NCBI GenBank assembly: GCA_965260925.1
Contig: CBDHBZ010000008.1
Coordinates: 1,493,005 to 1,557,004 of the forward strand
Length of the DNA stretch: 64,000 nt
Origin: Abditibacterium sp.
GTDB taxonomy: Bacteria > Armatimonadota > Abditibacteriia > Abditibacteriales > Abditibacteriaceae
Direction: 5' to 3'
Shown: piece after piece, positions 1 through 64,000 of the stretch
How the letters are laid out: every line of letters starts with the position of its first letter
Numbering within the stretch: the stretch's first letter is position 1
Notes under the pieces: generated by a model
The model's database searches: none
What the model was told of the DNA's origin: nothing
Seen by the model: only the letters and a program-made list of their open reading frames with translations
Made by a program: the position numbers and the translations under genes

Positions 1-1419
1 ACCGATAACTTTGCCGTCGGAACTGCGGCCCTTCTGGTCGAAGATGAAAATATCTTGCAGCAACAGCGTGTCGCCTTCCATGCCCTGCACTTCGGTGATG
101 TGCGTCACTTTGCGCGAGCCATCCGACAGGCGCGCCTGCTGCACGATGATGTTGATCGCCGACGAAATCTGTTTGGAAATCACGCGAATCGGCAAATCCA
201 AACCGCTCATCAAACACAAAGTCTCCAAACGAGAAATCGTGTCGCGCGGAGAGTTGGAGTGAACCGTTGACAAACTGCCTTCGTGACCGGTGTTCATCGC
301 TTGCAACATATCGAGCGTTTCGCCGCCGCGACACTCGCCGACGATGATGCGGTCGGGACGCATACGCAGCGCGTTTTTGACCAACTCGCGGATGGTCACT
401 TCGCCTTCGCCCTCGATGTTGGCCGGACGCGACTCCATGCGCACCAGATTGGGAATGTAGACCTGCAATTCGGCGGCGTCCTCGATGGTGACGACGCGCT
501 CGGTCTGCGGAATGAAGTTGCTGGTGATGTTGAGCGTGGTGGTTTTGCCCGAACCGGTGCCGCCCGCGATGATGCAGTTCATGCGCGCTTTGACGGCGGC
601 TTCCAAGAAAATGCGCATCGGCTCGGTCATCGAGCCGAACTCGACCAAGGCTTCGGCTTCCAATTTCTTCTGAAAAAATTTGCGGATGCTCATGCTCGGC
701 CCGTTGAGGGCCAGCGGCGGAATCACGATGTTGACGCGACTGCCGTCGGGCAAACGTCCGTCAACTAAGGGCGTGCGCGCGTTGGCGGTTTTGCCCAGCG
801 GCCTGACGATGCGGTCAACGATATTTAAAACGTGATCTTGATCAACGAATTTGCGCCGCGAGCGGCAGATTTTGCCTTTGCGCTCGATGAAAATATCGGT
901 CGGCGAGTTAACCATGATTTCCGAGATCGTCGGGTCGTTGAGCAGATACTGCATCGGGCCGAAACCCAAAACTTCGTTCAAGACTTCCTCGACCAAAACC
1001 GCTTTGCGCTTGGGCATCAACGGTTTCTCGTCTTTGAGCACGTCGTTCATCACCTGCGTGGCGACGGGCCGCAAACGGTCGCGGTCGTCGGCCTTGAACT
1101 GCTGGCCACCCAGTTCATCCACCAAAACCTCGTGGATTTTATGCGACAAACGCAACAGTTCGTCATCGAAATCGGTGTCGTCTTCGTCATCGGGCATGTG
1201 CATCTCGGCTTCGAGAAACGCCGCCAATCCGCCTTTTTTTTCTTCTTCCTCAGCGGGCGCCTCGGCCTCTTTGCCATTGCCGCCGACAACCGACTGCAAC
1301 CGCTCTTTAACCTCGCCGTTGCCGGAGGACGTGGCTGGTGTCGAGGCAGGGGGAGCCGCCACGCCGCCGCCGGACGCGCCGCCAAATCGTGAACGTGAAC
1401 CACCGGGAATTAATGCCAT
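1..1419 (-). CDS. cpaF: CpaF/TadA-type (VirB11-family) Tad/Flp pilus secretion ATPase; C-terminus lies beyond the window start
   Basis: Absent from the ORF track because it has no stop inside the window. Hand translation of the minus strand from ATG 1419 gives ...[19 protein letters not shown] (Walker A, about 540-570) and ...[48 protein letters not shown]..., the CpaF signature. The listed plus-strand ORFs here are antisense artefacts. Confidence 0.85.
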
Positions 1420-1687
1420 AGTAAAATCGCCTCCGCACCTTGGGCAATTCGTGGCGTGATGCGCCACAGAATGCCGAATGGTGTGAGGCACGCTTTTTAC
1501 CAATGGAATTTACGGAGATTGGGCGATTGGCTCCAATGTCACAGTTTCGAGGAGATATGCACAAATTTGGGCGATCTGAAGAGGATGATTCTTTGAGCCG
1601 CAAGAAGGCTAGCGAGAAAATCATTGTAAATGAGCGCGTCTTTACAGGTAACGCCCAAAATTTTCTAAGAAATTTAACAATTTGCCA

Positions 1688-1719
1688 TTGACAAGAAATG
1701 GGGGGGGGGGCGTTAATAT
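1688..1719 (+). promoter_or_regulatory. Candidate sigma70-like promoter with a G11 homopolymer in the spacer, upstream of the toxin gene
   Basis: TTGACA (1688-1693), a 20-nt spacer containing G11 (1700-1710), then TAATAT (1714-1719). It lies in an AT-rich intergenic region 55 nt upstream of ATG 1774. Confidence 0.35.
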
Positions 1720-1773
1720 ATTAAAGGAGAAAATTTACAGCTATTGCTGAGCCATTAATTATCTTCCATTCCC

Positions 1774-1953
1774 ATGAAAAACTGCGTTGTTTTTGTTACT
1801 TTGCTTCTCGCGCTTTTGGGCGTCGGGAAAAATTCCTTTGCTCAATTTGGTGGCGACGTTGAACCTGCCACGCCAACGATAACAAATGGAACAGTATATT
1901 GGGTACAGGATGGAACTGGAACTTGGCTCGCTGGTTCCTACTCAGGTAAATTA
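1774..1953 (+). CDS. Signal-peptide-encoding 5' segment of the polymorphic toxin gene, separated from the body by a palindromic insertion
   Basis: MKNCVVFVTLLLALLGVGKNSFA/QF is a Sec-type signal peptide. The frame runs into the 98-bp inverted repeat at 1954. Deleting 1954-2051 joins ...YSGKL in frame to YKYTVSNNY... of the downstream ORF. Confidence 0.55.
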
Positions 1954-2051
1954 GGAGTTACGCAGTTGGAAAATTCTGAGCGTGAGCGTGAACCGTTTTT
2001 GCTCTTTTTTGTCTCACGCTCAAGCGTGAAAATCTCCAACTGCGTAACTCC
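1954..2051. mobile_element. 98-bp MITE-like palindromic insertion inside the toxin gene
   Basis: The terminal arms GGAGTTACGCAGTTGGA (1954-1970) and TCCAACTGCGTAACTCC (2035-2051) are perfect reverse complements. Inner TGAGCGTGAGCG / TCACGCTCAAGCG pair imperfectly. The element contains a TGA (1989-1991) in the downstream toxin frame. Confidence 0.55.
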
Positions 2052-2117
2052 TATAAATATACTGTCTCTAATAATTACACTTTCAGCAACACTCATTACG
2101 TCAGTGTCACAAACGGA

Positions 2118-5100
2118 GTGTTCAGCTATAGAGGCGGTAGTGTTCTAAGTAAGCCAGATCCTAATAAGTGCGAGACTTGGTTTTATGAAGCATCATTCAC
2201 ACACACACTTCTTAGTCCCCTGTTTATAGGCGGCAGTTTTACTGTGGATACTTTGTATGACACTCATGATTATACATCTTGCCCAGTAGCCACTCCTACG
2301 CCTGTCCCGACTGCGACGCCGCTTCCGACGCCAACGCCGACTCCCAAGCCGCCCGTTGTCGAGGCAACAACGACTGCGTTAATCGCGGGCGGCATTCGTG
2401 TCGGGCAGTATTACTCTTCTGTCGTCAGCAATCCGCATCAAGTCGAAATCTCCGCGACTGCTGATCCCATAGATGGCGTGCTCGGAGGGCAGTACGTTTC
2501 GTTTACGATTACTTCCAATCACGCGGGACAAAGCATCCAGCCGGGTGTTGCTCTCAACGGCGAAGACGCTCCCGCAACCAGCGTAGCAGCTAAGACCAAC
2601 ACCAGTGGCATCGCGCGGGCGGTGCTGACCAGCGGCTCGGACGTTGGGCCGGTCACGGTCGCTGTGACTGCTAATGGCAAATCTGTGCAGAAGACGTTCA
2701 CTATTGAGTCCCCTGAAAGTTCATGGGATGCGACAGCAGAAAATACATCAACGGGTCAGGCGATAGATAGCGACAGGCAGGGACGGCCAATTTTACGGCT
2801 GAAATTGTCTTACAAGGGTTTACCCGTCAACGGTCATCCAATAAATTGGAGCATCAAATCTGCTGCGGATATTGACGAAGAACCCATAGCTGCCGACAAA
2901 ATCGGCAATTATGTCATTCTTTCTGGCGCCATTAGCACGACGGGTGCGGCTGAAAACCCCGGTGAGGCGGCAGCTTACTTAACCCTGTTGCCTAAGTTCG
3001 GCTCGATGAGTCATGTGGCGACAGACACCGCTCAATCCGATACTTCTGTTCCCTCCGCGCTGATTAGCGGAAACGAGTCGTCTGGTGCCGTCGCGGCAGC
3101 GGCAAGTTCAAGGTTGGCAATGCGGCATATGCCTTATGGGGACGATGTTAAATCTTTCAAGGGGGAACCGGAACTTCGCTTTCACCAAGAAGAAATAAAC
3201 GGCAGACGTATGTCTCGGTCTTTACCGCCGCCCGTAAAAGATACTGGGACGCGCTACGAGATCATCGAAATCAAGACGACGATGCACTTCTCGGTCATCA
3301 AAGATTATGTCGGCGAAGAGAAGAGCGAGACGACTCGTAAAGAGCGGCTCGACAAAATGCTGACCTTCGACTTTGGCGAGGCCGGAACTTTAACGGCCAT
3401 CCAAAACGCTCAGACCCTACAAATTAGCCTTAGTGGGACCGGGGCGATGGGCGACCTGGCGGGAGACGAAGACACACGGAGTTTCACTCAGTTCTTCTTC
3501 GACTTTCTCAAAGAGGATTTGGAGTCCGGTGCCGCTGCCGAACGCGTTTGGTGCGTGGGCGAAGGCTTCACCTACGCGGTGCGCGATTCCATTACGGGAA
3601 CGGTCGAGGCCGTGACCAATTATGAGGAGACCTGGCAGTCGGTCAAGGTCGTGGTCAAGAACGTCTCCGATCCGAAGAAGCGTGCGGAAATGGAAAAGCA
3701 GATTCTTGCCCAAATGAGCAAGGTCAACAGAGAGTATCAAAAATCGTTGCAGGGCGACGGCAAATATGCATCTCGCTTCAACGGGCGCATCGTAGGCGAA
3801 GTCTTCTTGATCGTTATCGGCGACAAGGGCACGCAAGTCGTGGTCAAGGCGGCCAAAGGCACCAAGATCGTACGCAAGTTCGTGCAAGTCACTAAGCCCT
3901 TCCAACTGAAAGTGACGGCTCGCGCCACCCGCTATGTGCAGAAAATGCGTCATGTGCGCGAGTTCCCCGCCTTGGCGAAGAAGCTGAGAGCGACTGGCAA
4001 GTGGAATGTGGACAAAGGCTTCATTCGGGCGAAAACCAATCCCGGCAAAGCGGCCAAAGAGTTCGCGGTCAACGTGCTGCGCAACAAGGAAGCCGCTATC
4101 CGCTTCAAAGACGGTAGCTTCCGCGTGATCTCCAAACGATACGATAAGGTCATCGGCTATGTAACCAAAACCGTCAATGGCAAGAAAATCCGCGTTCCGT
4201 GCCACAAAGCCGAAGTTTGGTTTGGCAAAGACGGCAAGCTCAAGCGTTTGCGTCTGTTAGTTGAAGCGGTCTGCTTTGTCGAAGGCACGCCCATCCTGAT
4301 GGCCGACGGCATGCATAAGCCTATCGAACAGATCAAAACGGGCGACCTGGTAATGAGCCGCGACGAAGCCACAGGCGCGACCAGCGCGCAGCGCGTGGTG
4401 CAAACGTTCGAGAAGCAAGCCGCCGCCACGCTCGTCTTGCGCCTGAAGAACGGCGAAACTGTCGAGACGACGCGCGAACATCCGTTCTACGTCGAGAGCC
4501 AGGGCTTCACACCGGCGGGCGAGATGGGCATCGGCACCAGCATCGTCACGCGCGCTGGGCCGTCCGCGATACTCGCTTCATCGCAAGTTCGCAGTCGGGC
4601 GGCGACGGTTTACAACTTCGAAGTCGAGAACACTCATACTTACTTCGTCGGGCAATCCGAGCTGTGGGTGCATAACTTATGTGAATTTCGCACCAGCACT
4701 TCTCAAGCTTTAAATTCGGCAGGACTCAGGTTGAGCCGTTTAGACGATGTATTTGCGGTTGTCAGAGATACTGATTTGGGCACTGGCACTGCGACAAATA
4801 GTTCTTCAACTCGGTTTGTGCGACAGCGCGGTGTATCAACGGATGTTGCAGGACACGCAATAGGAAATCAGTTGGGCGGGCCAGGAGGAGCTACACGGGG
4901 CAACATATTTCCTCAGTCGGCGAACTGGAATTCGGGGCGGTTCGCACGCTTTGAAAGCCGTATCGCTCAAGAAATCAGGGCTATTGCTGCTACTAATCCT
5001 GCAGATGCCTACGCTCGGATCAGGGTGAAGTTTCATTACGATGGCCCCATTGCAACCCGCCCGTCCTCGATTTCTTACCGAGTTGATCTTGGTGATGGGA

Positions 5101-5132
5101 GGAAGCTCAGTATGTTGTTTCCTAATCCATAG
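2118..5132 (+). CDS. Polymorphic toxin body: Pro/Thr linker, Ig-like (Big) domain, long helical region, Hint (PT-HINT) domain, C-terminal nuclease-like toxin domain
   Basis: Hint signature CFVEGTPILMADG...TREHPFYV...VYNFEVENTHTYFVGQSELWVHN (about 4270-4678). The C-terminal ~150 aa carry GHAIGNQLGG...NIFPQSANWN, which resembles beta-beta-alpha-Me non-specific endonuclease toxin domains. The frame is open back to 2052. Confidence 0.8.
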   Translation: MFSYRGGSVLSKPDPNKCETWFYEASFTHTLLSPLFIGGSFTVDTLYDTHDYTSCPVATPTPVPTATPLPTPTPTPKPPVVEATTTALIAGGIRVGQYYSSVVSNPHQVEISATADPIDGVLGGQYVSFTITSNHAGQSIQPGVALNGEDAPATSVAAKTNTSGIARAVLTSGSDVGPVTVAVTANGKSVQKTFTIESPESSWDATAENTSTGQAIDSDRQGRPILRLKLSYKGLPVNGHPINWSIKSAADIDEEPIAADKIGNYVILSGAISTTGAAENPGEAAAYLTLLPKFGSMSHVATDTAQSDTSVPSALISGNESSGAVAAAASSRLAMRHMPYGDDVKSFKGEPELRFHQEEINGRRMSRSLPPPVKDTGTRYEIIEIKTTMHFSVIKDYVGEEKSETTRKERLDKMLTFDFGEAGTLTAIQNAQTLQISLSGTGAMGDLAGDEDTRSFTQFFFDFLKEDLESGAAAERVWCVGEGFTYAVRDSITGTVEAVTNYEETWQSVKVVVKNVSDPKKRAEMEKQILAQMSKVNREYQKSLQGDGKYASRFNGRIVGEVFLIVIGDKGTQVVVKAAKGTKIVRKFVQVTKPFQLKVTARATRYVQKMRHVREFPALAKKLRATGKWNVDKGFIRAKTNPGKAAKEFAVNVLRNKEAAIRFKDGSFRVISKRYDKVIGYVTKTVNGKKIRVPCHKAEVWFGKDGKLKRLRLLVEAVCFVEGTPILMADGMHKPIEQIKTGDLVMSRDEATGATSAQRVVQTFEKQAAATLVLRLKNGETVETTREHPFYVESQGFTPAGEMGIGTSIVTRAGPSAILASSQVRSRAATVYNFEVENTHTYFVGQSELWVHNLCEFRTSTSQALNSAGLRLSRLDDVFAVVRDTDLGTGTATNSSSTRFVRQRGVSTDVAGHAIGNQLGGPGGATRGNIFPQSANWNSGRFARFESRIAQEIRAIAATNPADAYARIRVKFHYDGPIATRPSSISYRVDLGDGRKLSMLFPNP

Positions 5133-5143
5133 CGGAGAATACA

Positions 5144-5983
5144 ATGAGTGCAATTCATCGTCTCGTTGAAAAAGGCAATGCTTCAGGAGTTTTGGCGGTC
5201 ATCGCAAAAACTCCTCAAGTTGTCAATCAAGTTCTTTCTAAAGCACAACCAGATCAACCGTTACATCTCGCTGCATGGCAGAACGCAAGCGAAATCGCCC
5301 GCATACTCATCAGCAACGGAGCGAACGTTGATGCCCGTGGCGATAACAATCGCGTTCCCATCCATTATGCGGCTCAACATGGCGGTCTGGAAGTCGCAAA
5401 AGTCCTTATAGACGCGGGAGCCGAACTCGACTTGCAAGATGCCAACGGATTCACGGCTTTGATTTTAGCTGTGCGAGGAAGGGAACCTTCTTGTATCAAA
5501 GCTGCACAACTGCTTAGAAGTTCTGGTGCTTTTGCTGATTTAAACTCTTTGGTGTCGTTAGGAGAAACAAGAGCAGTTTGTCAGTTGGCTATTGAAAAAG
5601 CAGATTTGGAAACAGCGATCGAACCTTCTTCTCTCGTGGAAGATTTCGTCATCATGATAGAGGGTAAAGTTGCAGATTCTGGTTTTTACAATCCAGATGA
5701 AAGACAAGCAGCTATCGCAAGTAGTTACGAAGATATGCTTGCTTGCTTGTTGAAATTGGGCGCAGAAATGGATGCAATTGGCTCCACTGGCTATCCTGCG
5801 TTATTTACAGCGGTTCAGAGCAACATCCCTTCATTAGTACGCCTTCTTCTTGAGAACGGGGCAGATGTGAACTACCGCCTCGACCAACATGGACGTGTTG
5901 TGGACGCAGTATCACTAACATCGGGGGACGAAGGCAGGGAAGTTCGCAAAATTCTCAGCGATTTCGGTTTCAAGAAAAATTGA
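5144..5983 (+). CDS. Ankyrin-repeat protein, likely cognate immunity protein of the upstream toxin
   Basis: Repeats such as LHLAAWQNASEIARILISNGANVDARG and IHYAAQHGGLEVAKVLIDAGAELDLQDANGFTALILAV. It lies immediately downstream of the toxin stop. The immunity role is inferred from position. Confidence 0.75.
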   Translation: MSAIHRLVEKGNASGVLAVIAKTPQVVNQVLSKAQPDQPLHLAAWQNASEIARILISNGANVDARGDNNRVPIHYAAQHGGLEVAKVLIDAGAELDLQDANGFTALILAVRGREPSCIKAAQLLRSSGAFADLNSLVSLGETRAVCQLAIEKADLETAIEPSSLVEDFVIMIEGKVADSGFYNPDERQAAIASSYEDMLACLLKLGAEMDAIGSTGYPALFTAVQSNIPSLVRLLLENGADVNYRLDQHGRVVDAVSLTSGDEGREVRKILSDFGFKKN

Positions 5984-6816
5984 TGGCCGACGGCACACAC
6001 CGCACAATTGAACAGATAAAAGCGGGCGATTTGGTGATGAGCCGCAACGAAGCCACGGGCCAAGTTAGCGCGCAACGCGTGGCGCAAACATTCGAGAAGC
6101 AAGCCGCCGCCACGCTCGTGTTGCGCTTGAAGAACGGCGAGCAGATCGAGACGACCAAAGAACATCCGTTCTACGTCGAAAGCCAGGGCTTCACGCCAGC
6201 GGGCGAGATGGGCATCGGCACCAGCATCGTCACACGCGCGGGGCCGAATGCTGTTTTGGCTTCGTCGCGGGTTCGTGAGCGGGCGGCGACGGTTTACAAC
6301 TTCGAGGTCGAGAACACTCATACTTACTTCGTTGGAAGCAGCAATCTGTGGGTGCATAACGCTTGTCGCTTCGCAGCTTCGTTTGTTAAACACTTGACCA
6401 GAGGAGATGGCTTTACATTCGGCAATCAGATTTCTGGATGCCACAACCTTGAAGGGTTCTTGAAGTTCACCAGTGCAAACGGTGTAAAGATCGTCAAACA
6501 GTATGATCTTCCCGTTAAAGGACTCGTTCAAGTTCAATACGAAGGTTTTGTGCTGAAAAAGGGCGTTCGCGTTGTCAAAGTGTGGGAAAAAACTCTATAC
6601 GATCCCACACGAATCTCAGACAGCAAGATGATAGGCTTTATCAAGGAGGCTTACGAAGATTCCGTCATTCAAGGCACAAGAAAAGCCGCACAAGGAAATT
6701 CCAAAGTGTGGTGGGGATTCGCTAAAGTGGGAAACAGTAAGGTGTATTTTCAAGGTTATGTTGACCTTGTTGAAGACGGTGTTGAGGTCATCAAAACGGG
6801 CTTTCCCAAATATTAA
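5980..6816 (+). CDS. Orphan (displaced) toxin cassette: Hint domain lacking its first Cys, plus a different C-terminal toxin domain (possibly EndoU-like RNase)
   Basis: 5981-6360 is clearly homologous at DNA and protein level to 4297-4678 of the main toxin (LMADG...THTYFVGSSNLWVHN), then diverges. The tail has SGCHNLEGF...KTLYDPTRISDSKMIGFIKEA, reminiscent of bacterial EndoU toxins (weak call). Confidence 0.7.
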   Translation: MMADGTHRTIEQIKAGDLVMSRNEATGQVSAQRVAQTFEKQAAATLVLRLKNGEQIETTKEHPFYVESQGFTPAGEMGIGTSIVTRAGPNAVLASSRVRERAATVYNFEVENTHTYFVGSSNLWVHNACRFAASFVKHLTRGDGFTFGNQISGCHNLEGFLKFTSANGVKIVKQYDLPVKGLVQVQYEGFVLKKGVRVVKVWEKTLYDPTRISDSKMIGFIKEAYEDSVIQGTRKAAQGNSKVWWGFAKVGNSKVYFQGYVDLVEDGVEVIKTGFPKY

Positions 6817-6821
6817 TAAGC

Positions 6822-7178
6822 ATGGAAGAAATAGAATTCCCTTTGCGTCTTCAAGACGAAGACTTGATAACCGCTGATCATGGCTGGATCATGATTTTGG
6901 CGACAACAAGAGATAAGGAGTTCATTCCCTTAATCAAAGAGTTAGTAGAAGACGATCTCTATCCCGGAGAGGGACAAGTCATTTACCAAGATGAACACGA
7001 CAATTTTGTAGTCAACATTGACGTGTATGGTGACGTGTTGACGCTTGCTCCTCTCGTGCTTTGGAAATACGTTCTTTTGGCTGTTGAGCGGCATCTACTA
7101 TACAAACGGTTTGATTACGAACAATGCCCGGCGTTAATCGAAGAAATTCAGCAGAAAATAGAACTGAGCCAACATTAA
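6822..7178 (+). CDS. Small acidic protein, likely immunity protein for the orphan toxin
   Basis: 118-aa ORF 5 nt after the orphan toxin stop, AT-richer than the flanks. No recognisable motif; the role is inferred from position. Confidence 0.5.
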   Translation: MEEIEFPLRLQDEDLITADHGWIMILATTRDKEFIPLIKELVEDDLYPGEGQVIYQDEHDNFVVNIDVYGDVLTLAPLVLWKYVLLAVERHLLYKRFDYEQCPALIEEIQQKIELSQH

Positions 7179-7190
7179 CATCAAACACCA

Positions 7191-7302
7191 GCCACGCTCG
7201 TGCTGCGACTGAAGAACGGCGAGCAAATCGAGACGACGCGCGAACATCCGTTCTACGTCGAAAGCCAGGGCTTTACTCCGGCGGGCGAAATGGGCATTGG
7301 CA
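7191..7302 (+). pseudogene. Third Hint-domain remnant (about 112 bp), a vestige of a further toxin cassette
   Basis: GCCACGCTCGTGCTGCGACTGAAGAACGGCGAGCAAATCGAGACGACGCGCGAACATCCGTTCTACGTCGAAAGCCAGGGC... matches 6109-6222 and 4424-4540 (LRLKNGEQIETTREHPFYVESQGFTPAGEMGIG). The similarity then ends. Confidence 0.7.
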
Positions 7303-7382
7303 TGTGCGCGGCCGACAGTTCGCGGGCTTTGGTGGCGGTGCCGGTCGTCGCCCGCTTTCGTCGCACAGAGCATGGAAACGCC

Positions 7383-7438
7383 CGACACCAGCCACGTCCT
7401 ACGGCAGTTTTTAGCATCGTGGGACGTGGCTGGTGTCG
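7383..7438. repeat. Dispersed palindromic element (CGACACCAGCCACGTCC hairpin)
   Basis: CGACACCAGCCACGTCC (7383-7399), a 22-nt loop, then GGACGTGGCTGGTGTCG (7422-7438). Confidence 0.9.
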
Positions 7439-7517
7439 CGTGCTTTGCCCACGAAGCGGGGTTTTCGTCAAAGCGACGGCCCCGTGAAACATCGCGCTGT
7501 AACGGCGCGACTCTCGT

Positions 7518-8750
7518 TTAAATCTGGTTTTTTTGATACTCTTCCATTAAATCGGCGGCGTTCAAAATGGGCAGCGTCACCGTGAAAGTCGTGCCCTGCC
7601 CGGCGCCCGCGCTCAGCACCGCGACCGTTCCGTGGTGCAGTTCGACGATGTGGCGCACGATCGCCAAACCCAAACCCAAACCGCCGTGGCGCCGCGTTGT
7701 CGAGCCGTCGGCCTGACGGAAGCGGTCGAAGATGTGCGGCAAAAACTCGGACGCGATGCCCTGCCCGCTATCGGAAATTTCGAGCACCACGCGGTCGCCG
7801 ATGCGTTGCGTCGAAACGCGCACCTGCCCCTGCGCGGGCGTGAATTTTATCGCGTTGGAAAGCAAATTCCAGGTGACCTGTTGCAGGCGCGTCGGGTCGC
7901 CGCACAGTTCGGGAACCGGCTGCAAATCGAGCTGCAAATCGAGCTGCTTCTCCTTGAGCTGCGGCTGAAAGGTCAGCGCCGTCGCGCGCACGATGCCGTG
8001 CAAATCGATCTCGCCGAACTCCAGCCGAAAATTGCCCGAAATAATGCGCGAAACGTCCAGCAAATCCTCGATCAATTGGGCTTGCACGCGCGCGTTGCGC
8101 TCGATAACTTCCAAGGCCTGTTGCACGGTTTCCTCGTCCAAGTCGCCGCTGCGCACCAAGCTCGTCCAGCCCATGATCGCGTTGAGCGGCGTGCGCAGTT
8201 CGTGGGAAATCGTGGCGAGAAACTGGTCTTTGGCGGCGTTAGCCGCTTCGGCTTCCTCGCGCTCGACTTGCGCTTTGACCAACTCTAAACGCCCGTTCTC
8301 GTTGCGCTTGCGCTCGATCGCGTAGCGAATCGAACGTTCTAACAACGCGGTTTGGGCCTCGCCTTTTATCAGGTAATCCGAAGCGCCGCGCGCGATGGCG
8401 GCCACGGCGACGCTCTCGTCGGAGAGGCCGGTCAAAACGATCATCGGCGTGTCGGGCGCTATTTCGTGCAGCGCCTCGAAATTAACCAAACCCTCGCTGT
8501 CGGGCAAGTTCAGGTCGATCAAAACGACATCGAACTCGCCGGTTTCGAGCGCGCTTTTGGCTTCGGCGAGCAGTTCGACGTGCGTCAAAAGCGGCGCGGG
8601 CGCCGCCATCTCTTCGAGCGCGACTTCAACCAGTAAGGCGTCGGTCGGATTGTCCTCGACCAACAATACGCGCAACGTTTCACTCGCCGAATTCTCAGGG
8701 GAAACCTTGAATTCGGGCGTGCCAGAAGCCGCAGCGTTGAGCGATTGCAT
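7518..8750 (-). CDS. Hybrid response regulator / histidine kinase (REC-HisKA-HATPase)
   Basis: Receiver RVLLVEDNPTDALL...DVVLIDLNLPDSEG; H-box TISHELRTPLNAIMGW; HATPase GGLGLGLAIVRHIVELHHG. The start is moved to Met27 (8750) because the first 26 codons of the listed ORF lie in the inverted repeat 8761-8854. Confidence 0.85.
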   Translation of the reverse strand: MQSLNAAASGTPEFKVSPENSASETLRVLLVEDNPTDALLVEVALEEMAAPAPLLTHVELLAEAKSALETGEFDVVLIDLNLPDSEGLVNFEALHEIAPDTPMIVLTGLSDESVAVAAIARGASDYLIKGEAQTALLERSIRYAIERKRNENGRLELVKAQVEREEAEAANAAKDQFLATISHELRTPLNAIMGWTSLVRSGDLDEETVQQALEVIERNARVQAQLIEDLLDVSRIISGNFRLEFGEIDLHGIVRATALTFQPQLKEKQLDLQLDLQPVPELCGDPTRLQQVTWNLLSNAIKFTPAQGQVRVSTQRIGDRVVLEISDSGQGIASEFLPHIFDRFRQADGSTTRRHGGLGLGLAIVRHIVELHHGTVAVLSAGAGQGTTFTVTLPILNAADLMEEYQKNQI

Positions 8751-8760
8751 GGGGAGAGAC

Positions 8761-8854
8761 GTTCGTGGTGGCGTCGCAAGACGCGTCCGAATAATACGAT
8801 GCTTACAAGAGAAGGTTACGTTGCTCAAACGCGTCTTGCGACGCCACTACGAAC
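8761..8854. repeat. Nested inverted repeat, GTTCGTRGTRGCGTCGCAAGACGCGT family
   Basis: 26-nt arms at 8761-8786 and 8829-8854 with one G:T mismatch. Each arm contains the mini-hairpin GCGTC-GCAA-GACGC. Confidence 0.85.
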
Positions 8855-8857
8855 TGT

Positions 8858-9322
8858 TTACGGCGACGGTAGGCGCACAACGGTGAACCAAAACGTTTCG
8901 ATGGCTTTGACGACCTGGGCGAACTGCTCGAAATCGACCGGCTTACTGACGTAGCAGTTGGCGTGCAGGCCGTAGGCGCGCAGAATGTCTTCTTCGGCTT
9001 TGGAGGTCGTCAAAACGACGACGGGAATGCGTTTGAGCGCCTCGTCATTTTTGATCTCTTCCAAAACTTCGCGCCCGTCTTTGCGCGGCAAATTGAGGTC
9101 GAGCAAAATCAGGTCGGGCCGCTCCATTTCGGAGAACTCGCCCTCGCGCCGCAGAAACTGCATCGCTTCGACGCCATCGGAAACGATGTGCAATGTGTTG
9201 AGAACTTTGGCGTGTTCCAGCGCCTCTTGCGCCAGCAAAACGTCGGTCGGCGAGTCCTCGACTAAAAGAATATCTACAGGTTTGATGTGCCCTCCATTGG
9301 GAAAACTTTCGTGGTGCAACAT
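8858..9322 (-). CDS. Single-domain CheY-like response regulator
   Basis: [15 protein letters not shown]...[19 protein letters not shown]...IPVVVLTTS...SKP. Confidence 0.9.
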
Positions 9323-9360
9323 AAGTAATTTACCTCAAATGACGCGCAATGCCGTCGCGC

Positions 9361-10632
9361 CTAACTTTTAATTTCGCCGGACTCCGCAACTAAAGCGCGC
9401 ATGCCCGCGCGGCGGTCGGGCAATCCGAAGTATCTTAACTGCTGAGACAGGTTGCCAAAAATAATTTTTTCATCGCCCCAGACTCCATCGGTTTCCGCGA
9501 GCGCACGCGCAACTGCGCGTTGCGCGCCCTCTAATTTCGCCCACGAAACCGGCGCTTCGCGGCTGAAATCGCCAAAATAAAGCGGGCACAACGATTCGAT
9601 CAACTCCAACGCCGCGAACTCGTTGTTTGCGCGCCGCAACAGCGCGACAAATGCGGGCGTGTAGCGCCGCGCCGCCGTTCCCAGCGCCAAAAGTTGTCCC
9701 AGGCTCGCAGCGCCCAAACCTTCCTCGAAATGCGGCAACTGACCAAACGATCGCTGTCTCGCCTCATTTTCCTCCAGCGAATCGAGCAGCACGCGCGCCG
9801 CCGCATCACGCGCCGCCGCATCGCGCGCCGCCGCATCGCGCTCGGATTCCGCAGATTTCAGGCGCAAAACCAGCGCGCTCAAAGCCCAATGTTCCAGCGT
9901 CCACGCGGATTTTTGTGCCTGGCCATCCCGAAACGCGTCTTGAGTCGAAGCCGAATCTTCATCCGAGGGCGCGACATAAAACCAGCCCATCCACAACGCG
10001 GCGCGCGTGGCGTCGTCGGTTTCGGATTCTAATTTCTCGCGGCGCGCGGCGGCGACTTCGGGGTTGAATTTGCCAAACAGCGACGCCAGATAAATCGCGC
10101 GCACGCGCAATTCGTCGGACTGCCATAGTTCCAAATACTGCGCGACGCCCGCGCGCACCGCCTGGTGCGCGGCCTCGACATCGTTTAATTCGCGCGCGAT
10201 CTGCGCCTGAAATTCCGGCTCGTCGCGCTCCTCGTAGATGCCCATGTGCTGATGCACGTCGTGATACGAATGGCCAAACGCCAGCGACACCAACAATTCC
10301 ATGATTTCGGCGCGAACTGGGCTGAGTTCATCCGCCAATATCTGCCGCAAAAACGGCACTGCGTAACGCGTCGCCTGGTAAGTCGTGCCCTGATGCCAGA
10401 TGTTGCCGTAAAACTCGTGTAGCGCTTTTTCGCCGCGCTCGCGGTCGCGCGAAGCCAAAGCGCGCAGTTGGCCGGGCACATCTTTGGCGCTGCCGTAAGC
10501 GTGCTGCAATTCGGCCCAATTGATGTCGCTCAAACCTTCCAACGTCAAGGCGTCGGTTGCGGACGCGTCGGCTTTAGACGCGTCGGCTGAGTTTGCGGCG
10601 AAAACCTCGCGTAATTTGCGCGTCCAACTCAC
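9361..10632 (-). CDS. Helical-repeat (HEAT-like) protein of unknown function in the two-component operon
   Basis: Long ORF. The proposed start is GTG 10632, overlapping the upstream kinase stop (GTGA). The Arg-rich first 68 aa of the listed ORF are an alternate-frame reading of the 24-bp repeats. Confidence 0.45.
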   Translation of the reverse strand: MSWTRKLREVFAANSADASKADASATDALTLEGLSDINWAELQHAYGSAKDVPGQLRALASRDRERGEKALHEFYGNIWHQGTTYQATRYAVPFLRQILADELSPVRAEIMELLVSLAFGHSYHDVHQHMGIYEERDEPEFQAQIARELNDVEAAHQAVRAGVAQYLELWQSDELRVRAIYLASLFGKFNPEVAAARREKLESETDDATRAALWMGWFYVAPSDEDSASTQDAFRDGQAQKSAWTLEHWALSALVLRLKSAESERDAAARDAAARDAAARVLLDSLEENEARQRSFGQLPHFEEGLGAASLGQLLALGTAARRYTPAFVALLRRANNEFAALELIESLCPLYFGDFSREAPVSWAKLEGAQRAVARALAETDGVWGDEKIIFGNLSQQLRYFGLPDRRAGMRALVAESGEIKS

Positions 10633-12227
10633 GCCGTCACCGCCGCTTTCGCTTCGCTTTGCCCTGGAACGTGGCTGGTATCGGCGCCTGGAACGTGGCT
10701 GGTATCGGCGCCTGGAACGTGGCTGGTATCGGCGTCCGCGATGTGTTGCGGCAGCGAAAACCAGAAGGTCGCGCCTTCGCCGGGCACGCTTTCCACGCCG
10801 ATGGTGCCGCCGTGGCGCTCGACGATTTTTTTGCAAATCGCCAGGCCGATGCCGGTTCCGGGGAACTCGGTGCGCGTGTGCAAGCGCTGGAACATCACGA
10901 AAATGCGCTCGAAGTATTGGGCTTCGATGCCCAGACCGTTATCGCGCACGGAAAAAACGTGTTGCGGCGCTTCGCTCATCGCGGTTTTGCCGGCGGCATC
11001 GGGCGCGCTCAGAACGCGGCGCAGTTCGTAGCCAATGTGAACGAGGGGGTCGGTTTCGCCCCTGAATTTGAGCGCGTTGGAAACCAGATTCTGCAAGACC
11101 AACTCGATTTGTCCGGCATCGCCCCAAACGTCGGGCAAGGCGTCGCGCGCCACTTCCACGCCGGTCTCGCGGATGCGTTCGCTCAGATTGCGGAGCGCGT
11201 AATCGGCGGTTTTTTCCATCGAAACCGGCGCGAACTCTTTGCCGTGCGTGCCGACGCGCGAGTAGGCCAACAAATCGTTGATGAGGTTTTGCATGCGCTG
11301 GGCGCCATCAACGGCGTGTTCGATGAACTGGTCGGCGCGCGCGTCCAATTTGCCGCCGTAGCGTTTTTGCAAGACCTGGACGCAACCCGCCACGGCGCGC
11401 AATGGTTCTTGCAAATCGTGCGAGGCGACGTAGGCGAACTGCTCCAATTCGGCGTTGGAGCGTTGCAAATCTTGGACGGCGGATTCGAGTTTCTCTTCGG
11501 CGGCGCGGCGCTGTTCGTTTTCGGCTTCGACTTCGGCCTTGGCGCGCCGCAGTTCCACGTTGTTGCTTTCCAGATTCGATTGCGCCTGCGCGACCTGCGA
11601 AGCTGTGCGCGCGGCGAACAAGGCCAGTGCGCCCGTCAGCAGAATCGAGAACAGGCCGCCGCCCCACAAAATCGATTCAAAGGTGGCGCGCCGCTGTTTG
11701 ACCTGATCGGCGCGCGCCGTTAGCAGGATATCCTCCTGTTTTTCGACGCGCAGAATGACGCCACGCATTTCGTCCATCGCCATTTTGCGTTCGTTCGCGC
11801 GCAGGCTGGCGGTGGCGAGCGCCTCTTGCAGGTTTTGCGCGCCGCGCCGCCGCTCGATGGCCGGTTGCAACATGGTAGAGTTCCACTTTTGCTGCAAACG
11901 TTGCAGTTCGTCGAGGCGCACGATTTGTTCGGGCGATGTCGCCATCAAAACGCGCGTTTTGCCCATGTGCGTCTCGAAGTTGGCGCGGCCCGAATCGTAG
12001 GGATCGAGAAACGGGTCTTCGCCAGTGACCAAAAACCCGCGCACGCCGGTCTCCATGTTGAGTAGCGATTGCAAGAGCGCCTCGCTCTCGAAAAGCGTCT
12101 GGTAAGAGCGCGTGCTATAAGCGCTCGCCTGGCCGAGCAAACGGAAATTGTAGAGCGACAGCCCGACCAAAAAAAGCAGGAGCGCCAGCAACAATCCAAA
12201 GCTGCGGTAAAGGGATTGAGGATTCAT
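10629..12227 (-). CDS. CHASE3-type sensor histidine kinase with a C-terminal DTSHVPGA x3 tail
   Basis: N-terminal TM segment; LLNMETGVRGFLVTGEDPFLDPY (CHASE3-like); coiled coil; H-box ASHDLQEPLRAV; GTGIGLAICKKIVERHGG. The tail is encoded by the 3 x 24-bp repeat. Confidence 0.85.
   Translation of the reverse strand: MNPQSLYRSFGLLLALLLFLVGLSLYNFRLLGQASAYSTRSYQTLFESEALLQSLLNMETGVRGFLVTGEDPFLDPYDSGRANFETHMGKTRVLMATSPEQIVRLDELQRLQQKWNSTMLQPAIERRRGAQNLQEALATASLRANERKMAMDEMRGVILRVEKQEDILLTARADQVKQRRATFESILWGGGLFSILLTGALALFAARTASQVAQAQSNLESNNVELRRAKAEVEAENEQRRAAEEKLESAVQDLQRSNAELEQFAYVASHDLQEPLRAVAGCVQVLQKRYGGKLDARADQFIEHAVDGAQRMQNLINDLLAYSRVGTHGKEFAPVSMEKTADYALRNLSERIRETGVEVARDALPDVWGDAGQIELVLQNLVSNALKFRGETDPLVHIGYELRRVLSAPDAAGKTAMSEAPQHVFSVRDNGLGIEAQYFERIFVMFQRLHTRTEFPGTGIGLAICKKIVERHGGTIGVESVPGEGATFWFSLPQHIADADTSHVPGADTSHVPGADTSHVPGQSEAKAAVTA
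10664..10735. repeat. 3 x 24-bp tandem repeat derived from the dispersed CCAGCCACGT element
   Basis: CTGGAACGTGGCTGGTATCGGCGC repeated at 10664, 10688 and 10712 (last base of the third copy differs). Confidence 0.95.
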
Positions 12228-12451
12228 GGGAAGCAGAAGTTAAAAGTCAGGAGTCAGGAGGTAGAACAGAACATTGGAGCATATTATTTATGGCGATTCC
12301 GAAAGGCGATGTCTTCGCTCGCGGTTCGCAGAGGACTCCACTCATCGGATTCGCTTTGACTTCTGTCTCCTGACTTCTAACTCCTGTCGCTACAGTTTGA
12401 CAAGTCGCGCCCCAATTGCGAGGGTATGGCCAAAGGGCTTAACTGAAACCA

Positions 12452-13054
12452 ATGGATTCCTCCCAATCGAAACCCGCTCAGACGCTCGCCGGGGCGCCAA
12501 TTATCGTCGGCATTTGCGGCAGTTTGAGCGCCGACTCGACCACGCGCCGCGCCTTGAAATTGGCTTTGCAGGCCGCCGAAAATGCGGGCGGCCAGACTTC
12601 GCTGATCGATCTGCGCGACCTCAAATTGCCGTTCGCTTCGAGCGATTGGGACGCGGCCGATTATCCCGACGCCGAGAAATTGTTAGCTGCCGTGCGCGGC
12701 GCCGACGGCCTGTTGTGGGCGACGCCCGAATATCACGGGTCGTATTCGGGCGCGCTCAAAAACGCGCTCGATCTGGGCGATATTCCCGATTACGACGGCA
12801 AAGTCGTGGCGCTTTTGGGCGTGGCAGCGGGTTCGATTGGCGCGATCCAATCGCTATCGCATCTGCGCGGCATCGCGCGGCAGTTGCACATGTGGGCGGT
12901 TCCCTCGCAACTCTCCATCGCCCAATCTTACGCGGCTTTCGACGAAAACGGCGCTTTGAAAGACGCGAAGTTGGCGGCATCGCTGGAAAAGATGAGCGCC
13001 GAATTAGTCAGATGGAGCGCGGTTCATCGTTCTGTGAACAGTTCCGTGGGTTGA
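12452..13054 (+). CDS. NADPH-dependent FMN reductase family protein
   Basis: IIVGICGSLSADSTTRRALK...LLWATPEYHGSYSGALKNALD. The last 5 codons and the stop lie inside the left arm of repeat 13040-13230. Confidence 0.8.
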   Translation: MDSSQSKPAQTLAGAPIIVGICGSLSADSTTRRALKLALQAAENAGGQTSLIDLRDLKLPFASSDWDAADYPDAEKLLAAVRGADGLLWATPEYHGSYSGALKNALDLGDIPDYDGKVVALLGVAAGSIGAIQSLSHLRGIARQLHMWAVPSQLSIAQSYAAFDENGALKDAKLAASLEKMSAELVRWSAVHRSVNSSVG

Positions 13055-13230
13055 AACCCACGGCAAGGGAGCCTTCGGCCGGGTGTCCTACGGATACGGT
13101 GCATGGCCGATAGATAGTTCTCCTCGCATCTAAATCTGCGATGTGTCCAAAGGACACCCGGCCGCAGGCCGCTCTGCCGCAGGCCACTCTGCCGCAGGCC
13201 ACTCTGCCGTGGGTTTCAACCCACGGAACT
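13040..13230. repeat. Long nested inverted repeat with an internal 3 x 15-bp tandem
   Basis: Perfect 26-nt arms AGTTCCGTGGGTTGAAACCCACGGCA (13040-13065) and its complement at 13205-13230. Inner pair GGCCGGGTGTCCT / AGGACACCCGGCC. GCCGCAGGCCRCTCT occurs x3 (about 13170-13214). Confidence 0.9.
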
Positions 13231-13270
13231 ATGCGGCACACGAAACACTCAACTCAATCAAACTAATCTC

Positions 13271-13963
13271 GTGAGTCTCGATTCTCCCTCTTTTTTCCGC
13301 TCCGCCACCGATTCGGCGTTCACGCCGTTTTACCGGCGCTGGTTTCCCGTTGTCCAACTGATCGCGCGCACCTTGATGCGTTTGGTGGCGCCGCGCTTTC
13401 GCGTGACCGGGCGCGGACACATGCCGCGAAGCGGCGCGGTCATTCTGGCGTGCAATCACATCTCCGATGCCGACCCTTTGCTGGTTGGCGCCGCGACACT
13501 ACGCCCGACGGGCTACATGGCCAAGCGCGAACTATGGAAAATCGGTTGGCTGGCGCCGATCTTGGATTTGGTCGGCTCGTTCCCCGTCGATCCGGGCGCG
13601 CCCGACCGCGCGGCGCTGCGTAAATCCGAGGGCATTTTGGCGCGCGGCGAGGCCCTCGTCGTGTTTCCCGAAGGCCGCATTTCGCCCGAAGGCCAGCTCG
13701 CGCCTTTGTTGCCGGGCGTGTTGCAGTTGGCGCTCAAAAGCGGCGCGCCCATCGTGCCGGTCGGCCTGTGCGGCGCCAACTTCGTGGTGCCCTATGGCGA
13801 ACTGGTGCCGCGCCCGACGTTAAACCAAGTCAGTTTGCACTACGGCGAACCGATTTCGTTGGACGATTTGCAAGAAATGCCCAAGCGCGAGGCGCGCCAA
13901 ATCGCGCTGCAACGTTTGGAAGCGGGCCTGCGCGCGGCGATTGCGCGGGCGGAGCGCGGGTGA
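13271..13963 (+). CDS. plsC: 1-acyl-sn-glycerol-3-phosphate acyltransferase family (PlsC-like)
   Basis: ILACNHISDADPLLVG (HX4D box) and LVVFPEGRISPEG. Confidence 0.8.
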   Translation: MSLDSPSFFRSATDSAFTPFYRRWFPVVQLIARTLMRLVAPRFRVTGRGHMPRSGAVILACNHISDADPLLVGAATLRPTGYMAKRELWKIGWLAPILDLVGSFPVDPGAPDRAALRKSEGILARGEALVVFPEGRISPEGQLAPLLPGVLQLALKSGAPIVPVGLCGANFVVPYGELVPRPTLNQVSLHYGEPISLDDLQEMPKREARQIALQRLEAGLRAAIARAERG

Positions 13964-13997
13964 ATGTAGGGCGCGACACCAGCCACGTCCCAGGCAA

Positions 13998-14031
13998 CAA
14001 AAAAGCCCGCGACTTGCGTCGCGGGCTTTTC
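13998..14031. terminator. Bidirectional rho-independent terminator between convergent plsC and the porin gene
   Basis: AAAAAAGCCCGCGAC-TTGC-GTCGCGGGCTTTT: a 10-bp GC stem flanked by an A-run and a T-run. Confidence 0.8.
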
Positions 14032-14047
14032 CGGGTTTCAACTGGCT

Positions 14048-14785
14048 TTAGCGAGTGTTGAAGGTGTAACCGAGTTGCGCGAACAAACGTCCGCCGCCGC
14101 CGAAGCCTTTCTGAGCCAGACCGACGGACGCGCCGAACGGCTGGCCCTGACGGCGATAGCGCACCGAAATCGAGTAAGGCGTGTTGCCGCCATCGGCGAT
14201 TTTGCTGCCCAGTTCGCCAACGGCGGTCAGGCCGTTTTGCGAAATCGGCACTTCGGCGCCCACGAAAATCGAAAACTTGTCCGAACTGCCGACGCCGCCG
14301 TCGAAGTTGTCGTAGCGCAAGCCCAGATGACCGGTAATCGGCGTGCGACCCGTATCCACGCCGCCCAGATATTTGGTGGCCACGACATAGGCGTTGGTGT
14401 TTTTCAGCAGAGCGCGGTCGTAACCGGCGCCGACGGCCAAACGCACGCCCGCCGGATCGTTCTCGCGCGAGATCAGGTATTTGGCGCCGATCGCGAAACC
14501 GGTGCGGTCGATGGACGCGTTGTCGGCATCGAGCTTGTTGATGCCGCCGTTGACTTCCAGCTTCTCGCCGACGCGCGCGGCGGCAAACAAACCGTAGGTT
14601 TTGGCGCTGTTATCCAAATCGTAGTAGTTGGCCTGCACGCGAGCGCCTTCGGCGCCGGGAATTTGGGCAGTCGGGTTGAGCGGCAAGCCGACGGCACCCG
14701 AAATGTTGAGGTCGGCGCGCGCGCTGCCCGCCAGGGCCGCGACCGCCACCGTCGCCAGAGCGACGCTGTTCAGAATTTTTGTCAT
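14048..14785 (-). CDS. Outer-membrane beta-barrel (porin-like) protein
   Basis: Start moved to MTKILNSVALATVAVAALAGSARA (signal peptide; GGAG 8 nt upstream). Alternating beta-strand pattern, C-terminal ...LFAQLGYTFNTR. Confidence 0.6.
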   Translation of the reverse strand: MTKILNSVALATVAVAALAGSARADLNISGAVGLPLNPTAQIPGAEGARVQANYYDLDNSAKTYGLFAAARVGEKLEVNGGINKLDADNASIDRTGFAIGAKYLISRENDPAGVRLAVGAGYDRALLKNTNAYVVATKYLGGVDTGRTPITGHLGLRYDNFDGGVGSSDKFSIFVGAEVPISQNGLTAVGELGSKIADGGNTPYSISVRYRRQGQPFGASVGLAQKGFGGGGRLFAQLGYTFNTR

Positions 14786-15150
14786 GTAAATTTTCTCCCA
14801 GGTTTCGATGTTATCGCGCGCCAATCGCTGCCTCTTAGTGCGCCAAAATTCGCGGCCCGACGCGGCTCGATAATCACGCAAAATGCAGTATCCATGTTGC
14901 CTACACCTTTTGTAATTATCGTCACCGCGCCCCAACCGCGCCTTTGTCTTCGCTGTTTCGGAAGGAATTTAAGCGTGGCGTTAACATCGTTGAAACAATC
15001 TTAGCCCAAATCAGAAGCCAAGTCAAATCTCAAACGCCTTTAAATTCCGCCTGTGACGGCAAACATTGGCAGGGAACTCCCCTAAATTTCTCGTCGGGGC
15101 AACGTCCGCGCGCAATCTTCGTCTGGGACGGGCGCTGTTTCGCCTTGTTC

Positions 15151-17991
15151 ATGTCTTCTTTCGATTCGCCGACCGTCGCTTCTTCCTCCGCTTCGAGTTG
15201 CCTACATTCATCGAGTGCAACTCCGCGACAGCCCGACCAGAGCGGCGCGCCCGACGTTTCGTCGCCAGTTTTGCAGGCGACCATCGATTCGCTGCCCGCG
15301 CATCTGGCGATATTAGACGAGAGCGGCACCATCATTTCGATCAACTCGGCCTGGCGCCGCTACGCTCTGGACAATGATTTCAGCGGCCAGGATTACGGAT
15401 TGAGCGCCAACTATTTGGACGTGTGCGCGCGCGCGACGGGCACCAACGCCGCCGAAGCGCCCCTGGTTTTGCGCGGACTCAAAGATGTTTTGAGCGGCGC
15501 GCGCGACGAATTTTACCTGGAATATCCCTGCCACAGCCCAACCGAGCAACGCTGGTATGCCCTGCGCGCCACGCGTTTTGGCAACAGCGTGAGCAACGGC
15601 GGCGCGCCCATCGGTGAACCGGGCGGCGAGCCGGTGCGCGTCGTGGTGACGCACGAAGACATCAGTCTGCGCAAGTTGACCGAAATCCGTTTGCGCGAAG
15701 AGACCGAAGTCACGGCGACGCTTTACCGTATTGGCCGCGTGGTGGCGGGCGAACTGGACGCGAGCAAATTGGTCGAGGCGATCACCCAGACGGCGGTTGA
15801 CCTGACCGGCGCGCACATCGGCGCGTTTTTGCCGGCGCCCGCCGACAATCCGCAGGGCGCCGTGGCGGCGGCTTTCTCGGCGGGCGCGGGCGCTTCCGAT
15901 CCGGCGTTTGCCTTGGCCGCGCTCGATCCGCGCGCGATGTTCGGCGGCGATCTGGTCGCGCGCGCGGCGCCGACGCTGCAATCTCTGCCGCAATCGGCTC
16001 TGGCGCCCAATGCAGCCACGGCGCCCGCCACGAACAACGATGTGCGCGCCGATAGCCTGCAAACCGACGCCCGTTTCGCGCTCGATTCGAGTTTAGTCGC
16101 CAGCGATGCGCGCGAAACTAACGGCGGCGAGAACGCGGCAACGCGTAGCGAAGCGCATGGCGAAGCGGACAGCAAAACGGGCGGCGACATGGGCGTGCCG
16201 TTGCGCACGCCGTTTGGCGATGGGCACGCGTTAGAGTCGTATCTGGCGGCGCCGATTATCGCGCGTTCGGGCGAATGGTTGGGCGCCCTGTTTCTGGGGC
16301 ATCCGCAAGCGGATCAGTTCGGCAAAAACTCCGAATTGTTGTTGCACGGTTTGGCCGGACAAGCCGCCTTGTCGCTGGAAAACGCGCGTTTGTTCGAGCA
16401 AGCCCAGCGCGAAAAAGCGGCGCTGGCGGCGCTCGAAGAGCGTTATCGTCTGGTCACCGAGCAGATGCCGCAGATCGTGTGGATGGCCGATGCGCGCGGC
16501 GCGCACCAATACTTCAACCGGCGCTGGTTCGAGTTCACCGGCCTGTCGGAGCGCGAAAGTTACGGAGAGGGCTGGTCGAAACCGTTGCATCCCGACGACG
16601 CCGACCGCACGCAAACGCGCTGGCAGCACTCGCTCGATAGCGGCGCGCCCTACGAAATCGAGTATCGTTTCCGGCGCCACGACGGCGAATATCATTGGTT
16701 TTTGGCGCGCGCCCTGCCGCTACGCGACGAAGCGGGCCGCGTCACCAAATGGTTCGGCACCTGCACCGACGTGGACGACGCCAAAGCCGCCGCCGCCGAG
16801 CGCGCCCGCGCTCTGGAAAGCGAGGAGCGCGCGCGTTTGGAAGCCGAAAACGCCAACCGCCTGAAAGACGAATTTTTAGCCGTCGTTTCGCACGAGCTAC
16901 GCACGCCTTTGACGCCGATTTTGGGTTGGCTCGAACTGCTCAAAACCGACGATCCCGACGCCGATTTTCGCAAGCAAGCCTACGATGTCATCGAGCGCAA
17001 CACGCGCGCCCAGGCGCAAATCGTCAACGATTTGTTGGACGTTTCGCGCATTATTTCGGGCAAGCTCAAACTCGAATTGCAGGCCATTGATCTGCGCGAC
17101 GTGATGCGCGCCGCCATCGAAACCGTCGAGCCGACGGCGCGCGTTAAAGGCGTTCATCTCGATGCCGAACTGCCCGCGCGCGCCGCCATCAATGTCGGCG
17201 ATGCCGACCGCTTACAGCAGGTGTTGTGGAATCTGATTTCCAACGCCGTCAAATTCACGCCGCGCGGCGGCCAGGTCACGGTTGGTTTGGAACGCCAAGA
17301 TTCGCAGTATGTTGTCGAAATCGTGGATTCGGGCGCGGGCATCGCGCCCGAATTTCTGCCGCACGTCTTCGAGCGCTTTCGCCAGGCCGACGCCTCTTCG
17401 ACGCGCGCGACCGGCGGTTTGGGTTTGGGACTTTCCATCGTGCGCCATCTGGTCGAGCAGCACGGCGGCACGGTCGGCGTGGATTCGCGCGGTCTGGGCT
17501 TGGGCAGCACGTTTCGCGTCTGTCTGCCGATCGCACCAGTTGTGCCCTTAGCGCCCAATGCCGATGGAAAATCCGCCGAATTCAACGAGACTAAACCCGC
17601 CGAAAAGCAGAGTTTAAGCGGCGTCAAAATCCTGGCGGTAGACGACGAAGACGACGCCCGCGAGATGCTCCAGGCCGTGCTGACCAGTTACGGCGCACGC
17701 GTCGAAACCGCGCCCAACGTGCGTGAGGCGATGGAACATTTCGCGGGTTTCCGGCCCGACATTGTGCTGTCCGACATCGGCATGCCCGAAGCCGATGGTT
17801 ATTCGCTTATTGAGAAGATTCGCGCTCTGCCCGCTTCAAGCGGCGGGCAAACGCCCGCCATCGCGCTCACGGCCTACGCGCGCAGCGAAGATCGCGGGCG
17901 CGCTTTGGACGCGGGTTTTCAGAATCATTTGGCCAAACCGATCGCGCCCGCGAAATTGGTCGCGGCGCTGTGCGAGTTGGTCGGAGTTTAA
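15151..17991 (+). CDS. Large hybrid sensor histidine kinase (PAS/GAF sensor region, HisKA, HATPase, C-terminal receiver)
   Basis: H-box VVSHELRTPLTPILGW; DSGAGIAPEF...GGLGLGLSIVRHLVEQHGG; receiver KILAVDDEDDAREML...DIVLSDIGMPEADG...LAKP. ATG 15151 is preferred over the listed alternative start. Confidence 0.85.
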   Translation: MSSFDSPTVASSSASSCLHSSSATPRQPDQSGAPDVSSPVLQATIDSLPAHLAILDESGTIISINSAWRRYALDNDFSGQDYGLSANYLDVCARATGTNAAEAPLVLRGLKDVLSGARDEFYLEYPCHSPTEQRWYALRATRFGNSVSNGGAPIGEPGGEPVRVVVTHEDISLRKLTEIRLREETEVTATLYRIGRVVAGELDASKLVEAITQTAVDLTGAHIGAFLPAPADNPQGAVAAAFSAGAGASDPAFALAALDPRAMFGGDLVARAAPTLQSLPQSALAPNAATAPATNNDVRADSLQTDARFALDSSLVASDARETNGGENAATRSEAHGEADSKTGGDMGVPLRTPFGDGHALESYLAAPIIARSGEWLGALFLGHPQADQFGKNSELLLHGLAGQAALSLENARLFEQAQREKAALAALEERYRLVTEQMPQIVWMADARGAHQYFNRRWFEFTGLSERESYGEGWSKPLHPDDADRTQTRWQHSLDSGAPYEIEYRFRRHDGEYHWFLARALPLRDEAGRVTKWFGTCTDVDDAKAAAAERARALESEERARLEAENANRLKDEFLAVVSHELRTPLTPILGWLELLKTDDPDADFRKQAYDVIERNTRAQAQIVNDLLDVSRIISGKLKLELQAIDLRDVMRAAIETVEPTARVKGVHLDAELPARAAINVGDADRLQQVLWNLISNAVKFTPRGGQVTVGLERQDSQYVVEIVDSGAGIAPEFLPHVFERFRQADASSTRATGGLGLGLSIVRHLVEQHGGTVGVDSRGLGLGSTFRVCLPIAPVVPLAPNADGKSAEFNETKPAEKQSLSGVKILAVDDEDDAREMLQAVLTSYGARVETAPNVREAMEHFAGFRPDIVLSDIGMPEADGYSLIEKIRALPASSGGQTPAIALTAYARSEDRGRALDAGFQNHLAKPIAPAKLVAALCELVGV

Positions 17992-18003
17992 GTTTTGCGT
18001 TTT

Positions 18004-18099
18004 GTAGAGACACCGATTTATCGTGTCTAAAACTTAAATGAACTCGTTACTTTTTGCGGGTGCCGCAACGTTTTAGACACGATAAATCGGTGTCTCTAC
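18004..18099. repeat. Perfect 30-bp inverted repeat (hairpin-in-hairpin element)
   Basis: GTAGAGACACCGATTTATCGTGTCTAAAAC (18004-18033) and its exact complement (18070-18099). Each arm is itself a hairpin (AGACAC..GTGTCT). Confidence 0.9.
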
Positions 18100-18118
18100 G
18101 GGATGCAAAAACCGAAAT

Positions 18119-19423
18119 TTACCGTTGCACCGGCACGCGTTCGGTGCGCACGCTCTGCCACTTGATGCTATCGAGCGGCGAGCGTTTGATCGGAGCAGCC
18201 ACGGGCGCCGGGTTGACGACGGGCGTTACGTCGCGCAAAATCACTTCGCGCGAGGGCACGTCCAAACGCGGTAGCGCCGGTTGCGCCGTATTGCCGATCA
18301 GACTTGAGGCGCTATCGAGATAGCGCGGAGCAGCCACGTCCTGGGCATAAGCGCGCGCTTGGTCGGGCACGCGCTGCAGACGGTAATCGCCGTCGCCCTG
18401 GTTCCAGTTGAACCACGAAATCGCTTTGACGCGCGGGTAATTCTGGTTCAAAACCTGAAAGAAATTTTTGACCCACTCGACTTCGCCGGGAAAGCGCACG
18501 TTATATTTGTTCTTTTCGGGTGCCGTTGCCCATTCGGTAATGAAAAACGGTTTGCGCGCGGAAAACTGATTGTAAATCGTGTCGAGCGCGCGCGGATCGT
18601 TGCCCGAATAAAGCGAGACGCCGATCCAATCCACGCAATCGTCGCCCGGATAATAGCTTTGATACGGCACGCCGCCGACATCGGGCACGTTGGGCGACCA
18701 AACCCACGCCACGTTGTTGGCGCCGTTTTTGTTAAAAATATCGACGATACGTTTCCACGCCGCGACGTAATCCGCCGCCGTCGTCTGCGCGCCGGGGTAG
18801 GCTTGCGAATAGGGATACCAGTTGCCGTTCATTTCGTGATCGACCGAGATGAAAACCGGCCCGCCGAACTGTTTGATCGCCAGCGCCGATTGCTTGAAAT
18901 ACTCGTCCCAGGTGCCGTTGGCGATGAGCTTCAGTTCGGCGCTTTTGTGGGTTTGGTCGTAGGCGTAATCCTGCGTCGAAAACTTAATCAGCGAAACCGC
19001 GCCCAGCTTTTTGATGCGCGCCAGATTGGGCGCATAGTTCTGGCTCCAATTCGTCATGCGCCCGTTTTCGTAGGCCGAGGCGAACCAGGTCACGACCGAA
19101 ATCTTCTTGCCCGCCGCCGCGTTGTAATCGGAAATCTGGCGGCGCAAACCGTTCTCGTTCCACGCGTCGGGCAAAGACGCACCATGGTAAACGCCATCGC
19201 CCGCCGGCTCGAATTTAGCGCGCGTGCCGGTTGTCGCCCCGCGCGCGCCCATCGTTGCTCCACGCGCGGTTGCCATGGGCGCAACCGGCGCTACCGCGCC
19301 CAATGGGCGCACCGGCGGAATCGGCGGCGTGATGTTTTGGCCGTAGATTTTGATCTGCGCGTGAGCCGTTGCCGCGCTCAATATCAACGTTGCCGCCGCA
19401 AAAATCCCGTTTGTCCGCATCAT
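18119..19423 (-). CDS. Secreted glycoside hydrolase family 26-like (mannanase fold)
   Basis: Signal peptide MMRTNGIFAAATLILSAATAHAQ; VDHEMNGNWYPY; YYPGDDCVDWIGVSLY; FFITEWA. Confidence 0.7.
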   Translation of the reverse strand: MMRTNGIFAAATLILSAATAHAQIKIYGQNITPPIPPVRPLGAVAPVAPMATARGATMGARGATTGTRAKFEPAGDGVYHGASLPDAWNENGLRRQISDYNAAAGKKISVVTWFASAYENGRMTNWSQNYAPNLARIKKLGAVSLIKFSTQDYAYDQTHKSAELKLIANGTWDEYFKQSALAIKQFGGPVFISVDHEMNGNWYPYSQAYPGAQTTAADYVAAWKRIVDIFNKNGANNVAWVWSPNVPDVGGVPYQSYYPGDDCVDWIGVSLYSGNDPRALDTIYNQFSARKPFFITEWATAPEKNKYNVRFPGEVEWVKNFFQVLNQNYPRVKAISWFNWNQGDGDYRLQRVPDQARAYAQDVAAPRYLDSASSLIGNTAQPALPRLDVPSREVILRDVTPVVNPAPVAAPIKRSPLDSIKWQSVRTERVPVQR

Positions 19424-19501
19424 GAACAAGCAGTATTCAATGAATTGGCCGAAGTTTGAGATCAAGACAGATCGCGTTCTTTAACGAGTTGACCCGATTG
19501 C

Positions 19502-19615
19502 CGTTGCGATTGTGATGTTCTGCGGGGCTGACGCCCTCTTCCAATCGGTAAAGTTCCTCGATATTCCGCCGATTGGAAGAGGGCGTCAGCCCCGCAGAAC
19601 ATCACAATTGCGACG
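19502..19615. repeat. Long hairpin element (47-nt arms), copy 1 of the family that brackets the RT module
   Basis: Arms at 19502-19548 and 19569-19615 (two G:T positions). Its core GTTCTGCGGGGCTGACGCCCTCTTCCAATCGG resembles that of the 27473-27588 copy. Confidence 0.9.
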
Positions 19616-19651
19616 AATCTGAACTGTTAAATAAAACTCTGACGATGCAAC

Positions 19652-21070
19652 TCACCGCGCCAGCCACGGATGCGTGCCCACCAACTTTTCGGCGCGCGCG
19701 GCATCGCTCATGGCGATCCAGGCGATCATGCCGCGCGCGTAGCCCAGCGAATCGCGCCCGATCTGCGCGCTCATTTGGTCGGCGCCCAACTGTTCGTAGC
19801 GATGCAGAAACGCGCGAAACCGCCGCAAATCGGCGCGCGAAACGCGCGGACTCGCGGCGTCCTGCGCGTTGACGACCAAACCCGTCACGACTTGCCGCAT
19901 ATTCGGGCGCATCACGGCGGTTTTCTCGTCGTTGACGACGAACTTCTCGTCGGCCACAACGCGCCGCGTCAGGCCGATGAGTTTGTTCACATCGGCGCCC
20001 GAATCGCTGGAAAATACCAGGTCGTCGGCGTAACGCGAGTAAACGAAACCCAGAGTCGCGGCGATTCCGCTCAGCCGTGCATCCAAGCGGCGGCACAGCA
20101 AATTAGTCAACGCGGGCGAAGTGCAGGCGCCTTGGGGCAAGGCGCGTTCGCCGACGGCGACGTAACGTTTGGTCGCGTCCAGAGTCAGTTCGACGCGCGG
20201 CGCTTCGGTCGCCAAAAGCGCCAGCATGGTGGCGATGCCCTCGTTATAGCCGAAATTCTCGAACTGCCGTTTGACGCGTTTGAAGCCGATGGACGGAAAG
20301 AAATTTTTGAGGTCTATGCGCACCACGACCGATTTTCCCAGGTGCCGACCCGCGTTTTCGACGACGTTGGCGCCCGCCACAAACGCCGTAGCGGCATCGT
20401 GAATCGGCAACGGCGCCAGAATGCTTTCCAGCAACCAACTCTGAGCGCGGCGCAGTTTGGTTTTGGGCGACGAAACGTTGCGCATTCCGCCGCGCTTTTT
20501 CGGGATCTGAAAGCGATGATAATGATCGATTGAAGAAGCGCCGCGATGGTAACAGAGCCACGTCAGTTCGGGCGCGGGGATGCCGATCGCCGCCGCCAAA
20601 TCGGCGGGCGTTTGCAATGCGGGCAAACCCAAACGCTCGCGTTGCGCGTCGTTGCCGCCTTCAAATTTCAGGCCCTGAGAAACGCCGTGACCCAAAAATT
20701 GCGGTTCGTTGGCGCGTTTGGTTTTCCACAGTTCGGCGTTACGCGCGGCCTCGACTTTGTGGCGTTCGCGGCGTTCTTCGCGCGCGGCTTTGACGCGCGC
20801 GATGCGGCGCGCGCGAATCTCGTCGAGGGCGGTTTGCACGTCGGCGGTTACAGCGATGGCGGCTTCGACGAGGGTGAGTTCGAGGCGTAGCGGCGCGACT
20901 TCGCGGTCGAGCCGCGCGACTTCGCGCTCGGCAATTTCGACTTGTTCTTGCAAGCCTTCGGGCGGCGGCCAAAATCCCAGACGGCGCATCTCGGCCATCT
21001 CGAAAGCCTCTTTGCCTTCGGCTTTGATGCGCGCGCGCCAATCGGTGGGAACGGATTCGTTTTCTGCCAT
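19652..21070 (-). CDS. Retron-type reverse transcriptase with an N-terminal coiled-coil extension of about 145 aa
   Basis: LGLPALQTPADLAAAIGIPAPELTWL...IPKKRGGMRNVSSPKTKLRRAQSWLLESIL; VVENAGRH (NAxxH); RIDLKNFFPSI; LPQGACTSPALTNLL; SRYADDLVFSS; RQVVTGLVVN. Residues 1-145 are Glu/Arg/Ala-rich helix. Confidence 0.85.
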   Translation of the reverse strand: MAENESVPTDWRARIKAEGKEAFEMAEMRRLGFWPPPEGLQEQVEIAEREVARLDREVAPLRLELTLVEAAIAVTADVQTALDEIRARRIARVKAAREERRERHKVEAARNAELWKTKRANEPQFLGHGVSQGLKFEGGNDAQRERLGLPALQTPADLAAAIGIPAPELTWLCYHRGASSIDHYHRFQIPKKRGGMRNVSSPKTKLRRAQSWLLESILAPLPIHDAATAFVAGANVVENAGRHLGKSVVVRIDLKNFFPSIGFKRVKRQFENFGYNEGIATMLALLATEAPRVELTLDATKRYVAVGERALPQGACTSPALTNLLCRRLDARLSGIAATLGFVYSRYADDLVFSSDSGADVNKLIGLTRRVVADEKFVVNDEKTAVMRPNMRQVVTGLVVNAQDAASPRVSRADLRRFRAFLHRYEQLGADQMSAQIGRDSLGYARGMIAWIAMSDAARAEKLVGTHPWLAR

Positions 21071-21095
21071 GATTTTTAGGATTTATCTTGCGCTC

Positions 21096-21110
21096 CCGTG
21101 CTCCGCACGG
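21096..21110 (-). promoter_or_regulatory. Conserved intercistronic mini-hairpin upstream of the RT start
   Basis: CCGTGC-TCC-GCACGG followed by AATACGCA, about 26 nt upstream of ATG 21070. A near-identical motif lies at 23122-23140. Confidence 0.3.
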
Positions 21111-21120
21111 AATACGCAAC

Positions 21121-23103
21121 TCAACCTTCCAGCATTTCCTGGAATTCTGCTTCGGTCAAAACTTGAACGCCCAGCAGTTTGGCTTTGACCAATTTGCCGC
21201 CCGCTTTATCGCCCGCGACCAGATAATCCAAATTTTTCGAGACGCCGCTCGCCGCCTTGCCGCCACGTTGTTCGACCAAGCTCTGCGCCTGATCGCGCCC
21301 ATAAATCGTTAGAGTTCCGGTGAAACAGAACGATTTACCCGCGAACTGTTGCACGTCGAAACTCGCGCCCGCGCTTTTGCTTTTGGACGTGGCTGCTCTC
21401 AAACCCGTGACGCGCGCCGAAGCCAATGCCGTCGCCGACAGAATGTGGGCGCACGGGCCTTTCTTGAGTTTGTCGCGCCGAAAATCGGCGCACGAACACT
21501 GCGCGAACGGCACGCGCCCGTCGGCATCAACGTCAACCGTGACGTCGAACTTGGCCTGGTTGCGCGTCGAACCGCGCGCGTCAACCGTGGAAACCTGCGC
21601 TTCCAAACGCGTCAAACCGGCGCGCAAGCCGAAATCGTTGTCTTCGTCGGCCTCTTTCCACTTGACGCCGCCCGCCGCCACGATGCGCCGCGCCAACTCG
21701 ACTTTCGGGTCGCGTTGCCCCGCCAGCGCCTGCGCGCCCGGTGGCAACAATTTGCGCCAACGGTAAAACTCGCCGATCGGATCGAACATCGCGTCGCCAT
21801 CGCGGCAGATCTGCTGCAAAGCCGCCGTCGCCGTTTCGCGCGATAGATCCGAGCGCGCCGCGAGGGCTTGCGGCGTCAGTTTGAGCGCGCTTTCCAGTTG
21901 CCCGCGCGCCAGTTCGATGTCGCCCGCCGTGACCGGCGCCGTGGCTGCTAACAAGTCGAAGCGCGCCGCGCTCGACCAGTCGTTTTTCGTCCAACCGCTC
22001 AGCCCGACATCGAAGCGATGCCCGCCCGCTTCGACGCTCCAAAAGTGCGGCATTCCGCTGCCCAGCAAACGCACCTGGACGGTTTCCGAGTAAGCCAACA
22101 GCGACTCGATGGAAAACAAGCGGCGCCGTCCCCACACGCGAACGGTCGTTGATTCGCCCTGAAAAACGTGATGGTGTTCGGCGATTTCGATGTTCCACGG
22201 CTCCAGAACGATCTTCGGATTGGCGCCGTTTGCTAATTCAAAACGGATGGCGCGCGGCGATTCTTTCTCGCGGTCGCGGCGCAAAATCATCAACAGTTCG
22301 GCCACGGTCGAAGCGCTCAAAGTCAAATCGATGCCCGGCAGCGTCGAGGCCGATTGCACTTGCAAAAAGCCGCGCACCCAGGAGGGCGGCAAGTCGATCT
22401 TCTTTTCCAGACGCGCGCCCGCGTCGGTGCCGATGCTAACGCCGCCGCCTTCGACGCTCAGCCTTGCCGGACGATAAGAACGAACGCGCCGAATTTCGTC
22501 GGCCAAGGCCGCCGAGAAGTCCACGTTGGTGGTGCCAAACACGGTTTCGCCCTCGGTTTGCAAGTTGTCGGCGGCGACGGTGACGCGACCGTAAGAGCTT
22601 TCGTCCTGCGAAAAAACCTCGAAAATCGTGGCGTCGGGATGAACGGAAACGACCGGATCGAGGATGACCCACAACGCGAAATCGCGCGAGTAAAGCCATT
22701 TCCAGTAGCGCCGCTTGGCCTCCCACAATTGCGCCGAACCCAACTTGCTGCGGTGCGGCGCGGCTTCGTCGTTCAGCGATTTGAGTTGCGCGCGCAACGC
22801 TTCGCGCCGCGCGTTTTGCGCGGGCAATTCGTCGCGGCGCGCTGCCAGTTCGGGCGCCAGTTCGCGCATATATTCGCCGCGCACCCATTCCTGGTAGGCG
22901 CTGTGATCTTTGGCGGCGAAGCGCAAATCGGAGCCGACGACTTCAAATAAAGCCAGCATCGCGCGCGCGTAAGCGGGCGAGTTTTTGATCGTCGCGTGCA
23001 AACGCACGGCGGGGCGGCCCTGCTGCGCGGCGAGCGAAAACGCCATCGCGTCGCCGACATCAGCCACGCCGGAGGGCTTCGCGTAAGTTTGAGTGATCCA
23101 CAT
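21121..23103 (-). CDS. SWIM zinc-finger protein with a C-terminal BRCT domain
   Basis: SWIM CxC...CxH: FAQCSCADFRRDKLKKGPCAHILSA (about 21445-21510). BRCT resembling that of LigA: FAGKSFCFTGTLTIYGRDQAQSLVEQRGGKAASGVSKNLDYLVAGDKAGGKLVKAKLLGVQVLTEAEF (about 21124-21360). The start is set at ATG 23103 (MWITQTY). Confidence 0.75.
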   Translation of the reverse strand: MWITQTYAKPSGVADVGDAMAFSLAAQQGRPAVRLHATIKNSPAYARAMLALFEVVGSDLRFAAKDHSAYQEWVRGEYMRELAPELAARRDELPAQNARREALRAQLKSLNDEAAPHRSKLGSAQLWEAKRRYWKWLYSRDFALWVILDPVVSVHPDATIFEVFSQDESSYGRVTVAADNLQTEGETVFGTTNVDFSAALADEIRRVRSYRPARLSVEGGGVSIGTDAGARLEKKIDLPPSWVRGFLQVQSASTLPGIDLTLSASTVAELLMILRRDREKESPRAIRFELANGANPKIVLEPWNIEIAEHHHVFQGESTTVRVWGRRRLFSIESLLAYSETVQVRLLGSGMPHFWSVEAGGHRFDVGLSGWTKNDWSSAARFDLLAATAPVTAGDIELARGQLESALKLTPQALAARSDLSRETATAALQQICRDGDAMFDPIGEFYRWRKLLPPGAQALAGQRDPKVELARRIVAAGGVKWKEADEDNDFGLRAGLTRLEAQVSTVDARGSTRNQAKFDVTVDVDADGRVPFAQCSCADFRRDKLKKGPCAHILSATALASARVTGLRAATSKSKSAGASFDVQQFAGKSFCFTGTLTIYGRDQAQSLVEQRGGKAASGVSKNLDYLVAGDKAGGKLVKAKLLGVQVLTEAEFQEMLEG

Positions 23104-23121
23104 AATGTGATTTGGATGGTT

Positions 23122-23140
23122 TTCCGTGCGGAGCACGGAA
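23122..23140 (-). promoter_or_regulatory. Conserved intercistronic mini-hairpin upstream of the SWIM-BRCT start
   Basis: TTCCGTGC-GGA-GCACGGAA followed by TCGCA, about 19 nt upstream of ATG 23103. Confidence 0.3.
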
Positions 23141-23147
23141 TCGCACG

Positions 23148-26100
23148 CTAAATTGCGCCGACCCCACTGACTTCTACGCCCGCGATTTCGCTTTCCAAAG
23201 CGCGCCGCGCCAACTGTTGCAGCGCCCATTCGGCGTCGCGCGGCGTTTTGCCGCGCGCCAACTCCAACAAAGTCGCGTCATCGGGCAAAGGCGCGCTTTG
23301 GCTACGACGCGTTTGCACCAAATTCTTGGCGCGCCGCGCCCGATTGCGCCCGCGCAAAACCGCGCGGTCGAACTCGATTGGCGCCGTTTCGGCATCACGC
23401 TCCAACAGCAAATTTGCCACGAAACCCTGCATTTCGGCGTTGGGATTCTCTTCCAATTTCGCCAACAAACCGTCGCCAATTAAATCATCCAAACGCGCGC
23501 CGACGAACTCGCGTCCATACTGGCGGGCGCGTAAACGCGGGCTGTCGCACAATGCCAGCGCCAGATTGGCAATGTTTTCCTCGCGCGACTCGAACCAAAC
23601 TTTCGCCGCGTCCATCGCGTCGCGCAAATCCGATTCGAGTAAGCGCAACGCGATCGGCACGGTCAAACCGCGCGCGACCAGACCGCTCAAACCGATCGCG
23701 CGCACGGCGGGTAACGGATGAATCGCGGCTTCGATCAAAGTTTCGGCGTCCAGTTCGCGCGCGCCCAGCCAGAGGGTAATCAGCGATTCGAGTGAGGGAT
23801 CGTCGAACTGCGTCACGTCGCTTTCCAGCATCCCAAAAGTCGCGGCGAACTCGGCATCGTCAATTAAACGCCCGCGCAAAAAACCGCCCGCAAACCCTTG
23901 CGAGCGCGCCGCTTCCCAGAACGCTTCGCGGCGGGCGGCGTCGGTTTTTAGCACTTGCAGAAGGGCGTCGCGCCACAACAGCCACACGGCTTCGGGCACA
24001 CTGGCGATAAGGCTCAGCAGCAACGCGGGCGCGAGTTGTCCGGCGGCCCCGGCGAAAGTCGCGGCGATAACGGGATCATCGAAGGTGCGCGCTCGCAACT
24101 GTTCGGCGCCCTCTTTTTTGGCGTCGAGATATTGCTGAACCGCGCCCCAAAACTGCGCGCCAATCGCCGGATGCGGCGCGATGGCGGCGACGAACCCGGT
24201 TTTCCATTCGCCCCAACGTGCATCGGTCAAATCGGCAATTGTTTTCACCGTCACTTCGGCGGGCAAAAACAGCGCGTAGGCGCCGAAAACTTCGCCCGGC
24301 ACGCCCGCGTTGGTGTAGTAGGCGCCCGCTTCGCTGCCCGCAAACTCGCCGCTCCAACGCGGGCGCACTTCGCGCCAATCCAACTCGCCGCGCACCAGAG
24401 CGGCGCGCGCATCGGCATCCGAAAGCGCGCTTTGCAGCGCATCCGAAATGCGCCAATTGACCGTGCGCGCGTTCCAATCGTAGCTTTGCGTCAGGCCGCG
24501 CAGCAAACTCAGCCAGACCGCGCCCAGCGTCGCGCTTTTGGTGCGCGATGCCGCCACCAACTGCCACGCCACAACGCGCGCCTCGCGCGATGGGGCGCGC
24601 ACGGCTTTGTCGATCTGTTCTTTATCGAAATCGGCGCGCGAGGCGCTTTCTAAGAGCGCTTCCAACACGGCGGCGTTGTTTAGAGCGAACGGAATCAGCG
24701 GCAAAACCTGCGCGGCGCTCAGGCGGCGACAAAACTGCGCGCCCAACGATTTGAGCGGCGCTTCGCTCGAATTCAGCAGCGCGCGCAACGCGGGCAACGC
24801 GCCGTCAGCGCGAAATTCGGGGTTCGACAAATCGAAGCGCGCCGCCAACAACAGCGCCAGTTCGCGCCCGCGCCGCGTCAGCGATTGAACCGTCATGCGG
24901 CGCCCAAATTTGTCGCGTTCAATCGGCAAGGATGCGCCCAGAAAATTCGCCAGTTCGCTGGCGATTGCGGGCGAAGGTTGGGCGCGCTCCAACAACGCGC
25001 GGCGCTTCAGCGGGTTCGACGCGGCGATGGCGCCCGCAACGGCGCGCGGCGAAAGCGCCGAAACGTCGCTTTCCAGAGCCGCGCGCGCGCCGATCACGCG
25101 CAGATCAGGCCAATTGGACGCGACGTAACTCTCGATTTGTGCCGCCGATAGCCGGGACGTGGCTGCTGTCGCCTGCCGCGCCAAATGCACGACGGGCGCC
25201 GTCACGCTATTTTCAACCAGCGAATTTAATTGCTCTGGATGCAAATTCCACGCGTCGGACGCGCGCTCGACGCGGCGCTTGACGACGAGCGATTTCGCGT
25301 TATAAAGATAGGCGCCGCGCCCGTGCGAAGCCTGATGCCAGTTCGGATGATTGGCGGCGACCAAATCGGCGGCGATCCAATTGTTGTCCCAGTCGAGATT
25401 GGGTTTATCGGCAATCTCCGCGAAAAACGCGCTCGCCAGAGCCGTGAATCCGTCGGCGTCGGATCGGGACAAATCGCGCAGCAAACGTCGCCCGCGCCGC
25501 TTCATATAAGCGAAAGTTTTCGGATCGGGCGCTTTGCCGATTTCCTGAATGGTTTTCGGATCGGAAACATCGAGCAAACGCAAGCCCGCGCGCGTGCCCA
25601 GATAAAGCGTGTCGCCCGCTAATGCCAGCGACGAAACTTCGTTGTAGCGCGCCGAACCGAAATCGTATTCGCCCGTAATCGACGGATTCTTGGGATTGGA
25701 CAGATCGAGCAAGCGGATTTTAGTGGCGAAACTGCCGCGATTCCAAGTCTGGCAAAAAACGGCGGCGCGATCCGCTTCGCACGCGAGGAAGCTCGCGCCT
25801 TCCACTTTTAGCTTGCCGATTTGACGCGGATTATCCAAATCGCTCAAATCGTAAGTAAATAATTCGTTGTTAGAAAAGCTCAACCAGAAGTCGCCGCACG
25901 GCTGCAAAACCGAGGCGTAATCGGTGGGCAACTTGCCCGCCAAACGCGGATTGGCCGCGTCCGATAAATCGGCGAAATTCAGTTCGTAAGTCGCGCCACG
26001 CCGCCCGTAATTATAGGTCATCGCCGCCGCGAAATTCGGCCCACCGATCAAACCGTAATAAGTTTGGACGAACTCGCCACTGCCGACCTCGATCAAACTT

Positions 26101-26684
26101 CCGTCGCGCACTTCGCTCACGCGCAGCGTTGCGCCGTCCAGACTGATGATGCGTTCGCCCGCGATCGCCGTGCCGAAAGTGTTCTGCTTGAACTCGCCAT
26201 CTAATGCGGGCGTGGAGGGGTTTTCTACGTTCAAACGCCAGACTTTGCCGCCGCTACGCAACCACAAATAGCCCGCCGAAACTTCCAGTCCGACCGGTAT
26301 CGGATCGGTTAAATCGGGCGACCAAACCGAAATTAATTGCGGCTGGGCGGGCGCGCTCAAATCGTAGGTTTGCAGTTCGCGCCCGCGCGACCAAAGGTAG
26401 GCGAAACCACCAGCCACGTTCAAAGCGCCGAAACTGCCCGCGACGGCGACATCGGCGCTTTTACCGATAGTTTCCAGCGGTTGCTCATCTATGCGCGCCA
26501 ACAATGCCGCCACGATTTCGGGTTCGCGCGCACCATTACGATACGCGGCTTCGGCCTCTTTATAGAGGCGTTTGAAACCCTGCCAGGGGCCGTAAACCAA
26601 GGGCGCCGCGCGAATCCAATCGAGCGTCGCGGCGCGCGTGGCTGCATCGGCGGGCGGAAACGAGGGCGGCGTGAAATTGGACAT
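23148..26684 (-). CDS. 1178-aa protein: N-terminal helical segment, beta-propeller-like repeat region, long ARM/HEAT-like helical C-terminal part
   Basis: Six spaced strands of the type x-DLS-x-P-x-x-P: YDLSAPAQPQ, LNVENPSTPA, ADLSDAANPRL, YDLSDLDNPRQ, LDLSNPKNPSI, LDVSDPKTIQ (LVIVD-like). Residues about 420-1178 are Leu/Ala-rich helical repeats with no catalytic motif recognised. Confidence 0.7.
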   Translation of the reverse strand: MSNFTPPSFPPADAATRAATLDWIRAAPLVYGPWQGFKRLYKEAEAAYRNGAREPEIVAALLARIDEQPLETIGKSADVAVAGSFGALNVAGGFAYLWSRGRELQTYDLSAPAQPQLISVWSPDLTDPIPVGLEVSAGYLWLRSGGKVWRLNVENPSTPALDGEFKQNTFGTAIAGERIISLDGATLRVSEVRDGSLIEVGSGEFVQTYYGLIGGPNFAAAMTYNYGRRGATYELNFADLSDAANPRLAGKLPTDYASVLQPCGDFWLSFSNNELFTYDLSDLDNPRQIGKLKVEGASFLACEADRAAVFCQTWNRGSFATKIRLLDLSNPKNPSITGEYDFGSARYNEVSSLALAGDTLYLGTRAGLRLLDVSDPKTIQEIGKAPDPKTFAYMKRRGRRLLRDLSRSDADGFTALASAFFAEIADKPNLDWDNNWIAADLVAANHPNWHQASHGRGAYLYNAKSLVVKRRVERASDAWNLHPEQLNSLVENSVTAPVVHLARQATAATSRLSAAQIESYVASNWPDLRVIGARAALESDVSALSPRAVAGAIAASNPLKRRALLERAQPSPAIASELANFLGASLPIERDKFGRRMTVQSLTRRGRELALLLAARFDLSNPEFRADGALPALRALLNSSEAPLKSLGAQFCRRLSAAQVLPLIPFALNNAAVLEALLESASRADFDKEQIDKAVRAPSREARVVAWQLVAASRTKSATLGAVWLSLLRGLTQSYDWNARTVNWRISDALQSALSDADARAALVRGELDWREVRPRWSGEFAGSEAGAYYTNAGVPGEVFGAYALFLPAEVTVKTIADLTDARWGEWKTGFVAAIAPHPAIGAQFWGAVQQYLDAKKEGAEQLRARTFDDPVIAATFAGAAGQLAPALLLSLIASVPEAVWLLWRDALLQVLKTDAARREAFWEAARSQGFAGGFLRGRLIDDAEFAATFGMLESDVTQFDDPSLESLITLWLGARELDAETLIEAAIHPLPAVRAIGLSGLVARGLTVPIALRLLESDLRDAMDAAKVWFESREENIANLALALCDSPRLRARQYGREFVGARLDDLIGDGLLAKLEENPNAEMQGFVANLLLERDAETAPIEFDRAVLRGRNRARRAKNLVQTRRSQSAPLPDDATLLELARGKTPRDAEWALQQLARRALESEIAGVEVSGVGAI

Positions 26685-26709
26685 GACTTTTCAATCGAAT
26701 AGCAGGGGG

Positions 26710-26815
26710 ATTTCACACAAAGGAACCACACAAAGGAACAAAGATCGCACAAAGAGTAAGAAGAAAATAAAATGTTCAACTCTCTTCTTCCCCTTTGTGA
26801 GTCTTTGTGTGAAAT
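26710..26815. repeat. Inverted repeat with an AT-rich centre, immediately upstream of the 1178-aa gene
   Basis: ATTTCACACAAAG (26710-26722) pairs with CTTTGTGTGAAAT (26803-26815). CACAAAGGAAC is repeated internally. Confidence 0.7.
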
Positions 26816-26841
26816 GCCCAAGCTCAAATTTCAACTGCGAT

Positions 26842-27118
26842 TCTGAACCGGCGATGGGCCGAACTCGGCGAAACAGAAGGCGCCACAAAACAAGAGGAGA
26901 CCGGCGGCGTTCACTGTAGCAATTGGCGTAGCCCTCTTGATTGGCGGCCCGTGCGCACGCGGACTCAGCGCGGTGACGCGAATCGAGAGGGCTACGCTAA
27001 TTGCGAAAACGCAACGGCGTGCCGGTGACGTATGACGGGCTTAACTTCAACCGCGACGAACCATCGCAGAAATGCTGGCCACTTTCTGAGTTCGCAGAGC
27101 CGTCCCATCGCCGGTTCA
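26842..27118 (-). ncRNA. Candidate structured RNA unit A (retron msr/msd-like layout); strand not proven
   Basis: Outer 15-bp stem TGAACCGGCGATGGG (26844-26858) / CCCATCGCCGGTTCA (27104-27118). Conserved 26-mer AGGAGACCGGCGGCGTTCACTGTAGC (26895-26920). Unit-specific hairpin at 26921-27002. Conserved ~75-nt block at 27003-27077. Confidence 0.4.
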
Positions 27119-27162
27119 AAAACGGCGAGAAATCGAGCAAATTAAAAATTTAACCAAACGAA

Positions 27163-27383
27163 ACGAGCGAGTTTTCACTTAACAAAAGGAGACCGGCGGC
27201 GTTCACTGTAGCGATATACGCAGTAGTGCGGCGCACCCGCCCATGCGTTTGCGGACTCAGCGTGGTGCGGGTGCGCCGCACTACTGCGTATATCGCGAAA
27301 ACGCAACGGCGTGCCGGTGACGTGTAACGAGCTTGACTTCAACCGCGACGAATCATCGCAGAACTTGCTGAAAACTCGCTCGC
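27163..27383 (-). ncRNA. Candidate structured RNA unit B (retron msr/msd-like layout); strand not proven
   Basis: Outer 13-bp stem CGAGCGAGTTTTC (27165-27177) / GAAAACTCGCTCG (27371-27383). Identical 26-mer at 27187-27212. Perfect 28-bp unit-specific hairpin at 27213-27294. Conserved block at 27295-27369. Confidence 0.4.
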
Positions 27384-27401
27384 CTCGTTCGGTTGCATTC
27401 A

Positions 27402-27430
27402 ATCTTAACCGATGTGGCGCGGCTTCACAA
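27402..27430 (-). promoter_or_regulatory. Weak candidate promoter reading into unit B
   Basis: On the minus strand: TTGTGA (27430-27425), a 17-nt spacer, TAAGAT (27407-27402), about 20 nt before the outer stem of unit B. Confidence 0.2.
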
Positions 27431-27472
27431 GGGGTAGTGAAAACATTTTTGGATGGGATCGTTGTATGACAT

Positions 27473-27588
27473 TTGAAGCACATGAACGTTCTGCGGGGAG
27501 GTCGCCCTCTTCCGATCAGGATAAGTTCCTCGACAGCGCGCCCGATTGGAAGAGGGCGACCTCCCCGCAGAACGTTCATGTGCTTCAA
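27473..27588. repeat. Long hairpin element (45-nt arms), copy 2 of the family that brackets the RT module
   Basis: Arms at 27473-27517 and 27544-27588 (one G:T). The core GTTCTGCGGGGAGGTCGCCCTCTTCCGATC and the loop motif TAAGTTCCTCGA are shared with 19502-19615. Confidence 0.9.
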
Positions 27589-27700
27589 CTGCCGAATTAG
27601 CGTTCAAAGTGCAACAGCTTCCGGATACGCGGGGCACAGTTTTCCTCAATTCGCGCGTTTTGCGAGAGGCGATTTAGGCTAAAATTCACTTGGTTTTCTC

Positions 27701-29224
27701 GTGTCTTCTGCTCCGCCATTTTCCTCGCACCTCTCCGACGAGGCGCGCCGCCGCGCCTCGTATGTGATTCTGTTCACCGCGTTTTTGGACGTGCTGGGCT
27801 TTTCGATCATCATCCCGCAGCTCGCGGTTTACGCGGCGCAGTTCGGCGCGACGCCCGCCATGACCGGACTTTTGGCTTCGGTCTATTCGATGATGGGCTT
27901 TTTGTTCACGCCGTTTTGGGGCCGACTTTCCGATCGCATCGGGCGCCGTCCGGTTTTGCTCTATTCGATATTTGGCACCGCCGTTGGCTACGTCTTTTTC
28001 GCGTTCGCTTCTTCGCTGTGGTTTCTGTTCGCCTCGCGCATTATTGACGGCATCACTGGCGGCAACATCGGCACGGCGCAGGCGTATCTCTCGGACATTA
28101 CGCCGCCCGCCGAGCGCGCCAAAAACTTCGGATTGTTCGGCGCGACTTTTGGCATCGCCTTCGCCATCGGGCCTTTGATCGGTTCGGCGCTGACGCATTT
28201 GCCCGGCGTGTGGGGCGGCAACTTAGGTTTGGGCGCGTTTTCGGGCGGATTGGCTTTGCTCAATTGGGCGTTGGCGGTCAAGTTTCTGCGCGAAACTTTG
28301 CCCGAAGCCACGCGTAAAAACGCCGAAGCCAATAAAGATAACAAACGCTCGTTTATAACGGGTTTTTCGCGCGCCTTGAAAATTCCCCGGCTCAACCAGG
28401 CGATCGTGATCGGCTTTTTGGCGACGGCGGCGTTCGCCACGATTCAGGGCACTTACGCGCTTTATATTCTCAAGGAATACACGCGCCCGCTGGTGCAATC
28501 CGAGATTCGCCAAAATCCGCAGGCCGCCGCCGCGCGCGCCGAAAAATTGCGTTTTGCGCAGCGCACAACCGCGCCGATGCCGCCAACCGAAGGCGGCGCC
28601 GAAGTGAGCGATGATCCGACCAAACCTTACCCACCGTCATTGGGCGGCGACTTCACCTTCGATGGAGCCACTTCGCCCGACGGCTTGAGCTGGCGCGAAG
28701 TCGAGAAGCTCATCGTGCGACCCGAATCGGCGCGTTTGATCGGCTATATTTTCGGCGTCATCGGCATTTTATCTTTGATCGTGCAGGGCGGATTGATTCG
28801 GCCTTTGCAGAAAATGTTTGGCGAAGTGCCCTTAGTTTTGGCGGGCACTTTCATCATGGCGGCGGGCCTGATGAGCGTGGCGATCATCGAGCAAATCATC
28901 CCTCATGTTATCTGGGGCCAATATCTGGCGTGCGGCATTTTGACTTTGGGCAACGGCATCGCCACGCCAGTTTTGACTTCGCTGGTCTCGCAATACGCGC
29001 CCGAAAATGAGCGCGGCGAACTGCTGGGCATTTATCAATCGACGCAGAGTCTGGGCCGCATCGTCGGCCCCAACCTGGGCGGCGTTTTGTTCGGCGCCGT
29101 CGCGGCGGGCGCGCCTTTTATCGCGGGCGGCATCATCATGCTGGGCGCGGGCGCCCTCGCGTTTCGCCTGCGCGGCAACGGCAAGGCGGAGGACATGGCT
29201 GCTACCGGCGCTACGGCACAATAG
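27701..29224 (+). CDS. MFS transporter with a large hydrophilic central loop
   Basis: Multiple TM segments; MFS motif-A-like FWGRLSDRIGRRPVLL; ARIIDGITGGNIG. GTG start. Confidence 0.8.
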   Translation: MSSAPPFSSHLSDEARRRASYVILFTAFLDVLGFSIIIPQLAVYAAQFGATPAMTGLLASVYSMMGFLFTPFWGRLSDRIGRRPVLLYSIFGTAVGYVFFAFASSLWFLFASRIIDGITGGNIGTAQAYLSDITPPAERAKNFGLFGATFGIAFAIGPLIGSALTHLPGVWGGNLGLGAFSGGLALLNWALAVKFLRETLPEATRKNAEANKDNKRSFITGFSRALKIPRLNQAIVIGFLATAAFATIQGTYALYILKEYTRPLVQSEIRQNPQAAAARAEKLRFAQRTTAPMPPTEGGAEVSDDPTKPYPPSLGGDFTFDGATSPDGLSWREVEKLIVRPESARLIGYIFGVIGILSLIVQGGLIRPLQKMFGEVPLVLAGTFIMAAGLMSVAIIEQIIPHVIWGQYLACGILTLGNGIATPVLTSLVSQYAPENERGELLGIYQSTQSLGRIVGPNLGGVLFGAVAAGAPFIAGGIIMLGAGALAFRLRGNGKAEDMAATGATAQ

Positions 29225-29657
29225 TTTCGTTCAAATGCCCGATCATTTGGGCGACTGCGGGCGAATTGTGCGGGCGAAAGGCATCGGCAAACGCGGCTCT
29301 ATCCAATCCGCCCTGCGCCAAACTGTGGAAAAATGTCTCGAACAAAATACCGCGTTCTTGCTTCGTCATTGCGCCCAGAATTGCGGCGAACTCGGCGGGG
29401 TTTTCCTGCGCCCAAAGTCCCACAACCGAGTCGCGTTGAGTCGTCACAGCTTCGCCGGGCGGATTGGCCAGCCACGCGCGAACTTCGCTGGCGTCACCGC
29501 TTTTTTCGTAGCGCGCCAAAACGCGATTAGTGTCGATTCCGGTGCGGCCAATTAAATCGGAATTCGCGTAATCATACGCTTCGAGTCCGCGCCATAGCAA
29601 CGGCAGCAAAGCCAGGATTAAGGCGGCGAACGCGACGAGTTTCCACTTCTTTTTCAT
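29211..29657 (-). CDS. Membrane-anchored hypothetical protein
   Basis: Start moved to MKKKWKLVAFAALILALLPLLW (ATGA overlap with the upstream gene). No motif recognised. Confidence 0.45.
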   Translation of the reverse strand: MKKKWKLVAFAALILALLPLLWRGLEAYDYANSDLIGRTGIDTNRVLARYEKSGDASEVRAWLANPPGEAVTTQRDSVVGLWAQENPAEFAAILGAMTKQERGILFETFFHSLAQGGLDRAAFADAFRPHNSPAVAQMIGHLNETIVP

Positions 29658-30010
29658 ATCGAGTTCTCCGTCAATTGAACCACTCGCCCATCGCCATATT
29701 TGACGTTGACGAAACGGCCCCAACTCGCCGTCTTCGGCGGCGAAATCGGCTCGACGCCCAACGCGCGCAAATTTGCCAGCGTTTCATCGAGCGACGAAAC
29801 GGCGAAGCCGATCATCGTCAAATCGCTGGTCTCGCCTGCACGCGTCGGGTAAATCTCGAAAATTAAGCCGCCCAAATCGCACGAGTAATGCTGCGGCCCG
29901 GCGCCGTGCTGTTCTTGCACGAAACTCAAACCGAGCGCCCGATAAAACGCCAATGCGGCTTCTATATCGGCAGTGCGAACGACGAGCAGCGAAAATTTTG
30001 TGGAGTTCAC
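29654..30010 (-). CDS. VOC/glyoxalase-bleomycin resistance family protein
   Basis: 118 aa; LLVVRTADIEAALAFYRALGLSF...FEIYP...MIGFAVSSLDETLANLRALG. Confidence 0.65.
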   Translation of the reverse strand: MNSTKFSLLVVRTADIEAALAFYRALGLSFVQEQHGAGPQHYSCDLGGLIFEIYPTRAGETSDLTMIGFAVSSLDETLANLRALGVEPISPPKTASWGRFVNVKYGDGRVVQLTENSI

Positions 30011-30135
30011 GGCGATTATTTTAGCTCATAATCTACCCGTCAGGTAGGAAATAGTGGAAACGTGTCGCAATGGGCGCGCGTATCAATGCTTCAAGCGAGC
30101 ATTTCCCAGGCATAAACGTTTCAAAGGGCGCGCCA

Positions 30136-30229
30136 CGCGGAGACGTGGAGAGAATGAAGAACCATTAAACGAGGAAGTCAGATTTCCTTTGATGTTTGGT
30201 TTTCTCTTCATCCTCTCTGCGTCTCCGCG
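30136..30229. repeat. Inverted repeat element
   Basis: CGCGGAGACG (30136-30145) pairs with CGTCTCCGCG (30220-30229). The inner GGAGAGAATGAAGAA / TTCTTCATCCTCTCT pair is imperfect. Confidence 0.7.
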
Positions 30230-30277
30230 CGGGGCGTGAAATCTAAAAACGTTAAACTTGCCGATGCTCCCAAAATT

Positions 30278-31429
30278 ATGAAGCTGACTAACCCCGAAAT
30301 CATGCGCTACGGGCGCCACTTGATTATGCCGGAAGTGGGCGTCGAAGGTCAGGAAAAGCTCAAGGCGTCCAAACTTCTGATGATCGGCGCGGGCGGTTTA
30401 GGTTCGCCCGCCGGACTCTATCTGGCCGCTTCGGGCGTCGGAGAAATCACCATTCTCGATCCCGATGTCGTGGACGTTTCCAACCTGCAACGCCAAATTT
30501 TGCACGACTCGTCCAGCGTCGGCGTGCCCAAAGTCGAATCGGCCAAAAACCGCATGGCCGAAGTCAATCCGTTCGTCAAAGTCAACGCGATTCAAGACGC
30601 CGTTTCGACCGAGAACGTGATGGAACTGGTCAAAAGCCACGACATTGTGGTCGATGGCACCGACAACTTCGAGACGCGCTACATCGTCAACGACGCCTGC
30701 GTTTTGACCAATACGCTCAACGTTTACGGCTCGATTTTCCGCTTCGACGGCCAATCCACCGTTTTCGCCGACCCGAATGGCCCGTGCTATCGCTGCTTAT
30801 ATCCCGAACCGCCGCCCCCCGGCATGGTACCCTCGTGCGCCGAAGGCGGCGTTTTGGGCGTGTTGCCCGGCATCGTCGGCACGATTCAGGCGACCGAAGC
30901 CTTGAAAATCTTGATGGGCGCGGGCAATCCTTTGATTGGCCGTCTGCTGATTTACGACGCTCTGGCGATGACGTTTCGCACCTTGAAAATCCGCAAAGAC
31001 CCGGATTGCCCGATCTGCGGCGATCATCCGACGATTACCGAACTTCTGCCCGCCGCCGATTATCGTTTTCTGTGCGGTATTTCGGAAGATTCGCTGGGCG
31101 CCGATCCGAAATCGATCGAGCAGATTTCGGCGACCAAAGCCAAGGAATGGATGGACGGCAGCGACGCCAAATTTTTGGACGTGCGCAGCGACGAAGAGGT
31201 GCAAATCACCAAATTGCCCAACTCGGTTCACATTCCCTACGCGGATTTGCTGGGCCGCGTTAAAGAGTTGGATTCGGCGCAGGATTACGTCGTGTTCTGT
31301 CATGTCGGCGACAGTTCGGCGCGCGCCATCGCCGGTCTGCAAAAGCTGGGCTTCAAGAAATTGAAGAACATGGCGGGCGGCATTGACGCGTGGTCGAAAA
31401 ACGTGGACGAAAGCGTGCCGCGCTATTAA
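30278..31429 (+). CDS. moeB: MoeB/ThiF-family adenylyltransferase fused to a C-terminal rhodanese domain (MoeZ-like)
   Basis: RYGRHLIMPEVGVEGQEKL...LMIGAGGLGSP...DVVDVSNLQRQ; CYRCLYPEPP; CPICG; rhodanese tail VVFCHVGDSSARA. ATG 30278 is preferred because the listed GTG start lies in the repeat. Confidence 0.85.
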   Translation: MKLTNPEIMRYGRHLIMPEVGVEGQEKLKASKLLMIGAGGLGSPAGLYLAASGVGEITILDPDVVDVSNLQRQILHDSSSVGVPKVESAKNRMAEVNPFVKVNAIQDAVSTENVMELVKSHDIVVDGTDNFETRYIVNDACVLTNTLNVYGSIFRFDGQSTVFADPNGPCYRCLYPEPPPPGMVPSCAEGGVLGVLPGIVGTIQATEALKILMGAGNPLIGRLLIYDALAMTFRTLKIRKDPDCPICGDHPTITELLPAADYRFLCGISEDSLGADPKSIEQISATKAKEWMDGSDAKFLDVRSDEEVQITKLPNSVHIPYADLLGRVKELDSAQDYVVFCHVGDSSARAIAGLQKLGFKKLKNMAGGIDAWSKNVDESVPRY

Positions 31430-31723
31430 AGGTTGTCAGGAGATCAGGATTCAGTTGTCAGGAGAGAAAATGAAACGTTGTCGCTATAGCGAAAGTCTGG
31501 CGCGGCGTGCGCTCTTCCCGATGACCGACTTCCTGACAACTGACTCATTGACACTTGACACCCTAACAATTGTCCAAATTTCGGCGATGCCCGTTGGCAT
31601 CGCCGTTTCTTTTGTTTTCTGGCGATTTGTGCGCTTTATCGCGGACAGCGGGCCGGAGCATCGGATAAAATAATCTGCGTCGGGCGCTAATTTGTAGCGC
31701 GCCTAAATTTGGAGATTCCCCTT

Positions 31724-32383
31724 TTGAAAACCACTCGTTCTTCCTCTTTTGTTTTGTCTCGGTTGCGCGCCTTGCCGTTGCTGGCGATCGGCCTGAGTTG
31801 CGCCGTCGCGTTCGTGCCCGCGCCGCGTGCCGCGCACGCGCAAACCATGACTGTTGGCGTCGTTGACGAAGATAAACTCGCCGAAAGTTACAAGGCTTAC
31901 CAGACCGCCATCGCCGCCGTTGACACGCGCGCGCAGGGTTTGGACTCTAAGATTCCGGCCCGCGAATATCTTAACGAAACCGAGGGCAAAGCCTTCGATA
32001 GCATTATCGTTTTGCCGACGCTGGCGGCTTCGCAGCAGACGCAACTCGACGGTTTGGTCAAAACTGGCAACGAGCGCAAAGTCGAGTTTCTGGGCTTGAT
32101 CGGCAACGCCAATCGCACGCCCGCCAACAACGCGCGGCTCAAAGAGTTGCAAGATATCGCCACCAAAAATGGCCCCGATTTGCAGCGTCTGTCGCAAAAC
32201 CTGTTGGAAGCGATCCGCAAACAGCAGGACGATGTGGACAAAAGCTACACCGACAAAGCCAACTCGGTCGTGCAGCAAGTCGCCACCGAAAAGAAATTGT
32301 CCGCCGTGCTGCGCAAAAAAGCGCTGGTCTGGTCGGCGGATAGCATCGACATCACCAACGACGTGCTGAAGCGCTTGAATTAA
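31724..32383 (+). CDS. skp: Skp/OmpH-like periplasmic chaperone
   Basis: Signal peptide ...AFVPAPRAAHAQ, then a coiled, Gln/Lys-rich body. It lies upstream of lpxD. A TTG start 9 nt after GGAG is proposed. Confidence 0.6.
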   Translation: MKTTRSSSFVLSRLRALPLLAIGLSCAVAFVPAPRAAHAQTMTVGVVDEDKLAESYKAYQTAIAAVDTRAQGLDSKIPAREYLNETEGKAFDSIIVLPTLAASQQTQLDGLVKTGNERKVEFLGLIGNANRTPANNARLKELQDIATKNGPDLQRLSQNLLEAIRKQQDDVDKSYTDKANSVVQQVATEKKLSAVLRKKALVWSADSIDITNDVLKRLN

Positions 32384-32403
32384 GTTCGGCTTACTTTTTC
32401 TTC

Positions 32404-32481
32404 TGCGAACCGCGAGCGTGAGCGACCGGCTAAGTTCAACTGCCAAGAAACTACGACTTAGCCGGACGCTCGCGGTTCGCA
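32404..32481. repeat. Inverted repeat element downstream of skp
   Basis: TGCGAACCGCGAGCGT (32404-32419) pairs with ACGCTCGCGGTTCGCA (32466-32481). Inner pair CCGGCTAAGT / ACTTAGCCGG. Confidence 0.85.
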
Positions 32482-32553
32482 AGAAAACAGCAAACGCGGT
32501 TCTCGTCCTTTTCAAAGGATGAACATCAACGCGTTCTGTCAAATAACAAACTT

Positions 32554-33885
32554 ATGCCCAAACTCCGCGCTTCCCGCCGCGCCCGCGTTTTCTGCGCGGG
32601 CGTCGTTGCGAGCGCGGGTTTATGCGGCGGCTGTTCGGTGATGCCGCCGATTCCGAAAAACGTTCCGGCCAGCGAAATCGCTGCCGACCAAAAAGCCGCC
32701 GCCGCGCGTTCGCGCTCGCTGGAGAAAACCGTGTCGGGCATCAACGCGCAAACCGTGCGCGATTGGGTCGATCGTTATACGGCGCCCAAAAACGCGGTGC
32801 CCGTCAAAGCCGGGCCGCGCGAAATTTCGATCGATATAGACGCGCTCGCGCGCCGTCATCTCGCGTGGCAACTCGCCGATAAGTTGGGGCGCGACGCCAT
32901 CGCGCCCACTCCCGCGCGCCAGTTGCAGATTGATGTGCCCGCGTTACGCGCGCCCGGCACAGCAGCCACGTCCAACGGCCGAAATGGTTTGCGCCTGCCG
33001 GACGTGGCTGCATTGCCCATCCGTCCGGCGCGCGGCCTGAGCGCCACGGTCAGCCAGCGCCCGGCGATCGTGGCCAGCCGCGCGACGTTGGACGATTTCT
33101 TGACCGACCTACGCGCGCGCCAGAACGATTTGGAAGCCGCCGAATCCGAACTGGCGCGCCGCGCTTTAGAAGACCGCATTCGCGCTTCGACGCGCGGCGC
33201 GGTCGAAGCGATTTCGTTGGCGCCGGTTGCGCCCGAAACCGCGCTCGAACTTTCCAATCTGCGCCTGCAACTGCTCGCCCAACTGAGCGTGCCGCGCGCG
33301 CAAAAAGCCGCCGCCGCCGCTAAAATCGAGGCCATCGAAAAACGCTTGAACGAAATTTGGGAAGCCCAGACCGCCGCGCAAAACGCGCGTCTGCGCGCCG
33401 CTTTCGAGGAGTTGCCCGCGAGACTACGCCGCGAGGGTTTGCAGGCCCTCGATGCCGCCGCCGTCAAACGCGATTCGGAGCGCTATTACGCGCGCCTGGA
33501 ACTGCGCGGCCTCATCGAAAACCGCTTGAATGGCGCGCAACCGGGCGCCGACGACATTCAAATCCTGCGATTGTTGCTGCCGCGCGCGCGCGTGGCGACG
33601 ACTGATCTGAGCGTGGGCGGAAACAGTTCTTTCCAAACAAAGGCGCGCCGCGCCGCGTCTGCCCTGGCGAAGACAAACGATGGATTGCGCGATGCCCGCG
33701 ACGCGCGCCCGCTCAGCACAAGCGGAAGTTTCGACGGCCAATCCGCAGCGCAATTGCGCGCCCAGGCGCGCCGCGACGCGCGCCAGTGGGCCAGCAAATT
33801 GGCGCTGAGCTGGGGCGCTCAACTGTCCGAAAAAGCGAGCGCGCCCGACCGCACGAATTTGGCGATTGCCAAACTGTTCGGCTAA
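32554..33885 (+). CDS. Ala/Arg-rich coiled-coil lipoprotein of unknown function
   Basis: Lipobox-like ...SAGLCGGCS. Low-complexity helical sequence. Contains an in-frame degenerate copy of the dispersed hairpin (32962-33011). Confidence 0.5.
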   Translation: MPKLRASRRARVFCAGVVASAGLCGGCSVMPPIPKNVPASEIAADQKAAAARSRSLEKTVSGINAQTVRDWVDRYTAPKNAVPVKAGPREISIDIDALARRHLAWQLADKLGRDAIAPTPARQLQIDVPALRAPGTAATSNGRNGLRLPDVAALPIRPARGLSATVSQRPAIVASRATLDDFLTDLRARQNDLEAAESELARRALEDRIRASTRGAVEAISLAPVAPETALELSNLRLQLLAQLSVPRAQKAAAAAKIEAIEKRLNEIWEAQTAAQNARLRAAFEELPARLRREGLQALDAAAVKRDSERYYARLELRGLIENRLNGAQPGADDIQILRLLLPRARVATTDLSVGGNSSFQTKARRAASALAKTNDGLRDARDARPLSTSGSFDGQSAAQLRAQARRDARQWASKLALSWGAQLSEKASAPDRTNLAIAKLFG

Positions 33886-34272
33886 TCGCCACGAGATACG
33901 CGTTCGCACATAAGTTCGTAGCCACGCGTGCGCGCGAAATTGTGAGTGAAACCGCGATTTCTGGCGGGCCGCTAAAGAACTGGTATTAAGAATCCGCTAA
34001 GAACCGGAACCAAACGGCGCGCAACTCTAAACGCGCGCGAGTTTCTGTAAAAGTGGTAAAATAGGGCCGAGCCAAATGTTCGCACGCATTGCCACGCACT
34101 CCCACGCATGGCAAAGGTGCGGGCGAACGGTTTTGCCGGGGTTTGCAGCGCGTTTTTTAGCCGCAATGTTGCCGCACTCCTGAACATCACAGCACTTCAT
34201 CACCGTCTTTTTGTTGCCGCGTCGCATCATCATAACCAGCGGCCAACACAACTATTCAGGAGAAAATTTTTC

Positions 34273-35436
34273 ATGGCGACCATTTCTGTGGCCCCTAACG
34301 GTCAAACTCGTAGCACGACTGTCGGCGAAATCGCGCAGCTTTTAGAAGCGCAATGGGTCGGCGAAGCCTCGACGCCCATCACTGGCGTCGCCGGTCTCGA
34401 AAGCGCCGCGCCCGGCACGATTTCGTTTATCGATTCCGATAAGCTCATCGCCGAGGCTCTTGCCTCCAACGCGGCGGCCATCATCGCGCCCGAATCTCTG
34501 CGCGAGGCTTTGGAAGAAGCGCGCCGTCTCAAGCGCAAAAGCGTCGAGAACGAGAGCGCGCGCCGCCGCGTCAGCGACCGCAAAACGTTGGAAAAACCGA
34601 TCGTTTTCGCGGGCAATCCGCGCCTGGCCTTCGCCAAAGTTTTGGAATGGATGCAGCCCGCCGCCCTGCCCGAAAAAGGCGTGCATCGCACCGCCGTCAT
34701 CGAGAGCGACGCCATCATCGGCAAAGGCGTGACCATCCGCGAGGGCTGTTACGTCGGTCACGCCGCGCGTATCGCCGACGGCGTGGTTTTGTATCCGCAC
34801 GTCACCGTTGGCGACGGCGCGCAAATCGGCGCGGGCACTATTATCTATCCGAGTGTCGTGATTTACCGGCAGGTTCACATCGGCAAGCGCGTGCGTATCC
34901 ATTCGGGTAGCGTGCTGGGCAGCGACGGTTTCGGCTACGTTTTCGATGGCGAGCGCCACCAGAAAGTCCCGCAAATCGGCACCGTTATCATCGAAGACGA
35001 TGTGGAAATCGGCGCCAACGTCTGCATTGATCGCGCCACCATGGGCGCCACGCGCGTCGGCGAGGGCACCAAAATCGACAACCTGACGCAGATCGCGCAC
35101 AACGTCCAAATCGGCAAAAACTGCGTCATCTGCGGCCAGGTCGGCCTGAGCGGCAGCGTCATCATCGAAGACAACGTGAGCATGGCCGGGCAAGTCGGTT
35201 TGCGCGATCACGTCAAAATCGGCAAAGGCGCGATTTTGGGCGCCAAAGCCGGCATCATGGCCGACATCGGCGCTGGCGAGTTCGTCATGGGTTCGCCCTC
35301 GCTCCCGCAACGCGATTACCTGCGCGTTCACGCCGCCTCGCGCAAACTGCCCGAAATGGCCAAGCAACTGCGGCGCCTGGAGAAAACCGTCGAGGAGTTG
35401 ACGGCGAAACTAAACGAACGCGCCGAAACGAGCTAA
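34273..35436 (+). CDS. lpxD: UDP-3-O-acylglucosamine N-acyltransferase
   Basis: ATG 34273 lies 11 nt after AGGAG. N-terminal domain ...GTISFIDSDK...; hexapeptide repeats (IGKGVTIREGCYVGHAARIADGVVLYPHVTVGDGAQIG...). A charged insertion of about 33 aa follows AAIIAPES. Confidence 0.9.
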   Translation: MATISVAPNGQTRSTTVGEIAQLLEAQWVGEASTPITGVAGLESAAPGTISFIDSDKLIAEALASNAAAIIAPESLREALEEARRLKRKSVENESARRRVSDRKTLEKPIVFAGNPRLAFAKVLEWMQPAALPEKGVHRTAVIESDAIIGKGVTIREGCYVGHAARIADGVVLYPHVTVGDGAQIGAGTIIYPSVVIYRQVHIGKRVRIHSGSVLGSDGFGYVFDGERHQKVPQIGTVIIEDDVEIGANVCIDRATMGATRVGEGTKIDNLTQIAHNVQIGKNCVICGQVGLSGSVIIEDNVSMAGQVGLRDHVKIGKGAILGAKAGIMADIGAGEFVMGSPSLPQRDYLRVHAASRKLPEMAKQLRRLEKTVEELTAKLNERAETS

Positions 35437-35441
35437 CGGCG

Positions 35442-35777
35442 ATGTTACCGCAACTGCCTGCGCTTGGCGAGAACTGGCGCGATGCTTTGGCCGCGCACGA
35501 GCGCGCCATCGTTTTCTGTTGGGCGGAATGGAGCACGCCCGATTGGATGTTCGCGCCCATTTTATCGTCGGTCATGCCCGACTTTGCGGATCAATTCGCT
35601 TTCTTCAAAGCCGATTTGGACGCCGAAGATTTGGTGCCGTTTTTCGTCGAAATGGGCGTGACAACTAATCCGCAGTTGTTATTACTCGATCAAGGTATGC
35701 GCGTGACGACGAGCATCGGTTGTATGCAGCCGGATCAATTGCGCGTTTTGTTGCGATCGTGGCAAGATTCCTTCTAA
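35442..35777 (+). CDS. Thioredoxin-fold protein lacking the CxxC motif
   Basis: AIVFCWAEWSTPDWMFAPIL...FFKADLDAEDLVPFFVEMGVTTNPQLLLLDQG. Confidence 0.5.
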   Translation: MLPQLPALGENWRDALAAHERAIVFCWAEWSTPDWMFAPILSSVMPDFADQFAFFKADLDAEDLVPFFVEMGVTTNPQLLLLDQGMRVTTSIGCMQPDQLRVLLRSWQDSF

Positions 35778-35807
35778 ACAGTCGGAATGATGTTGAGTTG
35801 CGCCCTT

Positions 35808-35866
35808 GTAGTTGCGTCGTCAGACGCGCCCTTGACGTTTAAAAACGCGTCTGACGACGCAACTAC
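35808..35866. repeat. Inverted repeat related to the GCGTCGCAAGACGC family
   Basis: Perfect 21-nt arms GTAGTTGCGTCGTCAGACGCG (35808-35828) and its complement (35846-35866). Confidence 0.9.
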
Positions 35867-35914
35867 GACAGCGCAAAATGACGATTCCTTTTCTTGGAAT
35901 ACTCAAATTTCTTT

Positions 35915-36511
35915 CTACGGCAACAGTTCGTCCACGCCAATCACCGAAGCGGGCGCGCCGAGGGGCGCGATGCTTTCGCCGGGCAACAGAATCTGCGTCG
36001 AGCGGTAGCCGTGGCCCAGCAGTTCGGCTTCCATTGGCGAAGGTTGGCGGCGCACTTCGAGCGTGCGGTCAACCAAATTGACGATCCAGTATTCGGCGAT
36101 TTGCGCGCGCGCATAAAGCGCGGCTTTGGTGGTTTGGTCGGCGCGCAAAGTCGAATCGGAGATTTCCACGACGAGTTCGACAACGGCTGGACGCAATAAA
36201 TCGGTGTCGCGCAAAGAGCCTGGCACAACCGCCACATCGGGTTCGGGTTTGCTGGTGTCGCTCAGAATCAACGGGATTTGGATTCGCACCAGATAACCAG
36301 CGGCGAAAACTTGGAGCAACTTATATTGTGCCAGAAGCACAGCACGTGCGTGTGGTTCGTTTCGAGACATTTTTTCCCAGACTTCGCCATCAATAAGTTC
36401 CAAACGCGCATCGGGCGCGAAAAAACCGGCGTCGAAGAGCCGCTCAAATTCGGCCACCGTCCAGCCGGGACGCGCGGTAAATGGCCGGTTTTCGGTAATA
36501 AGATGAGGCAT
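35915..36511 (-). CDS. Uma2 (DUF820) family putative endonuclease
   Basis: WTVAEFERLFDAGFF...ELIDGEV..M...H...PDVAVV...VVEISDST...D...K...YA...I.EYWIVN pattern. Start set at MPHLITEN (36511). Confidence 0.65.
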   Translation of the reverse strand: MPHLITENRPFTARPGWTVAEFERLFDAGFFAPDARLELIDGEVWEKMSRNEPHARAVLLAQYKLLQVFAAGYLVRIQIPLILSDTSKPEPDVAVVPGSLRDTDLLRPAVVELVVEISDSTLRADQTTKAALYARAQIAEYWIVNLVDRTLEVRRQPSPMEAELLGHGYRSTQILLPGESIAPLGAPASVIGVDELLP

Positions 36512-36545
36512 GATTATTCTAATGTGTAGTTTGCCCGAAACGCCG

Positions 36546-37626
36546 TCAACGCGCGCCCGGCTCGCGCAGATAACCTTCGACCAGAGTATCCGTTCCAAAC
36601 CGCGAAACACTCGCGCGTTCCAAGCGCGCGACATCTTGCATCGAGGCGAACTTTACGTCGGGCAACAGTTTGCGCCCGTCGCCCATTAAAACCGGCGCGA
36701 TAAATAAGGCGACTTTATCCACGACGCCCGCCGCGAACGCGCTCGCCGCCACGCGCGCGCCGCCTTCGATTAAGACCGAGTAGATGCCGTCGCGCCACAA
36801 TTGTTGCATCAGCAAATTCCAATCGTTGCCCAACGGCCAAACTTGGGCGCCGCGCTTTTCCAGGCGCGCCACGTTTTCGGCGGGCGCGTCGGCGCGGCAC
36901 ACGATAATAATTGCGGGCGCGCCCTGCCAAATTTTCGCGTCGAGCGGCAAGCGCGCCGCGCCGTCCAACACGATGCGCACGGGCTGTTTGTGTTCGCCCT
37001 CCAGACGCACCGAGAGTTGCGGGTCGTCGGCCAGGACGGTGCCGATGCCGACTAAAATCGCGTCGTGAAAATGTCGCAACTGGTGCGCTTTGCCGCGCGC
37101 GAGCGGGCCGGTAATCCATTTCGATTCACCGTTATCTAAAGCGATGTTGCCGTCGAGCGACAGGGCGCTTTTCAGCGTGACGAACGGGCGTTTGCCGACG
37201 ACCGAGTAGAGAAATTCGTCGAGCGAAGCGAAGCATTCATCGGCCAAAGTGCCGATGGTAATTTGCAGGCCGGCTTCGTTCATGCGTTGCAGGCCGCGTC
37301 CGGCGACGCGCGGGTCGGGGTCGACGACGCCGACGACGACGCGCGCGAACCCTTCGCGGATGAGCATATCGCAGCAGGGCGGCGTCGTGCCCCAGTGCGC
37401 GCACGGTTCGAGCGTGGTGTAACAGGTCGCGCCGCGCGGGCCACGAATTGGGTCGCGGCGCCAACTTTGCCGCACCGCCATTACTTCGGCGTGCGGCTGG
37501 CCATCGCCCGGTTGCGTCCAGCCAGCGCCCAAAATTTGCTCGTCGCGCACGATGACGCAACCCACGCACGGGCGCGGACTCGTCCAACCTTTGCCGCGCA
37601 GACTCTGCTCGATGGCCGCGCGCATC
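36546..37626 (-). CDS. ribD: Bifunctional riboflavin biosynthesis deaminase/reductase
   Basis: GQPHAEVMAV, TLEPCAHWGTTPPCCD, VTLKSALSLDGNIA, LIEGG. Start at ATG 37626; the listed longer ORF overlaps the upstream gene. Confidence 0.9.
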
Positions 37627-37645
37627 CACTGTTCGTCGTTGGATT

Positions 37646-38116
37646 CTATAATTTTTCTCCGTCGTCTGGCCCGATTTCGCCTGGAACGTGGCTGCTGTCT
37701 CCGGCGTGCTGCGCGCGGACGCGCTCGATTTCGGCGCTCGCCAGCTTCTCGGCACTGCGCTCGAACTTCTCGCGCTGCAACTGCGCGCCTTTGAGCGTCA
37801 AATAGGCGTCGAACGCCGTAATAACGAGCGCGATAATCAGCAGAACCGTCGCGCCCGCCATGACCGCGATGAAACGGCGCCCGGTCGTGACATCGTTGAA
37901 ACTGCTGGGCCACAAAAGTATGGTGGCGTAGGCGAAACTGCCCAAAACCAAGACCCACAGCGCGCCGCCGACGATGCGCCAGCGCAGTTGGCGCGGCGAC
38001 AACACCGAATCGCCGCGCTTCATGCGCCCCCACTCGAAAAGCAGGCCCGCGATAATCGCGAACATTCCGGCGATGCAAAGCGCGCCGAAAACAAAGCGCA
38101 AAGTTGGAGCGGACAT
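37646..38116 (-). CDS. Small integral membrane protein, unknown function
   Basis: Four hydrophobic segments and a charged C-terminal tail containing SSHVPGE, encoded by a variant of the dispersed repeat. Confidence 0.5.
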   Translation of the reverse strand: MSAPTLRFVFGALCIAGMFAIIAGLLFEWGRMKRGDSVLSPRQLRWRIVGGALWVLVLGSFAYATILLWPSSFNDVTTGRRFIAVMAGATVLLIIALVITAFDAYLTLKGAQLQREKFERSAEKLASAEIERVRAQHAGDSSHVPGEIGPDDGEKL

Positions 38117-38170
38117 GATTTATCAGTTTAATCGGGCGCGGTTTGAGAACGTTAGAAGCGTTATGATTTC

Positions 38171-38314
38171 AGGCGAATGAATTCGCAGCCACAAAAAAGT
38201 GTCGGCCTACGCCGACACGAAGAAAGTGTCACCACGAAGAACGGTTCTTCGTAATTCAAATTGCGACGTGTCGGCGCAGGCCGACACTTTTTGTGGCTGC
38301 GAATTCATTCGCCT
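38171..38314. repeat. Long nested inverted repeat just downstream of corA
   Basis: Arms AGGCGAATGAATTCGCAGCCACAAAAA(A)GTGTCGG (38171-) and complement (38281-38314). Inner hairpins GTGTCGGC-N4-GCCGACAC x2 and ACGAAGAAC-G-GTTCTTCGT. Confidence 0.9.
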
Positions 38315-38320
38315 AAAACT

Positions 38321-39335
38321 TTACAACCAGCCACGGCGCTTGAAGAAAATTAGCAACACCACCACGATCAGCGACATCGCGCCCAGCGAGCCGTAAAAGC
38401 CGTGATTTTTCGGCAAGTCGTCGAAGTTCATGCCGTAAATTCCGGCGATTAACGTCGGCAACAGCAGAATAATCGAATACGAAGTCAGCCGTTTCATCAC
38501 GGCGTTCATGCGGTTGCTTTCGATGGCCAGATACACGTCCAAAGCGCCGGTCAAAACTTCGCGGTAAGTGTCGATGGTGCCGACGATGCGCGAGACGTGA
38601 TCGTGCAAGTCCTGAAACGCCGCCGATTGACGCCCGCCCGCTTCGCTGTCGCGGCGCTGTAACACGGTCACGACATCGCGCGTCGGGTCGGCGATATGGC
38701 GCATCTGCAGCAAACCGCGCTTGAGCGCGAAAATCTCGCTTGAGAGCGGTTCGTCTTCGCCGCGTCCCGACGTGGCTTCGTAAAGCACGTCCTCGAACTC
38801 GTCGATGCGCTCGTTGATGCGCTCCAAAACCGGAAAGTAGGCGTCCAGAACCGAGTCCATCAGTTCGTATAAAAGATGACCGGCGCCGCTTTTCATCCAG
38901 TCGGGCCGCTTCTGCCAGCGCACGATCAAATCCTCGAACGAACGCACCGGCTGCGGATGCACCGTCACGATCCAATCCGGCCCGACCAGACAATCGATCT
39001 CCAAAGTGTCCACTTCCAGATGCTGATGCTCGTCGTAATCCAATTCGACCGAATGAAAAATGATGTAAATATAACCGTTGTAATCGTGGATTTTGGGGCG
39101 GCCTTCCTGCGAGCGCAAATCTTCCATGATCTGCGGATCGAGCGCGAAACGATCCGCCAAAAAATCCAGTTCCGCCTTTGTGGGCGCCGCGACATCGAGC
39201 CACACGAACGATTTGGATTTGCCCAGCGGCGTCCGATTCTTGACGTCCGAAACCAAAGGCGTGTCGCGCAGACCCTGCTCGTCCAACTGCTCCAGACTGT
39301 TGTTGACCCCGTTATAATGAAAAACTCTCAGCACA
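38321..39335 (-). CDS. corA: CorA-family magnesium/cobalt transporter
   Basis: C-terminal ...IAGIYGMNFDDLP (GMN motif) followed by the last TM segment. A GTG 39335 start is proposed because the listed N-terminus lies in repeat 39358-39510. Confidence 0.85.
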
Positions 39336-39357
39336 TAAAGATATTTTACCGCCTTAA

Positions 39358-39510
39358 GTGCGCTCGAATGAATTCGGCGCTCCATGGCTAAAGCCGATCC
39401 GCCCTGATTCCATCGGGCGCCCAACCTGCGTCGAAAAAACGCAACTCTATTTCCGCGAAGGCGCAAATTCGGCTTTAGCCATGGAGCGCCGAATTCATTC
39501 GAGCGCACTC
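39358..39510. repeat. Long inverted repeat (41-nt perfect arms) upstream of corA
   Basis: AGTGCGCTCGAATGAATTCGGCGCTCCATGGCTAAAGCCGA (39358-39398) and its exact complement (39470-39510). It shares CGAATGAATTCG with 38171-38314. Confidence 0.9.
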
Positions 39511-39573
39511 GCCGACTCTCCCCGAAATTATCGCTGCAATCTGAACTTATCCACATTTAATGCGTCTATCCCT

Positions 39574-39589
39574 TGTGAAAAAGTTCACA
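39574..39589. promoter_or_regulatory. Perfect CRP/FNR-type palindrome TGTGA-N6-TCACA upstream of nadA
   Basis: TGTGAAAAAGTTCACA at 39574-39589, 81 nt upstream of ATG 39670. An additional TGTGA half-site lies at 39601. Confidence 0.4.
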
Positions 39590-39669
39590 ATGTCTTAAAT
39601 TGTGAACACCAATTGGAAAAAACGTTTCATCTGGAGCTACAAACTTCCCATTTCGCAAGGTTAAACATT

Positions 39670-40914
39670 ATGGCACAAGCAGAAAAAATCCCCACGATGC
39701 AAAAAGTCCGGCTATCGGAGAAAGTTTTCAACTCGCCCGGCGGCGGTTGGATCGGCCACATCACCATGAGTTCGGGCGCGCAGTTGCAAGCTCCGCTGCC
39801 CGCCAAATACACCAAGATGTCGCCCGAAGAGATCGTGGCGAATATCGCCGTCGCGCGCGAGAAGTTGGGCGATAAATTAGTCATTCTGGGCCATCATTAC
39901 CAGCGCGAAGAAGTGATTCGCTGGGCCGATTTGCGCGGCGACAGCTACAAACTGTGCGTGGACGCGGCGGCGCGTCCCAACGCGCAGTGGCTGATTTTCT
40001 GTGGCGTTCACTTCATGGCCGAGAGCGCCGATATTCTGAGCGCGCCGCACCAAAAAGTGATTTTGCCCGACTTGCACGCCGGTTGCTCGATGGCCGACAT
40101 GGCCGACATCGATCAGGTCGAGGAAGCCTGGGAAGCGATGACGGCGGCGTGTTCGGGCCAAAAGATTATCCCGATTACCTACATGAATAGCGCGGCGAAT
40201 CTCAAGGCGTTCGTCGGGCGCAACGGCGGCGCGGTTTGCACTTCGGGCAACGCGCAGAAAATCATGGATTGGGCTTTGACGCCCCTCGAAGATGGTGGCG
40301 CGGGCGGCACCAAACTGTTGTTTTTTCCCGATCAGCATCTGGGCCGCAATACCGCTGTTTTGGAGATGGGTTTCGGTTTGGACGATTGTCTGGTGTGGGA
40401 TCCGAACCAGGATATGGGCGGCCTGAACGAGGACGCGTTGCGTCATGCGCCGATTTTGCTGTGGAAGGGCCATTGCAGCGTTCACGGCACTTTTCTGCCG
40501 ATTCACGTGGACAATATGCGCAAAGCGCATCCGGGCGTTCACATCGTGGTGCATCCCGAATGCACTTACGATGTCGTGGTTAAAGCCGACAGTTACGGCT
40601 CGACCGAGAAGATTCGCAAGATCATCGAGGCCGGCAAAGCGGGCGATGTGTTCGCGGTTGGCACCGAGATCAATCTGGTTTCGCGTTTGGCCGAGGAATA
40701 CCCCGACAGAACCGTGCTGAGCCTCAACCCCAACGTCTGCGTCTGCTCGACGATGTATCGCATCGACGGCCCGCACATGCTGTGGGTCATGGATAATTTG
40801 CTGGAAGGCGTAGTCGTCAATCAGATCGAAGTGCCCCACGATATCGCGGTCGAGGCGAAGCTGGCGTTGCAGCGCATGATGGATATTCACGAGGGCGGCT
40901 CGACGGCGATTTAG
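39670..40914 (+). CDS. nadA: Quinolinate synthase
   Basis: LVILGHHYQREEVI...FCGVHFMAESADIL...PDLHAGCSMADMA...HPEC. ATG 39670 (MAQAEK) is preferred; the listed upstream part lies in the repeat. Confidence 0.9.
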   Translation: MAQAEKIPTMQKVRLSEKVFNSPGGGWIGHITMSSGAQLQAPLPAKYTKMSPEEIVANIAVAREKLGDKLVILGHHYQREEVIRWADLRGDSYKLCVDAAARPNAQWLIFCGVHFMAESADILSAPHQKVILPDLHAGCSMADMADIDQVEEAWEAMTAACSGQKIIPITYMNSAANLKAFVGRNGGAVCTSGNAQKIMDWALTPLEDGGAGGTKLLFFPDQHLGRNTAVLEMGFGLDDCLVWDPNQDMGGLNEDALRHAPILLWKGHCSVHGTFLPIHVDNMRKAHPGVHIVVHPECTYDVVVKADSYGSTEKIRKIIEAGKAGDVFAVGTEINLVSRLAEEYPDRTVLSLNPNVCVCSTMYRIDGPHMLWVMDNLLEGVVVNQIEVPHDIAVEAKLALQRMMDIHEGGSTAI

Positions 40915-40943
40915 CAACTTGCGATGAAGTTGGGCGCAACGTG

Positions 40944-40987
40944 CGACACCAGCCACGTTCTGTGAGGTCGCAGGACGTGGCTGGTGT
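40944..40987. repeat. Dispersed palindromic element between convergent nadA and the kinase gene
   Basis: CGACACCAGCCACGTTC ... GGACGTGGCTGGTGT. Confidence 0.9.
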
Positions 40988-41002
40988 TCTTTGTTATTGC
41001 GC

Positions 41003-41647
41003 TCACTCGACCAAGCGATCCGCCGCTACGCGCGTTTGCCAGACCAACTCGGCGTTGCGCGCGTCGTTTTCCTCGACGCGCTTTTCGGCCTGCGCGCGCG
41101 ACCAATTCCACGCCGCCCTGTGCCGCGTGACCAGACGTTCGCGCGCGATTTGCCACGGCACGTCTAAAAACCAGCGTTCGTCGAAAAACTGGCCGACCGG
41201 CGCGAAATCGTCGGCGGGGTGCAGCAAATACAATCCTTCGACCAAAACCAAACGCGTCGCGGGCGCGACGGTGAAAGCGTCCGCGATCGGATCGCCGATT
41301 TCGTGTTCAAAGCTCGGCCACGAAACCGTTCGCTCGCCGCGCAACTCGCGCAGTTTGCGCAGCAACGCGGGCGCATCGAACGTCCAGGGCGCGCCGCGCC
41401 TTGCAAAGGCGGCGTCCGGATCGGGAAATTGTCGTAGCCGCGCTTTGGAAAAGTGAAAGCCGTCCATGCCCAACGCCATCATCGTGTCGGGCGCCGTGGC
41501 GGCATTGACTTGAGCGGCCAAACGCGCGGCGAACGTGCTTTTGCCCGCACCCGGCAAACCCGCCAGGCCGATCACTCGGCGCGCTTCGCTCGATTCGAGC
41601 TGCGAAATCAAGTGGGCAAAAGGGTTCTCCAAGCTGTTGGAATTCAT
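41003..41647 (-). CDS. P-loop nucleoside/nucleotide kinase family protein (uridine kinase/FrcK-like)
   Basis: VIGLAGLPGAGKSTFAARLA (Walker A)...MDGFH...LVLVEGLYLL. Confidence 0.65.
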   Translation of the reverse strand: MNSNSLENPFAHLISQLESSEARRVIGLAGLPGAGKSTFAARLAAQVNAATAPDTMMALGMDGFHFSKARLRQFPDPDAAFARRGAPWTFDAPALLRKLRELRGERTVSWPSFEHEIGDPIADAFTVAPATRLVLVEGLYLLHPADDFAPVGQFFDERWFLDVPWQIARERLVTRHRAAWNWSRAQAEKRVEENDARNAELVWQTRVAADRLVE

Positions 41648-41690
41648 CGCATAAAGTTTGGCGTATCACGGAAAAGTAGCGCGTCGTAGA

Positions 41691-41766
41691 ACACCAGCCA
41701 CGTTCCGCGACACCAGCCACGTTCCGCGACACCAGCCACGTTCCGCGACACCAGCCACGTTCCGCG
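41691..41766. repeat. 4 x 19-bp perfect tandem repeat of the dispersed element half-site
   Basis: ACACCAGCCACGTTCCGCG at 41691, 41710, 41729 and 41748. Confidence 0.95.
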
Positions 41767-42033
41767 CCGCCAATCGCGTCGTCGCGCTGATTTGGTTGCG
41801 CTTTGTGCGCGCACCGCTCCCTTCTAAACATGGTTTCAATTGCACACTCCCCATTAAGAGGAACTCTGAAGCCGCGCTAACCGTCTCCAAATTGGTCAAG
41901 AAAAGAAAAGCGATGGTTCCGAAGTTTGACGAAATCCTGCGACTCTCTGATGTGAGTCGTGGGAGCCAAGAACTCTGTTTTGGGAACCTTGAGCGGCTTT
42001 GCTGCTTCTTTTCTGGCGGTTAGTAGGTTGAAT

Positions 42034-42711
42034 ATGAAGCCCGATTGTCAACAAGTCCTCACGCAATTTGCGTCGTTCAGCGTCGAAGAGTTATCCGACT
42101 CCGAGGCGGCCGATCTCCTGCAGCACATCGAAGATTGCGAGCCGTGCAAAGGACAATGGCTGCTCTTTGAAAAGTCGCTGACCGTCGTCACTCAAAGCGG
42201 CCCGCGCGATGAGGATATCGAACAACACCTCTCGCAACAGATGTGGCTGGTCTGCATGGAACACGCGCGCAAAAACGTCGAAAAGCCCGCTTTCAAGGCC
42301 CATGCTGCGCCCGCCGCACCGTCTCACGACGAGCAACATAACGAGCCAGCCGCGCCCGCCAAAATCGGTGCGCACGCCCAAAACAAAGCTCACGCCCAAT
42401 CCAAAGAACCCGCCAAAGAAGGCTCGGTTCTGGTGGCGCCCCGCATCGGCATGACTCTGGTGGGCGGAGCCTTACTGTTTTTGGCCTCCTCTTACTGGCT
42501 GGCGCCCAAACCCGCGTCCGCCCCGACCACGGCTTTGCCACCGATGCCCGCTCAGTTGCAGACCGTCGGATTCAACACTTTGCCACGCGCGGCCGCGCCT
42601 CTGGTGGATTATGGCGCGACGTTGGGCTTCAACGGTTTGTCCGACCGCGTCGCGCCCGCGCTTATCGCGGCGCCCATCAAGAAATTGGGGAAGATCCAAA
42701 GGGCGGATTAA
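42034..42711 (+). CDS. Anti-sigma factor (zf-HC2 type) with one TM segment
   Basis: LLQHIEDCEPCKGQW (H-x3-C-x2-C); TM segment LVGGALLFLASSYWL. No sigma-factor gene is adjacent in the window. Confidence 0.6.
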   Translation: MKPDCQQVLTQFASFSVEELSDSEAADLLQHIEDCEPCKGQWLLFEKSLTVVTQSGPRDEDIEQHLSQQMWLVCMEHARKNVEKPAFKAHAAPAAPSHDEQHNEPAAPAKIGAHAQNKAHAQSKEPAKEGSVLVAPRIGMTLVGGALLFLASSYWLAPKPASAPTTALPPMPAQLQTVGFNTLPRAAAPLVDYGATLGFNGLSDRVAPALIAAPIKKLGKIQRAD

Positions 42712-42893
42712 TCGCTGAGTTAGCGATCGATCTCGATTTATCGCTTTTATCCGGGAAGGCTCGCGTTATGCGCGAGCCTTCTTTTGTTTTCTTGATGCTG
42801 AGGGCGCCGCGCTTTGGCACCGCGCGACTTGCGAGTTCGTTGAGAGTTCGGTTGAAAGCGTGGCCCTCTTCAATTTTGGAGCGGGCCTTTTTT

Positions 42894-44063
42894 ATGAAAT
42901 CGTCGCCCGCCGCCCGCAATGCCGTAAATCACGCGTTTGTGCGGCGTTATCTGGGCGCGGCGCTGGCGCTGTTGGCGCTGGCGATCAGCGGTTTTGCGGC
43001 GGTGCGCTGGACGCATTTGTTGGGCGGCCGACCGCAGGCGATCGCCACGACCTCGGATACGCGAGCCTGGGCGTTGCTGGGGCGAGCATTGCACGCCAAC
43101 AGCGATGTGCCCTTCGCGGCGCACGTCGAAACCGTGGTTTTCGTGGGCGAGCGCAGCCTGCAAAGCGAAGCGCGCATCGTCAAAACGCCCGGCCATCTGG
43201 CGATCACCTATCTGTCCGGCCCGATGAAAGGCCAGAGCAGCGGATTCACCCGGCAACTGTTCTGGCGCCAGAACGCGGCAGGACAAATCGTGCCCTATGC
43301 GCAGACCGCGACCGCGCCCGCTCAGATCGCCAATCGCCGTTTCGAGTGGATGCGCGCCAATTATCAGGCCCAGATGCGCCCGGCCAGCGCAGTTGATGGG
43401 CGTCCGGTCGAAGTCGTGGAACTGCGCCCCGCGCGCGGCGCGCTCGCCGGGCCAGCGCGCCGCATTTTCATCGACGATGCCACCGGCTTAACTCTGCGCA
43501 TCGAAGAATTCAACGCGCGCCTTCAACCCGCTTCTCACTCGACGTTTTCCCGACTCGATCTGCACTCGGCCATCGCGCCAAACACGTTTCACGCGCCAGC
43601 GGCGCTGTTGAAGGCGGGCCAGCGGAGCTTCTGGCGCGGCGAAGAGTTGGGCGATGACGCGCGCGCCGTCGAGCGCAAAACGGGTTTGACGCCGCCGCAA
43701 AGCGGGCAAGTTCCGCGCGGCTGGAAGCGCGACGGATTCGGCGTGCATCGCTGCGTGCCAGGCGGCGGCGCGTTGCAGGTCGCGGCCTTCACGCGCTACA
43801 CCGACGGCCTCAACAGCCTGACGCTGTTCGCCATCAGACCGCCCGCCACCGCCAAAAATGCGCCGGACGCGCGCCGAGCGGTGCCCGCCAGTTGCAGTTT
43901 TGGGCCGGGCGCCCTGGTCTCGCGCGCCGATGGCGGCGGCACTCTGCTGGCCGTCGGCGATTTGCCGCCCGAAATCATGCGCCGCGCGTTGGAAGCCGCG
44001 CGCTTCCGGGCAGTCGCGCCGCTGGCTTCAACACCAGCCACGTCCCACGCGCCACCAGAATAG
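42894..44063 (+). CDS. Membrane-anchored periplasmic protein, possibly a MucB/RseB-like partner of the anti-sigma factor
   Basis: N-terminal TM segment LGAALALLALAISGFAAV. The family call rests only on position and a loose LolA/RseB-like pattern. The C-terminal STPATSHAPPE is encoded by a repeat half-site. Confidence 0.35.
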   Translation: MKSSPAARNAVNHAFVRRYLGAALALLALAISGFAAVRWTHLLGGRPQAIATTSDTRAWALLGRALHANSDVPFAAHVETVVFVGERSLQSEARIVKTPGHLAITYLSGPMKGQSSGFTRQLFWRQNAAGQIVPYAQTATAPAQIANRRFEWMRANYQAQMRPASAVDGRPVEVVELRPARGALAGPARRIFIDDATGLTLRIEEFNARLQPASHSTFSRLDLHSAIAPNTFHAPAALLKAGQRSFWRGEELGDDARAVERKTGLTPPQSGQVPRGWKRDGFGVHRCVPGGGALQVAAFTRYTDGLNSLTLFAIRPPATAKNAPDARRAVPASCSFGPGALVSRADGGGTLLAVGDLPPEIMRRALEAARFRAVAPLASTPATSHAPPE

Positions 44064-44141
44064 TTTCAAATTCGATCGCGCCGAAACAGCGAGATTTGCC
44101 CGTAAACAGTTGGCCGCAACACCGATTGAGCAGAGCGCGTT

Positions 44142-45503
44142 TCAATCTTGCGAAGTGTTCAGCCCTTGCGTCTCGGCAGAATCGTCTGGCGTCCGCTGTT
44201 TGGGTTTCCAGCGCGGATGTTCGCTCGAAACCAAATCCAGTTCGCTGGCCTCGCGCCCGGTGCGCTCGAAAAACGCGAGCGCCAGACGCGCTTGCTTGAG
44301 TTTCGCGGCCCAACCCTCTTCGCCCAACCGGATCAGAGTTTCGCCGTGCCGTTTGAGCGCGCCTTTGTCGCTGATGCGCAGAGCGGCCGCGCTGTTTTCA
44401 TCCAGATAAACGCGGCGCAAATCCCAAAATTTGCCCGCGCCCGCGCCCTCGCTCATGCCCTCGCCGCTTTGGCGCGCGACCAGCGCGTTGTCGGCGCTTA
44501 GAGCCGCTTCCAACTGGCGCGCGCGCTTCCACTGCGCGGCCGGTAGCGCCTTGCCCGTGGCGGGTTGCAGTTCGGGCGAAGTCAACATATCGAGGCCGCT
44601 ATCTTTGCGATCGGCGCGTCGAAAAGCGACGCCCTGCGCGTCCACAACCCACCAGGTCGTGCCCGCACCGACCTGCAAAATCGGCTGGCGTTCGGTGATT
44701 TGCACCTTCATGTGCGGCGGCCAACTCCAGCCGCGCGCGATGCGCGCGTCGGCCACAATGGGCACCGCTTTGAGTTGGGTTTCCAGACGCGCTCTGGGCG
44801 CGCGAAACACGTTGCGCCCGATCAGCTCGCCCGCCAGCGCCTTGACTTTGGCGGGCGGCGCGCCCCGCGTGCCGGTGATTTCGACGCGATCCACCTCGAA
44901 CTGCGGCGCCGTTAGCGCGGTGCCCAGCCCCCAGACGCTCAGCAAAACGGTGCCCGCCAGAGCGGCGCGCCCAACGATGCGGCGCACGCGGCCTTTCTTG
45001 CGCGCCAGAGCCGCGCGCGCCATCGAATTTTGCGCGGCGGTATCCCATGCGCTGGGCGGCGCGGCGGCGCCCGGTTTCACCGGTTTGTGCGCGACCGCGT
45101 GCGGTTTTTTCTCGTGATAATGCGGCGCGTGCTGCTTGAGCCGCCGCCGCGCCCGCCGCGAATCGGCGCCGCGCGCCGGACGCGCGCGCGCTTCGGCCCG
45201 GACGCGCCCATTCGGCAAACGCTCGAACGGATCGGGCGCATTAGTCGCAGGCGCACCGGCCGCAGGCGCATGGCTCGCAGGCATACTGCGCGCGGGCGGT
45301 TCCAATTCGCTATCGGCGCGTTCGTCGGGCGCGTTGAGGCCCGGTTGCGGCAACGGCGCGGTTTCGTCGAAGGGCGATTCGGCATCGCGTTCCGAGGCCC
45401 CGGTGCGAAAGCGTTCGGCGGGCGATTGCAAACGGCGAAGCGGCGGCGCTTCGGTTTCGTCGGCGAGGATTTCGGGCGGGATATTCTGGAACGGAGAGGG
45501 CAT
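44142..45503 (-). CDS. ftsQ: FtsQ/DivIB-like POTRA-domain protein with a long disordered N-terminus
   Basis: TM segment, then FEVDRVEITGTRGAPPAKVKALAGELIGRNVFRAPRARLETQLKAVPIVADARIARGWSWPPHMKVQITERQP (POTRA_1-like). Confidence 0.6.
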   Translation of the reverse strand: MPSPFQNIPPEILADETEAPPLRRLQSPAERFRTGASERDAESPFDETAPLPQPGLNAPDERADSELEPPARSMPASHAPAAGAPATNAPDPFERLPNGRVRAEARARPARGADSRRARRRLKQHAPHYHEKKPHAVAHKPVKPGAAAPPSAWDTAAQNSMARAALARKKGRVRRIVGRAALAGTVLLSVWGLGTALTAPQFEVDRVEITGTRGAPPAKVKALAGELIGRNVFRAPRARLETQLKAVPIVADARIARGWSWPPHMKVQITERQPILQVGAGTTWWVVDAQGVAFRRADRKDSGLDMLTSPELQPATGKALPAAQWKRARQLEAALSADNALVARQSGEGMSEGAGAGKFWDLRRVYLDENSAAALRISDKGALKRHGETLIRLGEEGWAAKLKQARLALAFFERTGREASELDLVSSEHPRWKPKQRTPDDSAETQGLNTSQD

Positions 45504-45642
45504 GGCGGCGATGAAAGGCGATGATGAGAGGAAACGCGCCTTTTAATTTTGCCAGAAATTCGTGGCGCGTGCGCGAAAATTTGCGAAATTTAGCAAGAGT
45601 CGCGCAACCAAGCGATCACGACCCGAAGGGTCTGCAAACGCG

Positions 45643-45696
45643 CGACACCAGCCACGTCCCACAACGTTTTTAAGCGCCGCAGGACGTGGCTGGTGT
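45643..45696. repeat. Dispersed palindromic element
   Basis: CGACACCAGCCACGTCC, a 22-nt loop, GGACGTGGCTGGTGT. Confidence 0.9.
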
Positions 45697-45904
45697 TCGC
45701 CAAACGAAACGGCGATTCTCACCAAAACGACGAACCCATTCATCACAATTCAACCGCGTCACTCCCGTTTAGAACGCGCTCAAAAATCGCACTTCGACCA
45801 TCGACAGCTTATGCGAATTGCCCCGATTCGCCAGTCGATCGCTCCTCTGGCCAAAAGCCCGTTTTAGAAGCCGCATTAAAAATTAAGGCGCCCGATAGTC
45901 GCGC

Positions 45905-48400
45905 TCACAAAATTGTCAGCGCGTCCACATCGACCGTCAAACCTTCTTTGTCTTCGCGCGGCAACTCGTCGTAAACCTTGAGCAGACGGTGCAAGCGCGG
46001 GCGGCTGCGGTCGCGCAGCAACAGATGAAAGCGAAATTTGTTCTTGACGCGCGCCAGAGGACACGAAACCGGCCCCAGCAAATCGGTGCCCGGATCGCGC
46101 ACGATCGCCGCCTGCAGCCGCGCCGCCAAGCGTTCCACTTTGGCGCGCGCCGTCGCCTCGTCTTCGTGGCTCGAAATCAGGTTCACCACGTGCGAGAACG
46201 GCGGATTGGGAATCTGCTCGCGGTTCTCGATTTCCTGCGCGACAAAAGTGGCGAAATCGTGCCCCGCCGCCGTCGTAATGGCGATGTCGTCGGCGGCCAA
46301 AGTCTGCACCAGCACGCGCCCCGGCGAGGAGCCACGCCCGGCGCGTCCGGCGACCTGCGCCAACAACTGAAAGGTGCGCTCTGAGGCCCGAAAGTCCGGC
46401 ACGTTGAGCGCGGTATCGGCGGAAATCACGCCGACCAGAGTCACGCGCGGGAAATCCAGACCTTTGGTCACCATCTGCGTGCCGATCAAAACCTGCGCGC
46501 GGCCCGCGCGGAAATCGCCCAAAATCTGGCCGTGCGCGCCTTTGGTCGAAGTCGTGTCACGATCCAAACGCAGCGATTTCACGCCCGCCAGACCGCGTTC
46601 GGCCAGCAGTTCGTCCACGGCTTTCTCGACTTTTTCCGTGCCCGAACCCGAAAACGACAGCATCCAACCATCGCACTTCGGGCAGTGCCCCGGAACGGGC
46701 GCGACGTGATCGCAGTGATGGCAGCGCAACGTGCCCTCGGCCTTGTGATGCGTCAGCGAAACGTCGCAGTTGGGGCAACGCTCGGCATGGCCGCAGCCCA
46801 AACATTGCACGTAAGTCGCAAAGCCGCGCCGGTTGAGAAACAGAATCACCTGCTCGTCGCGCTTAACGGTTTCGCAAATTTCGTCTTTGAGGCGGCGCGA
46901 CAACACCGGCAAAGCGCCCTGCTGCGCTTCCGATGTCATGTCCACGATTTCGACTGCGGGCAAAGCGCGCCCGGCGACGCGCTTGCGCATATAAAGATGG
47001 CGATACTCGCCGCGCGTGGCGCGCGAAAACGACTCCAGACTCGGCGTCGCCGAACCCAAAAGCAAAACCGCGCCTTCCAACGCGCAACGTTTAAGCGCGA
47101 CTTCGCGCGCGTGATAGCGCGGCGTTTTGTCCTGTTTATAGGAGCCGTCGTGCTCTTCGTCGATGATAATCAGGCCGACGTTGCGCAGTGGCGCGAAGAT
47201 CGCCGAGCGCGCGCCGACGACGATGGGCGCGTCGCCGCGTCCGGCGCGGCGCCATTCGTCGAAACGCTCGCCCGCCGACAGCGCCGAATGCAAAATGGCG
47301 ACTTTGCTGCCGAATCGCTTCTGGAAAATGTCCACCGTCTGCGCCGTCAAAGCGATTTCGGGCACCAGCAACAACGCGTTTTTGCCCAAATCCAGACATT
47401 TCTCGATGGCCGCCAGATAAACCTCGGTTTTGCCCGAAGCCGTCACGCCCTGCAGCAAAACGGTTTGCGGCGCGTCGGGATTGCACAGCGAATCCGAAAT
47501 CTGCGCGACCGCATCGGCCTGTTCGGGCGTGAAAGTCACGTTCATCGCCTGCGGCTGGACGACGCCATTGGGCAAGCGCAAGGTTTCGACTTGCTCGATG
47601 GCGACCAACCCGCGCGCCGCCAAGGAGCGAATCGCGCCCGAATCGATGCCCGCTTCGTGGTGCAATTGCGGAATCGGCAGCCAATCGTCGGTGCGCGCGG
47701 CGATGGGCGCCAACTTTTCCAGCGCCTGCGCCTGTTTGGGCGCGCGCTTTTGCAGCGCCGCGAGCGCGTTGGCGTCGGCGAGCAAATCCAATCCGGCGCG
47801 CGCGATTTTGACCGACGAAACCAACTTGGCGCGCACGGGCGGGCGCGGCGCCTCGCTTGAAATGCCCAACACTCCGGCTTCGCACAGGCGCCGCAACTGT
47901 TCGGGTTCGGCGACGCCGCCGATCGCTTTGCCGATGTCGCGCGCGTTGAGCGGCTTTTTCGCTTCCCAGATCGCGTTGGCCATCGAGAACAGTTTGGGAG
48001 TGCGGCTCAAGTCGCGGAGGGCGCGCAGCGGTTCGGGCGCGACGATTTCGTAGCGCACATCGAGCGCCGGAGTTGCGCCCGCCGGAACCCAGCCCGCCAA
48101 AGCATCGGGCAAAGCGCAATGATAATACGCGCTCATCCAGCGCGCGATTTTGAGCGCGAGTTCGTCGAACAACGGCTCGTCGCTCAGGCGCGCTTCGACC
48201 GGCTTGAGTTGACTAACGTCGAATTCGAGCGTATCGGTGAAACCAGTGAGAAAGCCGACGGCGCGCCCACTGCGCAACGGCACGACAACCGGCTGGCCGA
48301 TTTGCCAGTCCGAAATGCCGGGCGGCAACGCGTAAGTCAGTTCACGATCGAGACCCGCGACGGTGCGTTCGAGCGAAATCAATCCATAGCGGGCGAGCAT
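45905..48400 (-). CDS. priA: Primosomal replication-restart helicase PriA
   Basis: LLQGVTASGKTEVYL (Walker A), IIIDEEHD, Cys cluster CLGCGHAERCPNCDVSLTHHKAEGTLRCHHCDH...CPKCDG, GTQMVTKGLDFP. Confidence 0.92.
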   Translation of the reverse strand: MLARYGLISLERTVAGLDRELTYALPPGISDWQIGQPVVVPLRSGRAVGFLTGFTDTLEFDVSQLKPVEARLSDEPLFDELALKIARWMSAYYHCALPDALAGWVPAGATPALDVRYEIVAPEPLRALRDLSRTPKLFSMANAIWEAKKPLNARDIGKAIGGVAEPEQLRRLCEAGVLGISSEAPRPPVRAKLVSSVKIARAGLDLLADANALAALQKRAPKQAQALEKLAPIAARTDDWLPIPQLHHEAGIDSGAIRSLAARGLVAIEQVETLRLPNGVVQPQAMNVTFTPEQADAVAQISDSLCNPDAPQTVLLQGVTASGKTEVYLAAIEKCLDLGKNALLLVPEIALTAQTVDIFQKRFGSKVAILHSALSAGERFDEWRRAGRGDAPIVVGARSAIFAPLRNVGLIIIDEEHDGSYKQDKTPRYHAREVALKRCALEGAVLLLGSATPSLESFSRATRGEYRHLYMRKRVAGRALPAVEIVDMTSEAQQGALPVLSRRLKDEICETVKRDEQVILFLNRRGFATYVQCLGCGHAERCPNCDVSLTHHKAEGTLRCHHCDHVAPVPGHCPKCDGWMLSFSGSGTEKVEKAVDELLAERGLAGVKSLRLDRDTTSTKGAHGQILGDFRAGRAQVLIGTQMVTKGLDFPRVTLVGVISADTALNVPDFRASERTFQLLAQVAGRAGRGSSPGRVLVQTLAADDIAITTAAGHDFATFVAQEIENREQIPNPPFSHVVNLISSHEDEATARAKVERLAARLQAAIVRDPGTDLLGPVSCPLARVKNKFRFHLLLRDRSRPRLHRLLKVYDELPREDKEGLTVDVDALTIL

Positions 48401-48640
48401 AACGGCCGCACAGTTTACAATCGCGCGGGGCGCCGGGGCGCGCGGATTTCGGGTGGCGCCAGTAACTTGCTGCGGAGTTGTTCATTAGACCTCTTGCAAA
48501 AGTGTTCTCTTTTAGCTTCTGGTAGCGGCGGCGGGGTGCCGCCGCTACCGTAACTTTGACGCTCAAATTCGATGGATGCAAGAGAATTACTCAGCGGTGT
48601 CGAGTTGAGATTGAAGCCGGTAGAACTCACGCTTGCAGGC

Positions 48641-48711
48641 GCGACACCAGCCACGTCTCACGGCGCAGTTGCACCAACCTCAACCGCGTCATAAGACGTG
48701 GCTGGTGTCGC
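48641..48711. repeat. Dispersed palindromic element (longer loop)
   Basis: GCGACACCAGCCACGTCT (48641-48658) ... AGACGTGGCTGGTGTCGC (48694-48711). Confidence 0.9.
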
Positions 48712-48734
48712 ACGCTCTATATCAGTAAGCACGC

Positions 48735-48765
48735 ACGAAAAAGGACGAACCCGAAGGTTCGTCCT
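48735..48765 (-). terminator. Rho-independent terminator of the Met/Asn-rich protein gene
   Basis: On the minus strand: AGGACGAACC-TTCG-GGTTCGTCCT followed by TTTTTCG. Confidence 0.75.
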
Positions 48766-48788
48766 TTCTGCTCTGGCGTCGGCGGAAC

Positions 48789-49865
48789 TTACATTCCGTT
48801 GTTCATCATGCCGCCGCTGTTGTTCATCATGGTGCCGTTGTTGTTCATCATGGCGCCGTTGTTGTTCATCATGGCGCCGTTGTTCATCATCGAACCATTA
48901 TCCATCATGGCGCCACTGTTCATCATGGCGCCGCTGTTGGTCATCGCGCTCTGATTGGTGTTCATCGACATGTCATAGGGCATGTAACCCATCGAGTTGG
49001 CCTGCACCGACATATCCTTGGGCGCTTTGCCACCCAGGAAGTTGACGTTGAAGCCCAACAGAGGTTTGCGGCTGGACATGACTTTGCCAAAACCGAGCGG
49101 GCCGAGCGATTGGCCGTTCACCGAGATTCCGGTGGCGGCAACGCGCTCCTCGAAGGGGCTGATGACGCCGTAGAGCGGCACTTCTTTGTAACCACGAGCC
49201 ACAACGTAAGCGTTCTGGAAGAGCGGCGTAACGCCGGTTGGCGAAGTCGAGGCCTGTATCAGACGGTTCTGCATCGGAATGCGAACCAGGGTTTTATTGT
49301 CCAAGACGATGCCCAGAATTTCGCCGTTGGCGGGATCGGAAATGTAGCCGGTCAGCATGCCGCGATATTCTTTGACTTTGGCGCCAATAGAAATATAGGG
49401 CGTCGACTTCAAAACGTCAACCGGATCGATGTCCATCGGCATCATCATCGAGGTGGGAGTGGGCATATCCGGCCCGGTGCCCGCCAAATCGTAGGAGGTC
49501 ATGCTGCCCATCATGCGCGAGGTCACGTAAACGCTGGCGTTGGAGCCGACCGGATAAAGCGCGGTAACGCGCTGGGCCATCGAGGGCGCAAAACGCACCA
49601 TTTTGACGCCATCGGCGGTCATAACGTCCATCGCACTGACGTATCCGGCGCGATCAACGTAGTAGTTTTGCACGGTGCCCGAAACCAGAGTCGGCATCAT
49701 GGTCGGCGAAGTCATGGGCGAGTTCATCATCGAGCCATTATTCATCATGGCGCCATCGTTCATCATGGTGCCGCTGTCCATCGCCTGCGCGTGCGCGCCA
49801 GTCGCTCCGGCGAGAGCCATCGCCGTCATCGCCGTTCCAATCGTGAGTTTCTTGAGTAATGTCAT
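48789..49865 (-). CDS. Secreted protein with Met/Asn-rich low-complexity termini, unknown function
   Basis: Signal peptide MTLLKKLTIGTAMTAMALAGATGAHAQA. N-terminal MDSGTMMNDGAMMNNGSMMNS; C-terminal NSGAMMNSGAMMDNGSMMNNGAMMNNNGAMMNNNGTMMNNSGGMMNNGM. Confidence 0.6.
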   Translation of the reverse strand: MTLLKKLTIGTAMTAMALAGATGAHAQAMDSGTMMNDGAMMNNGSMMNSPMTSPTMMPTLVSGTVQNYYVDRAGYVSAMDVMTADGVKMVRFAPSMAQRVTALYPVGSNASVYVTSRMMGSMTSYDLAGTGPDMPTPTSMMMPMDIDPVDVLKSTPYISIGAKVKEYRGMLTGYISDPANGEILGIVLDNKTLVRIPMQNRLIQASTSPTGVTPLFQNAYVVARGYKEVPLYGVISPFEERVAATGISVNGQSLGPLGFGKVMSSRKPLLGFNVNFLGGKAPKDMSVQANSMGYMPYDMSMNTNQSAMTNSGAMMNSGAMMDNGSMMNNGAMMNNNGAMMNNNGTMMNNSGGMMNNGM

Positions 49866-50087
49866 TTTGGTTTTTCCTCTGAGGATTTTCTGCCGTCTTC
49901 TTACTTTAATGCTTAAGCCGTTAAAGCGCAAGCGGCCAGTCGATAGAATAAGTTGCAAATGGGATACCAGCAGCAGAATACAAGCTGCGAGTTGGCACGA
50001 TGCAAGTTGCGGGCAAAAATTGGGATGCGCTTCGGCGCTTTTATCAGACCGTCCAAATCTCGTGTTTATCTGCAACTCGCAACGGCC

Positions 50088-50804
50088 CTACACTCCGCGT
50101 TTGTTGCCCCACAACAGAACGTGCAGTTGCGGCGTGAGCGTTACGTCGAACCATTTCTCCCGCGCGCACCGTTCCAGCAACCATTCCAAGTGCCGGGTTA
50201 AAGCGGCGTTGTCGGCCTCGCGTCCGGTCATCACCGAATCGTTGCCGACCGACAGATAAAACGGCACAGCGGGATGCAGTTGGGAAACGCGGCGCGCGAA
50301 ACAAAAATCGGCTTCGTCGAAAACCACGATTTTAATCGAGATTTGCGTGTCGCGCGCGCCGACACCAGCCACGTCCAAACAGCGTTGCAGGCTCTCCTGC
50401 GAAAACTCCATGCCCGACGACGGCGGCTTGGGCGATAACACCAGATGATCCAGTTCGCCCAACCATTCGGGCGCGCGGCTCGCCTGCGTTTCCAGGGCGA
50501 AACTGTGCCCGCGCGCGTGCCCCAACTCCAGCAGTTCGCCCAGCGGTTGCAGCGCCGGGTTGCCGCCCGAAAGCGTGACGGTAATCGGCGCGTCGCCGCT
50601 CAAACGCTCGATCTCTTCTATAATAACGCGCGCCTCCATTTGGGTCCAATCGGCTTTGTGTTGCGGCAAAACCGCGTAAAGCGTATCACAAAAACTGCAG
50701 CGGAAATCGCAGCCGCCCGTGCGCACGAAAACCGTCGGGCGCCCGATGAGCGCGCCCTCGCCCTGAATCGTCGGGCCAAATATCTCGGAAACTAAAATCG
50801 ACAT
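50088..50804 (-). CDS. queE: 7-carboxy-7-deazaguanine synthase (radical SAM)
   Basis: SEIFGPTIQGEGALIGRPTVFVRTGGCDFRCSFCDT. Confidence 0.85.
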   Translation of the reverse strand: MSILVSEIFGPTIQGEGALIGRPTVFVRTGGCDFRCSFCDTLYAVLPQHKADWTQMEARVIIEEIERLSGDAPITVTLSGGNPALQPLGELLELGHARGHSFALETQASRAPEWLGELDHLVLSPKPPSSGMEFSQESLQRCLDVAGVGARDTQISIKIVVFDEADFCFARRVSQLHPAVPFYLSVGNDSVMTGREADNAALTRHLEWLLERCAREKWFDVTLTPQLHVLLWGNKRGV

Positions 50805-50861
50805 CTGCCAAAGTAGACGCTCGAAAACTGTTGTCGCCAGCAGAAATTTCGCCGGTCGCGT

Positions 50862-51401
50862 TCAAGATTCCAACAATCCCCGCTCAATTAAAAACGCGTG
50901 CAGCGGATGATCGGGCGCGGTAAAAGCGGCGACGCTCGCGGCGAACCCGCGCGTATCGTCGAGCGCCAGCCAAACCCATAACTTCGGCGCGGACGCGCAG
51001 GTCACGAGCGCGTAGGGAAAGCCGAACCATCCGTAGCGCACGCGCGACACCTGCGACCACGCGACTTCCTGGGGCGTCGTCCAAAACGTGACGGCGCGCA
51101 AACCCCAACGCCCGACTTTGAGCGGCAAAAATCGCCACACATAAGCGCATAGTACGAGCGTCAAAACCACCGCAATCAGCAGCAATACCGGCGCGTCGGC
51201 GACCATATCAACCCGAAATTGCTCCGCGCCCAGGATATAGAACAAACCCAAAATGACGCCGGCGAACAAAACAGATAACACCAGCGTGGACAGACAGTAA
51301 AGCCAGAAACGCACCCGGAATTCGCGCACCTCCGCGCCCTCGAAATGTCGGCGCGGCTTTTCGTTGGGATCGGCAATCGGCGGCGTTGGTGTGGGCTGCA
51401 T
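50862..51401 (-). CDS. Membrane protein, unknown function
   Basis: Two long hydrophobic segments followed by a soluble domain. No motif recognised. Confidence 0.4.
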   Translation of the reverse strand: MQPTPTPPIADPNEKPRRHFEGAEVREFRVRFWLYCLSTLVLSVLFAGVILGLFYILGAEQFRVDMVADAPVLLLIAVVLTLVLCAYVWRFLPLKVGRWGLRAVTFWTTPQEVAWSQVSRVRYGWFGFPYALVTCASAPKLWVWLALDDTRGFAASVAAFTAPDHPLHAFLIERGLLES

Positions 51402-51595
51402 GAGCGGGCAGTTTCGTATTTTGGCCGCGATAATGCCAATTTTTTCACAAATTTGGCGGCCAATTTCATCGTTTCGCCAAACGTCTGAACTGAGCTGGCG
51501 CCCTGCACCGATCAGAAAGCAATACGCTCGCCCGCCGGTCGTGAATCGATGAAATCGTTACTTGCAAAGACCCCCAATTTTGCCTGAGAAACGCG

Positions 51596-51641
51596 CGACA
51601 CCAGCCACGTTTGAAAACGCCGTAGGACGTGGCTGGTATCG
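51596..51641. repeat. Dispersed palindromic element
   Basis: CGACACCAGCCACGT ... GGACGTGGCTGGTATCG. Confidence 0.9.
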
Positions 51642-51710
51642 CAGATTTCTCAAGTCCGCAGAAGTCTTCAATCCCGTTAAATCGTTATTCGCTCTGCGCG
51701 AGTGTAAGGC

Positions 51711-51838
51711 CATCCGAACGGGAAGTTCGTAGTAGCGCCGCAAGGCGCGTGGAAGGTTGAAATCTCCGAACTTTAACAGTGTTCACGCGCCTTGCGGCGC
51801 TACTACGAACTCCTCACTACGAACTCCCCGTTCGGATG
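51711..51838. repeat. Nested inverted repeat, variant of the GTTCGTAGTAGCG.CGCAAG.CGCG family
   Basis: CATCCGAACGGGAAGTTCGTAGTAGCGCCGCAAGGCGCGTG (51711-51751) pairs with CACGCGCCTTGCGGCGCTACTACGAACT...CCCCGTTCGGATG (51784-51838). The right arm has a CTACGAACT duplication. Confidence 0.85.
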
Positions 51839-51907
51839 ATCGCTTACTAAGCGCAGCTTTGCGCTTCTTGAGAAGTTTGCGCCGCCCCGCGAGCGTATAC
51901 TCTCTCC

Positions 51908-52360
51908 ATGTATTTTTGCGGGAGACGATGGTGGCTGAGCGCGGCGTTACTGCTGTTGCTGGCGTTGTCGTCGCCCCTGACGTGGTTGGTGCAGGGCGCT
52001 CCAAGCGCCGCGCCGTGCGCGACTCTTTGCGCGATGCCGTGCTGCCCGCCAAACGCGGCGCCGGTCGCGGCGCCAGTCGCGCCGCCAGTCGCGCCGCCCT
52101 GCTGTCATATCGCGCCCGTGCCGCCTGACGTCGCGGTTTTGGCGCCCGCGCGCGTTTCGTTTGCCCGCACGACAGCGATCGTTGCGCCCGCGACGACGAG
52201 TTCTTTCCGACCGCCGCTTGTGGGAACGGCGCCCAGTTTTCCCGTTGAAATCGCGTTGCCGCCGCCCCAGGCGGCCCGCAGGCGCACCGATTCTTGTCGC
52301 GCTCCGCCCGCGAAAGCGGACAATTATCAACGCGACCAGAAGGAGGTGAAACCCCTATGA
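51908..52360 (+). CDS. Cys/Pro-rich protein with an N-terminal hydrophobic anchor, unknown function
   Basis: WWLSAALLLLLALSSPLTWLV, then CATLCAMPCCPP and PPCCH. G/C-ending codon usage looks coding. The stop overlaps the start of the Cys-rich peptide (ATGA). Confidence 0.4.
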   Translation: MYFCGRRWWLSAALLLLLALSSPLTWLVQGAPSAAPCATLCAMPCCPPNAAPVAAPVAPPVAPPCCHIAPVPPDVAVLAPARVSFARTTAIVAPATTSSFRPPLVGTAPSFPVEIALPPPQAARRRTDSCRAPPAKADNYQRDQKEVKPL

Positions 52361-52452
52361 TGATCGAACTCACGGCCTCGTGCTGCTGCGAAGATTGCGG
52401 CGGAAGCTGCGCCGACGGCACCTGCACCTGTTCCTGCTGCGGCGGCAAGTAA
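52357..52452 (+). CDS. 31-aa cysteine-rich peptide (metallothionein-like or RiPP-precursor-like)
   Basis: Hand translation: MMIELTASCCCEDCGGSCADGTCTCSCCGGK (10 Cys). AGGAGGTGA (52341-52349) lies 7 nt upstream of ATG 52357. A terminator hairpin follows. Too short to appear in the ORF track. Confidence 0.55.
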   Translation: MMIELTASCCCEDCGGSCADGTCTCSCCGGK

Positions 52453-52464
52453 AGCCACCCGGCC

Positions 52465-52504
52465 ACGACGCCTCACACCAGCAATGGTGTGAGGCGTCGT
52501 TGTT
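52465..52504 (+). terminator. Stem-loop terminator after the Cys-rich peptide
   Basis: ACGACGCCTCACACC-AGCAAT-GGTGTGAGGCGTCGT, then TGTT (15-bp stem, weak U tract). Confidence 0.55.
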
Positions 52505-52550
52505 CTAAATGCGCGCATGGGGCGCCGCTCCTTCGATTGCGCGGCGAGCG

Positions 52551-53690
52551 TTATTCGCCGCGCGCCGCGCGCGCGCATTTGACCAGACCTTCGCCAAAGC
52601 GCGCGGGCGTCCAATCCGCGATGAGGGCGCGCGAGGCCGCGCCCAACTCGGCGCGGCGCGCCGGAGAAATTTCGTGCGCCAGATAACTCATGCGCTCGCT
52701 CAAAGCGTCGGCGCGCGTCGGGTCGAAGCTCCAGCCGTTGCGCCCGTCTTCCAGCAGTTCGGGCGCGCAACCGCAATTGCGCGCCAGCAAAATCGGCAGC
52801 CCACACGCCATCGCTTCGTTGACGACCAAACCCCACTGCTCCTGCAACGGCGCGTGAACAAAAGCGCCCGCGCCCGCCATCCAGCGCGCGACTTCGTTTT
52901 GCTGCACGAATCCGGTGAAATGAACGCCCTCCAACCCGGTTTTGCGCGCCACTTCGCGCAGGTGGTTTTCCTCTTCGCCCGCGCCGCACAACACCAAATC
53001 CCACGCGGTCTGATCCGCGAAATTGCGCGCGGCGTTTGCCCGGTAATCGCTCCACGCCTCGATGACGCGCGCCAAATTCTTGCGCTCGATAAATCGATTC
53101 ACCGTCAGAAAATAAGGCCGCTCGGTAGGACGCCCCTGTTGTCGCCATTCGTCGGCGAGCGCGGCGTAAGCGGCGTTATCAACGACATCGTAGCCGTCGA
53201 AAATGCGATTGGCGGCGATGCCCAACTCTTGCAGATAAAGTTTGTGCGCCGCGCCGCCGACCAGAGCGGCATCGAAGCGCCGCACGATGCGCTTTTTGAT
53301 CGCCTCTTTCCACTTTTTGCGCGGCGCGTCGTCGCGTTTGCTCTCCGACATCAAAACCGCGATTTTGCGGTTACGGTTGCACCAACGCAGCGCCGCGCGC
53401 ATTTCGGCGCGCTCGTAACCACAAATCGCCACGACATCGGGGCGCATTTCGTTCAAATATGCGATTAATCGCCGGCACATCGTTTTAGTCGAGATCTCTT
53501 CGAGCGTGCCCGAAAGCAAAGTTTCGAGCGCGAACCCCAGGTTTTCGCGCGCGGTCTGCCACGGATAAAGCGCCTCCTGCGCGGCGATTTCGAGTCCGAC
53601 GCACGAACAAAACTCGCTTTGCGCCGCCGCGCCGCGCAGACGCGCCAGGTGATAAGGGCCGAAGTTGGGGAAAATAACCAGAAGTTTCAC
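52551..53690 (-). CDS. Glycosyltransferase family 4 (GT-B fold)
   Basis: FVHAPLQEQWGLVVNEAMACGLPILLARNCGCAPELLEDGRNGWSFDP (EX7E region). Confidence 0.8.
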   Translation of the reverse strand: MKLLVIFPNFGPYHLARLRGAAAQSEFCSCVGLEIAAQEALYPWQTARENLGFALETLLSGTLEEISTKTMCRRLIAYLNEMRPDVVAICGYERAEMRAALRWCNRNRKIAVLMSESKRDDAPRKKWKEAIKKRIVRRFDAALVGGAAHKLYLQELGIAANRIFDGYDVVDNAAYAALADEWRQQGRPTERPYFLTVNRFIERKNLARVIEAWSDYRANAARNFADQTAWDLVLCGAGEEENHLREVARKTGLEGVHFTGFVQQNEVARWMAGAGAFVHAPLQEQWGLVVNEAMACGLPILLARNCGCAPELLEDGRNGWSFDPTRADALSERMSYLAHEISPARRAELGAASRALIADWTPARFGEGLVKCARAARGE

Positions 53691-53760
53691 GAGGAGAAGT
53701 GTGGCGCGCCGAGGGCGCGAGCGCGACGAGTGGAAGCATCGAACTTGCTATTTGGTTTTG

Positions 53761-53837
53761 GTTCGTAGTAGCGTCGCAAGACGCGTCTGGATGAAGTCTG
53801 ATTCGATCTCAACGCGTCTTGCGACGCTACTACGAAC
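53761..53837. repeat. Nested inverted repeat, GTTCGTAGTAGCGTCGCAAGACGCGT family
   Basis: Perfect 26-nt arms at 53761-53786 and 53812-53837, near-identical to the arms of 8761-8854. Confidence 0.9.
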
Positions 53838-53909
53838 CTGTGCCCGACGATGCAGCCACGGCGGCCGCCGATACGATAAAATGATTCGCGCTCGCCGGAG
53901 ATATTCGCT

Positions 53910-54746
53910 TTGAATCCCAAACAACTCATCAAAAACGCCGTGCCCGCGCCGCTCTCGCGCCTGTGGAGAATGAGCCGCGACGAATGGAAATATCGTCGCC
54001 TCAAACCCTACCAAACGCGTTACGGCTTCAAACTCTACGGCGACGCCAACTTGGACGGCAGCCGCGAAGCTTCGCACGAAATCGAGACCGTCGAAGCCTT
54101 GTTCTAACAAGGCGCAGTTTTGATAGACATCGGCGCCAACGTCGGATTGTTCTCGTGTTACGCCCATTCCAAGGGCCACGCGGTTTTGGCGGTCGAGCCG
54201 CAGCCGCGCAACGTGCAACTGTTGCTACGCAACCTGCGCATCAACAAATTTGATGTCGAAGTTTTGCCGCTCGCGTTGGCCGATAAAATCGGAGTTTTGC
54301 CGCTTTACGGCGGCGGCCAGGGCGCCAGTTTGAGCCGGGGTTGGGGCGGCATGAAAGCGACTTACTCGACGCTTGTGCCGGTCTCGACGCTCGATTCGAT
54401 ATTGGCCGGACGCTTCGAGGGCGCGCCATTATTGGTGAAGATTGATGTGGAAGGCCACGAAAAACAGGTCTTAATGGGCGCCGAGCAAACGCTGAAGCGC
54501 GCGAATGTCTCGTGGCTGGTCGAACACGGTTTGACCGAAAACTTCGCCGACGTAAACCCCAACTTTCGCGCGCTGTTCGAGATTTTCTGGGATAACGGCT
54601 ACGAAGCGCACAGCGTCGAGGCATCGCGTTTGGTGACGAGCGCCGATGTCGAGCGCTGGCTCGCGCACAAGCGCCGCGATTTCGGCGGTATAGATTTGCT
54701 GTTTCGGCGCCCGAAACTTAAATCGAGCGAAAAGAGACGTAAGTAG
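53910..54746 (+). pseudogene. FkbM-family methyltransferase interrupted by an in-frame TAA (54105-54107)
   Basis: ORFs 53910..54107 and 54120..54746 are in the same frame: ...EIETVEALF*QGAVLIDIGANVGLFS... The SAM motif IDIGANVG lies directly after the stop, so the upstream part belongs to the same domain. Confidence 0.6.
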
Positions 54747-54865
54747 TTACGCTTACGCTCGCGGTTCGCAGTGCCCACAGCTTAGCTGAGTTGCCTCTAA
54801 AACCACAACTTGCTCCTTCCGTATCGCTTGCGCTAAAATGAAATCTCAGGAGCAAAGCCCCATTC

Positions 54866-55588
54866 ATGAATTCAACCCATTCACAGGCCGAAGCGCAGAA
54901 GCGTTATTATGCGGAAACTGCCGCCACTTACGAACAGTGGCACATGGCGGAAAAAGACGAGCATTATTTCGCGCTCTCTTTTCTGCTCGGCATGATCGAT
55001 TATTACGAGATCAAATCGATTCTCGATGTCGGTGCGGGCACCGGACGGTCAATGCTGTTTCTTAAAGAACACCGGCCCGATTTGATAATTCGTGGCATAG
55101 AGCCGGTCGCCGAGCTGCGCGAGATCGGTTATCAAAAAGGTTTGTCGCGCGAAGAACTCACTGACGGTGACGCCACTAAAATGAGCTTTGCGGCGGGCGA
55201 GTTCGATTTGGTGACCGAATTCGCGGTTTTGCATCATATCGCCAAACCGCAAAAAGCCGTCGCCGAAATGCTGCGCGTTGCCAAAACCGCGATTTTCGTT
55301 TCCGATGCCAATAACTTCGGCCAAGGTTCGCTGCCGTTGCGCACGGCCAAACAAATTATCAATGCCTTTGGCCTGTGGAAAGCCTTCGATTTAGTTAAAA
55401 CGCGCGGCAAAGGCTACATGGATACCGAAGAAGAGGGCATCTCCTACTCATATTCGGTCTTCGACAACTTCAAGCAAATTCGCCGCAGTTGCCGCGATAT
55501 TCACATCATCAACACCAAGGACGCGGGCAGGCAAGTCAATCCTTACAGAAGCGCCGAACACATCGCGCTTCTGGGCGCGAAGAAGTAG
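54866..55588 (+). CDS. Class I SAM-dependent methyltransferase
   Basis: ILDVGAGTGRSMLFL (motif I)...FDLVTEFAVLHHI. Confidence 0.8.
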   Translation: MNSTHSQAEAQKRYYAETAATYEQWHMAEKDEHYFALSFLLGMIDYYEIKSILDVGAGTGRSMLFLKEHRPDLIIRGIEPVAELREIGYQKGLSREELTDGDATKMSFAAGEFDLVTEFAVLHHIAKPQKAVAEMLRVAKTAIFVSDANNFGQGSLPLRTAKQIINAFGLWKAFDLVKTRGKGYMDTEEEGISYSYSVFDNFKQIRRSCRDIHIINTKDAGRQVNPYRSAEHIALLGAKK

Positions 55589-55622
55589 TTTTGGTAATGA
55601 TCTAACAGGGTAGTTTGCGCTG

Positions 55623-55673
55623 GACACCAGCCACGTCCCAGAGCAGTTTGCGTCGTAGGACGTGGCTGGTATC
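55623..55673. repeat. Dispersed palindromic element between convergent genes
   Basis: GACACCAGCCACGTCC ... GGACGTGGCTGGTATC. Confidence 0.9.
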
Positions 55674-55721
55674 GCTTGTTTTTCGCTGTAAAAGGGAATT
55701 TTTGCAGCAGAACTGACCCTA

Positions 55722-56972
55722 TTAAACCGCTATCATGATTTTAGGCGCGCCCGCGACCTGGTGGAAAATCGCGCTCATGGCGGCGGCGTTGGCGTCCCAG
55801 GTCAGTTTTTCTTCCCACAGCGCGTGGCCCGCGCGCCCCATCTGCGCGCGCGCTTTGGCGTCGGCGAGCAGCTTTTCCAGCGCCTGAGCGGTCGCTTCAA
55901 CATCGAAGGGCGGCACGCGATAGCCGTGTTCTCCGTCGCGCAAAAGTTCGTCGATGCCGCTGCCTTGCGGCCAGATCAAAGGCGTGCGCGCGGCCATCGC
56001 TTCGGTGAAAACGACGCCAAACGGCTCGTCGCGGCTAATCAAGGCGAACGCGTCGGCCCACACCATCTCCTGCGCGACGCGTTGATGCGGCACGACGCCC
56101 AACAATTCGATCGAGTTTTGGGCGCCGCTTTGCGCGATGGCGAGTTCGATTTCCGGGCGCAACGCGCCGTCGCCCGCGATGCGCAGGCGCGCGTTGGGAA
56201 AGCGCGGCGCCACGCGCGCCCACGCCTCGATAAGTTGTGGGAAACCTTTGTTAATCGCGAACATTCCGGCGCTGAACACCAAAGTTTTATCGGCCAGTTC
56301 GGGCGGGCGCGGCGCTTCCCACTGCGCATCGGCGGGGCCGTCGGCGCCGTTGTAAACCGTGGCGGTGTGGGCGAACGGAAAGACGCGTTTGGTATCGGCC
56401 TCCATGCGCGCGGCCACGGCGACCATTTTGCCGCAATCGCGGATAACGCGCGCAAACAGCGCGCGGCGCGCGGGCATGGTCTGGCATTCGGTGATCTCGC
56501 TAAACAGATGATCGGTCACCACATAAGGCACGCCCAGACTCTGTTTCAGATGCATGGCCAGGTAACCGTTGGCGCCGGTATGGTGCGCGAAAACCACGTC
56601 GGGCGCGAACTCGCGGGCGCTGCGCATCAGTTCGCCTTTGATGCTCTGCCAGCCCAGCCGCAGAAACGGCGCCGGATAGCGATAGTTCAAGCCCAGAGTG
56701 GTGTGACCAAACGGGTAAACCAGCCAGCGCGGATAGTCAACGCGCAGACCGTCCCAATCGTGAGTCGGCGGGCAATGCGAATAGGCGCGCACGCCTTTTT
56801 TCAGGTGGCCGGCCCAGCGCGGAAAATAAGCGTTGGGCGAGACGACGCGCACTTCTAAATCTGGGCGCCGCGCCAGCGCGCGCGCCTGAGCCAACGCCCA
56901 GGTGCCGATCTGAGGATTGTCGGGTTTGGGAAAGTAAGCCGCCAGAAAAAGAACGCGCAGAGGACGAGACAT
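55722..56972 (-). CDS. Glycosyltransferase family 4
   Basis: PLRVLFLAAYFPKP...; C-terminal ISRDEPFGVVFTEAMAARTPLIWPQGSGIDELLRDGEHGYRV. Confidence 0.8.
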   Translation of the reverse strand: MSRPLRVLFLAAYFPKPDNPQIGTWALAQARALARRPDLEVRVVSPNAYFPRWAGHLKKGVRAYSHCPPTHDWDGLRVDYPRWLVYPFGHTTLGLNYRYPAPFLRLGWQSIKGELMRSAREFAPDVVFAHHTGANGYLAMHLKQSLGVPYVVTDHLFSEITECQTMPARRALFARVIRDCGKMVAVAARMEADTKRVFPFAHTATVYNGADGPADAQWEAPRPPELADKTLVFSAGMFAINKGFPQLIEAWARVAPRFPNARLRIAGDGALRPEIELAIAQSGAQNSIELLGVVPHQRVAQEMVWADAFALISRDEPFGVVFTEAMAARTPLIWPQGSGIDELLRDGEHGYRVPPFDVEATAQALEKLLADAKARAQMGRAGHALWEEKLTWDANAAAMSAIFHQVAGAPKIMIAV

Positions 56973-57032
56973 AGAAGGGAAATCGAGGCTTGAAATAAAT
57001 CGGCCAAAGGTTTATTTTCGACCGTGCGCCGG

Positions 57033-57085
57033 GAACACCAGCCACGTCCTACGGCATTTTGCGCCGTAGGACGTGGCTGGTGTTC
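57033..57085. repeat. Dispersed palindromic element (23-nt arms)
   Basis: GAACACCAGCCACGTCCTACGGC-ATTTTGC-GCCGTAGGACGTGGCTGGTGTTC. Confidence 0.9.
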
Positions 57086-57155
57086 GGGTCTGCCGCGCGA
57101 AAACCAAGCAGAGCGCACGCCGAGCCGTGATTTACAAATGGCAAAATTGCTAACT

Positions 57156-58655
57156 CTAACTTCGCCGGATGCTTTTGCGGCCCGGCAAACGCCTGTCGAG
57201 CGCGCGCGGCGCGCCGATTCGGCGAACCGGAATCGCAACCGGCACGCGCGCAACTTCATCCGCGCGGTTTGGCGGCGCTGGTGCGGCGGCCGGTTCGGGC
57301 GGCGCGTTGGTATCGCGCGAAATCCAGACGAAGGCCAGAAACGGAATGAAAACCGTGGGAATCCAGAAGAAAACCGACCACGAAAGCGGATGAATCATCT
57401 CCATGCCGCCCAGGCCCGCCGAGGCCACCAACAGGATAATGCCGGTCACATAGCGCAGTTGGCGCCGCAGAAACTCCCACAAAAGCCGAAAGCAAAAGCC
57501 GCTGAATAAGCCGCCCAAAATCAGGCCGAGCCAGCCGCCGATATAGAAGTATTTGCCGACCATCGTCGGCGAAGGGCCGCCGCGCAATCCTTCCAGATTC
57601 TCGCTGGTGCTGATGTTGGAAACGCGATGAAATCTGTCCCAGGCGATGGCTTCGGGATAGATTTTGCCGGGCCAAAATTTGCGCGGAATGCCGTGCGTCA
57701 CCACTTCGAACAGCATGGCGCCGCCGTCGTAGGCCACGCGTTGCGGCACGTAATAGGCCACCGAAATCGCCATGCCGAAATCGCTCCACAGGTCGGGGCC
57801 TTTGTCGGGTTTGTAGGCCGAGGGCGCCTGCGAACCGAAATCCGGATCGCTGAAAAAGCCGAACGAACGATCGGCGATTTCGCGGGGCCGTTCGTTGAGG
57901 TTGAAGCTCAAATCGCGGAAATCGCCGCGATAAGTCGGGATGAAACCGAAGATGAACACCAGGGTCGGCAGCAACAGCGCCGTCGACCAGATCGGCGGAT
58001 TGCGCTTGAGCGCCGCGAAAACCGAGCCATACAAAATCACCAGCATCATGATGGTGCCTTCGCGCGTGCCGGTGTAGGCTTGCCAGACCGTGTTGACGAC
58101 CGCCAAAGCGACGACGCAGAATTTGTAAATGTATTGCTCGCGCTGCCAGAACGCGTGGCACAGCAAAATCATCAGGCCAAGCGTCGCCAGGCGCGGCATG
58201 GTGTAAACGTAGGCCGACAGATCCTCGAAGTTAGTGTTGTAGCGCGGGCCGGACAACCAGTAAGCCGGGCCGCCCGAAGCTTGCATCACCAGGTAATAAC
58301 CCAGCAATCCCAGCGCGATGAGCAGCAGGCCGGCCGCGAAGATTTTGGGTTGCGAGGGCCGGCTGAAATCGGGCAGCAGGCGGCTGGCGCGCGGCGCGTA
58401 AGGCAAGCCGTAACCGGCGGCAAAAGCGAGTCCCAACACCAAAAACATGGCCAGCGTCGCCAGGAAAACTTCGCGCCCGTAAAACGCAATCCACTCGTCG
58501 GCCGATAACATCGGCTGCACGACGCCCGCGTAAACAAAGGCGAGCCAGAACGCGTTGACCGGATTGAGGAAGTGCCAACTCTTCTCGGCGCGCCACTGCC
58601 GCGCGACGGCGACGATGGGCACGAGCGTGGTGGCGAGGTAAAGTAAAACTTCCAT
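57156..58655 (-). CDS. Polytopic membrane protein, probable polysaccharide polymerase (Wzy/O-antigen-ligase-like)
   Basis: At least 10 hydrophobic segments, located between GT4 and the BY-kinase. The family call rests on context. Confidence 0.5.
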   Translation of the reverse strand: MEVLLYLATTLVPIVAVARQWRAEKSWHFLNPVNAFWLAFVYAGVVQPMLSADEWIAFYGREVFLATLAMFLVLGLAFAAGYGLPYAPRASRLLPDFSRPSQPKIFAAGLLLIALGLLGYYLVMQASGGPAYWLSGPRYNTNFEDLSAYVYTMPRLATLGLMILLCHAFWQREQYIYKFCVVALAVVNTVWQAYTGTREGTIMMLVILYGSVFAALKRNPPIWSTALLLPTLVFIFGFIPTYRGDFRDLSFNLNERPREIADRSFGFFSDPDFGSQAPSAYKPDKGPDLWSDFGMAISVAYYVPQRVAYDGGAMLFEVVTHGIPRKFWPGKIYPEAIAWDRFHRVSNISTSENLEGLRGGPSPTMVGKYFYIGGWLGLILGGLFSGFCFRLLWEFLRRQLRYVTGIILLVASAGLGGMEMIHPLSWSVFFWIPTVFIPFLAFVWISRDTNAPPEPAAAPAPPNRADEVARVPVAIPVRRIGAPRALDRRLPGRKSIRRS

Positions 58656-58744
58656 GGGTGATTGGGGCGGTTTGCGGCGAATTGGACGTTTTTCCCTCGC
58701 GCCCCATACCAGCCATGTCCTATGAGATAAATTCGCCGCAAACT

Positions 58745-61165
58745 CTACCGCACGCCGCCGCCATCGTCGTAGGGCTTATCCGGATCGAATGGGCGCGCGA
58801 GCCTGTCGCCCGCGCTCACCACGCGGTAATCTTCGCCCCCGGCGCGAACATGATCGAGCGGCACAGGTTCGGCTTTGCGCTCGCCCGGCCCGCGCAGATT
58901 TTGCGTCGAGTGGCGCGTGCTGTAAGCGCTATACGAGTGGCGCTCGCCCAGTTTGGGCGCGACTTTGGTCAGCACGATGCCCAGCAGACGCGCGCCGGTT
59001 TGGTGCAAAGTGTTGGTCGCGCGCGTGATCTCCGATTTGGCGGCCTCACCGCACGCCACCACCAGCAGAGTCGCGTCGGTCATCGTCGCCAAAACGCTGG
59101 CATCGGCGATCAAAAGCGTCGGCGGGCTGTCCACGATCGTCAGATCGGCCAAGTTCGCCAGTTCGTCAATGATGTTTTGCGCTTCCAGCGAACGCAGAAT
59201 TTCCAGCGGGCTGTCGTGCGGCGAGCCGGAAGTCAGAACGCTCAAACCGGGAATGCGCGTCGGTTGCACCGCCTCTTCCAGCGCGACGCGGCCCAGCACG
59301 ACATCGCTGAAACCGATCTCGTTGCTCAACCCGAAATACTCGTGCAGCGACGGGCTGCGGCCATCGCAGTCGATCAAAACGACTTCCTCGCCCGCCCAGG
59401 CGGCCGCCACGGCGAGGTTGACGCAGCTCACCGATTTGCCCTCGCCGGGCACGGCGCTCGTCACCAAAACCGAGCGCAGCGGGATTTCGCGCGCGGCCAG
59501 CGAGAGTTGCGCGGTCAGCATCTCGAAGCTCTCGCGCAGAAAGGGCGCGTTGCCGGTCAAAACCGATTGGTTGCGGCGGCCCTTGATGCGCGGCACGTCG
59601 ATGAGGATCGGCAACTGCGCCGCGCCGCGCGCCTGCGCGGGATTGTGGATTTTCTCGTCCAACCGGTCGACCAACAGCGCGACCAGATAGCCCAGCAAAC
59701 AGCCCAGCGCGAGCGCCATGAGCAGCGTCGAGTTGCGGCCTCGCCCCGACGGCGCGCCCGGCGGCGTGGCGGGCGAAGTGACGACGCCGTTGGAGAGTTG
59801 CGATTCGGCGCGCAGTTGCAAGTCCTGAGCTTGCTGGAATATGGTGTTGTAGCGCGTTTCCAGCCCGGCCAGAATGCTGGCGCGCTGGCTCAATCCGGCA
59901 GTTTTGGCGGGCAGTTGCGCCTGCGCGGTCTTGGCGCGCGCCAGATTGGTTTCTAAAAGCGGAATTTGCGCGCGTAAAGACTGCAAATTGCTGCGCGCCT
60001 GCCCCAGATTGGTATCTGCCGTCGCGTAAGCCGGATTGGGCGAACGCTGGGCGGGCACGGTTTCACTTTCGGGTTCGCGCGCGAGTTGCGCCTGCACATC
60101 GGCGATCTGAGCGTCCAGGCCGGTCACGACATCGCTGGTGTCGGCGTATTCGACGGCGGCGGCGTTGCGCGCCAAACGCAACCGCGTCAGTTCGGCGCGT
60201 AGCGCGATCACGGTCGGGCGCGTCGCCGTGGTGTAGGTGATGATGTCGCGCGGCGTGTTGGCCAACACGTCCTGCTGCACTTTCAAAGTGGCGGCGGCGG
60301 CGGCCTGCGCGGCGCGCGCCTGCCTCAGTTCGGCTTGGGTATCGGCGAGCGTGGTGGCGACTTTTTTGGCCTGTTCGTCACCGTCGGTGATGCCGACTTT
60401 GGCCTGATAATTTTTCAGCGAATCGCGCGCGCGGGTCAAGCCGGCGCGCACGCCGTCGAGTTGCTTGCGCGCGCTATCGGCGGCTTTCTGAATTTCGCGG
60501 CGGTTGTTCTTTTGGCTCAGTTCGATGTAAGCCGCGCAGATCGCGTTGGCCAACTGCGCGCTCGCTTTTGCCGAGGGCGAACCGACCGTCACCGTCACCA
60601 GATTGGTGTTGCGAATCGAGCCGATGCTCAGCGTGTGAAACCTTTCGATGGCGGCCCGATCGTCGGGATCGAGCGTTTCGGCGGCGCTGCCAAACACGCC
60701 GTCGGTTTTGACGATTTCGATCTGGGTTTCCAGGCGCCGCGCCTCGTCCACAACCGGCACCTCCGAAGCGGGCGCGTCGGTCGAGCCGTTGGTGTTTTCG
60801 GGCCGCTTTTCGCCCGAAAGCAGCGAGGTATTCACCAACATCGTCGCCGTCGCGCCATAAACGCGGCGCGCGCGCATCGAGTAAAGCAAACCCAACAACA
60901 GCGTGCCCAAAATAATCGGCAGCACGATCCAGCGTCTGCGCCACAGCAAATCGATCAAACGCCGCAACGGGTCAACGCGCGCGGGCGCGCCGTCCATGTT
61001 GGCGCCAACTTCGACGCCGCCGCCATCCTGATAAGGCGCCAAAGCCACATCGTTTTGGCGCGGCAAAACGCGCGCGCCATTGGCACCATTGGCACCGTTA
61101 CCAGCCACGTCTTCGTTGTCGGCGCGATATTCGATGTAAGAGTCGAAGAACTTTTTCTCTCTCAA
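58745..61165 (-). CDS. Polysaccharide co-polymerase / tyrosine autokinase (Wzz/GumC N-terminal part plus BY-kinase P-loop)
   Basis: TM segment plus long coiled periplasmic region. SVLVTSAVPGEGKSVSCVNLAVAAAWAGEEVVLIDCDGRSP (Walker A), LTIVDSPP. TTG start 7 nt after AGGAG. Confidence 0.85.
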   Translation of the reverse strand: MREKKFFDSYIEYRADNEDVAGNGANGANGARVLPRQNDVALAPYQDGGGVEVGANMDGAPARVDPLRRLIDLLWRRRWIVLPIILGTLLLGLLYSMRARRVYGATATMLVNTSLLSGEKRPENTNGSTDAPASEVPVVDEARRLETQIEIVKTDGVFGSAAETLDPDDRAAIERFHTLSIGSIRNTNLVTVTVGSPSAKASAQLANAICAAYIELSQKNNRREIQKAADSARKQLDGVRAGLTRARDSLKNYQAKVGITDGDEQAKKVATTLADTQAELRQARAAQAAAAATLKVQQDVLANTPRDIITYTTATRPTVIALRAELTRLRLARNAAAVEYADTSDVVTGLDAQIADVQAQLAREPESETVPAQRSPNPAYATADTNLGQARSNLQSLRAQIPLLETNLARAKTAQAQLPAKTAGLSQRASILAGLETRYNTIFQQAQDLQLRAESQLSNGVVTSPATPPGAPSGRGRNSTLLMALALGCLLGYLVALLVDRLDEKIHNPAQARGAAQLPILIDVPRIKGRRNQSVLTGNAPFLRESFEMLTAQLSLAAREIPLRSVLVTSAVPGEGKSVSCVNLAVAAAWAGEEVVLIDCDGRSPSLHEYFGLSNEIGFSDVVLGRVALEEAVQPTRIPGLSVLTSGSPHDSPLEILRSLEAQNIIDELANLADLTIVDSPPTLLIADASVLATMTDATLLVVACGEAAKSEITRATNTLHQTGARLLGIVLTKVAPKLGERHSYSAYSTRHSTQNLRGPGERKAEPVPLDHVRAGGEDYRVVSAGDRLARPFDPDKPYDDGGGVR

Positions 61166-61347
61166 CAGGATGCTCCTGGGCCAGCGCGAAATTGAACCCG
61201 CTTTAGTTTGGACGAAATCCGTTTCGCGCGTCAGAACGGAACGTGAAATACTGGCAATCCGCCCTGGTGCCAGGCGAGTTACCCCAAATTTGCCAAAACC
61301 GCAACCGCTCCGTCGCCTCGACGCTCAAATTGCGCCGCCTCTTCCTT

Positions 61348-63492
61348 ATGTTCAAGCTCTTGCCCCATCTTTTGCTGCTCGCGTTGCTCACAGTTTTCGC
61401 GCCCGCGCTGACGCCCATCGCGCGCGCGCAAAACACGCAACCCGCGCCCACAACGCCCGAAATTCGCGGCATCTGGGTTCACACATACAGCCCGCAAGAT
61501 TGGGATGTCGTGATGAAAAAGATCGCCGACGCCGGGCTGAACAGCGTTTTCGTGCGCGTGGCGCGCGGCGTCAACGCGCTCTATCCGTCGAAGATTTTGC
61601 CGATGGACGGCTGGGCCAATGACGCCTGGAACAACGGAGCGGGCCGCGACGAACTGAAGACGATGATTGAGGCCGCGCACCAAAACGGGCTGGAATTTCA
61701 CGCGTGGAAAGTCAACTTCAACGCCAGCGCCGGCATGCGCGCGGGAGAGGGGCCGGCGGCGATGTTTACGCAAATGAAGGCCGACGACCGCTTGATGCGC
61801 GACATGAACGGCGTGCAGGCGCCCGCGCTCAATCCGGGCGACCCGCGCAACCGCCAATTGGAAGTCGATGCGATGGCCGAACTCGTCCAAAATTACGACG
61901 TGGACGGCGTGCATTTCGACTACATTCGCTACACAGAAATCGGCGGCGACGGCAAGGAGAATTACGACTTCGATTACGGCGCGGTCTCGCGCTTCGAGTT
62001 CGAGAAGTCGCGCGGCATGAAGGTGGCGAACTGGCCCGCCGACGTGTTTTCGGGGCGCTTGAAAGCCGAATACGAAGACTGGGAGCGCGAAAATATCAAC
62101 GACGTGGTGCAGCGCGTCCATAAGGCGACCAAGGCGAGCAAGCCGCGCGTGATGGTTTCGGCGGCGGTGTGGCGCGCCAACCGCAAATATCGCGCGGGCA
62201 TCAAGCAAGATTGGACGCGTTGGGCGCGCGAAGGCTGGCTCGATTTCGTGGTGCCGATGGATTATAGCGCCGACATGGCGAGATTTGAGCGCGACATGAA
62301 AGAGCAGATTCCAAACGTGGCTGGTCACATTCCGTTCGCGGCCGGCATCGGGACGTATTTGCAGAAAGCGCCGGAAGACGTGAAAAAGCAGATCGAAATC
62401 GCGCGCCAAAACGGCGCCGACGGCTACGTTTTGTTCGCCTATAACGACGACAGTATAGAGGCGGTTTTGGCGCAGGTTAAGCTGGCGAACGGGATTAACG
62501 CCCAGGACGTGGCTGGTGTCGCCACGGCGTATCGCGCGCCGCGCGCGCATTGGAAAATTGGCGGCGGCATCGCGCGCAAGGACGAGCCGACGGCATTCGC
62601 GGCCGGTTCGACCGTAGAAGCGAGCGTCGCGTTTGCGCCCGGCGCGGCGAATTGGAAAAGCGGCAGAGCGCGCGTGAAATTGGAAGGTCTGGACGGTCAA
62701 CATCCGCTCGATTTGGGCGCCGATATCGATCTGTCCGACGCCGCGCCCCTGAGCGGCCCGGTGACGATTCCCCAGGGCCGCTGGCAACCGGTTTTGCGCG
62801 GTGAGGCGACCGACGCAAACGGCAAAGTTTGGCCGATTGCCGTGCGTGGCCCGCTCGTCGAAGGTTTAGATTCCGCCGCGATGTCCGCGCTCCAAGCGCG
62901 CGCTTTGCCGCCGCGTTTCGCGCGCGACACGCGCGCCGTCGCCGTTTACGCGGGCGGACAGGCGAGCGCGGGTCTGATGAAAGCCTTGAGAGACGCGCCG
63001 GGTGTGGACGCCCAACTGATCTACCAATTGCGCCCCGAAATGTGGAAGAGCGCCAAAGTTTTGATCGTGCCGCATCTGGAAGACGTGCAGGATTTGACGC
63101 CCGACGTCATCCGTGATTTGCGCCAATATGTCAGCAACGGCGGCAAACTGATTCTGACGCACGATGCCGTTGGTTATCGTTGGCATCAACGACTATTTCC
63201 CGAAATCGGCGTCGGCGTCGAACGGCTGGACGGCACAGAGATTACGGTCGGCGCCAACGATTACGGCATCACGGCGGGCGCGGTGACGCAAGGTTACGGC
63301 GACCACGTGATTATAGCGGGCGCGCCCGACGCGACAGTTTTGGCGCGCGAGGCGAAGTCGGACAAAGCCGTCGTTGTCACGGGCAGTTTCGGGCGCGGAA
63401 CCGTGATCATGGACGGCACGCTGTTGGGCGCGCCCTCGGACGGCGCAATGCCCGCGTCGGAGCGGAGGTTGCTGTGGGAGTTGGTGGGCTGA
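61348..63492 (+). CDS. Secreted glycoside-hydrolase-like family 10 (YngK/GHL10-like) protein with a C-terminal extension
   Basis: Signal peptide MFKLLPHLLLLALLTVFAPALTPIARAQ; IRGIWVHTYS...GLNSVFVRV...GLEFHAWKVNF...VDGVHFDYIRY. Confidence 0.6.
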   Translation: MFKLLPHLLLLALLTVFAPALTPIARAQNTQPAPTTPEIRGIWVHTYSPQDWDVVMKKIADAGLNSVFVRVARGVNALYPSKILPMDGWANDAWNNGAGRDELKTMIEAAHQNGLEFHAWKVNFNASAGMRAGEGPAAMFTQMKADDRLMRDMNGVQAPALNPGDPRNRQLEVDAMAELVQNYDVDGVHFDYIRYTEIGGDGKENYDFDYGAVSRFEFEKSRGMKVANWPADVFSGRLKAEYEDWERENINDVVQRVHKATKASKPRVMVSAAVWRANRKYRAGIKQDWTRWAREGWLDFVVPMDYSADMARFERDMKEQIPNVAGHIPFAAGIGTYLQKAPEDVKKQIEIARQNGADGYVLFAYNDDSIEAVLAQVKLANGINAQDVAGVATAYRAPRAHWKIGGGIARKDEPTAFAAGSTVEASVAFAPGAANWKSGRARVKLEGLDGQHPLDLGADIDLSDAAPLSGPVTIPQGRWQPVLRGEATDANGKVWPIAVRGPLVEGLDSAAMSALQARALPPRFARDTRAVAVYAGGQASAGLMKALRDAPGVDAQLIYQLRPEMWKSAKVLIVPHLEDVQDLTPDVIRDLRQYVSNGGKLILTHDAVGYRWHQRLFPEIGVGVERLDGTEITVGANDYGITAGAVTQGYGDHVIIAGAPDATVLAREAKSDKAVVVTGSFGRGTVIMDGTLLGAPSDGAMPASERRLLWELVG

Positions 63493-63504
63493 TTCGCGGG
63501 AAAG

Positions 63505-63944
63505 ATTAACCGCCAAGGACGGAGAGAACGCGGAGAGAACGCGGAGAGAACGCGGAGAGAACGCGGAGAGAACGCGGAGAGAACGCGGAGAGAACGCGGA
63601 GAGAACGCGGAGAGAACGCGGAGAGAACGCGGAGAGAACGCGGAGAGAACGCGGAGAGAACGCGGAGAGAACGCGGAGAGAACGCGGAGAGAACGCGGAG
63701 AGAACGCGGAGAGAACGCGGAGAGAACGCGGAGAGAACGCGGAGAGAACGCGGAGAGAACGCGGAGAGAACGCGGAGAGAACGCGGAGAGAACGCGGAGA
63801 GAACGCGGAGAGAACGCGGAGAGAACGCGGAGAGAACGCGTGCGCAAGCTAAAAACAAAGGAACCAAAAACATTCAATTTTTAATTTATTTGGTGTCAAC
63901 TGTTCCTCTTACTCCCAGCGTCCTCTCCGTCCTCTGCGGTTAAT
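63505..63944. repeat. Inverted-repeat element whose left arm carries the expanded 11-bp array
   Basis: ATTAACCGCCAAGGACGGAGAG (63505-63526) pairs with CTCTCCGTCCTCTGCGGTTAAT (63923-63944), with 2 mismatches. The centre is AT-rich. Confidence 0.7.
63521..63839. repeat. 29 perfect tandem copies of the 11-bp unit GGAGAGAACGC
   Basis: 319 bp = 29 x 11 with no substitution visible. The minus-strand ORFs over it (SLRVLSAFSPR...) are artefacts of the 33-bp periodicity. Confidence 0.97.
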
Positions 63945-64000
63945 TCTTGTTCCAAGCACCCGCGAAACCGCCGCGCCAACCGCTGGGAATCGACGAGACC

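Follow-up and report, generated by a model that had tools for sequence, protein, structure and literature searches.

A family of short palindromic repeats with near-invariant arms behind genes in an Abditibacteriaceae chromosome

The 64-kb stretch of an Abditibacteriaceae chromosome analysed here (the window, part of a 3.17-Mb contig, to which all copy counts apply) carries ~35 copies of a 16-18-nt arm, GCGACACCAGCCACGTCC, mostly arranged back to back in pairs, giving hairpins downstream of genes. The motif is over-represented, its hairpins share a common ancestry, a fixed polarity and a characteristic placement, and it is present in two strains and absent from related species. The motif probably represents the arm of a young family of small palindromic repeats that is non-autonomous, confined to one species and similar to REPINs or MITEs.

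Abundance and distribution of the arm

An earlier note on this DNA had put a 10-mer at about 29 copies, far above the ~0.1 of a random sequence, and a recount agrees in number and position: CCAGCCACGT occurs exactly 29 times on the two strands against an expectation of 0.17 (dinucleotide shuffles, mean 0.17, maximum 2). With up to two mismatches the 15-mer ACACCAGCCACGTCC is found in 33 copies where 0.06 are expected, and over-representation in the window is ~170- to 500-fold. The information content of the aligned copies is restricted to ~17 nt, and the conserved unit is the unstructured 16-18-nt arm GCGACACCAGCCACGTCC, which on its own is not a palindrome (z = +0.6, ssDNA folding); GTAG adjoins it in just 5 of 14 arms.

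Beyond the pairs the inventory comprises ~14 single arms, which retain traces of a spacer (YNSGGCA), and two head-to-tail arrays (3 x 24 nt and 4 x 19 nt). The arrays had also been reported previously, and their units prove to be 100% identical (10663-10734 and 41691-41766). Variants with GCAGCCACGT had been placed at 21385, 25154, 32962/33000 and 37683; they are seen at 21385, 25155, 32959/33000 and 37684, with one more at 18327. The arrays and single copies are as follows.

10663..10734, minus strand: array of 3 x 24 nt, encoding (ADTSHVPG)x3, the C-terminal tail of a histidine-kinase ORF
41691..41766, plus strand: array of 4 x 19 nt, ACACCAGCCACGTTCCGCG, with no inter-unit spacer and no secondary structure, in a divergent intergenic region
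1325..1341, minus strand: single perfect arm, probably at the 5' edge of a tadA/cpaF gene
7185..7199, plus strand: single arm with 2 mismatches, 7 nt past a stop codon
13974..13990, plus strand: single arm that follows the plsC stop codon and precedes a canonical bidirectional terminator
18327..18341, plus strand: weak copy of the GCAGCC subfamily with 3 mismatches, inside a GH26-like gene
21385..21399, minus strand: single arm of the GCAGCC subfamily with 2 mismatches, immediately preceding the BRCT domain of ORF 21121-23229
25155..25169, minus strand: single arm of the GCAGCC subfamily with 1 mismatch, inside a 1178-aa ORF, read as TAATS
26407..26421, plus strand: single arm with 2 mismatches, antisense in the 1178-aa ORF
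37684..37698, minus strand: single arm with 2 mismatches, ~30 nt upstream of the likely ribD start
44029..44045, plus strand: single perfect arm within the final 10 codons of ORF 42768-44063
50360..50376, plus strand: single perfect 17-mer inside a radical-SAM gene, antisense, read as DVAGV
58706..58720, plus strand: single arm in decay between tandem genes, with 2 mismatches here and 1 at the corresponding site of strain L157
61098..61112, plus strand: weak copy with 3 mismatches and an exact 10-mer core, near the 5' end of a wzz-like gene; also in L157
62315..62324, minus strand: core 10-mer only, over a conserved NVAG peptide, differing from orthologs at synonymous sites only
62505..62521, minus strand: single perfect arm inside a GHL10 gene, in a net +18-nt (6-aa) in-frame insertion

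The motif is largely extragenic, with ~4 copies in 50 kb of confirmed CDS versus ~29 in ~14 kb of non-coding or edge sequence, and ~12% of copies are inside genes. Of the copies that had been described as lying within CDSs, ~4 are indeed in confirmed interiors, whereas several are at ORF edges (1327, 37684, 44031, 61098 and the histidine-kinase-tail array). Those in genes favour two reading frames, TPATS and DVAGV, and there is no excess of near-misses in coding DNA, where sequences with 3, 4 and 5 mismatches number 3, 10 and 46 against 1.3, 8.2 and 49 expected from synonymous-codon shuffles.

Hairpins and their common descent

Seven clean inverted pairs are present, with arms starting at 7385/7422, 40946/40973, 45645/45682, 48644/48694, 51598/51625, 55624/55658 and 57035/57069, together with one degenerate pair at 32959/33000. 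The earlier note had spoken of nine inverted-pair loci; the total is not nine, and the locus it had included as a half-site next to a terminator (13974-13990) is a single arm that does adjoin a terminator and has no partner. The hairpins are listed below, none being assigned a strand.

7383..7438: hairpin between convergent hypothetical and histidine-kinase genes; -28.1 kcal/mol, z = -7.5
32957..33016: degenerate pair of the GCAGCC subfamily within the long ORF 32554-33885; z = -3.4
40944..40989: hairpin with a short spacer directly behind the nadA stop codon, a position taken by an ordinary terminator in relatives
45643..45698: hairpin in the priA-ftsQ intergenic region
48641..48711: hairpin upstream of priA, right behind a conserved intrinsic terminator; its spacer is longer
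51596..51641: hairpin with a short spacer in a tandem intergenic region
55622..55674: hairpin between convergent methyltransferase and GT4 genes
57033..57085: hairpin nearest to the inferred master; both arms are perfect, and the 22-bp stem, paired throughout, closes on the loop ATTTTGC; -32.3 kcal/mol as ssDNA, z = -11.1

Folding gives the hairpins stabilities of -17 to -32 kcal/mol (z = -3.4 to -11), whereas no structure is seen in a single arm or in an array. In all 8 pairs the polarity is the same, with the GTCC ends pointing toward the loop, and the distance between arm starts is 27-50 nt. All eight align, over both arms and spacer, to one palindromic consensus of ~53 nt, from which a master element GCGACACCAGCCACGTCC-TACGGCATTTTGCGCCGTA-GGACGTGGCTGGTGTCGC of that length can be inferred. 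From a hand count on the alignments the arms diverge at ~5% of positions versus ~30-45% for the spacers, and the two arms of one pair diverge without compensation. The common spacer indicates that the hairpins descend from one element and were copied as units rather than having arisen in place. Outer inverted flanks that are specific to the locus are found at 51585-51652 and 57015-57103. The window also holds at least three other hairpin families, including a REP-like one built of GTAG plus a palindrome.

Every clean hairpin (7/7) is downstream of a gene; three are in convergent intergenic regions, as had been noted for several, the other four are in tandem ones, and none is found in the 8 divergent regions. 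The copy nearest to the master is 73 nt downstream of a 499-aa ORF (57156-58655) with weak NCBIfam matches to Wzy-like repeat-unit polymerases. The stems are not followed by the T-run of an intrinsic terminator, only 40945-40988 passing a lax scan with a weak tail, and canonical terminators stand separately beside the copies at 13976 and 48641.

Comparison with a second strain and with related species

The comparison with related genomes that had been proposed earlier finds the motif in a second strain and no canonical copy in other relatives. In strain L157 (~98% nucleotide identity) all eight copies within its 12.8-kb contig are kept at the same sites: the hairpin at 57033..57085 is conserved at 5793/5827, that at 51596..51641 is identical at 1361/1388, and the radical-SAM copy at 50360..50376 is conserved. 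No copy has been gained or lost between the window and L157, with the exception of the hairpin at 55622..55674, which is within a 1-kb segment (54711-55751) missing from L157. By contrast, no canonical copy is present in the nine syntenic loci compared from other Abditibacteriaceae relatives (~188 kb in all; PriA 85-95% amino acid identity).

At several sites relatives lack the element. The priA-ftsQ intergenic region is 401 nt in the window versus 154 nt in L002, which has no hairpin there, as is also the case for L158, and both the hyp428-priA and priA-ftsQ spacers are far longer in the window than in element-free relatives. The GT4 gene and the 499-aa ORF abut in L151, without a hairpin, versus a gap of 183 nt with the hairpin between them in the window. 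In the GHL10 gene the insert is missing from 16 of 16 distinct orthologs aligned and present in the strain protein P0361, although the boundaries of the event are ambiguous (36 nt replace 18). Judged from these alignments, the longer spacers, the gap before the 499-aa ORF and the net +18 nt in GHL10 look like insertion. At the site orthologous to the hairpin 48641..48711, L158 has one lone AACACCAGCCACGCCG, possibly a proto-copy of the motif, and L003 has a hairpin of a different family; in other species, too, different hairpin families occupy equivalent intergenic sites.

The radical-SAM copy is of another kind. The gene is equal in length to its L002 ortholog, and the site matches the motif at 17 of 17 positions in the window versus 11 of 17 in L149 with no indel, i.e. 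six substitutions in 17 nt, all of them toward the motif, which looks like short-patch conversion and not transposition. The nucleotide-kinase gene that adjoins the array at 41691..41766 is missing at that site in all four relatives compared. IS elements in the relatives L151 and L155 bear no relation to the motif.

Origin of the family and likeness to known systems

If the motif is, as we think probable, the arm of a mobile palindromic repeat, the replicating unit would be the ~53-nt hairpin element, which in one Abditibacteriaceae species would have multiplied into the intergenic DNA that follows genes. The spacers would have decayed later whilst the 16-18-nt arms stayed near invariant; an enzyme that moves or maintains the element presumably recognises these arms. 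Solitary arms would then be remnants of elements, the two arrays local tandem duplications of an arm, and a few arms would have come to lie in frame where genes tolerate them. Mobility would be provided in trans by an enzyme encoded outside the window, for which a RAYT-type Y1 transposase is the leading candidate, a DDE transposase also being possible. Among ~68 window ORFs scanned there is no RAYT/Y1 transposase, DDE transposase or GIY-YIG gene. Measured against MITEs, TIR-like arms are present, and manual inspection found no consistent direct repeat in the flanks and no evident target-site duplication. Rfam gave no match at gathering thresholds, the sub-threshold matches to miRNA hairpins being meaningless.

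Several observations weigh against a mobile repeat. The far better conservation of arms than spacers implies that selection or homogenisation acted once copies had inserted, an outcome not predicted by simple selfish spread, and the radical-SAM copy, with no change in length, stays odd. There is also no evident target-site duplication, no transposase among the window ORFs scanned and no turnover of copies between strains outside the 1-kb indel. REPIN-RAYT systems are described as long-lived and vertically inherited, unlike the present family, which is missing from congeners at 85-90% protein identity.

The invariance of the arms beside decaying spacers would also fit if the arms were sites selected by the host, bound by a host DNA- or RNA-binding protein, or if the hairpins were transcript-end structures (terminators or 3' mRNA stabilisers), kept in place with no transposase. 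Protein-binding sites are typically asymmetric, unstructured units that occur singly, in inverted pairs and in direct arrays, as here, the hairpins are all downstream of genes with one replacing the ordinary nadA terminator of relatives, and copies are stable between strains. Nevertheless this seems unlikely: the common spacer points to hairpins copied as units, paired arms diverge without compensation, close relatives do without the motif at the same sites, and the stems lack a T-run, except weakly at 40945-40988, with separate canonical terminators beside several copies. It is more doubtful still that the arm is written and maintained in the chromosome by a sequence-specific DNA-processing system, whether by short-patch conversion with head-to-tail addition or by uptake-biased recombination. 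Either route would account for arms that are invariant beside decaying spacers, for the in-gene replacement of unchanged length and for arrays with no spacer, and if true such a system would be the first in Abditibacteriota.

Taken by itself the first route, in which the primary mobile unit is the ~18-nt arm, spread by templated short-patch conversion or by insertion on the scale of an oligonucleotide, either at sites of partial similarity or head-to-tail, with hairpins secondary through inverted duplication, appears improbable. It would account for the radical-SAM site going from 11/17 to 17/17 without an indel, for a net gain in GHL10 equal to the arm length, for the spacer-less 19-nt array, for the lone arm-like sequence in L158 where the window has a full hairpin, and for the outer locus-specific inverted flanks. 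However, only two in-gene events are informative, one of them with the ambiguous GHL10 boundaries, the shared spacer indicates that the hairpin was copied whole, the spacer traces (YNSGGCA) in single arms were kept, and the arrays are explained by slippage. We know of no candidate enzyme for this route, and the retron-type RT encoded in the window has no link to the motif.

Slightly less credence again is given to a DNA-uptake-type signal, a 16-mer bound by a putative competence pilus receptor and accumulated through biased uptake and recombination. The earlier note had seen a resemblance to neisserial DUS and Pasteurellaceae USS, and it is true that the motif occurs in both orientations, as inverted pairs at gene ends and as singles in genes with two preferred reading frames (TPATS and DVAGV), at a density of ~0.5 per kb that is similar to DUS/USS densities; furthermore the radical-SAM copy and the core at 62315 arose via substitutions toward the motif, and genes for Tad and type IV pili are present in the clade. 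The suggestion is poorly supported, given the absence of the motif from ~188 kb of syntenic DNA of other species of the family, the ~12% of copies inside genes, the lack of 3-5-mismatch intermediates in coding DNA above synonymous-codon shuffles, and the descent of the hairpins, spacer included, from one master element. The polarity fixed in all pairs and the several other hairpin families in the same niche argue in the same direction. DUS are described as common to the related species of a family in dialect forms (PMC3630211), unlike this motif.

Of the known systems the REPINs of the REP-RAYT type in Pseudomonas and Enterobacteria are similar in architecture: extragenic doublets of invariant 16-mers, inverted about a spacer of lower conservation, form hairpins and are accompanied by singlets and tandem clusters (PMC3116915). 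The earlier assignment to a REP/RAYT-type element therefore stands for the inverted doublets, singlets, clusters and extragenic location, though not for the arm alone, which is no palindrome (z = +0.6), whereas the classical REP unit is an imperfect palindrome with a conserved 5' GTAG (here 5/14). As in REPINs, doublets predominate (8 of them against ~14 singlet loci, fewer than two singlets per doublet), singlets have the appearance of remnants, over-representation is hundreds-fold and several families share one genome. The present family differs in the 27-50 nt between arm starts, versus 71 or more, in spacer complementarity that is not kept, in the few copies in frame inside genes, in having no RAYT gene within the 64-kb window and in being missing from congeners, so that vertical persistence across related species is not seen.

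NTS/SRM is likewise a hairpin repeat of hundreds of copies clustering around genes, with a dedicated sequence-specific partner, the GIY-YIG ssDNA nuclease Ssn, encoded once per genome; the NTS, CGTCATTCCCGCG...GCGGGAATC, is however itself a hairpin and its sequence is unrelated to the arm (PMC11893778). The scan of window ORFs revealed no GIY-YIG domain. Like DUS/USS, the motif has a short core that is asymmetric, occurs in either orientation at ~0.5 per kb, is paired in inverted form at gene ends and single in genes, and shows a reading-frame bias; it differs in its longer conserved block (16-18 nt), its mostly extragenic and species-restricted occurrence, the spacer shared by common descent and the lack of a near-miss excess. 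Rickettsia palindromic elements (RPE), of ~100-150 bp and frequently intragenic, form a family of palindromic repeats able to lie in frame within genes, where they add a peptide that is tolerated; in the present case genes contain short single arms only, and most copies are intergenic. Whilst TIR-type MITEs such as Correia/NEMIS differ from the present elements, which are much smaller (45-70 nt) and for which no target-site duplication or parent IS was found, the two have in common terminal inverted repeats, a short interior, an intergenic location, a species-restricted expansion and solo ends.

Anatomy of the motif and its hairpins

The motif had been described in an earlier note as massively over-represented in the window, and this is borne out by 29 occurrences of CCAGCCACGT, where dinucleotide-preserving shuffles average 0.17 and never exceed 2; ACACCAGCCACGTCC, allowing up to two mismatches, is found 33 times in the 64 kb where 0.06 copies are expected. 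All motif coordinates in that note were verified on re-scanning the window, with copies spanning 1327 to 62519, and from 14 to 40 kb the motif occurs only as a variant subfamily (ACAGCAGCCACGTCC). The window, part of a contig of 3,170,584 bp, has a G+C content of ~59% and carries ordinary chromosomal genes (priA, ftsQ-like, lpxD, ribD, nadA, corA and moeB) as well as a polysaccharide gene cluster and several histidine kinases; searches of it for tRNA or Rfam matches found none. The best protein matches are labelled Abditibacteriaceae or Abditibacteriota, with the CorA of Abditibacterium utsteinense being only 61% identical to that of the window.

Alignment of 28 independent copies limits the information content to ~17 nt, (G)CGACACCAGCCACGTCC, followed by a weak YAsGGC tail, with no signal on the upstream side. 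Neither single arms (z = +0.6) nor arrays (z = +0.9) are structured when folded, whereas inverted pairs of arms form stable hairpins as single-stranded DNA, with energies of -17 to -32 kcal/mol and z of -3.4 to -11. Such pairs had been reported at nine loci; the pairs exist, but they number seven clean hairpins and one degenerate pair. Polarity is uniform across all eight, with the copy on the + strand leading and the GTCC ends pointing toward the loop, and arm-start spacings in the clean hairpins are 27, 27, 34, 34, 37, 37 and 50 nt. The copies have the spacer in common as well as the arms, giving the consensus CGCGCGACACCAGCCACGTCCTACGGC..TTTT..GCGTCGTAGGACGTGGCTGGTGTC, of which the hairpin at 57033-57085 is a perfect version with a 22-bp stem. 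By hand count ~5% of arm positions and ~30-45% of spacer positions diverge from the consensus, and that arms are so much better conserved than spacers in the same copies points to selection or homogenisation acting on the arm. Changes in one arm of a pair are not compensated in the other (as in ACACC against ATACC), and no target-site duplication is visible at the copies. Arms are also found in two head-to-tail arrays, the first of which sits in the C-terminal tail of a histidine kinase, past the HATPase domain.

Head-to-tail arrays of the motif in the window
10663-10734: 3 x 24 nt, perfect repeat, encoding (ADTSHVPG)x3
41691-41766: 4 x 19 nt, perfect repeat, with no spacer between units

Placement and origin of the copies

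On a curated gene map of the window the seven clean hairpins occupy 3 of 7 convergent, 4 of 19 tandem and 0 of 8 divergent intergenic regions, so the statement that several lie between convergent genes holds for three of the seven hairpins. Divergent regions make up 38% of intergenic bases, yet contain no clean hairpin (p ~0.03, an estimate from proportions). The hairpins were considered as canonical terminators and rejected as such, no T-run following their stems; real terminators adjoin some of the copies. A few copies do lie inside coding sequences as previously noted, but many of those so described sit at ORF edges, and 50 kb of conservatively trimmed coding sequence contains two perfect 16-mers, one copy with one mismatch and one with two. 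Copies in coding sequence at 3, 4 and 5 mismatches number 3, 10 and 46, against 1.3, 8.2 and 49 in synonymous-codon shuffles, and as these counts are at the shuffled level a general drift of coding DNA toward the motif finds no support. In-gene copies are read in two frames, ACA CCA GCC ACG TCC (TPATS) and GAC GTG GCT GGT GTC (DVAGV), and single copies have no strand bias relative to transcription (10 sense and 7 antisense by our own tally).

Syntenic DNA of relatives was obtained through protein look-ups and comprises nine Abditibacteriaceae loci (L002, L003, L149, of which L150 is a duplicate, L151, L152, L154, L155, L156 and L158) totalling ~188 kb, in which PriA is 85-95% identical to that of the window at the amino acid level and genes are ~80-88% identical in nucleotides. 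The comparison with related genomes that the earlier note had proposed as a check shows the canonical motif in none of the nine loci. Copies are shared with L157, a 12.8-kb contig of a second strain of the same species that is 97.5-98.5% identical in nucleotides to window positions 50238-64000. None of the orthologous sites (50362, 51598/51625, 57035/57069, 58706, 61098 and 62505) lacks the motif in L157, and the sole copy-bearing difference is a 1-kb indel at 54711-55751, where a class-I methyltransferase gene and the hairpin 55624-55672 in the window correspond to 46 unrelated bases in L157 (4464-4510). In the closest other lineage, L158 (PriA 94.6% identical in amino acids), the counterpart of the hairpin site 48641-48711 has a lone AACACCAGCCACGCCG with no inverted partner, directly after the same conserved terminator; it is possibly a proto-copy, or else one that has decayed. 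L158 also carries ACAGCAGCCACGTCG twice in coding sequence. The family is fixed within one species and absent from its congeners, its expansion being apparently recent.

Intergenic regions that bear hairpins are longer than those of relatives, for example 401 nt against 154 nt between priA and ftsQ, and a gap of 183 nt separates the GT4 gene from a 499-aa ORF (57156-58655) in the window, whereas the two abut in L151. The same intergenic sites in other species hold different hairpin families, and 3' of nadA the window has a motif hairpin where relatives have an ordinary terminator. Insertion of the motif into the loop of an ancestral nadA terminator was considered and is not claimed because the alignment is ambiguous. 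After nadA there follows a segment (41003-41835) made up of a nucleoside/nucleotide-kinase gene and the region upstream of it, with the motif hairpin as its boundary on one side and the 4x array on the other; the four relatives compared (L152-L155) all lack it between nadA and the next gene. The array and its adjacent P-loop gene were rejected as a partition system, the gene being a nucleoside/nucleotide kinase.

In the GHL10 gene a perfect arm lies within a net +18-nt in-frame insertion, encoding GINAQDVAGVAT against AAAAVP or VFPAIP, that is absent from all 16 distinct aligned orthologs and present in the second strain. The arm in a radical-SAM gene involves no change of length relative to its ortholog in L149, where GGAAGTCGCGCGCGGCG matches the motif at 11 of 17 positions and GGACGTGGCTGGTGTCG of the window at 17 of 17; the six substitutions are all toward the motif, with a background divergence of ~19%, and this copy looks like a short-patch conversion. 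The codons GTG GCT GGT at 62315 encode a conserved NVAG peptide and differ from L151 at three synonymous positions, again all toward the motif.

Nature of the element

Published REPINs consist of two inverted invariant 16-mers around a less conserved spacer; singlets are their remnants, and tandem clusters of ordered units also occur (PMC3116915). The motif family is like them in that its hairpins go back to one master, polarity is fixed, copies are placed outside genes on the 3' side, and both singlets and tandem clusters exist. We consider that the motif is probably one arm of a REPIN/MITE-like hairpin element that is young, species-specific and non-autonomous, for which we infer both mobility and an enzyme; none of the ~68 ORFs of the window encodes a Y1/RAYT, DDE or GIY-YIG protein. 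The earlier reading as a REP/RAYT-type element is retained for the REPIN-like architecture and 3' placement, but not as a classical REP since an arm taken alone is not palindromic. REPIN-RAYT systems are described as long-lived, whereas the present family is missing from congeners. A tie to the retron-type reverse transcriptase gene (19652-21070) was considered and rejected, as the variant copy close to it belongs to the coding region of a BRCT domain and not to a non-coding RNA.

The non-palindromic arm, the lack of target-site duplications, the conservation of the arm, the radical-SAM copy and the absence from congeners keep three rival explanations in play. That arms and hairpins are binding or structural sites selected by the host is unlikely, if worth bearing in mind, and spread of the motif by conversion at the scale of the arm, which the radical-SAM copy resembles, is distinctly improbable. 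The weakest rival, and very improbable indeed, is the uptake signal of the DUS type that had been offered as an alternative: the motif is absent from relatives, few of its copies are coding, an excess of near-misses is lacking and the hairpins have spacers in common, and on present evidence it is not an uptake signal.

Beyond the window, a gapped scan of genome contigs for the hairpin pattern gave, among the matches listed, one locus (L001), an isolated single hairpin at 530-605 of the Pseudonocardiaceae MAG contig JBOHGE010000004.1 (70% GC). Over 18 nt its arm is identical to the unit of the window array (the pattern demanded only 12), its polarity is the same, and it is embedded in an outer palindrome, TTGTGAAC...GTTCACAA, which we take to resemble a Rex-type operator split in two. 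This hairpin may have arisen by chance among the many palindromes in 596 Gbp, or may be the same element elsewhere. Metagenome contigs searched with a 17-mer and viral contigs with a 16-mer gave single matches only, mostly in high-GC contigs and with no enriched locus, in a number that fits the chance estimate from collection size. A plasmid BLAST search with the hairpin consensus matched only at E of at least 1, inside unrelated genes, Rfam returned nothing for the motif, and a full-text literature search for the motif string or for Abditibacteriota repeats found no description.

The repeats built on the motif are a new REPIN/MITE-like family, atypical in some features, in the barely studied phylum Abditibacteriota (formerly candidate division FBP), and offer a clean, apparently recent case of hairpin repeats expanding. 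As the family is fixed in the species, absent from congeners and possibly represented by a proto-copy in one relative, it would be a good system in which to study the birth of a REPIN-like population and the enzyme that drives it. Conservation of the arm despite decay of the spacer, together with in-frame arms in a few genes, is unusual for REPs and hints at a sequence-specific partner protein. The 16-mer is usable as a species-specific marker, and the hairpins are a likely cause of assembly breaks and strain-level rearrangements.

Other repeats and neighbouring regions

The window contains several further hairpin families, and this genome is therefore a habitat for such elements.

Further hairpin families
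8761-8854, 51724-51811, 53760-53838 and also 27211-27296: second family, inverted doublets of GTTCGTAGTAGCGyCGCAAGrCGCGT
19502-19615, 27470-27591, 26919-27004: third family, 37-51-nt arms with GCCCTCTTCCAATCGG; also in L003 (9819-9915 and 16018-16132)
17993-18110: fourth family (GTAGAGACACCGATTTATCG; GTAGAGACACCGATTTATCGTGTCTAAAAC); also in L149 (5398-5493), L156 (18460-18558) and L157 (12254-12350)

The GTAGAGACACCGATTTATCGTGTCTAAAAC family is found at different sites in several species, and the second family, GTAG plus a short palindrome with the look of a classical REP/REPIN, is common to the window and L151 (19075-19160). Long near-perfect inverted repeats unrelated in sequence to the motif are present at 39357-39509, 38167-38318, 35798-35876 and 1952-2053, the first of these lying between corA and nadA and having 41-nt arms with 100% complementarity. 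Immediately 3' of the GHL10 gene, positions 63520-63840 consist of 29.2 perfect tandem copies (100% identity) of the 11-nt unit CGGAGAGAACG. The array is missing from L157, where a copy of the 17993-18110 hairpin family stands instead.

Positions 1-7400 have a lower GC content (0.52-0.53) and encode a 1004-aa intein-N/Hint protein, an ankyrin-repeat protein and a second Hint fragment; the region resembles a polymorphic-toxin island and may have been horizontally acquired. The region 19652-26684 has the look of a defence island: in it the retron-type reverse transcriptase (best NCBIfam match the St85 family, 204 bits, under the cut-off of 235) adjoins two ORFs, one of 702 aa with BRCT as its C-terminal domain and one of 1178 aa that matches no family. 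Finally, a hypothetical gene upstream of priA contains coding repeats of 18/21 nt that specify NGxMMN-type peptides (48796-48949 in the window and 8903-9842 in L002), and these are kept in relatives.

What the first reader, a model, noticed from the sequence alone, without database searches (positions are those of the whole stretch)
19502..27588. Retron-type RT operon with a giant propeller/ARM protein and a SWIM-BRCT protein: a candidate uncharacterised RT-based system
Three minus-strand genes are separated by spacers of only 45-50 bp: 26684->23148 (1178 aa), 23103->21121 (660 aa) and 21070->19652 (472-aa RT). A ~1 kb non-coding leader with two structured units precedes them.

The RT carries the retron-specific motif set: NAxxH (ENAGRH), LPQGACTSPALTN, YADDLVFSS and VTGLVVN. 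Its segment LGLPALQTPADLAAAIGIPAPELTWL...IPKKRGGMRNVSSPKTKLRRAQSWLLESIL aligns by eye with the N-terminus of classical E. coli retron RTs.

None of the three proteins shows a recognisable effector such as a nuclease, TIR, protease or pore. From memory, the Mestre et al. 2020 retron classification includes a rare, experimentally uncharacterised class (type XIII) built from an ARM-repeat protein, a winged-helix-SWIM protein and an RT with an N-terminal extension. This locus looks like a member or divergent relative of that class. I cannot verify that here.

Features I do not associate with any described system are the BRCT fusion, the beta-propeller insert, the duplicated ncRNA units and the bracketing hairpins.
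Basis: partly seen in the sequence, partly recalled or inferred. Interest (0 to 1): 0.9.

Follow-up and report, generated by a model that had tools for sequence, protein, structure and literature searches.

The report
Type XIII retron with tandem ncRNAs
This is a retron of the known type XIII class (the family of the classical Myxococcus Mx162 retron) in an Abditibacterium genome, notable for two tandem template RNAs with different stems and for an accessory protein whose predicted core looks like a DNA sliding clamp fused to a ligase-type BRCT domain.

Summary
Three minus-strand genes (1178, 660 and 472 aa; spacers 44 and 50 nt) follow a ~0.9-kb leader with two structured units.

PADLOC models assign all three proteins to retron type XIII: RT_XIII 4e-149, SWIM_XIII 4e-162, HEAT-ARM_XIII/WGR_XIII ~1e-20. 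It includes Mx162, Mx65, Sa163 and Ne144, whose msDNA has been demonstrated.

The two leader units are complete retron ncRNAs, each with its own a1/a2 duplex, an msr hairpin and a ~35-bp msd stem. Covariation across 31 units from 24 loci supports the fold.

- BRCT fusion: fixed across Armatimonadota relatives. BRCT and WGR also occur in other type XIII proteins.
- Propeller plus HEAT: already present in a known HEAT-ARM_XIII model.
- Bracketing hairpins: one of several dispersed palindrome families in this genome, and not part of the retron.

Two points appear new:
- Natural tandem ncRNA arrays (2-3 units) recur. Their msr and tail are conserved but their msd stems have diverged strongly.
- The "DEDE" core of the SWIM protein is predicted to adopt a PCNA-like clamp fold.

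Verdict: new variant of a known kind. Its biological function is still unknown.

The parts
19652..21070 (-). Retron reverse transcriptase (472 aa) with a ~140-aa N-terminal extension
   Evidence: PADLOC RT_XIII 4.3e-149, aligned over residues 4-466. Pfam RVT_1 2e-23. Best PDB sequence match is the retron Ec86 RT, 6e-35. NAxxH, YADD and VTG motifs are present.
21121..23103 (-). SWIM_XIII accessory protein (660 aa): N-terminal helical region, predicted PCNA-like double clamp domain, winged helix, SWIM zinc finger, BRCT
   Evidence: PADLOC SWIM_XIII 3.6e-162 over residues 2-559. In alignment A1 these residues are invariant: D149, D157, E162, D195, E233 and C536/C538/C551/H553.
21994..22656 (-). 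Predicted PCNA-like clamp-fold core (about aa 150-370), which contains the 'DEDE' motif
   Evidence: AF2 model, pLDDT 66-93 in this region. All top 50 Foldseek PDB hits are sliding clamps, E 7e-9 to 3e-7, TM(target) mostly 0.57-0.67 for PCNA chains, lower (0.31-0.46) for beta-clamp chains. The BFVD search gives viral PCNA and beta clamps.
21133..21348 (-). C-terminal BRCT domain of the LigA/RFC1 class (aa 586-657)
   Evidence: Pfam BRCT 5.2e-9. NCBIfam matches only the C-terminus of LigA. The PDB profile search gives LigA BRCT 1e-20 and RFC1 BRCT 1e-13.
23148..26684 (-). Large scaffold protein (1178 aa): 3-helix head, beta-propeller (aa 85-382), alpha-solenoid HEAT/ARM (aa 388-1004), conserved C-terminal region
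   Evidence: PADLOC HEAT-ARM_XIII 1e-20 and WGR_XIII model 5e-20, HEAT part only. AF2 model. Foldseek gives propeller-plus-solenoid scaffolds such as IFT-A, nucleoporins and clathrin.
27147..27399 (-). Retron ncRNA unit 1 (msr-msd): a1 27372-27399, candidate branching G 27368, msr hairpin, msd hairpin 27211-27296, a2 27147-27177
   Evidence: Inverted repeats I9 and I4. RNA fold z = -11.95. Covariation on A2. The DNA strand of msd folds with z = -9.8.
26838..27124 (-). Retron ncRNA unit 2: a1 27080-27124, candidate branching G 27075, msd hairpin 26919-27004, a2 26838-26883
   Evidence: Inverted repeats I14 and I10. RNA fold z = -5.6. nhmmer 5e-50. RNAduplex between the flanks -69.5 kcal/mol.
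27402..27430 (-). Probable promoter of the ncRNA array: TTGTGA (27430-27425), 17 nt, TAAGAT (27407-27402), ending just 5' of a1
   Evidence: Read from the sequence. It is conserved at the same place in L001, L003 (TATAAT) and L090. The strict consensus scan did not call it.
26712..26813 (-). Imperfect hairpin between the ncRNA array and the first ORF, a possible attenuator or terminator
   Evidence: DNA fold z = -4.8. The same position in L001, L007 and L091 carries a hairpin followed by a T-run.
27470..27591 (.). Upstream bracketing palindrome, adjacent to the retron but probably not part of it
   Evidence: 51-nt arms, z = -16.9. No counterpart upstream of the L001 retron promoter.
19502..19615 (.). 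Downstream bracketing palindrome of the same repeat family, probably not part of the retron
   Evidence: 47-nt arms, z = -14.8. An 81% identical copy lies in an unrelated intergenic site of L001, 20629-20702.

Best explanation
The locus is a complete, intact type XIII (Mx162-like) retron of an Abditibacterium species.

Step 1. A conserved promoter drives an RNA carrying two tandem retron ncRNA units. The structure is shown by covariation.

Step 2. Each unit closes with its own a1/a2 duplex. It presents a conserved msr hairpin and a ~35-bp msd hairpin.

Step 3 (inferred by analogy with Mx162 and Ec86). The RT primes on the 2'-OH of the conserved G in the AGC triplet next to a1 (27368 and 27075). 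It copies msd into two different msDNAs of roughly 120-150 nt. These share a basal stem and an apical GCTGAG loop but have unrelated stem sequences.

Step 4 (inferred from operon conservation and the coevolution published for type XIII). The msDNA-RT particle associates with the two accessory proteins. The propeller/alpha-solenoid protein acts as a scaffold. The SWIM protein is the DNA-handling subunit.

Step 5 (my own inference, about 0.35). The core of the SWIM protein is a PCNA-like clamp module that grips the sequence-variable, length-constant msDNA duplex. The winged helix and SWIM finger read the conserved loop and base. The LigA/RFC1-type BRCT senses a 5'-phosphate DNA end or nick. WGR takes the place of BRCT in a sister clade.

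Step 6 (about 0.5). The output is most likely phage or foreign-DNA surveillance, as in other retrons. A domesticated DNA-metabolism role is nearly as likely.
For: - Family assignment of all three proteins.
- RT motifs are intact.
- Gene order is conserved in Abditibacterium, Capsulimonas, Armatimonadaceae and metagenome loci. An RT follows the SWIM gene in 48 of 51 loci.
- ncRNA structure: 89.9% of cells are paired, against 30-55% for slid controls. 18 of 24 pairs carry double changes, and 0 of 500 shuffles reach the observed score.
- Every one of 32 units has its own flanking duplex and a main stem of 19-38 bp, median 35.
- The distance from the msr hairpin to TACAGTG is constant at 147-150 nt.
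- Clamp fold.
- BRCT class. WGR in place of BRCT in L038, L039 and L045.
- Literature: type XIII contains Mx162 and related retrons and shows RT-accessory coevolution (PMC7736814). Engineered ncRNA arrays are served by a single RT (PMC10370050).
Against: - No msDNA has been observed for this organism.
- The clamp similarity rests on one AF2 model (mean pLDDT 69.7, pTM 0.47, 24-sequence alignment). It has no sequence support: hhalign against PCNA gives probability 0.2.
- Five invariant acidic residues (the DEDE motif) fit a catalytic site better than a passive clamp.
- No toxic effector domain was found and the neighbours are housekeeping genes. This does not fit the usual defence-island picture.
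- The msd stems match no phage in the collection searched.
Confidence: 0.82

Rival explanations
1. This is a standard abortive-infection retron. The SWIM protein is a DEDE-type (transposase-derived) nuclease toxin. RT-msDNA holds it in check and phage infection releases it.
For: Mestre et al. proposed the Dx7Dx4Ex30-32Dx37E motif as nuclease- or transposase-like. All five acidic residues are invariant in 24 sequences. Most characterised retrons work this way.
Against: The region holding the motif is predicted as a clamp fold, not an RNase H-like fold, and no nuclease appears among 471 Foldseek hits with E<1e-3 that were inspected at the top. There is no defence-island context. Type XIII has been reported as largely vertically inherited.
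Confidence: 0.3
2. This is a domesticated, vertically inherited retron with a housekeeping role in DNA repair or replication, not in immunity.
For: The domains are typical of repair and replication: PCNA-like fold, LigA/RFC1-type BRCT, and WGR in relatives. The neighbours are housekeeping genes. The system is present across a whole phylum-level lineage, with identity tracking taxonomy. Mestre et al. noted a correlation with 16S.
Against: The neighbourhood differs between genera. msd stems turn over fast between close relatives: arms are 46-50% identical while flanks are 95-97% identical. That pattern looks like an arms race. ncRNA copy number also varies.
Confidence: 0.3
3. The two hairpins mark the ends of a mobile cassette, or are functional insulators or terminators belonging to the retron.
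For: They are the only two copies of this core in 64 kb and they flank the module exactly. Relative to L001, the retron block is inverted with respect to neighbouring genes.
Against: The L001 retron lacks them at both ends, and L001 carries a related copy elsewhere. The window holds at least 15 other long intergenic palindromes in several families. L001 has unrelated 190-bp palindromes inside the operon spacers. No integrase or transposase gene is nearby. Neither hairpin is followed by a T-run.
Confidence: 0.07
4. The RT belongs to a group II intron, a DGR or an Abi/UG system rather than to a retron.
For: Weak sub-threshold hits to group II (53.5 bits) and to Drt2/3/4 models.
Against: Those scores are far below the cut-offs (300, 390, 200, 450). 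RT_XIII scores 495 bits. Rfam finds no intron RNA. No TR/VR pair reaches into a coding gene. A canonical msr-msd structure is present.
Confidence: 0.01

Closest known systems
Retron type XIII (RT clade 10; Retron-Mxa1/Mx162, Mxa2/Mx65, Sau1/Sa163, Nex2/Ne144; Mestre et al. 2020)
   Same: - RT with an N-terminal extension.
- Cluster-114-type protein with the DEDE motif, a winged helix and a CxCx12CxH SWIM finger.
- HEAT/ARM accessory gene upstream of the SWIM gene.
- ncRNA with a1/a2, an msr hairpin and a long msd stem.
- Non-island genomic context.
   Different: - A BRCT is fused to the SWIM protein.
- An LVIVD-type propeller replaces the WGR-like head on the HEAT/ARM protein.
- The ncRNA lies upstream of the first accessory gene, about 5.6 kb from the RT gene, rather than next to it.
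- There are two ncRNA units instead of one.
Engineered 'multitron' ncRNA arrays (Gonzalez-Delgado et al. 2023, PMC10370050)
   Same: Several msr-msd units lie in tandem on one transcript and are served by one RT, each giving its own RT-DNA.
   Different: The arrays here are natural. Each unit has its own a1/a2 sequence. The stems differ while the loop and base are conserved. 2-3-unit arrays recur in at least three lineages (window and L001; L038, L039 and L045; L031).
PCNA / beta sliding clamps
   Same: The predicted two-domain beta-alpha-beta-beta-beta repeat fold covers a whole PCNA monomer (~245 aligned columns, TM up to 0.67). Conserved Arg-rich helices are present (RVWGRRRL, RRVR).
   Different: There is no detectable sequence homology. 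The module is embedded in a 660-aa multidomain protein. Ring formation is unknown. It carries five invariant acidic residues.
LigA / RFC1 / PARP1-class BRCT domains
   Same: Profile matches to LigA BRCT (1e-20) and RFC1 BRCT (1e-13). This class binds nicked DNA or 5'-phosphorylated DNA ends (established knowledge for the RFC1 BRCT structures 2K6G and 2K7F).
   Different: Here the domain is fused to a retron accessory protein. Its ligand is unknown.
Retron Ec86 (type II-A)
   Same: It is the closest solved RT (6e-35). The ncRNA logic is the same, including an AGC branch site next to a1/a2.
   Different: Its effector is a nucleoside deoxyribosyltransferase-like protein. Its msDNA is short. Its RT has no N-terminal extension.

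Membership tests
Retron type XIII | RT belongs to clade 10 (RT_XIII profile) | tested here: met
   PADLOC RT_XIII 495.5 bits, E 4.3e-149, near full length. The next model scores 302.5 bits. No tree was built.
Retron type XIII | Retron RT motifs NAxxH, YxDD and VTG | tested here: met
   ENAGRH, YADDLVF and VTGLVVN are in the translation.
Retron type XIII | Adjacent cluster-114-type protein with Dx7Dx4Ex30-32Dx37E, a winged helix and SWIM CxCx12CxH | tested here: met
   SWIM_XIII 538.5 bits. D149-x7-D157-x4-E162-x32-D195-x37-E233 and C536xC538x12C551xH553 are invariant. Weak HTH hits at 404-436 and a winged-helix-like segment at 393-449 in the model.
Retron type XIII | HEAT/ARM-repeat accessory gene preceding the SWIM gene | tested here: met
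   HEAT-ARM_XIII 72 bits and WGR_XIII model 69.5 bits, both partial. Alpha-solenoid at 388-1004 in the AF2 model. The WGR-like head of cluster 216_1 is absent.
Retron type XIII | msr-msd ncRNA with terminal inverted repeats, msr hairpin(s) and a long msd stem-loop | tested here: met
   It was not compared directly with the published type XIII covariance models, which were not available. Rfam gave only spurious miRNA hits.
Retron type XIII | Production of 2'-5' branched msDNA | not testable with these tools
   Needs nucleic-acid extraction or heterologous expression.
Anti-phage retron (tripartite toxin-antitoxin / Abi) | A recognisable toxic effector domain | tested here: not met
   Pfam, NCBIfam and PADLOC show no nuclease, TIR, protease, Toprim or transmembrane domain. 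Fold searches give a clamp and scaffolds.
Anti-phage retron (tripartite toxin-antitoxin / Abi) | Defence-island or mobile-element context | tested here: not met
   The neighbours are GH26, an MFS transporter, a hybrid histidine kinase and ThiF/MoeB.
Anti-phage retron (tripartite toxin-antitoxin / Abi) | Protection against phage | not testable with these tools
   No experimental report for any type XIII retron was found in the library.
PCNA-like DNA clamp fold | Two tandem clamp domains (beta-alpha-beta-beta-beta x2 each) | tested here: inconclusive
   Met at the level of a predicted model only: Foldseek probability 1.0, TM(target) 0.57-0.67. No sequence signal.
PCNA-like DNA clamp fold | Ring-shaped oligomer encircling DNA | not testable with these tools
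   Needs multimer modelling or an experiment.
Group II intron / DGR RT | Scores above the family cut-off, with intron RNA or a TR/VR pair | tested here: not met
   TIGR04416 scores 53.5 bits against a cut-off of 300. No intron RNA. No TR/VR pair.

The most novel reading that the evidence does not exclude
The signature 'SWIM' protein of type XIII retrons, the class that includes the first retron ever found, is a PCNA-like DNA clamp module and not a DEDE nuclease. It is wired to DNA-end or nick sensors: a LigA/RFC1-type BRCT here, WGR in sister clades.

One RT serves natural arrays of two or three ncRNAs whose msd stems evolve rapidly while their length, loop and base stay fixed.

Together these would define a retron mechanism in which a clamp-like protein is loaded on, or gated by, a set of sequence-diverse msDNA duplexes. 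That mechanism would be distinct from the known toxin-sequestration retrons.
Probability: 0.3. Interest if true: 0.8.

Novelty: new variant of a known kind. Interest (0 to 1): 0.5.

Why it matters
Type XIII is the founding retron family (Mx162, 1984). Within the literature searched, it is still the one major retron class with no demonstrated function, no solved accessory-protein structure and no recognisable effector.

This locus and its relatives offer three things:
- A compact, well-conserved version in a phylum that has a cultured representative, Abditibacterium utsteinense.
- A structural hypothesis for the signature protein (clamp fold plus DNA-end sensor) that replaces the motif-only nuclease idea and can be tested directly.
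- Natural multi-ncRNA arrays. These show that one RT can serve several templates in nature, and that msd stem sequence is free, or under pressure, to change while the geometry is fixed. Both points are useful for retron engineering.

Tried and rejected
- Rfam scan of the region. The only hits were miRNA-precursor models below their gathering scores. These are artefacts of long perfect hairpins, so I rejected them.
- Strict sigma-70 and terminator scan. It found nothing in the leader. The promoter was identified by conservation instead.
- Idea that the msd stems act as guides matching phage DNA. blastn of both hairpins against 50,697 phage records gave one 25-nt chance-level hit (E 0.9) and nothing else. 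The idea is unsupported, though the database holds few phages of this phylum.
There was no signal, so the clamp similarity is at fold level only.
- PDB sequence searches for the SWIM core and the large protein. Only the BRCT matched.
- Look-up of P0012 to date the ncRNA duplication. It is not on record.
- Supplementary files of Mestre et al. are not held. I could not check whether Armatimonadota or BRCT variants were in their dataset.
- The 137-aa ORF at 27175-27588 is rejected as a gene. It overlaps ncRNA unit 1 and the palindrome.
- RNAalifold did not recover the long variable msd stem from the alignment, because of register shifts. I assessed that stem per sequence instead.
Full report
**Observation**

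The three minus-strand ORFs exist as described. The RT runs 21070->19652 (472 aa), the middle gene 23103->21121 (660 aa) and the large gene 26684->23148 (1178 aa). The spacers are 44 and 50 nt. A longer ORF for the middle gene starts at 23229, but this is not the real start: all 23 aligned homologues begin at the methionine encoded at 23103. The quoted RT motifs are present. The region 26685-27469 is non-coding and holds two repeated units 292 nt apart. Two long palindromes flank the module.

**Identity of the proteins**

- PADLOC profiles assign the RT to RT_XIII (495.5 bits; next best 302.5).
- The middle protein matches SWIM_XIII (538.5 bits, residues 2-559).
- The large protein matches HEAT-ARM_XIII and the HEAT part of WGR_XIII.
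- Pfam adds BRCT and SWIM to the middle protein and weak LVIVD/propeller signals to the large one.
- NCBIfam shows that the C-terminal 90 residues of the middle protein resemble only the BRCT end of NAD-dependent ligase. The RT falls far below the group II and Drt cut-offs.
- The motif that Mestre et al. use to define the type XIII primary protein is intact and invariant: D149-x7-D157-x4-E162-x32-D195-x37-E233 and C536-x-C538-x12-C551-x-H553 (PMC7736814).

**What the literature says**

Type XIII is RT clade 10 and contains Mx162, Mx65, Sa163 and Ne144. It was the third most abundant type, with the broadest phylum range, in a 2026 survey. It is therefore neither rare nor without experimental msDNA data. 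However, I found no paper giving it a function, a phage phenotype or a structure of its accessory proteins. I also found no paper linking retrons with BRCT or with sliding clamps.

**Host and conservation**

- The closest RT relatives are in Abditibacterium genomes: 83% identity in a chromosome-level MAG (L001) and 64% in A. utsteinense LMG 29911 (L003).
- The window's own proteins are in public assemblies on a 3.17-Mb contig, without names.
- More than 120 full-length SWIM-BRCT proteins (51-98% identity) come from Abditibacterium, Capsulimonas, Armatimonadaceae and soil metagenomes.
- The order large gene, SWIM(-BRCT), RT recurs in every sufficiently long locus.
- Among 51 loci with enough downstream sequence, 48 carry an RT within 1.5 kb on the same strand. 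BRCT is fused in 27 of 72 loci.
- The SWIM core family has 966 clusters at 50% identity with E<=1e-3, and 219 with E<=1e-30, among 1.84 billion representatives. The BRCT-fused forms collapse into essentially one cluster.

**The features thought to be unprecedented**

BRCT. It is fixed in the Armatimonadota clade. It is also a Pfam-significant domain (24.3 bits, cut-off 21.3) in the first HEAT-ARM_XIII-type protein of a distant type XIII locus, L069. In a sister clade (L038, L039, L045), the SWIM protein instead carries WGR, with or without malectin, before the SWIM finger.

Propeller. The giant L069 protein matches PADLOC HEAT-ARM_XIII model PDLC02919 at 2122 bits and contains a WD40 propeller plus HEAT repeats. 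Propeller plus solenoid is therefore already within the known accessory repertoire. Here the propeller is of the LVIVD type.

Type XIII is evidently a platform on which BRCT, WGR and propeller modules are shuffled.

**The ncRNAs**

- Each leader unit folds into the canonical retron shape.
- An HMM built from eight units finds one unit upstream of the large gene in most related loci. It finds two in the window, L001, L038, L039 and L031, and three in L045.
- Among 39 loci with at least 5.2 kb upstream, the counts are 16 with one unit, 4 with two, 1 with three and 18 with none detected. The 18 are the 33-36% identity group that this HMM cannot reach.
- Loci at 70% and 64% SWIM identity have one unit. 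The window/L001 duplication is therefore recent, and the other arrays arose independently.
- Every unit has its own a1/a2 duplex abutting a conserved (A/G)GC triplet at the 5' side and AAGTG at the 3' side.
- On an alignment of 31 units, the a1/a2 stem, the msr hairpin and the basal msd stem are 89.9% paired, against 30-55% for slid controls. 18 of 24 pairs show double substitutions, and no shuffle of 500 reaches the observed covariation.
- The distance from the msr hairpin to the invariant TACAGTG is 147-150 nt in eight units from six loci.
- The msd main stem has a median of 35 pairs.
- Within arrays, msr (79-95% identity), tail (91-97%) and often the apical loop (with invariant GCTGAG) are conserved, but the stem arms are only 21-57% identical.
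- Between the window and L001, unit 2 has flanks 95-97% identical but stem arms only 46-50% identical. The stems therefore turn over much faster than anything around them while keeping their length and pairing.
- The DNA strand that the RT would make also folds as a long hairpin (z = -9.8 and -5.7).
- The stems match no phage in the collection searched.
- Engineered arrays of this kind are known to work with one RT. I found no description of natural ones.

**The hairpins**

The two bracketing palindromes belong to one family. However, L001 has none at its retron borders and carries a related copy in an unrelated intergenic site. The window contains at least 15 other long intergenic palindromes in several families. 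L001 has different ~190-bp palindromes inserted in both operon spacers. I conclude they are dispersed REP/MITE-like repeats and not retron parts. The short CCGTGC...GCACGG hairpins in both window spacers may be related footprints. I did not resolve this.

**Structure predictions**

SWIM-BRCT model (mean pLDDT 69.7; 66-93 over residues 150-370):
- Against the PDB, the top fifty hits are exclusively sliding clamps: archaeal, eukaryotic and viral PCNA, and bacterial beta. E ranges from 7e-9 to 3e-7, with ~245 aligned columns and TM(target) of 0.57-0.67 for the PCNA hits. 471 hits have E<1e-3.
- Against BFVD it gives viral PCNAs, phage beta clamps and herpesvirus processivity factors.
- The secondary-structure order of residues 258-368 is beta-alpha-beta-beta-beta twice, as in a clamp domain.
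- There is no sequence-level support, so this remains a prediction.
- It conflicts with the motif-based idea of a transposase-like nuclease.

BRCT. The BRCT profile matches LigA and RFC1 BRCTs. This is the class known to bind nicks and 5'-phosphate ends.

Large protein. It is predicted as a helical head, a propeller (85-382), a solenoid (388-1004) and a conserved but low-confidence tail. It resembles generic propeller-solenoid scaffolds.

**Context**

The neighbours are housekeeping genes. No integrase, transposase or defence gene adjoins the module.

**Conclusion**

The locus is a bona fide type XIII retron, a known kind, in a lineage-specific architecture.

I rate the identity and msDNA-producing mechanism at about 0.9. 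I rate the proposed role of the SWIM protein as a clamp-like msDNA/DNA-end binding subunit at about 0.35. An immune role and a domesticated role are roughly even.

The points worth follow-up are the natural ncRNA arrays with fast-evolving stems and the predicted clamp fold.

Noticed in passing
window 2118-6816 (+): A polymorphic-toxin locus. It holds a 1004-aa protein with a PT-HINT domain and a C-terminal Endonuclease_NS_2 toxin, an ankyrin-repeat protein (likely immunity), and an orphan PT-HINT plus EndoU-like cassette. The block 1504-7540 is absent from the syntenic region of L001 and has lower GC, 0.51-0.53.
   Followed up: partly
window 51724-51811, 53760-53838, 8761-8854; 57015-57103, 48641-48711, 7376-7445, 51585-51652, 32956-33017; 17993-18110; 1952-2053; 38194-38292: Several families of long (26-49-nt arm) intergenic palindromes. 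This indicates a genome rich in REP/MITE-like hairpin repeats.
   Followed up: partly
L001 7525-7700 and 9745-9950: Both intergenic spacers of the orthologous retron operon carry ~190-bp palindromic insertions. In the window the same spacers are 44-50 nt with a small CCGTGC-NNN-GCACGG hairpin.
   Followed up: partly
L003 3600-3810 (A. utsteinense): Four to five direct repeats of ~ATTCCACAAAAAATGAAG, spaced ~55-60 nt apart, lie immediately upstream of the retron ncRNA promoter. They may be regulator-binding iterons.
   Followed up: no
L045 6128-6994; L038 6465-6985; L039 6191-6758: Arrays of three, two and two ncRNA units. Each unit is preceded by its own TATAAT-like box. They sit upstream of a type XIII operon whose SWIM protein carries (malectin-)WGR instead of BRCT.
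   Followed up: partly
L069 217-9944: A distant type XIII locus with two accessory genes. The first is a ~1090-aa HEAT-ARM_XIII protein containing a BRCT domain. The second is a giant protein (ORF of 2844 aa; the model match starts at residue 757) with a WD40 propeller plus HEAT repeats.
   Followed up: partly
L090 2230-2320: The msd hairpin of this single-unit orthologue has a poorly complementary 3' arm. This may reflect decay or an assembly variant.
   Followed up: no
window 1-13029 versus 19652-27449, compared with L001: The retron block is inverted relative to the neighbouring conserved block when compared with L001. This suggests a local rearrangement in one lineage.
   Followed up: no
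L033, L035, L082: SWIM_XIII homologues with no RT detectable within the fetched flanks, the 3 exceptions among 51 loci.
   Followed up: no

What the first reader, a model, noticed from the sequence alone, without database searches (positions are those of the whole stretch)
26842..27383. Two tandem structured units with identical cores and unit-specific compensating stems (retron msr/msd-like)
Units A (26842-27118) and B (27163-27383) share two blocks:
- an identical 26-mer, AGGAGACCGGCGGCGTTCACTGTAGC;
- a ~75-nt block, GCGAAAACGCAACGGCGTGCCGGTGACGT...CTTCAACCGCGACGAA.CATCGCAGAA, whose first 29 nt are identical, with about 5 substitutions afterwards.

Between these blocks each unit has a long hairpin of unrelated sequence. 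In A it is AATTGGCGTAGCCCTCT/AGAGGGCTACGCTAATT and continues inward. In B it is a perfect 28-bp stem, GATATACGCAGTAGTGCGGCGCACCCGC/complement. Both hairpins keep the apical motif GCGGACTCAGCG(C/T)GGTG.

Each unit is also closed by its own outer inverted repeat: 15 bp in A (TGAACCGGCGATGGG/CCCATCGCCGGTTCA) and 13 bp in B (CGAGCGAGTTTTC/GAAAACTCGCTCG). Pairing conserved with sequence replaced is the classical sign of a functional RNA or ssDNA structure.

Read on the minus strand (operon sense), the order is outer repeat a1, AGC, ~75-nt conserved region, long variable hairpin, ~30 nt, outer repeat a2. That is the canonical retron ncRNA layout. Two different msd-like hairpins serving one RT would be unusual.

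The strand is not settled. G:T positions in the unit A stem favour the plus strand, while A:C positions in the extended unit B outer stem favour the minus strand.
Basis: seen in the sequence. Interest (0 to 1): 0.85.

Follow-up and report, generated by a model that had tools for sequence, protein, structure and literature searches.

The report
Natural two-unit retron ncRNA array
The two repeated hairpin units are two complete, side-by-side template RNAs of a known bacterial retron (type XIII) that share one reverse transcriptase. This doubled or tripled layout is conserved in relatives, recurs in other phyla, and I could not find it described for natural retrons.

Summary
The retron reading is supported.

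**What the locus is.** The units lie at the head of a minus-strand operon. Its three genes match the PADLOC type XIII retron models:
- HEAT-ARM/WGR, 23148-26684
- SWIM (plus BRCT), 21121-23229
- RT_XIII, 19652-21070

**Unit anatomy.** Each unit has the canonical msr-msd layout:
- a unit-specific a1/a2 outer stem;
- an invariant CA-G-CA branch motif facing an invariant G;
- a conserved msr of about 75 nt;
- an 82-nt msd hairpin with a 28-bp stem of free sequence and a conserved tip;
- a conserved 3' block.

**Structure and strand.** Across 15 units, 39 of 70 pairs show compensatory changes. Pairing is 95%, against 77% after shuffling. Invariant G·U pairs put the RNA on the minus strand.

**Conservation.** All 10 close relatives (RT 68-98% identical) also carry exactly two units. 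A. utsteinense and 16 other lineages show one. Independent arrays of 2-3 units occur in other Armatimonadota, Planctomycetota and Bacteroidota.

**Evolution.** msd stems are nearly saturated with change while keeping length and pairing. The a1/a2 pairs of the two units do not cross-pair.

**Verdict.** This is a natural "multitron": one RT most likely makes two different msDNAs. It is a new variant of a known kind. msDNA production and any defence role are untested.

The parts
27402..27430 (-). Promoter-like motif of the array. On the minus strand it reads TTGTGA (27430-27425), a 17-nt spacer, then TAAGAT (27407-27402), about 8 nt before the distal a1.
   Evidence: GTGAAG...GGTTAAGAT is conserved upstream of every distal unit in 11 loci, and upstream of both units in L086. 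It is absent before the proximal units of the window clade (alignment). The consensus scan did not call it because it matches only 8 of 12 positions. Promoter function is inferred.
27147..27399 (-). Unit B, the distal (first transcribed) msr-msd unit.
- a1: about 27370-27399
- branch G: 27368
- msr: 27295-27368
- msd hairpin: 27213-27294 (82 nt)
- conserved 3' block: 27176-27212
- opposing G: 27178
- a2: 27147-27177
   Evidence: It is orthologous to the distal units of L081-L090 and resembles the single unit of A. utsteinense L002 in its a1 and promoter.
26838..27124 (-). Unit A, the proximal msr-msd unit.
- extended a1: about 27078-27124
- branch G: 27075
- msr: 27003-27075
- msd hairpin: 26921-27002 (82 nt)
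- conserved 3' block: 26884-26920
- opposing G: 26886
- a2: 26838-26885
   Evidence: Its a1/a2 (CGTTTTTGAACCGG... / ...CCGGTTCAGAATCG) is conserved with compensatory changes in the proximal units of nine of the ten close loci; L086 has a different a1/a2.
26685..26837 (-). Leader between the array and the first ORF. It contains an inverted repeat (26701-26722 / 26803-26824) and a 13-nt direct repeat.
   Evidence: In relatives this spacer is 37-262 nt among the well-called genes and often holds an unrelated hairpin. In L084 the hairpin is followed by a T-tract about 10 nt before the ATG; in L083 the tail is only T-rich. Co-transcription with read-through is inferred.
23148..26684 (-). HEAT/ARM-WGR accessory protein, 1178 aa.
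   Evidence: PADLOC HEAT-ARM_XIII at E 1e-20 and WGR_XIII at E 5e-20. Pfam gives only an LVIVD repeat.
21121..23229 (-). SWIM zinc-finger protein with a C-terminal BRCT domain. The longest ORF is 702 aa. Most relatives are called at 660-665 aa, so the true start is probably further downstream.
   Evidence: PADLOC SWIM_XIII at E 4e-162. Pfam SWIM and BRCT. Gene calls in relatives.
19652..21070 (-). Retron reverse transcriptase, 472 aa. It is the only RT in the window.
   Evidence: PADLOC RT_XIII at E 4e-149. Pfam RVT_1. NAGRH, YADD and VTG motifs. tblastn finds no second RT.

Best explanation
The region is a two-unit tandem array of retron msr-msd non-coding RNA genes. It forms the 5' end of a type XIII retron operon on the minus strand, in this order: promoter, unit B, unit A, HEAT-ARM/WGR, SWIM-BRCT, RT.

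**Shown**
- Both units have every sequence and structure hallmark of a retron template RNA.
- Both are conserved as a pair in all close relatives.
- The RNA strand is the operon strand.
- Only the distal unit has a promoter-like motif in front of it.
- The two a1/a2 closing stems do not cross-pair.

**Inferred**
1. One primary transcript carries both units and, by read-through, the three genes.
2. Each unit folds on its own because its a1/a2 pair is private to it.
3. The single RT recognises the near-identical msr of either unit.
4. The RT primes on the 2'-OH of the branch G (27368 in B, 27075 in A). It then copies the conserved 3' block, the 82-nt hairpin and the base stem.
5. This yields two msDNAs of roughly 140-150 nt. 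They share geometry, flanks and hairpin tip but have unrelated 28-bp stems.
6. By analogy with other retrons, the RT-msDNA complexes would hold the HEAT/WGR and SWIM-BRCT proteins in check until phage infection disturbs the msDNA.
7. Two different stems would then give two non-identical sensors or scaffolds from one protein set.
For: **Operon identity.** RT_XIII, SWIM_XIII and HEAT-ARM/WGR_XIII all hit. The RT has the retron motifs.

**Unit anatomy.** Covariation: 70 pairs are 95.1% paired, against 77.4% after shuffling (0/500) and 33-46% when slid. 39 pairs have double changes, including 28 of 33 in the msd hairpin helix and 10 of 12 in a1/a2.

**Strand.** Near-invariant G·U pairs occur at alignment columns 61-77, 66-72, 111-232, 116-227 and 122-220.

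**Branch site.** CAGC and GTG are invariant, with G facing G. This matches the 'two opposing G residues' of retron ncRNAs (PMC7736814).

**Conservation of the pair.** Exactly two units occur in the window and in L081-L090. a1/a2 cluster by position: distal-distal 0.66, proximal-proximal 0.55, distal-proximal 0.25. msr is 0.88-0.92 identical in every comparison.

**Private closing stems.** Cognate a1 x a2 duplexes average -32.5 kcal/mol, against -14.9 for cross pairs.

**Independent folding.** The 576-nt transcript folds into two separate units. The predicted cDNAs fold into identical shapes.

**Single promoter.** The motif precedes only the distal unit. The leader to the ATG is as short as 37-61 nt in relatives.

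**Location.** Copies are found only upstream of type XIII operons.
Against: - No expression, msDNA or phage data exist for this organism or for any of these loci.
- Transcript ends, the single-promoter model and the cDNA stop point are inferred.
- No Rfam family matches, and Mestre's type XIII covariance model was not available, so the ncRNA assignment rests on anatomy.
- The ncRNA lies about 5.7 kb from the RT rather than next to it as in classical retrons.
- In L084 a hairpin with a T-tract (in L083 a hairpin with a T-rich tail) sits between the array and the first ORF. The ncRNAs could therefore be a separate transcription unit.
- The reason for having two units is speculative.
Confidence: 0.8

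Rival explanations
1. Only one unit is a working retron template. The other is a duplication relic or a decoy that the RT binds but does not copy.
For: - Most type XIII loci manage with one unit.
- In L050 the second copy has lost its msd hairpin, so degenerate copies do exist.
- Unit A's stem has more mismatches than unit B's: -41.3 against -66.0 kcal/mol.
Against: - Both units keep the invariant branch motif, msr, hairpin tip, 3' block and an 82-nt hairpin in 11 of 11 loci spanning 68-98% RT identity.
- Both positions show compensatory changes in a1/a2 and in the stem. This indicates selection on each unit's structure.
Confidence: 0.1
2. The units act as a cis-regulatory structured leader of the operon mRNA (attenuator or protein-binding platform) and are not reverse transcribed.
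For: - They sit in the 5' leader of the first ORF.
- L084 has a terminator-like hairpin with a T-tract just before the ATG, and L083 a similar hairpin with a T-rich tail.
- No experimental msDNA exists.
Against: - The architecture is retron-specific: a1/a2, G facing G, msr followed by a long msd hairpin.
- The units co-occur strictly with a retron RT.
- Non-Watson-Crick positions in the msd hairpin lean towards G·T in the cDNA sense, 16 against 6.
- In L080 and L062 the same kind of tandem units lie directly upstream of the RT, as in classical retrons.
Confidence: 0.06
3. The units are copies of a dispersed palindromic repeat (MITE/REP) that happens to lie next to the operon.
For: The neighbourhood does contain a REP/MITE-like palindrome family, at 27470-27591 and 19517-19600.
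Against: - There are no further copies in the 64-kb window.
- There are none elsewhere in the roughly 21-kb flanks of 90 loci.
- Orientation and position relative to the operon are always the same.
- The only metagenome hit is again directly upstream of a HEAT homologue.
Confidence: 0.02

Closest known systems
Type XIII retrons (Mestre et al. 2020, clade 10; includes Retron-Mxa1/Mx162, Mxa2/Mx65, Sau1/Sa163, Nex2/Ne144)
   Same: - Same RT clade, SWIM-domain protein and HEAT/ARM-WGR protein (PMC7736814).
- Long a1/a2 stems.
- A long msd hairpin, with a predicted msDNA of about 140-150 nt. That is the size class of Mx162/Sa163/Ne144 as their names indicate.
- Largely vertical inheritance with the host is reported for type XIII. 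Here the locus is syntenic across relatives.
   Different: - There are two (elsewhere up to three) complete msr-msd units in tandem for one RT.
- The ncRNAs lie ahead of the accessory genes, about 5.7 kb from the RT.
- The SWIM protein carries a C-terminal BRCT domain.
- The host is an Abditibacterium-like bacterium.
- The paper's main text does not mention tandem ncRNAs ('tandem' occurs 0 times).
Engineered 'multitrons': arrayed retron ncRNAs for multiplex editing (González-Delgado et al., PMC10370050)
   Same: Several msr-msd units sit in tandem on one transcript, each with a different msd, and all are served by one RT.
   Different: - Those arrays are synthetic, built from Eco1-type ncRNA.
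- The natural arrays here use a different closing stem (a1/a2) for each unit and keep only short identical stretches (26 and 29 nt) between units.
- That paper's text makes no reference to a natural precedent ('natural' occurs 0 times).
Genomes with two separate retrons (for example Mx162 and Mx65 in Myxococcus xanthus; from established knowledge)
   Same: One cell makes two different msDNAs.
   Different: There, each msDNA has its own RT at its own locus. Here both templates share one msr type, one RT and one promoter-like motif.

Membership tests
Retron (general) | RT with the retron-specific NAxxH (region X) and VTG (region Y, RT7) motifs plus catalytic YADD | tested here: met
   The window RT reads VENAGRH, YADD and VVTGLVVN. 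These residues are invariant across 20 homologues. Motif definitions come from PMC7736814.
Retron (general) | ncRNA in the RT operon, with terminal inverted repeats a1/a2 enclosing msr hairpin(s) and a long msd hairpin | tested here: met
   Single-unit folds. Consensus structure with covariation. The units lie in the same operon but about 5.7 kb upstream of the RT.
Retron (general) | Conserved branching G at the inner end of a1, opposite a G at the inner end of a2 | tested here: met
   CAGC and GTG are invariant in 15 units. C-G and A-U pairs flank a G facing a G. The positions are 27368/27178 for unit B and 27075/26886 for unit A. The 2'-5' bond itself cannot be tested.
Retron (general) | Production of branched msDNA | not testable with these tools
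   Indirect only. msd stems are almost purely Watson-Crick, and their exceptions lean towards G·T in the cDNA sense, 16 against 6.
Type XIII retron | RT belongs to clade 10 / the RT_XIII profile | tested here: met
   RT_XIII at E 4e-149 and 495 bits is the best of 75 PADLOC RT models. The next best is RT_other at 302 bits.
Type XIII retron | Associated SWIM zinc-finger protein (cluster 114) | tested here: met
   SWIM_XIII at E 4e-162 over residues 44-601. Pfam SWIM at 563-599. The DEDE motif was not checked.
Type XIII retron | Associated HEAT/ARM repeat or WGR protein (cluster 216) | tested here: met
   HEAT-ARM_XIII at E 1e-20 and WGR_XIII at E 5e-20. Both are partial matches.
Type XIII retron | ncRNA matches the published type XIII covariance models | not tested
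   The models are not available here. Rfam 15 gives only spurious miRNA-hairpin hits below gathering scores.
MITE/REP dispersed repeat | Many copies scattered independently of RT genes | tested here: not met
   The window holds two copies only. In 90 loci every copy is upstream of the operon and in the same sense. The whole genome was not available.
Anti-phage defence system | Protects against phage | not testable with these tools
   The only support is membership of PADLOC retron models. PMC7736814 notes that type XIII is largely vertically inherited and may have other roles.

The most novel reading that the evidence does not exclude
Type XIII retrons carry natural, expandable arrays of 1-3 msr-msd cassettes. 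Their 28-bp msd stems would be the specificity-bearing part. The stems turn over faster than synonymous sites, keep exact length and pairing, and are occasionally swapped between array positions. Each cassette would then yield a distinct msDNA that senses or resists a different phage factor. Array growth would be an adaptive way to widen a retron's recognition range with one protein set.
Probability: 0.25. Interest if true: 0.8.

Novelty: new variant of a known kind. Interest (0 to 1): 0.6.

Why it matters
**For retron biology.** Retrons are described as one RT with one template RNA. Here one RT is paired with two complete templates, and three in one other lineage. The pair is conserved over substantial divergence, and arrays arose independently in several phyla. 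If both units are copied, a retron can make a set of different msDNAs. That bears on how msDNA sequence relates to phage sensing.

**For genome engineering.** Retron ncRNA arrays have already been built by hand. The natural arrays show how evolution solves the same design problems:
- private a1/a2 closing stems for each unit;
- an identical msr for RT recognition;
- only short identical stretches between units;
- a fixed hairpin length.

**For understudied systems.** The locus is a well-defined type XIII ncRNA from an understudied phylum. Type XIII is a retron type whose mechanism is still unknown.

Tried and rejected
- **Rfam.** The 'evalue' scan of 20000-34000 gave only miRNA-precursor hits on the long hairpins, all below gathering score. 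These are noise.
- **Promoter and terminator scan.** The consensus scan found nothing in 26600-27750. The promoter-like motif came from conservation instead.
- **Folding energy.** It cannot tell the strands apart: -281.8 against -278.8 kcal/mol. Conserved G·U pairs were used instead.
- **Metagenome pattern scans.** The exact conserved 23-mer gave 0 hits, and a relaxed 21-mer gave 1 hit. This yielded little extra sampling.
- **Symmetric pairing count.** It failed on hairpins with bulges. I replaced it with a count based on minimum-free-energy structures.
- **P0011.** This protein could not be located on a contig.
- **Unreadable preprint.** 10.64898/2026.09.22.753630 mentions 'ncRNA array' 10 times, 'reverse transcriptase' 14 times, 'retron' twice and 'msDNA' never. 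It could not be opened, so I cannot exclude that it touches on RT-linked ncRNA arrays.
- **Covariance model.** I did not build one. The roughly 250-nt unit exceeds practical calibration time, and iterated nhmmer on the msr block was sensitive enough.
- **Rejected readings.** A second RT in the window. The 51-bp palindrome at 27470-27591 as a third unit: it is a separate repeat family.

Full report
**1. Observation**

- The 26-mer AGGAGACCGGCGGCGTTCACTGTAGC occurs exactly twice, at 26895 and 27187. No further match appears at up to 3 mismatches, and none is expected by chance.
- The 29-mer GCGAAAACGCAACGGCGTGCCGGTGACGT also occurs exactly twice, at 27003 and 27295.
- The repeat finder gives three collinear shared blocks in a 292-nt register: 72 nt at 92%, 40 nt at 90% and 29 nt at 83%.
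- It also gives a perfect 30-bp hairpin stem in unit B and a 28-nt, 89% stem in unit A.
- The outer inverted repeats are 24 nt for A and 31 nt for B.

**2. Context**

The units lie upstream of a minus-strand operon of three ORFs. Against PADLOC these are:
- HEAT-ARM_XIII / WGR_XIII: 23148-26684, E 1e-20 and 5e-20.
- SWIM_XIII: 21121-23229, E 4e-162. It also has a C-terminal BRCT domain (Pfam).
- RT_XIII: 19652-21070, E 4e-149, the best of 75 RT models.

The RT has the retron hallmarks NAxxH, YADD and VTG (definitions in PMC7736814). It is the only RT in the window. In the classification of Mestre et al. 2020 this is a type XIII retron. That type contains the classical myxobacterial retrons Mx162, Mx65, Sa163 and Ne144.

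**3. Relatives**
- The RT has many homologues. The closest named ones are Abditibacterium (64-66%) and other Armatimonadota.
- I fetched 80 loci from species-representative genomes. I also fetched ten contigs with RTs 68-98% identical to the window's.
- A profile of the units finds them only upstream of the HEAT gene and always in the sense of the operon.
- All ten close loci have exactly two units, like the window.
- A. utsteinense (L002) and 16 other lineages give one hit, even with all filters off.
- L004 has two units and L009 has three.
- A model-free self-comparison of every locus, followed by folding, revealed more tandem pairs. They are in a Planctomycetota MAG (L080, directly upstream of the RT), a Gemmataceae MAG (L062) and a Bacteroidetes MAG (L047).
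- A Thermoflavimicrobium locus (L050) has a second copy that has lost its msd hairpin.
- On a rough neighbour-joining RT tree, the eleven two-unit loci form one clade with single-unit L002 as sister. L004 and L009 are nested among single-unit loci.
- Arrays therefore arose at least three times. Including L047, L062 and L080, probably more.

**4. Structure and strand**

I aligned fifteen units in operon sense. They give a consensus of 70 pairs.
- 39 pairs show changes on both sides.
- With my own pair count, 95.1% of cells pair. This compares with 77.4% after shuffling (0 of 500 shuffles reach it) and 33-46% when partners are slid.
- 28 of 33 pairs of the msd hairpin helix and 10 of 12 pairs of the a1/a2 stem covary.

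The conserved parts contain near-invariant G·U pairs: two in the msr hairpin CUGCGAUGnUUCGUCGCGG and three in the base stem. These would be A·C mismatches on the other strand. The RNA is therefore the minus strand of the window. Folding energy does not discriminate between strands.

Inside the msd hairpins, pairs are almost all Watson-Crick. The exceptions are mostly A·C in RNA sense, which is G·T in the cDNA: 16 against 6 G·U in 20 non-redundant hairpins. This fits a stem that must also fold as reverse-transcribed DNA. The counts are not phylogenetically independent, so I treat this as suggestive.

**5. Anatomy of a unit (5' to 3' on the minus strand)**
- **a1.** It is specific to the unit.
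- **Branch motif.** An invariant CA-G-CA, whose C and A pair with the G and U of an invariant GUG before a2. This leaves the G opposite a G, the 'two opposing G residues' of retron ncRNAs.
- **msr.** About 75 nt, with one strongly conserved hairpin.
- **Base stem.** A conserved stem formed with the 3' block.
- **msd hairpin.** It is 82 nt in 15 of 22 units, with a range of 79-83. It has a 28-bp stem of free sequence and a conserved 26-nt tip (…CACCGCGCUGAGUCCGC…GCACGGG) that has its own compensatory G-C to A-U change.
- **3' block.** Conserved GCUACAGUGAACGCCGCCGGUCUCC…GUUAAGUG.
- **a2.**

The branch G is 27368 in unit B and 27075 in unit A. The facing G is 27178 in B and 26886 in A.

By analogy with characterised retrons, cDNA would start at plus-strand 27179 (B) and 26887 (A) and run through the hairpin into the base stem, about 140-150 nt. 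Both predicted cDNAs fold into the same shape. The stop point is inferred.

**6. How the two units relate**

Identity by segment:

| Segment | Identity |
|---|---|
| msr | 0.88-0.92 in any comparison, within or between loci |
| 3' block | 0.92-0.94 |
| hairpin tip | about 0.83 |
| a1/a2 flanks, distal vs distal | 0.66 |
| a1/a2 flanks, proximal vs proximal | 0.55 |
| a1/a2 flanks, distal vs proximal | 0.25 |

- The flank pattern shows the duplication predates the divergence of these genomes, and each position is orthologous. L086 is the exception: both of its units carry their own promoter-like motif and a different a1/a2.
- The a1 and promoter of the distal unit resemble the single unit of A. 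utsteinense. The proximal unit is therefore probably the added one.
- Cognate a1 x a2 duplexes average -32.5 kcal/mol. Cross pairs average -14.9.
- The 576-nt transcript folds into two separate units.

**7. Stem turnover**
- Stem arms of orthologous units are only 0.44-0.46 identical, about the same as non-orthologous arms (0.41).
- Four-fold degenerate sites of the RT gene are 0.67 identical in the same genome pairs. Stems are the more diverged in 45 of 55 and 53 of 55 pairs.
- Codon bias puts saturation of four-fold sites at about 0.38-0.44. After allowing for this, stems are about 93% of the way to saturation and four-fold sites about 59%.
- The change is punctuated. The window and L084 share most of the distal stem but not the proximal one.
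- Some stems are most similar to a unit at the other array position in another genome: L089 proximal with L090 distal, and L083 distal with L084 proximal, both at 0.68. This hints at cassette exchange through the conserved flanks.
- Variable msd stems are typical of retrons in general, so this is not specific to arrays.

**8. Transcription**
- A motif TTGTGA-17 nt-TAAGAT lies about 8 nt upstream of a1 of every distal unit. It is absent before the proximal units of the window clade.
- In L086 both units carry this motif. In L004 each unit is preceded by a TATACT-like sequence.
- The spacer between the proximal unit and the first start codon is only 37-61 nt in L090, L084 and L083.
- In L084 the spacer holds a hairpin plus T-tract about 10 nt before the ATG. 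In L083 it holds a hairpin with only a T-rich tail. No room is left for a separate promoter.
- I infer a single transcript with partial termination after the array. That would give more ncRNA than mRNA.

**9. Most likely mechanism**

One RT serves two templates. The near-identical msr provides recognition. Private a1/a2 stems keep the units from misfolding in a shared transcript. Two msDNAs with the same geometry but unrelated stems result.

What they do with the HEAT/WGR and SWIM-BRCT proteins is unknown for any type XIII retron. By analogy with other retrons, they would restrain or scaffold the effectors until phage factors alter the msDNA.

Possible reasons for two units are dosage, a heteromeric complex, or a wider sensing range. 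I favour the last only weakly.

**10. Rivals**
- **An inert second copy.** This is unlikely, given conservation and compensatory change at both positions.
- **A purely regulatory leader.** This is hard to square with the retron-specific anatomy and with arrays placed directly before the RT in L080 and L062.
- **A dispersed repeat.** Every copy in 90 loci and the window is operon-linked.

**11. Novelty**

The retron itself is a new member of a known type. The tandem array is, as far as I could find, undescribed for natural retrons.
- Full-text searches for tandem, multiple or second msr-msd or ncRNA gave only engineered 'multitron' arrays (PMC10370050) and unrelated papers.
- Mestre et al. 2020 and the retron census preprint do not mention it.
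- The 2026 SPIRE survey does not mention it either.
- One 2026 preprint that uses the phrase 'ncRNA array' could not be read.

**12. Limits**
- There are no expression or msDNA data.
- Unit counts rest on nhmmer and self-BLAST.
- The tree is a quick neighbour-joining tree.
- The whole genome of the window's organism was not available.

Noticed in passing
window 27470-27591 and 19517-19600: A long palindromic element (51-bp arms; core GTTCTGCGGGG..GCCCTCTTCC-loop-GGAAGAGGGC..CCCCGCAGAAC) lies just upstream of the retron promoter. A related copy (83% identical, with compensating differences in the arms) lies just 3' of the RT gene, so the operon is bracketed. The upstream copy is missing at the same site in the near-identical L087, which has a different palindrome there. 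L081 keeps only a 25-nt remnant. It looks like a mobile REP/MITE-like family or a bidirectional terminator, not part of the retron.
   Followed up: partly
window 26685-26837; L081-L090 equivalents: The leader between the proximal unit and the HEAT start codon holds an inverted repeat (26701-26722 / 26803-26824) and a 13-nt direct repeat (26714-26739). Relatives carry unrelated, often very long palindromes at this spot. L084 has a hairpin plus T-tract ending about 10 nt before the ATG; L083 has a similar hairpin with only a T-rich tail. Possible roles are an attenuator, a processing site or an insertion hot spot.
   Followed up: partly
L009:3321-4187; L004:3914-4523; L080:9440-9900; L062:3090-3680; L047:2940-3560; L050:5225-5830: Other type XIII loci also carry tandem msr-msd units. 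There are three in a Chthonomonadaceae MAG. There are two each in an Armatimonadota, a Planctomycetota, a Gemmataceae and a Bacteroidetes MAG; in the Bacteroidetes case the stems are nearly identical, so the duplication is recent. In Thermoflavimicrobium daqui the second copy lacks the msd hairpin.
   Followed up: partly
L084 and L036 (both from a 4,719,681-nt Abditibacterium sp. contig): The same Abditibacterium genome appears to hold two type XIII RT loci. One is the orthologue of the window's locus (RT 83% identical, two units). The other has an RT only 48% identical, and my msr profile found no unit there.
   Followed up: no
window 21121-23229 (minus strand): The SWIM_XIII protein carries a C-terminal BRCT domain (residues about 610-700). 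It resembles the BRCT of NAD-dependent ligase LigA and PADLOC PDC-S48, and is present in all close relatives. The longest ORF overlaps the end of the HEAT gene by 82 nt, so the real start is probably further downstream; most relatives are called at 660-665 aa.
   Followed up: no
msd hairpins of L081-L090 and the window: Some msd stems are most similar to the unit at the other array position in a different genome: L089 proximal with L090 distal, and L083 distal with L084 proximal, both 0.68 over 28 nt against a background of 0.41. This suggests exchange of hairpin cassettes between positions through the conserved flanks.
   Followed up: partly
window 23148-26684 (minus strand): The 1178-aa HEAT-ARM/WGR protein also gives a weak Pfam LVIVD-repeat hit (residues 350-382) and a weak 'choice-of-anchor B' hit. 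The N-terminal third may therefore be a beta-propeller-like module rather than HEAT repeats.
   Followed up: no
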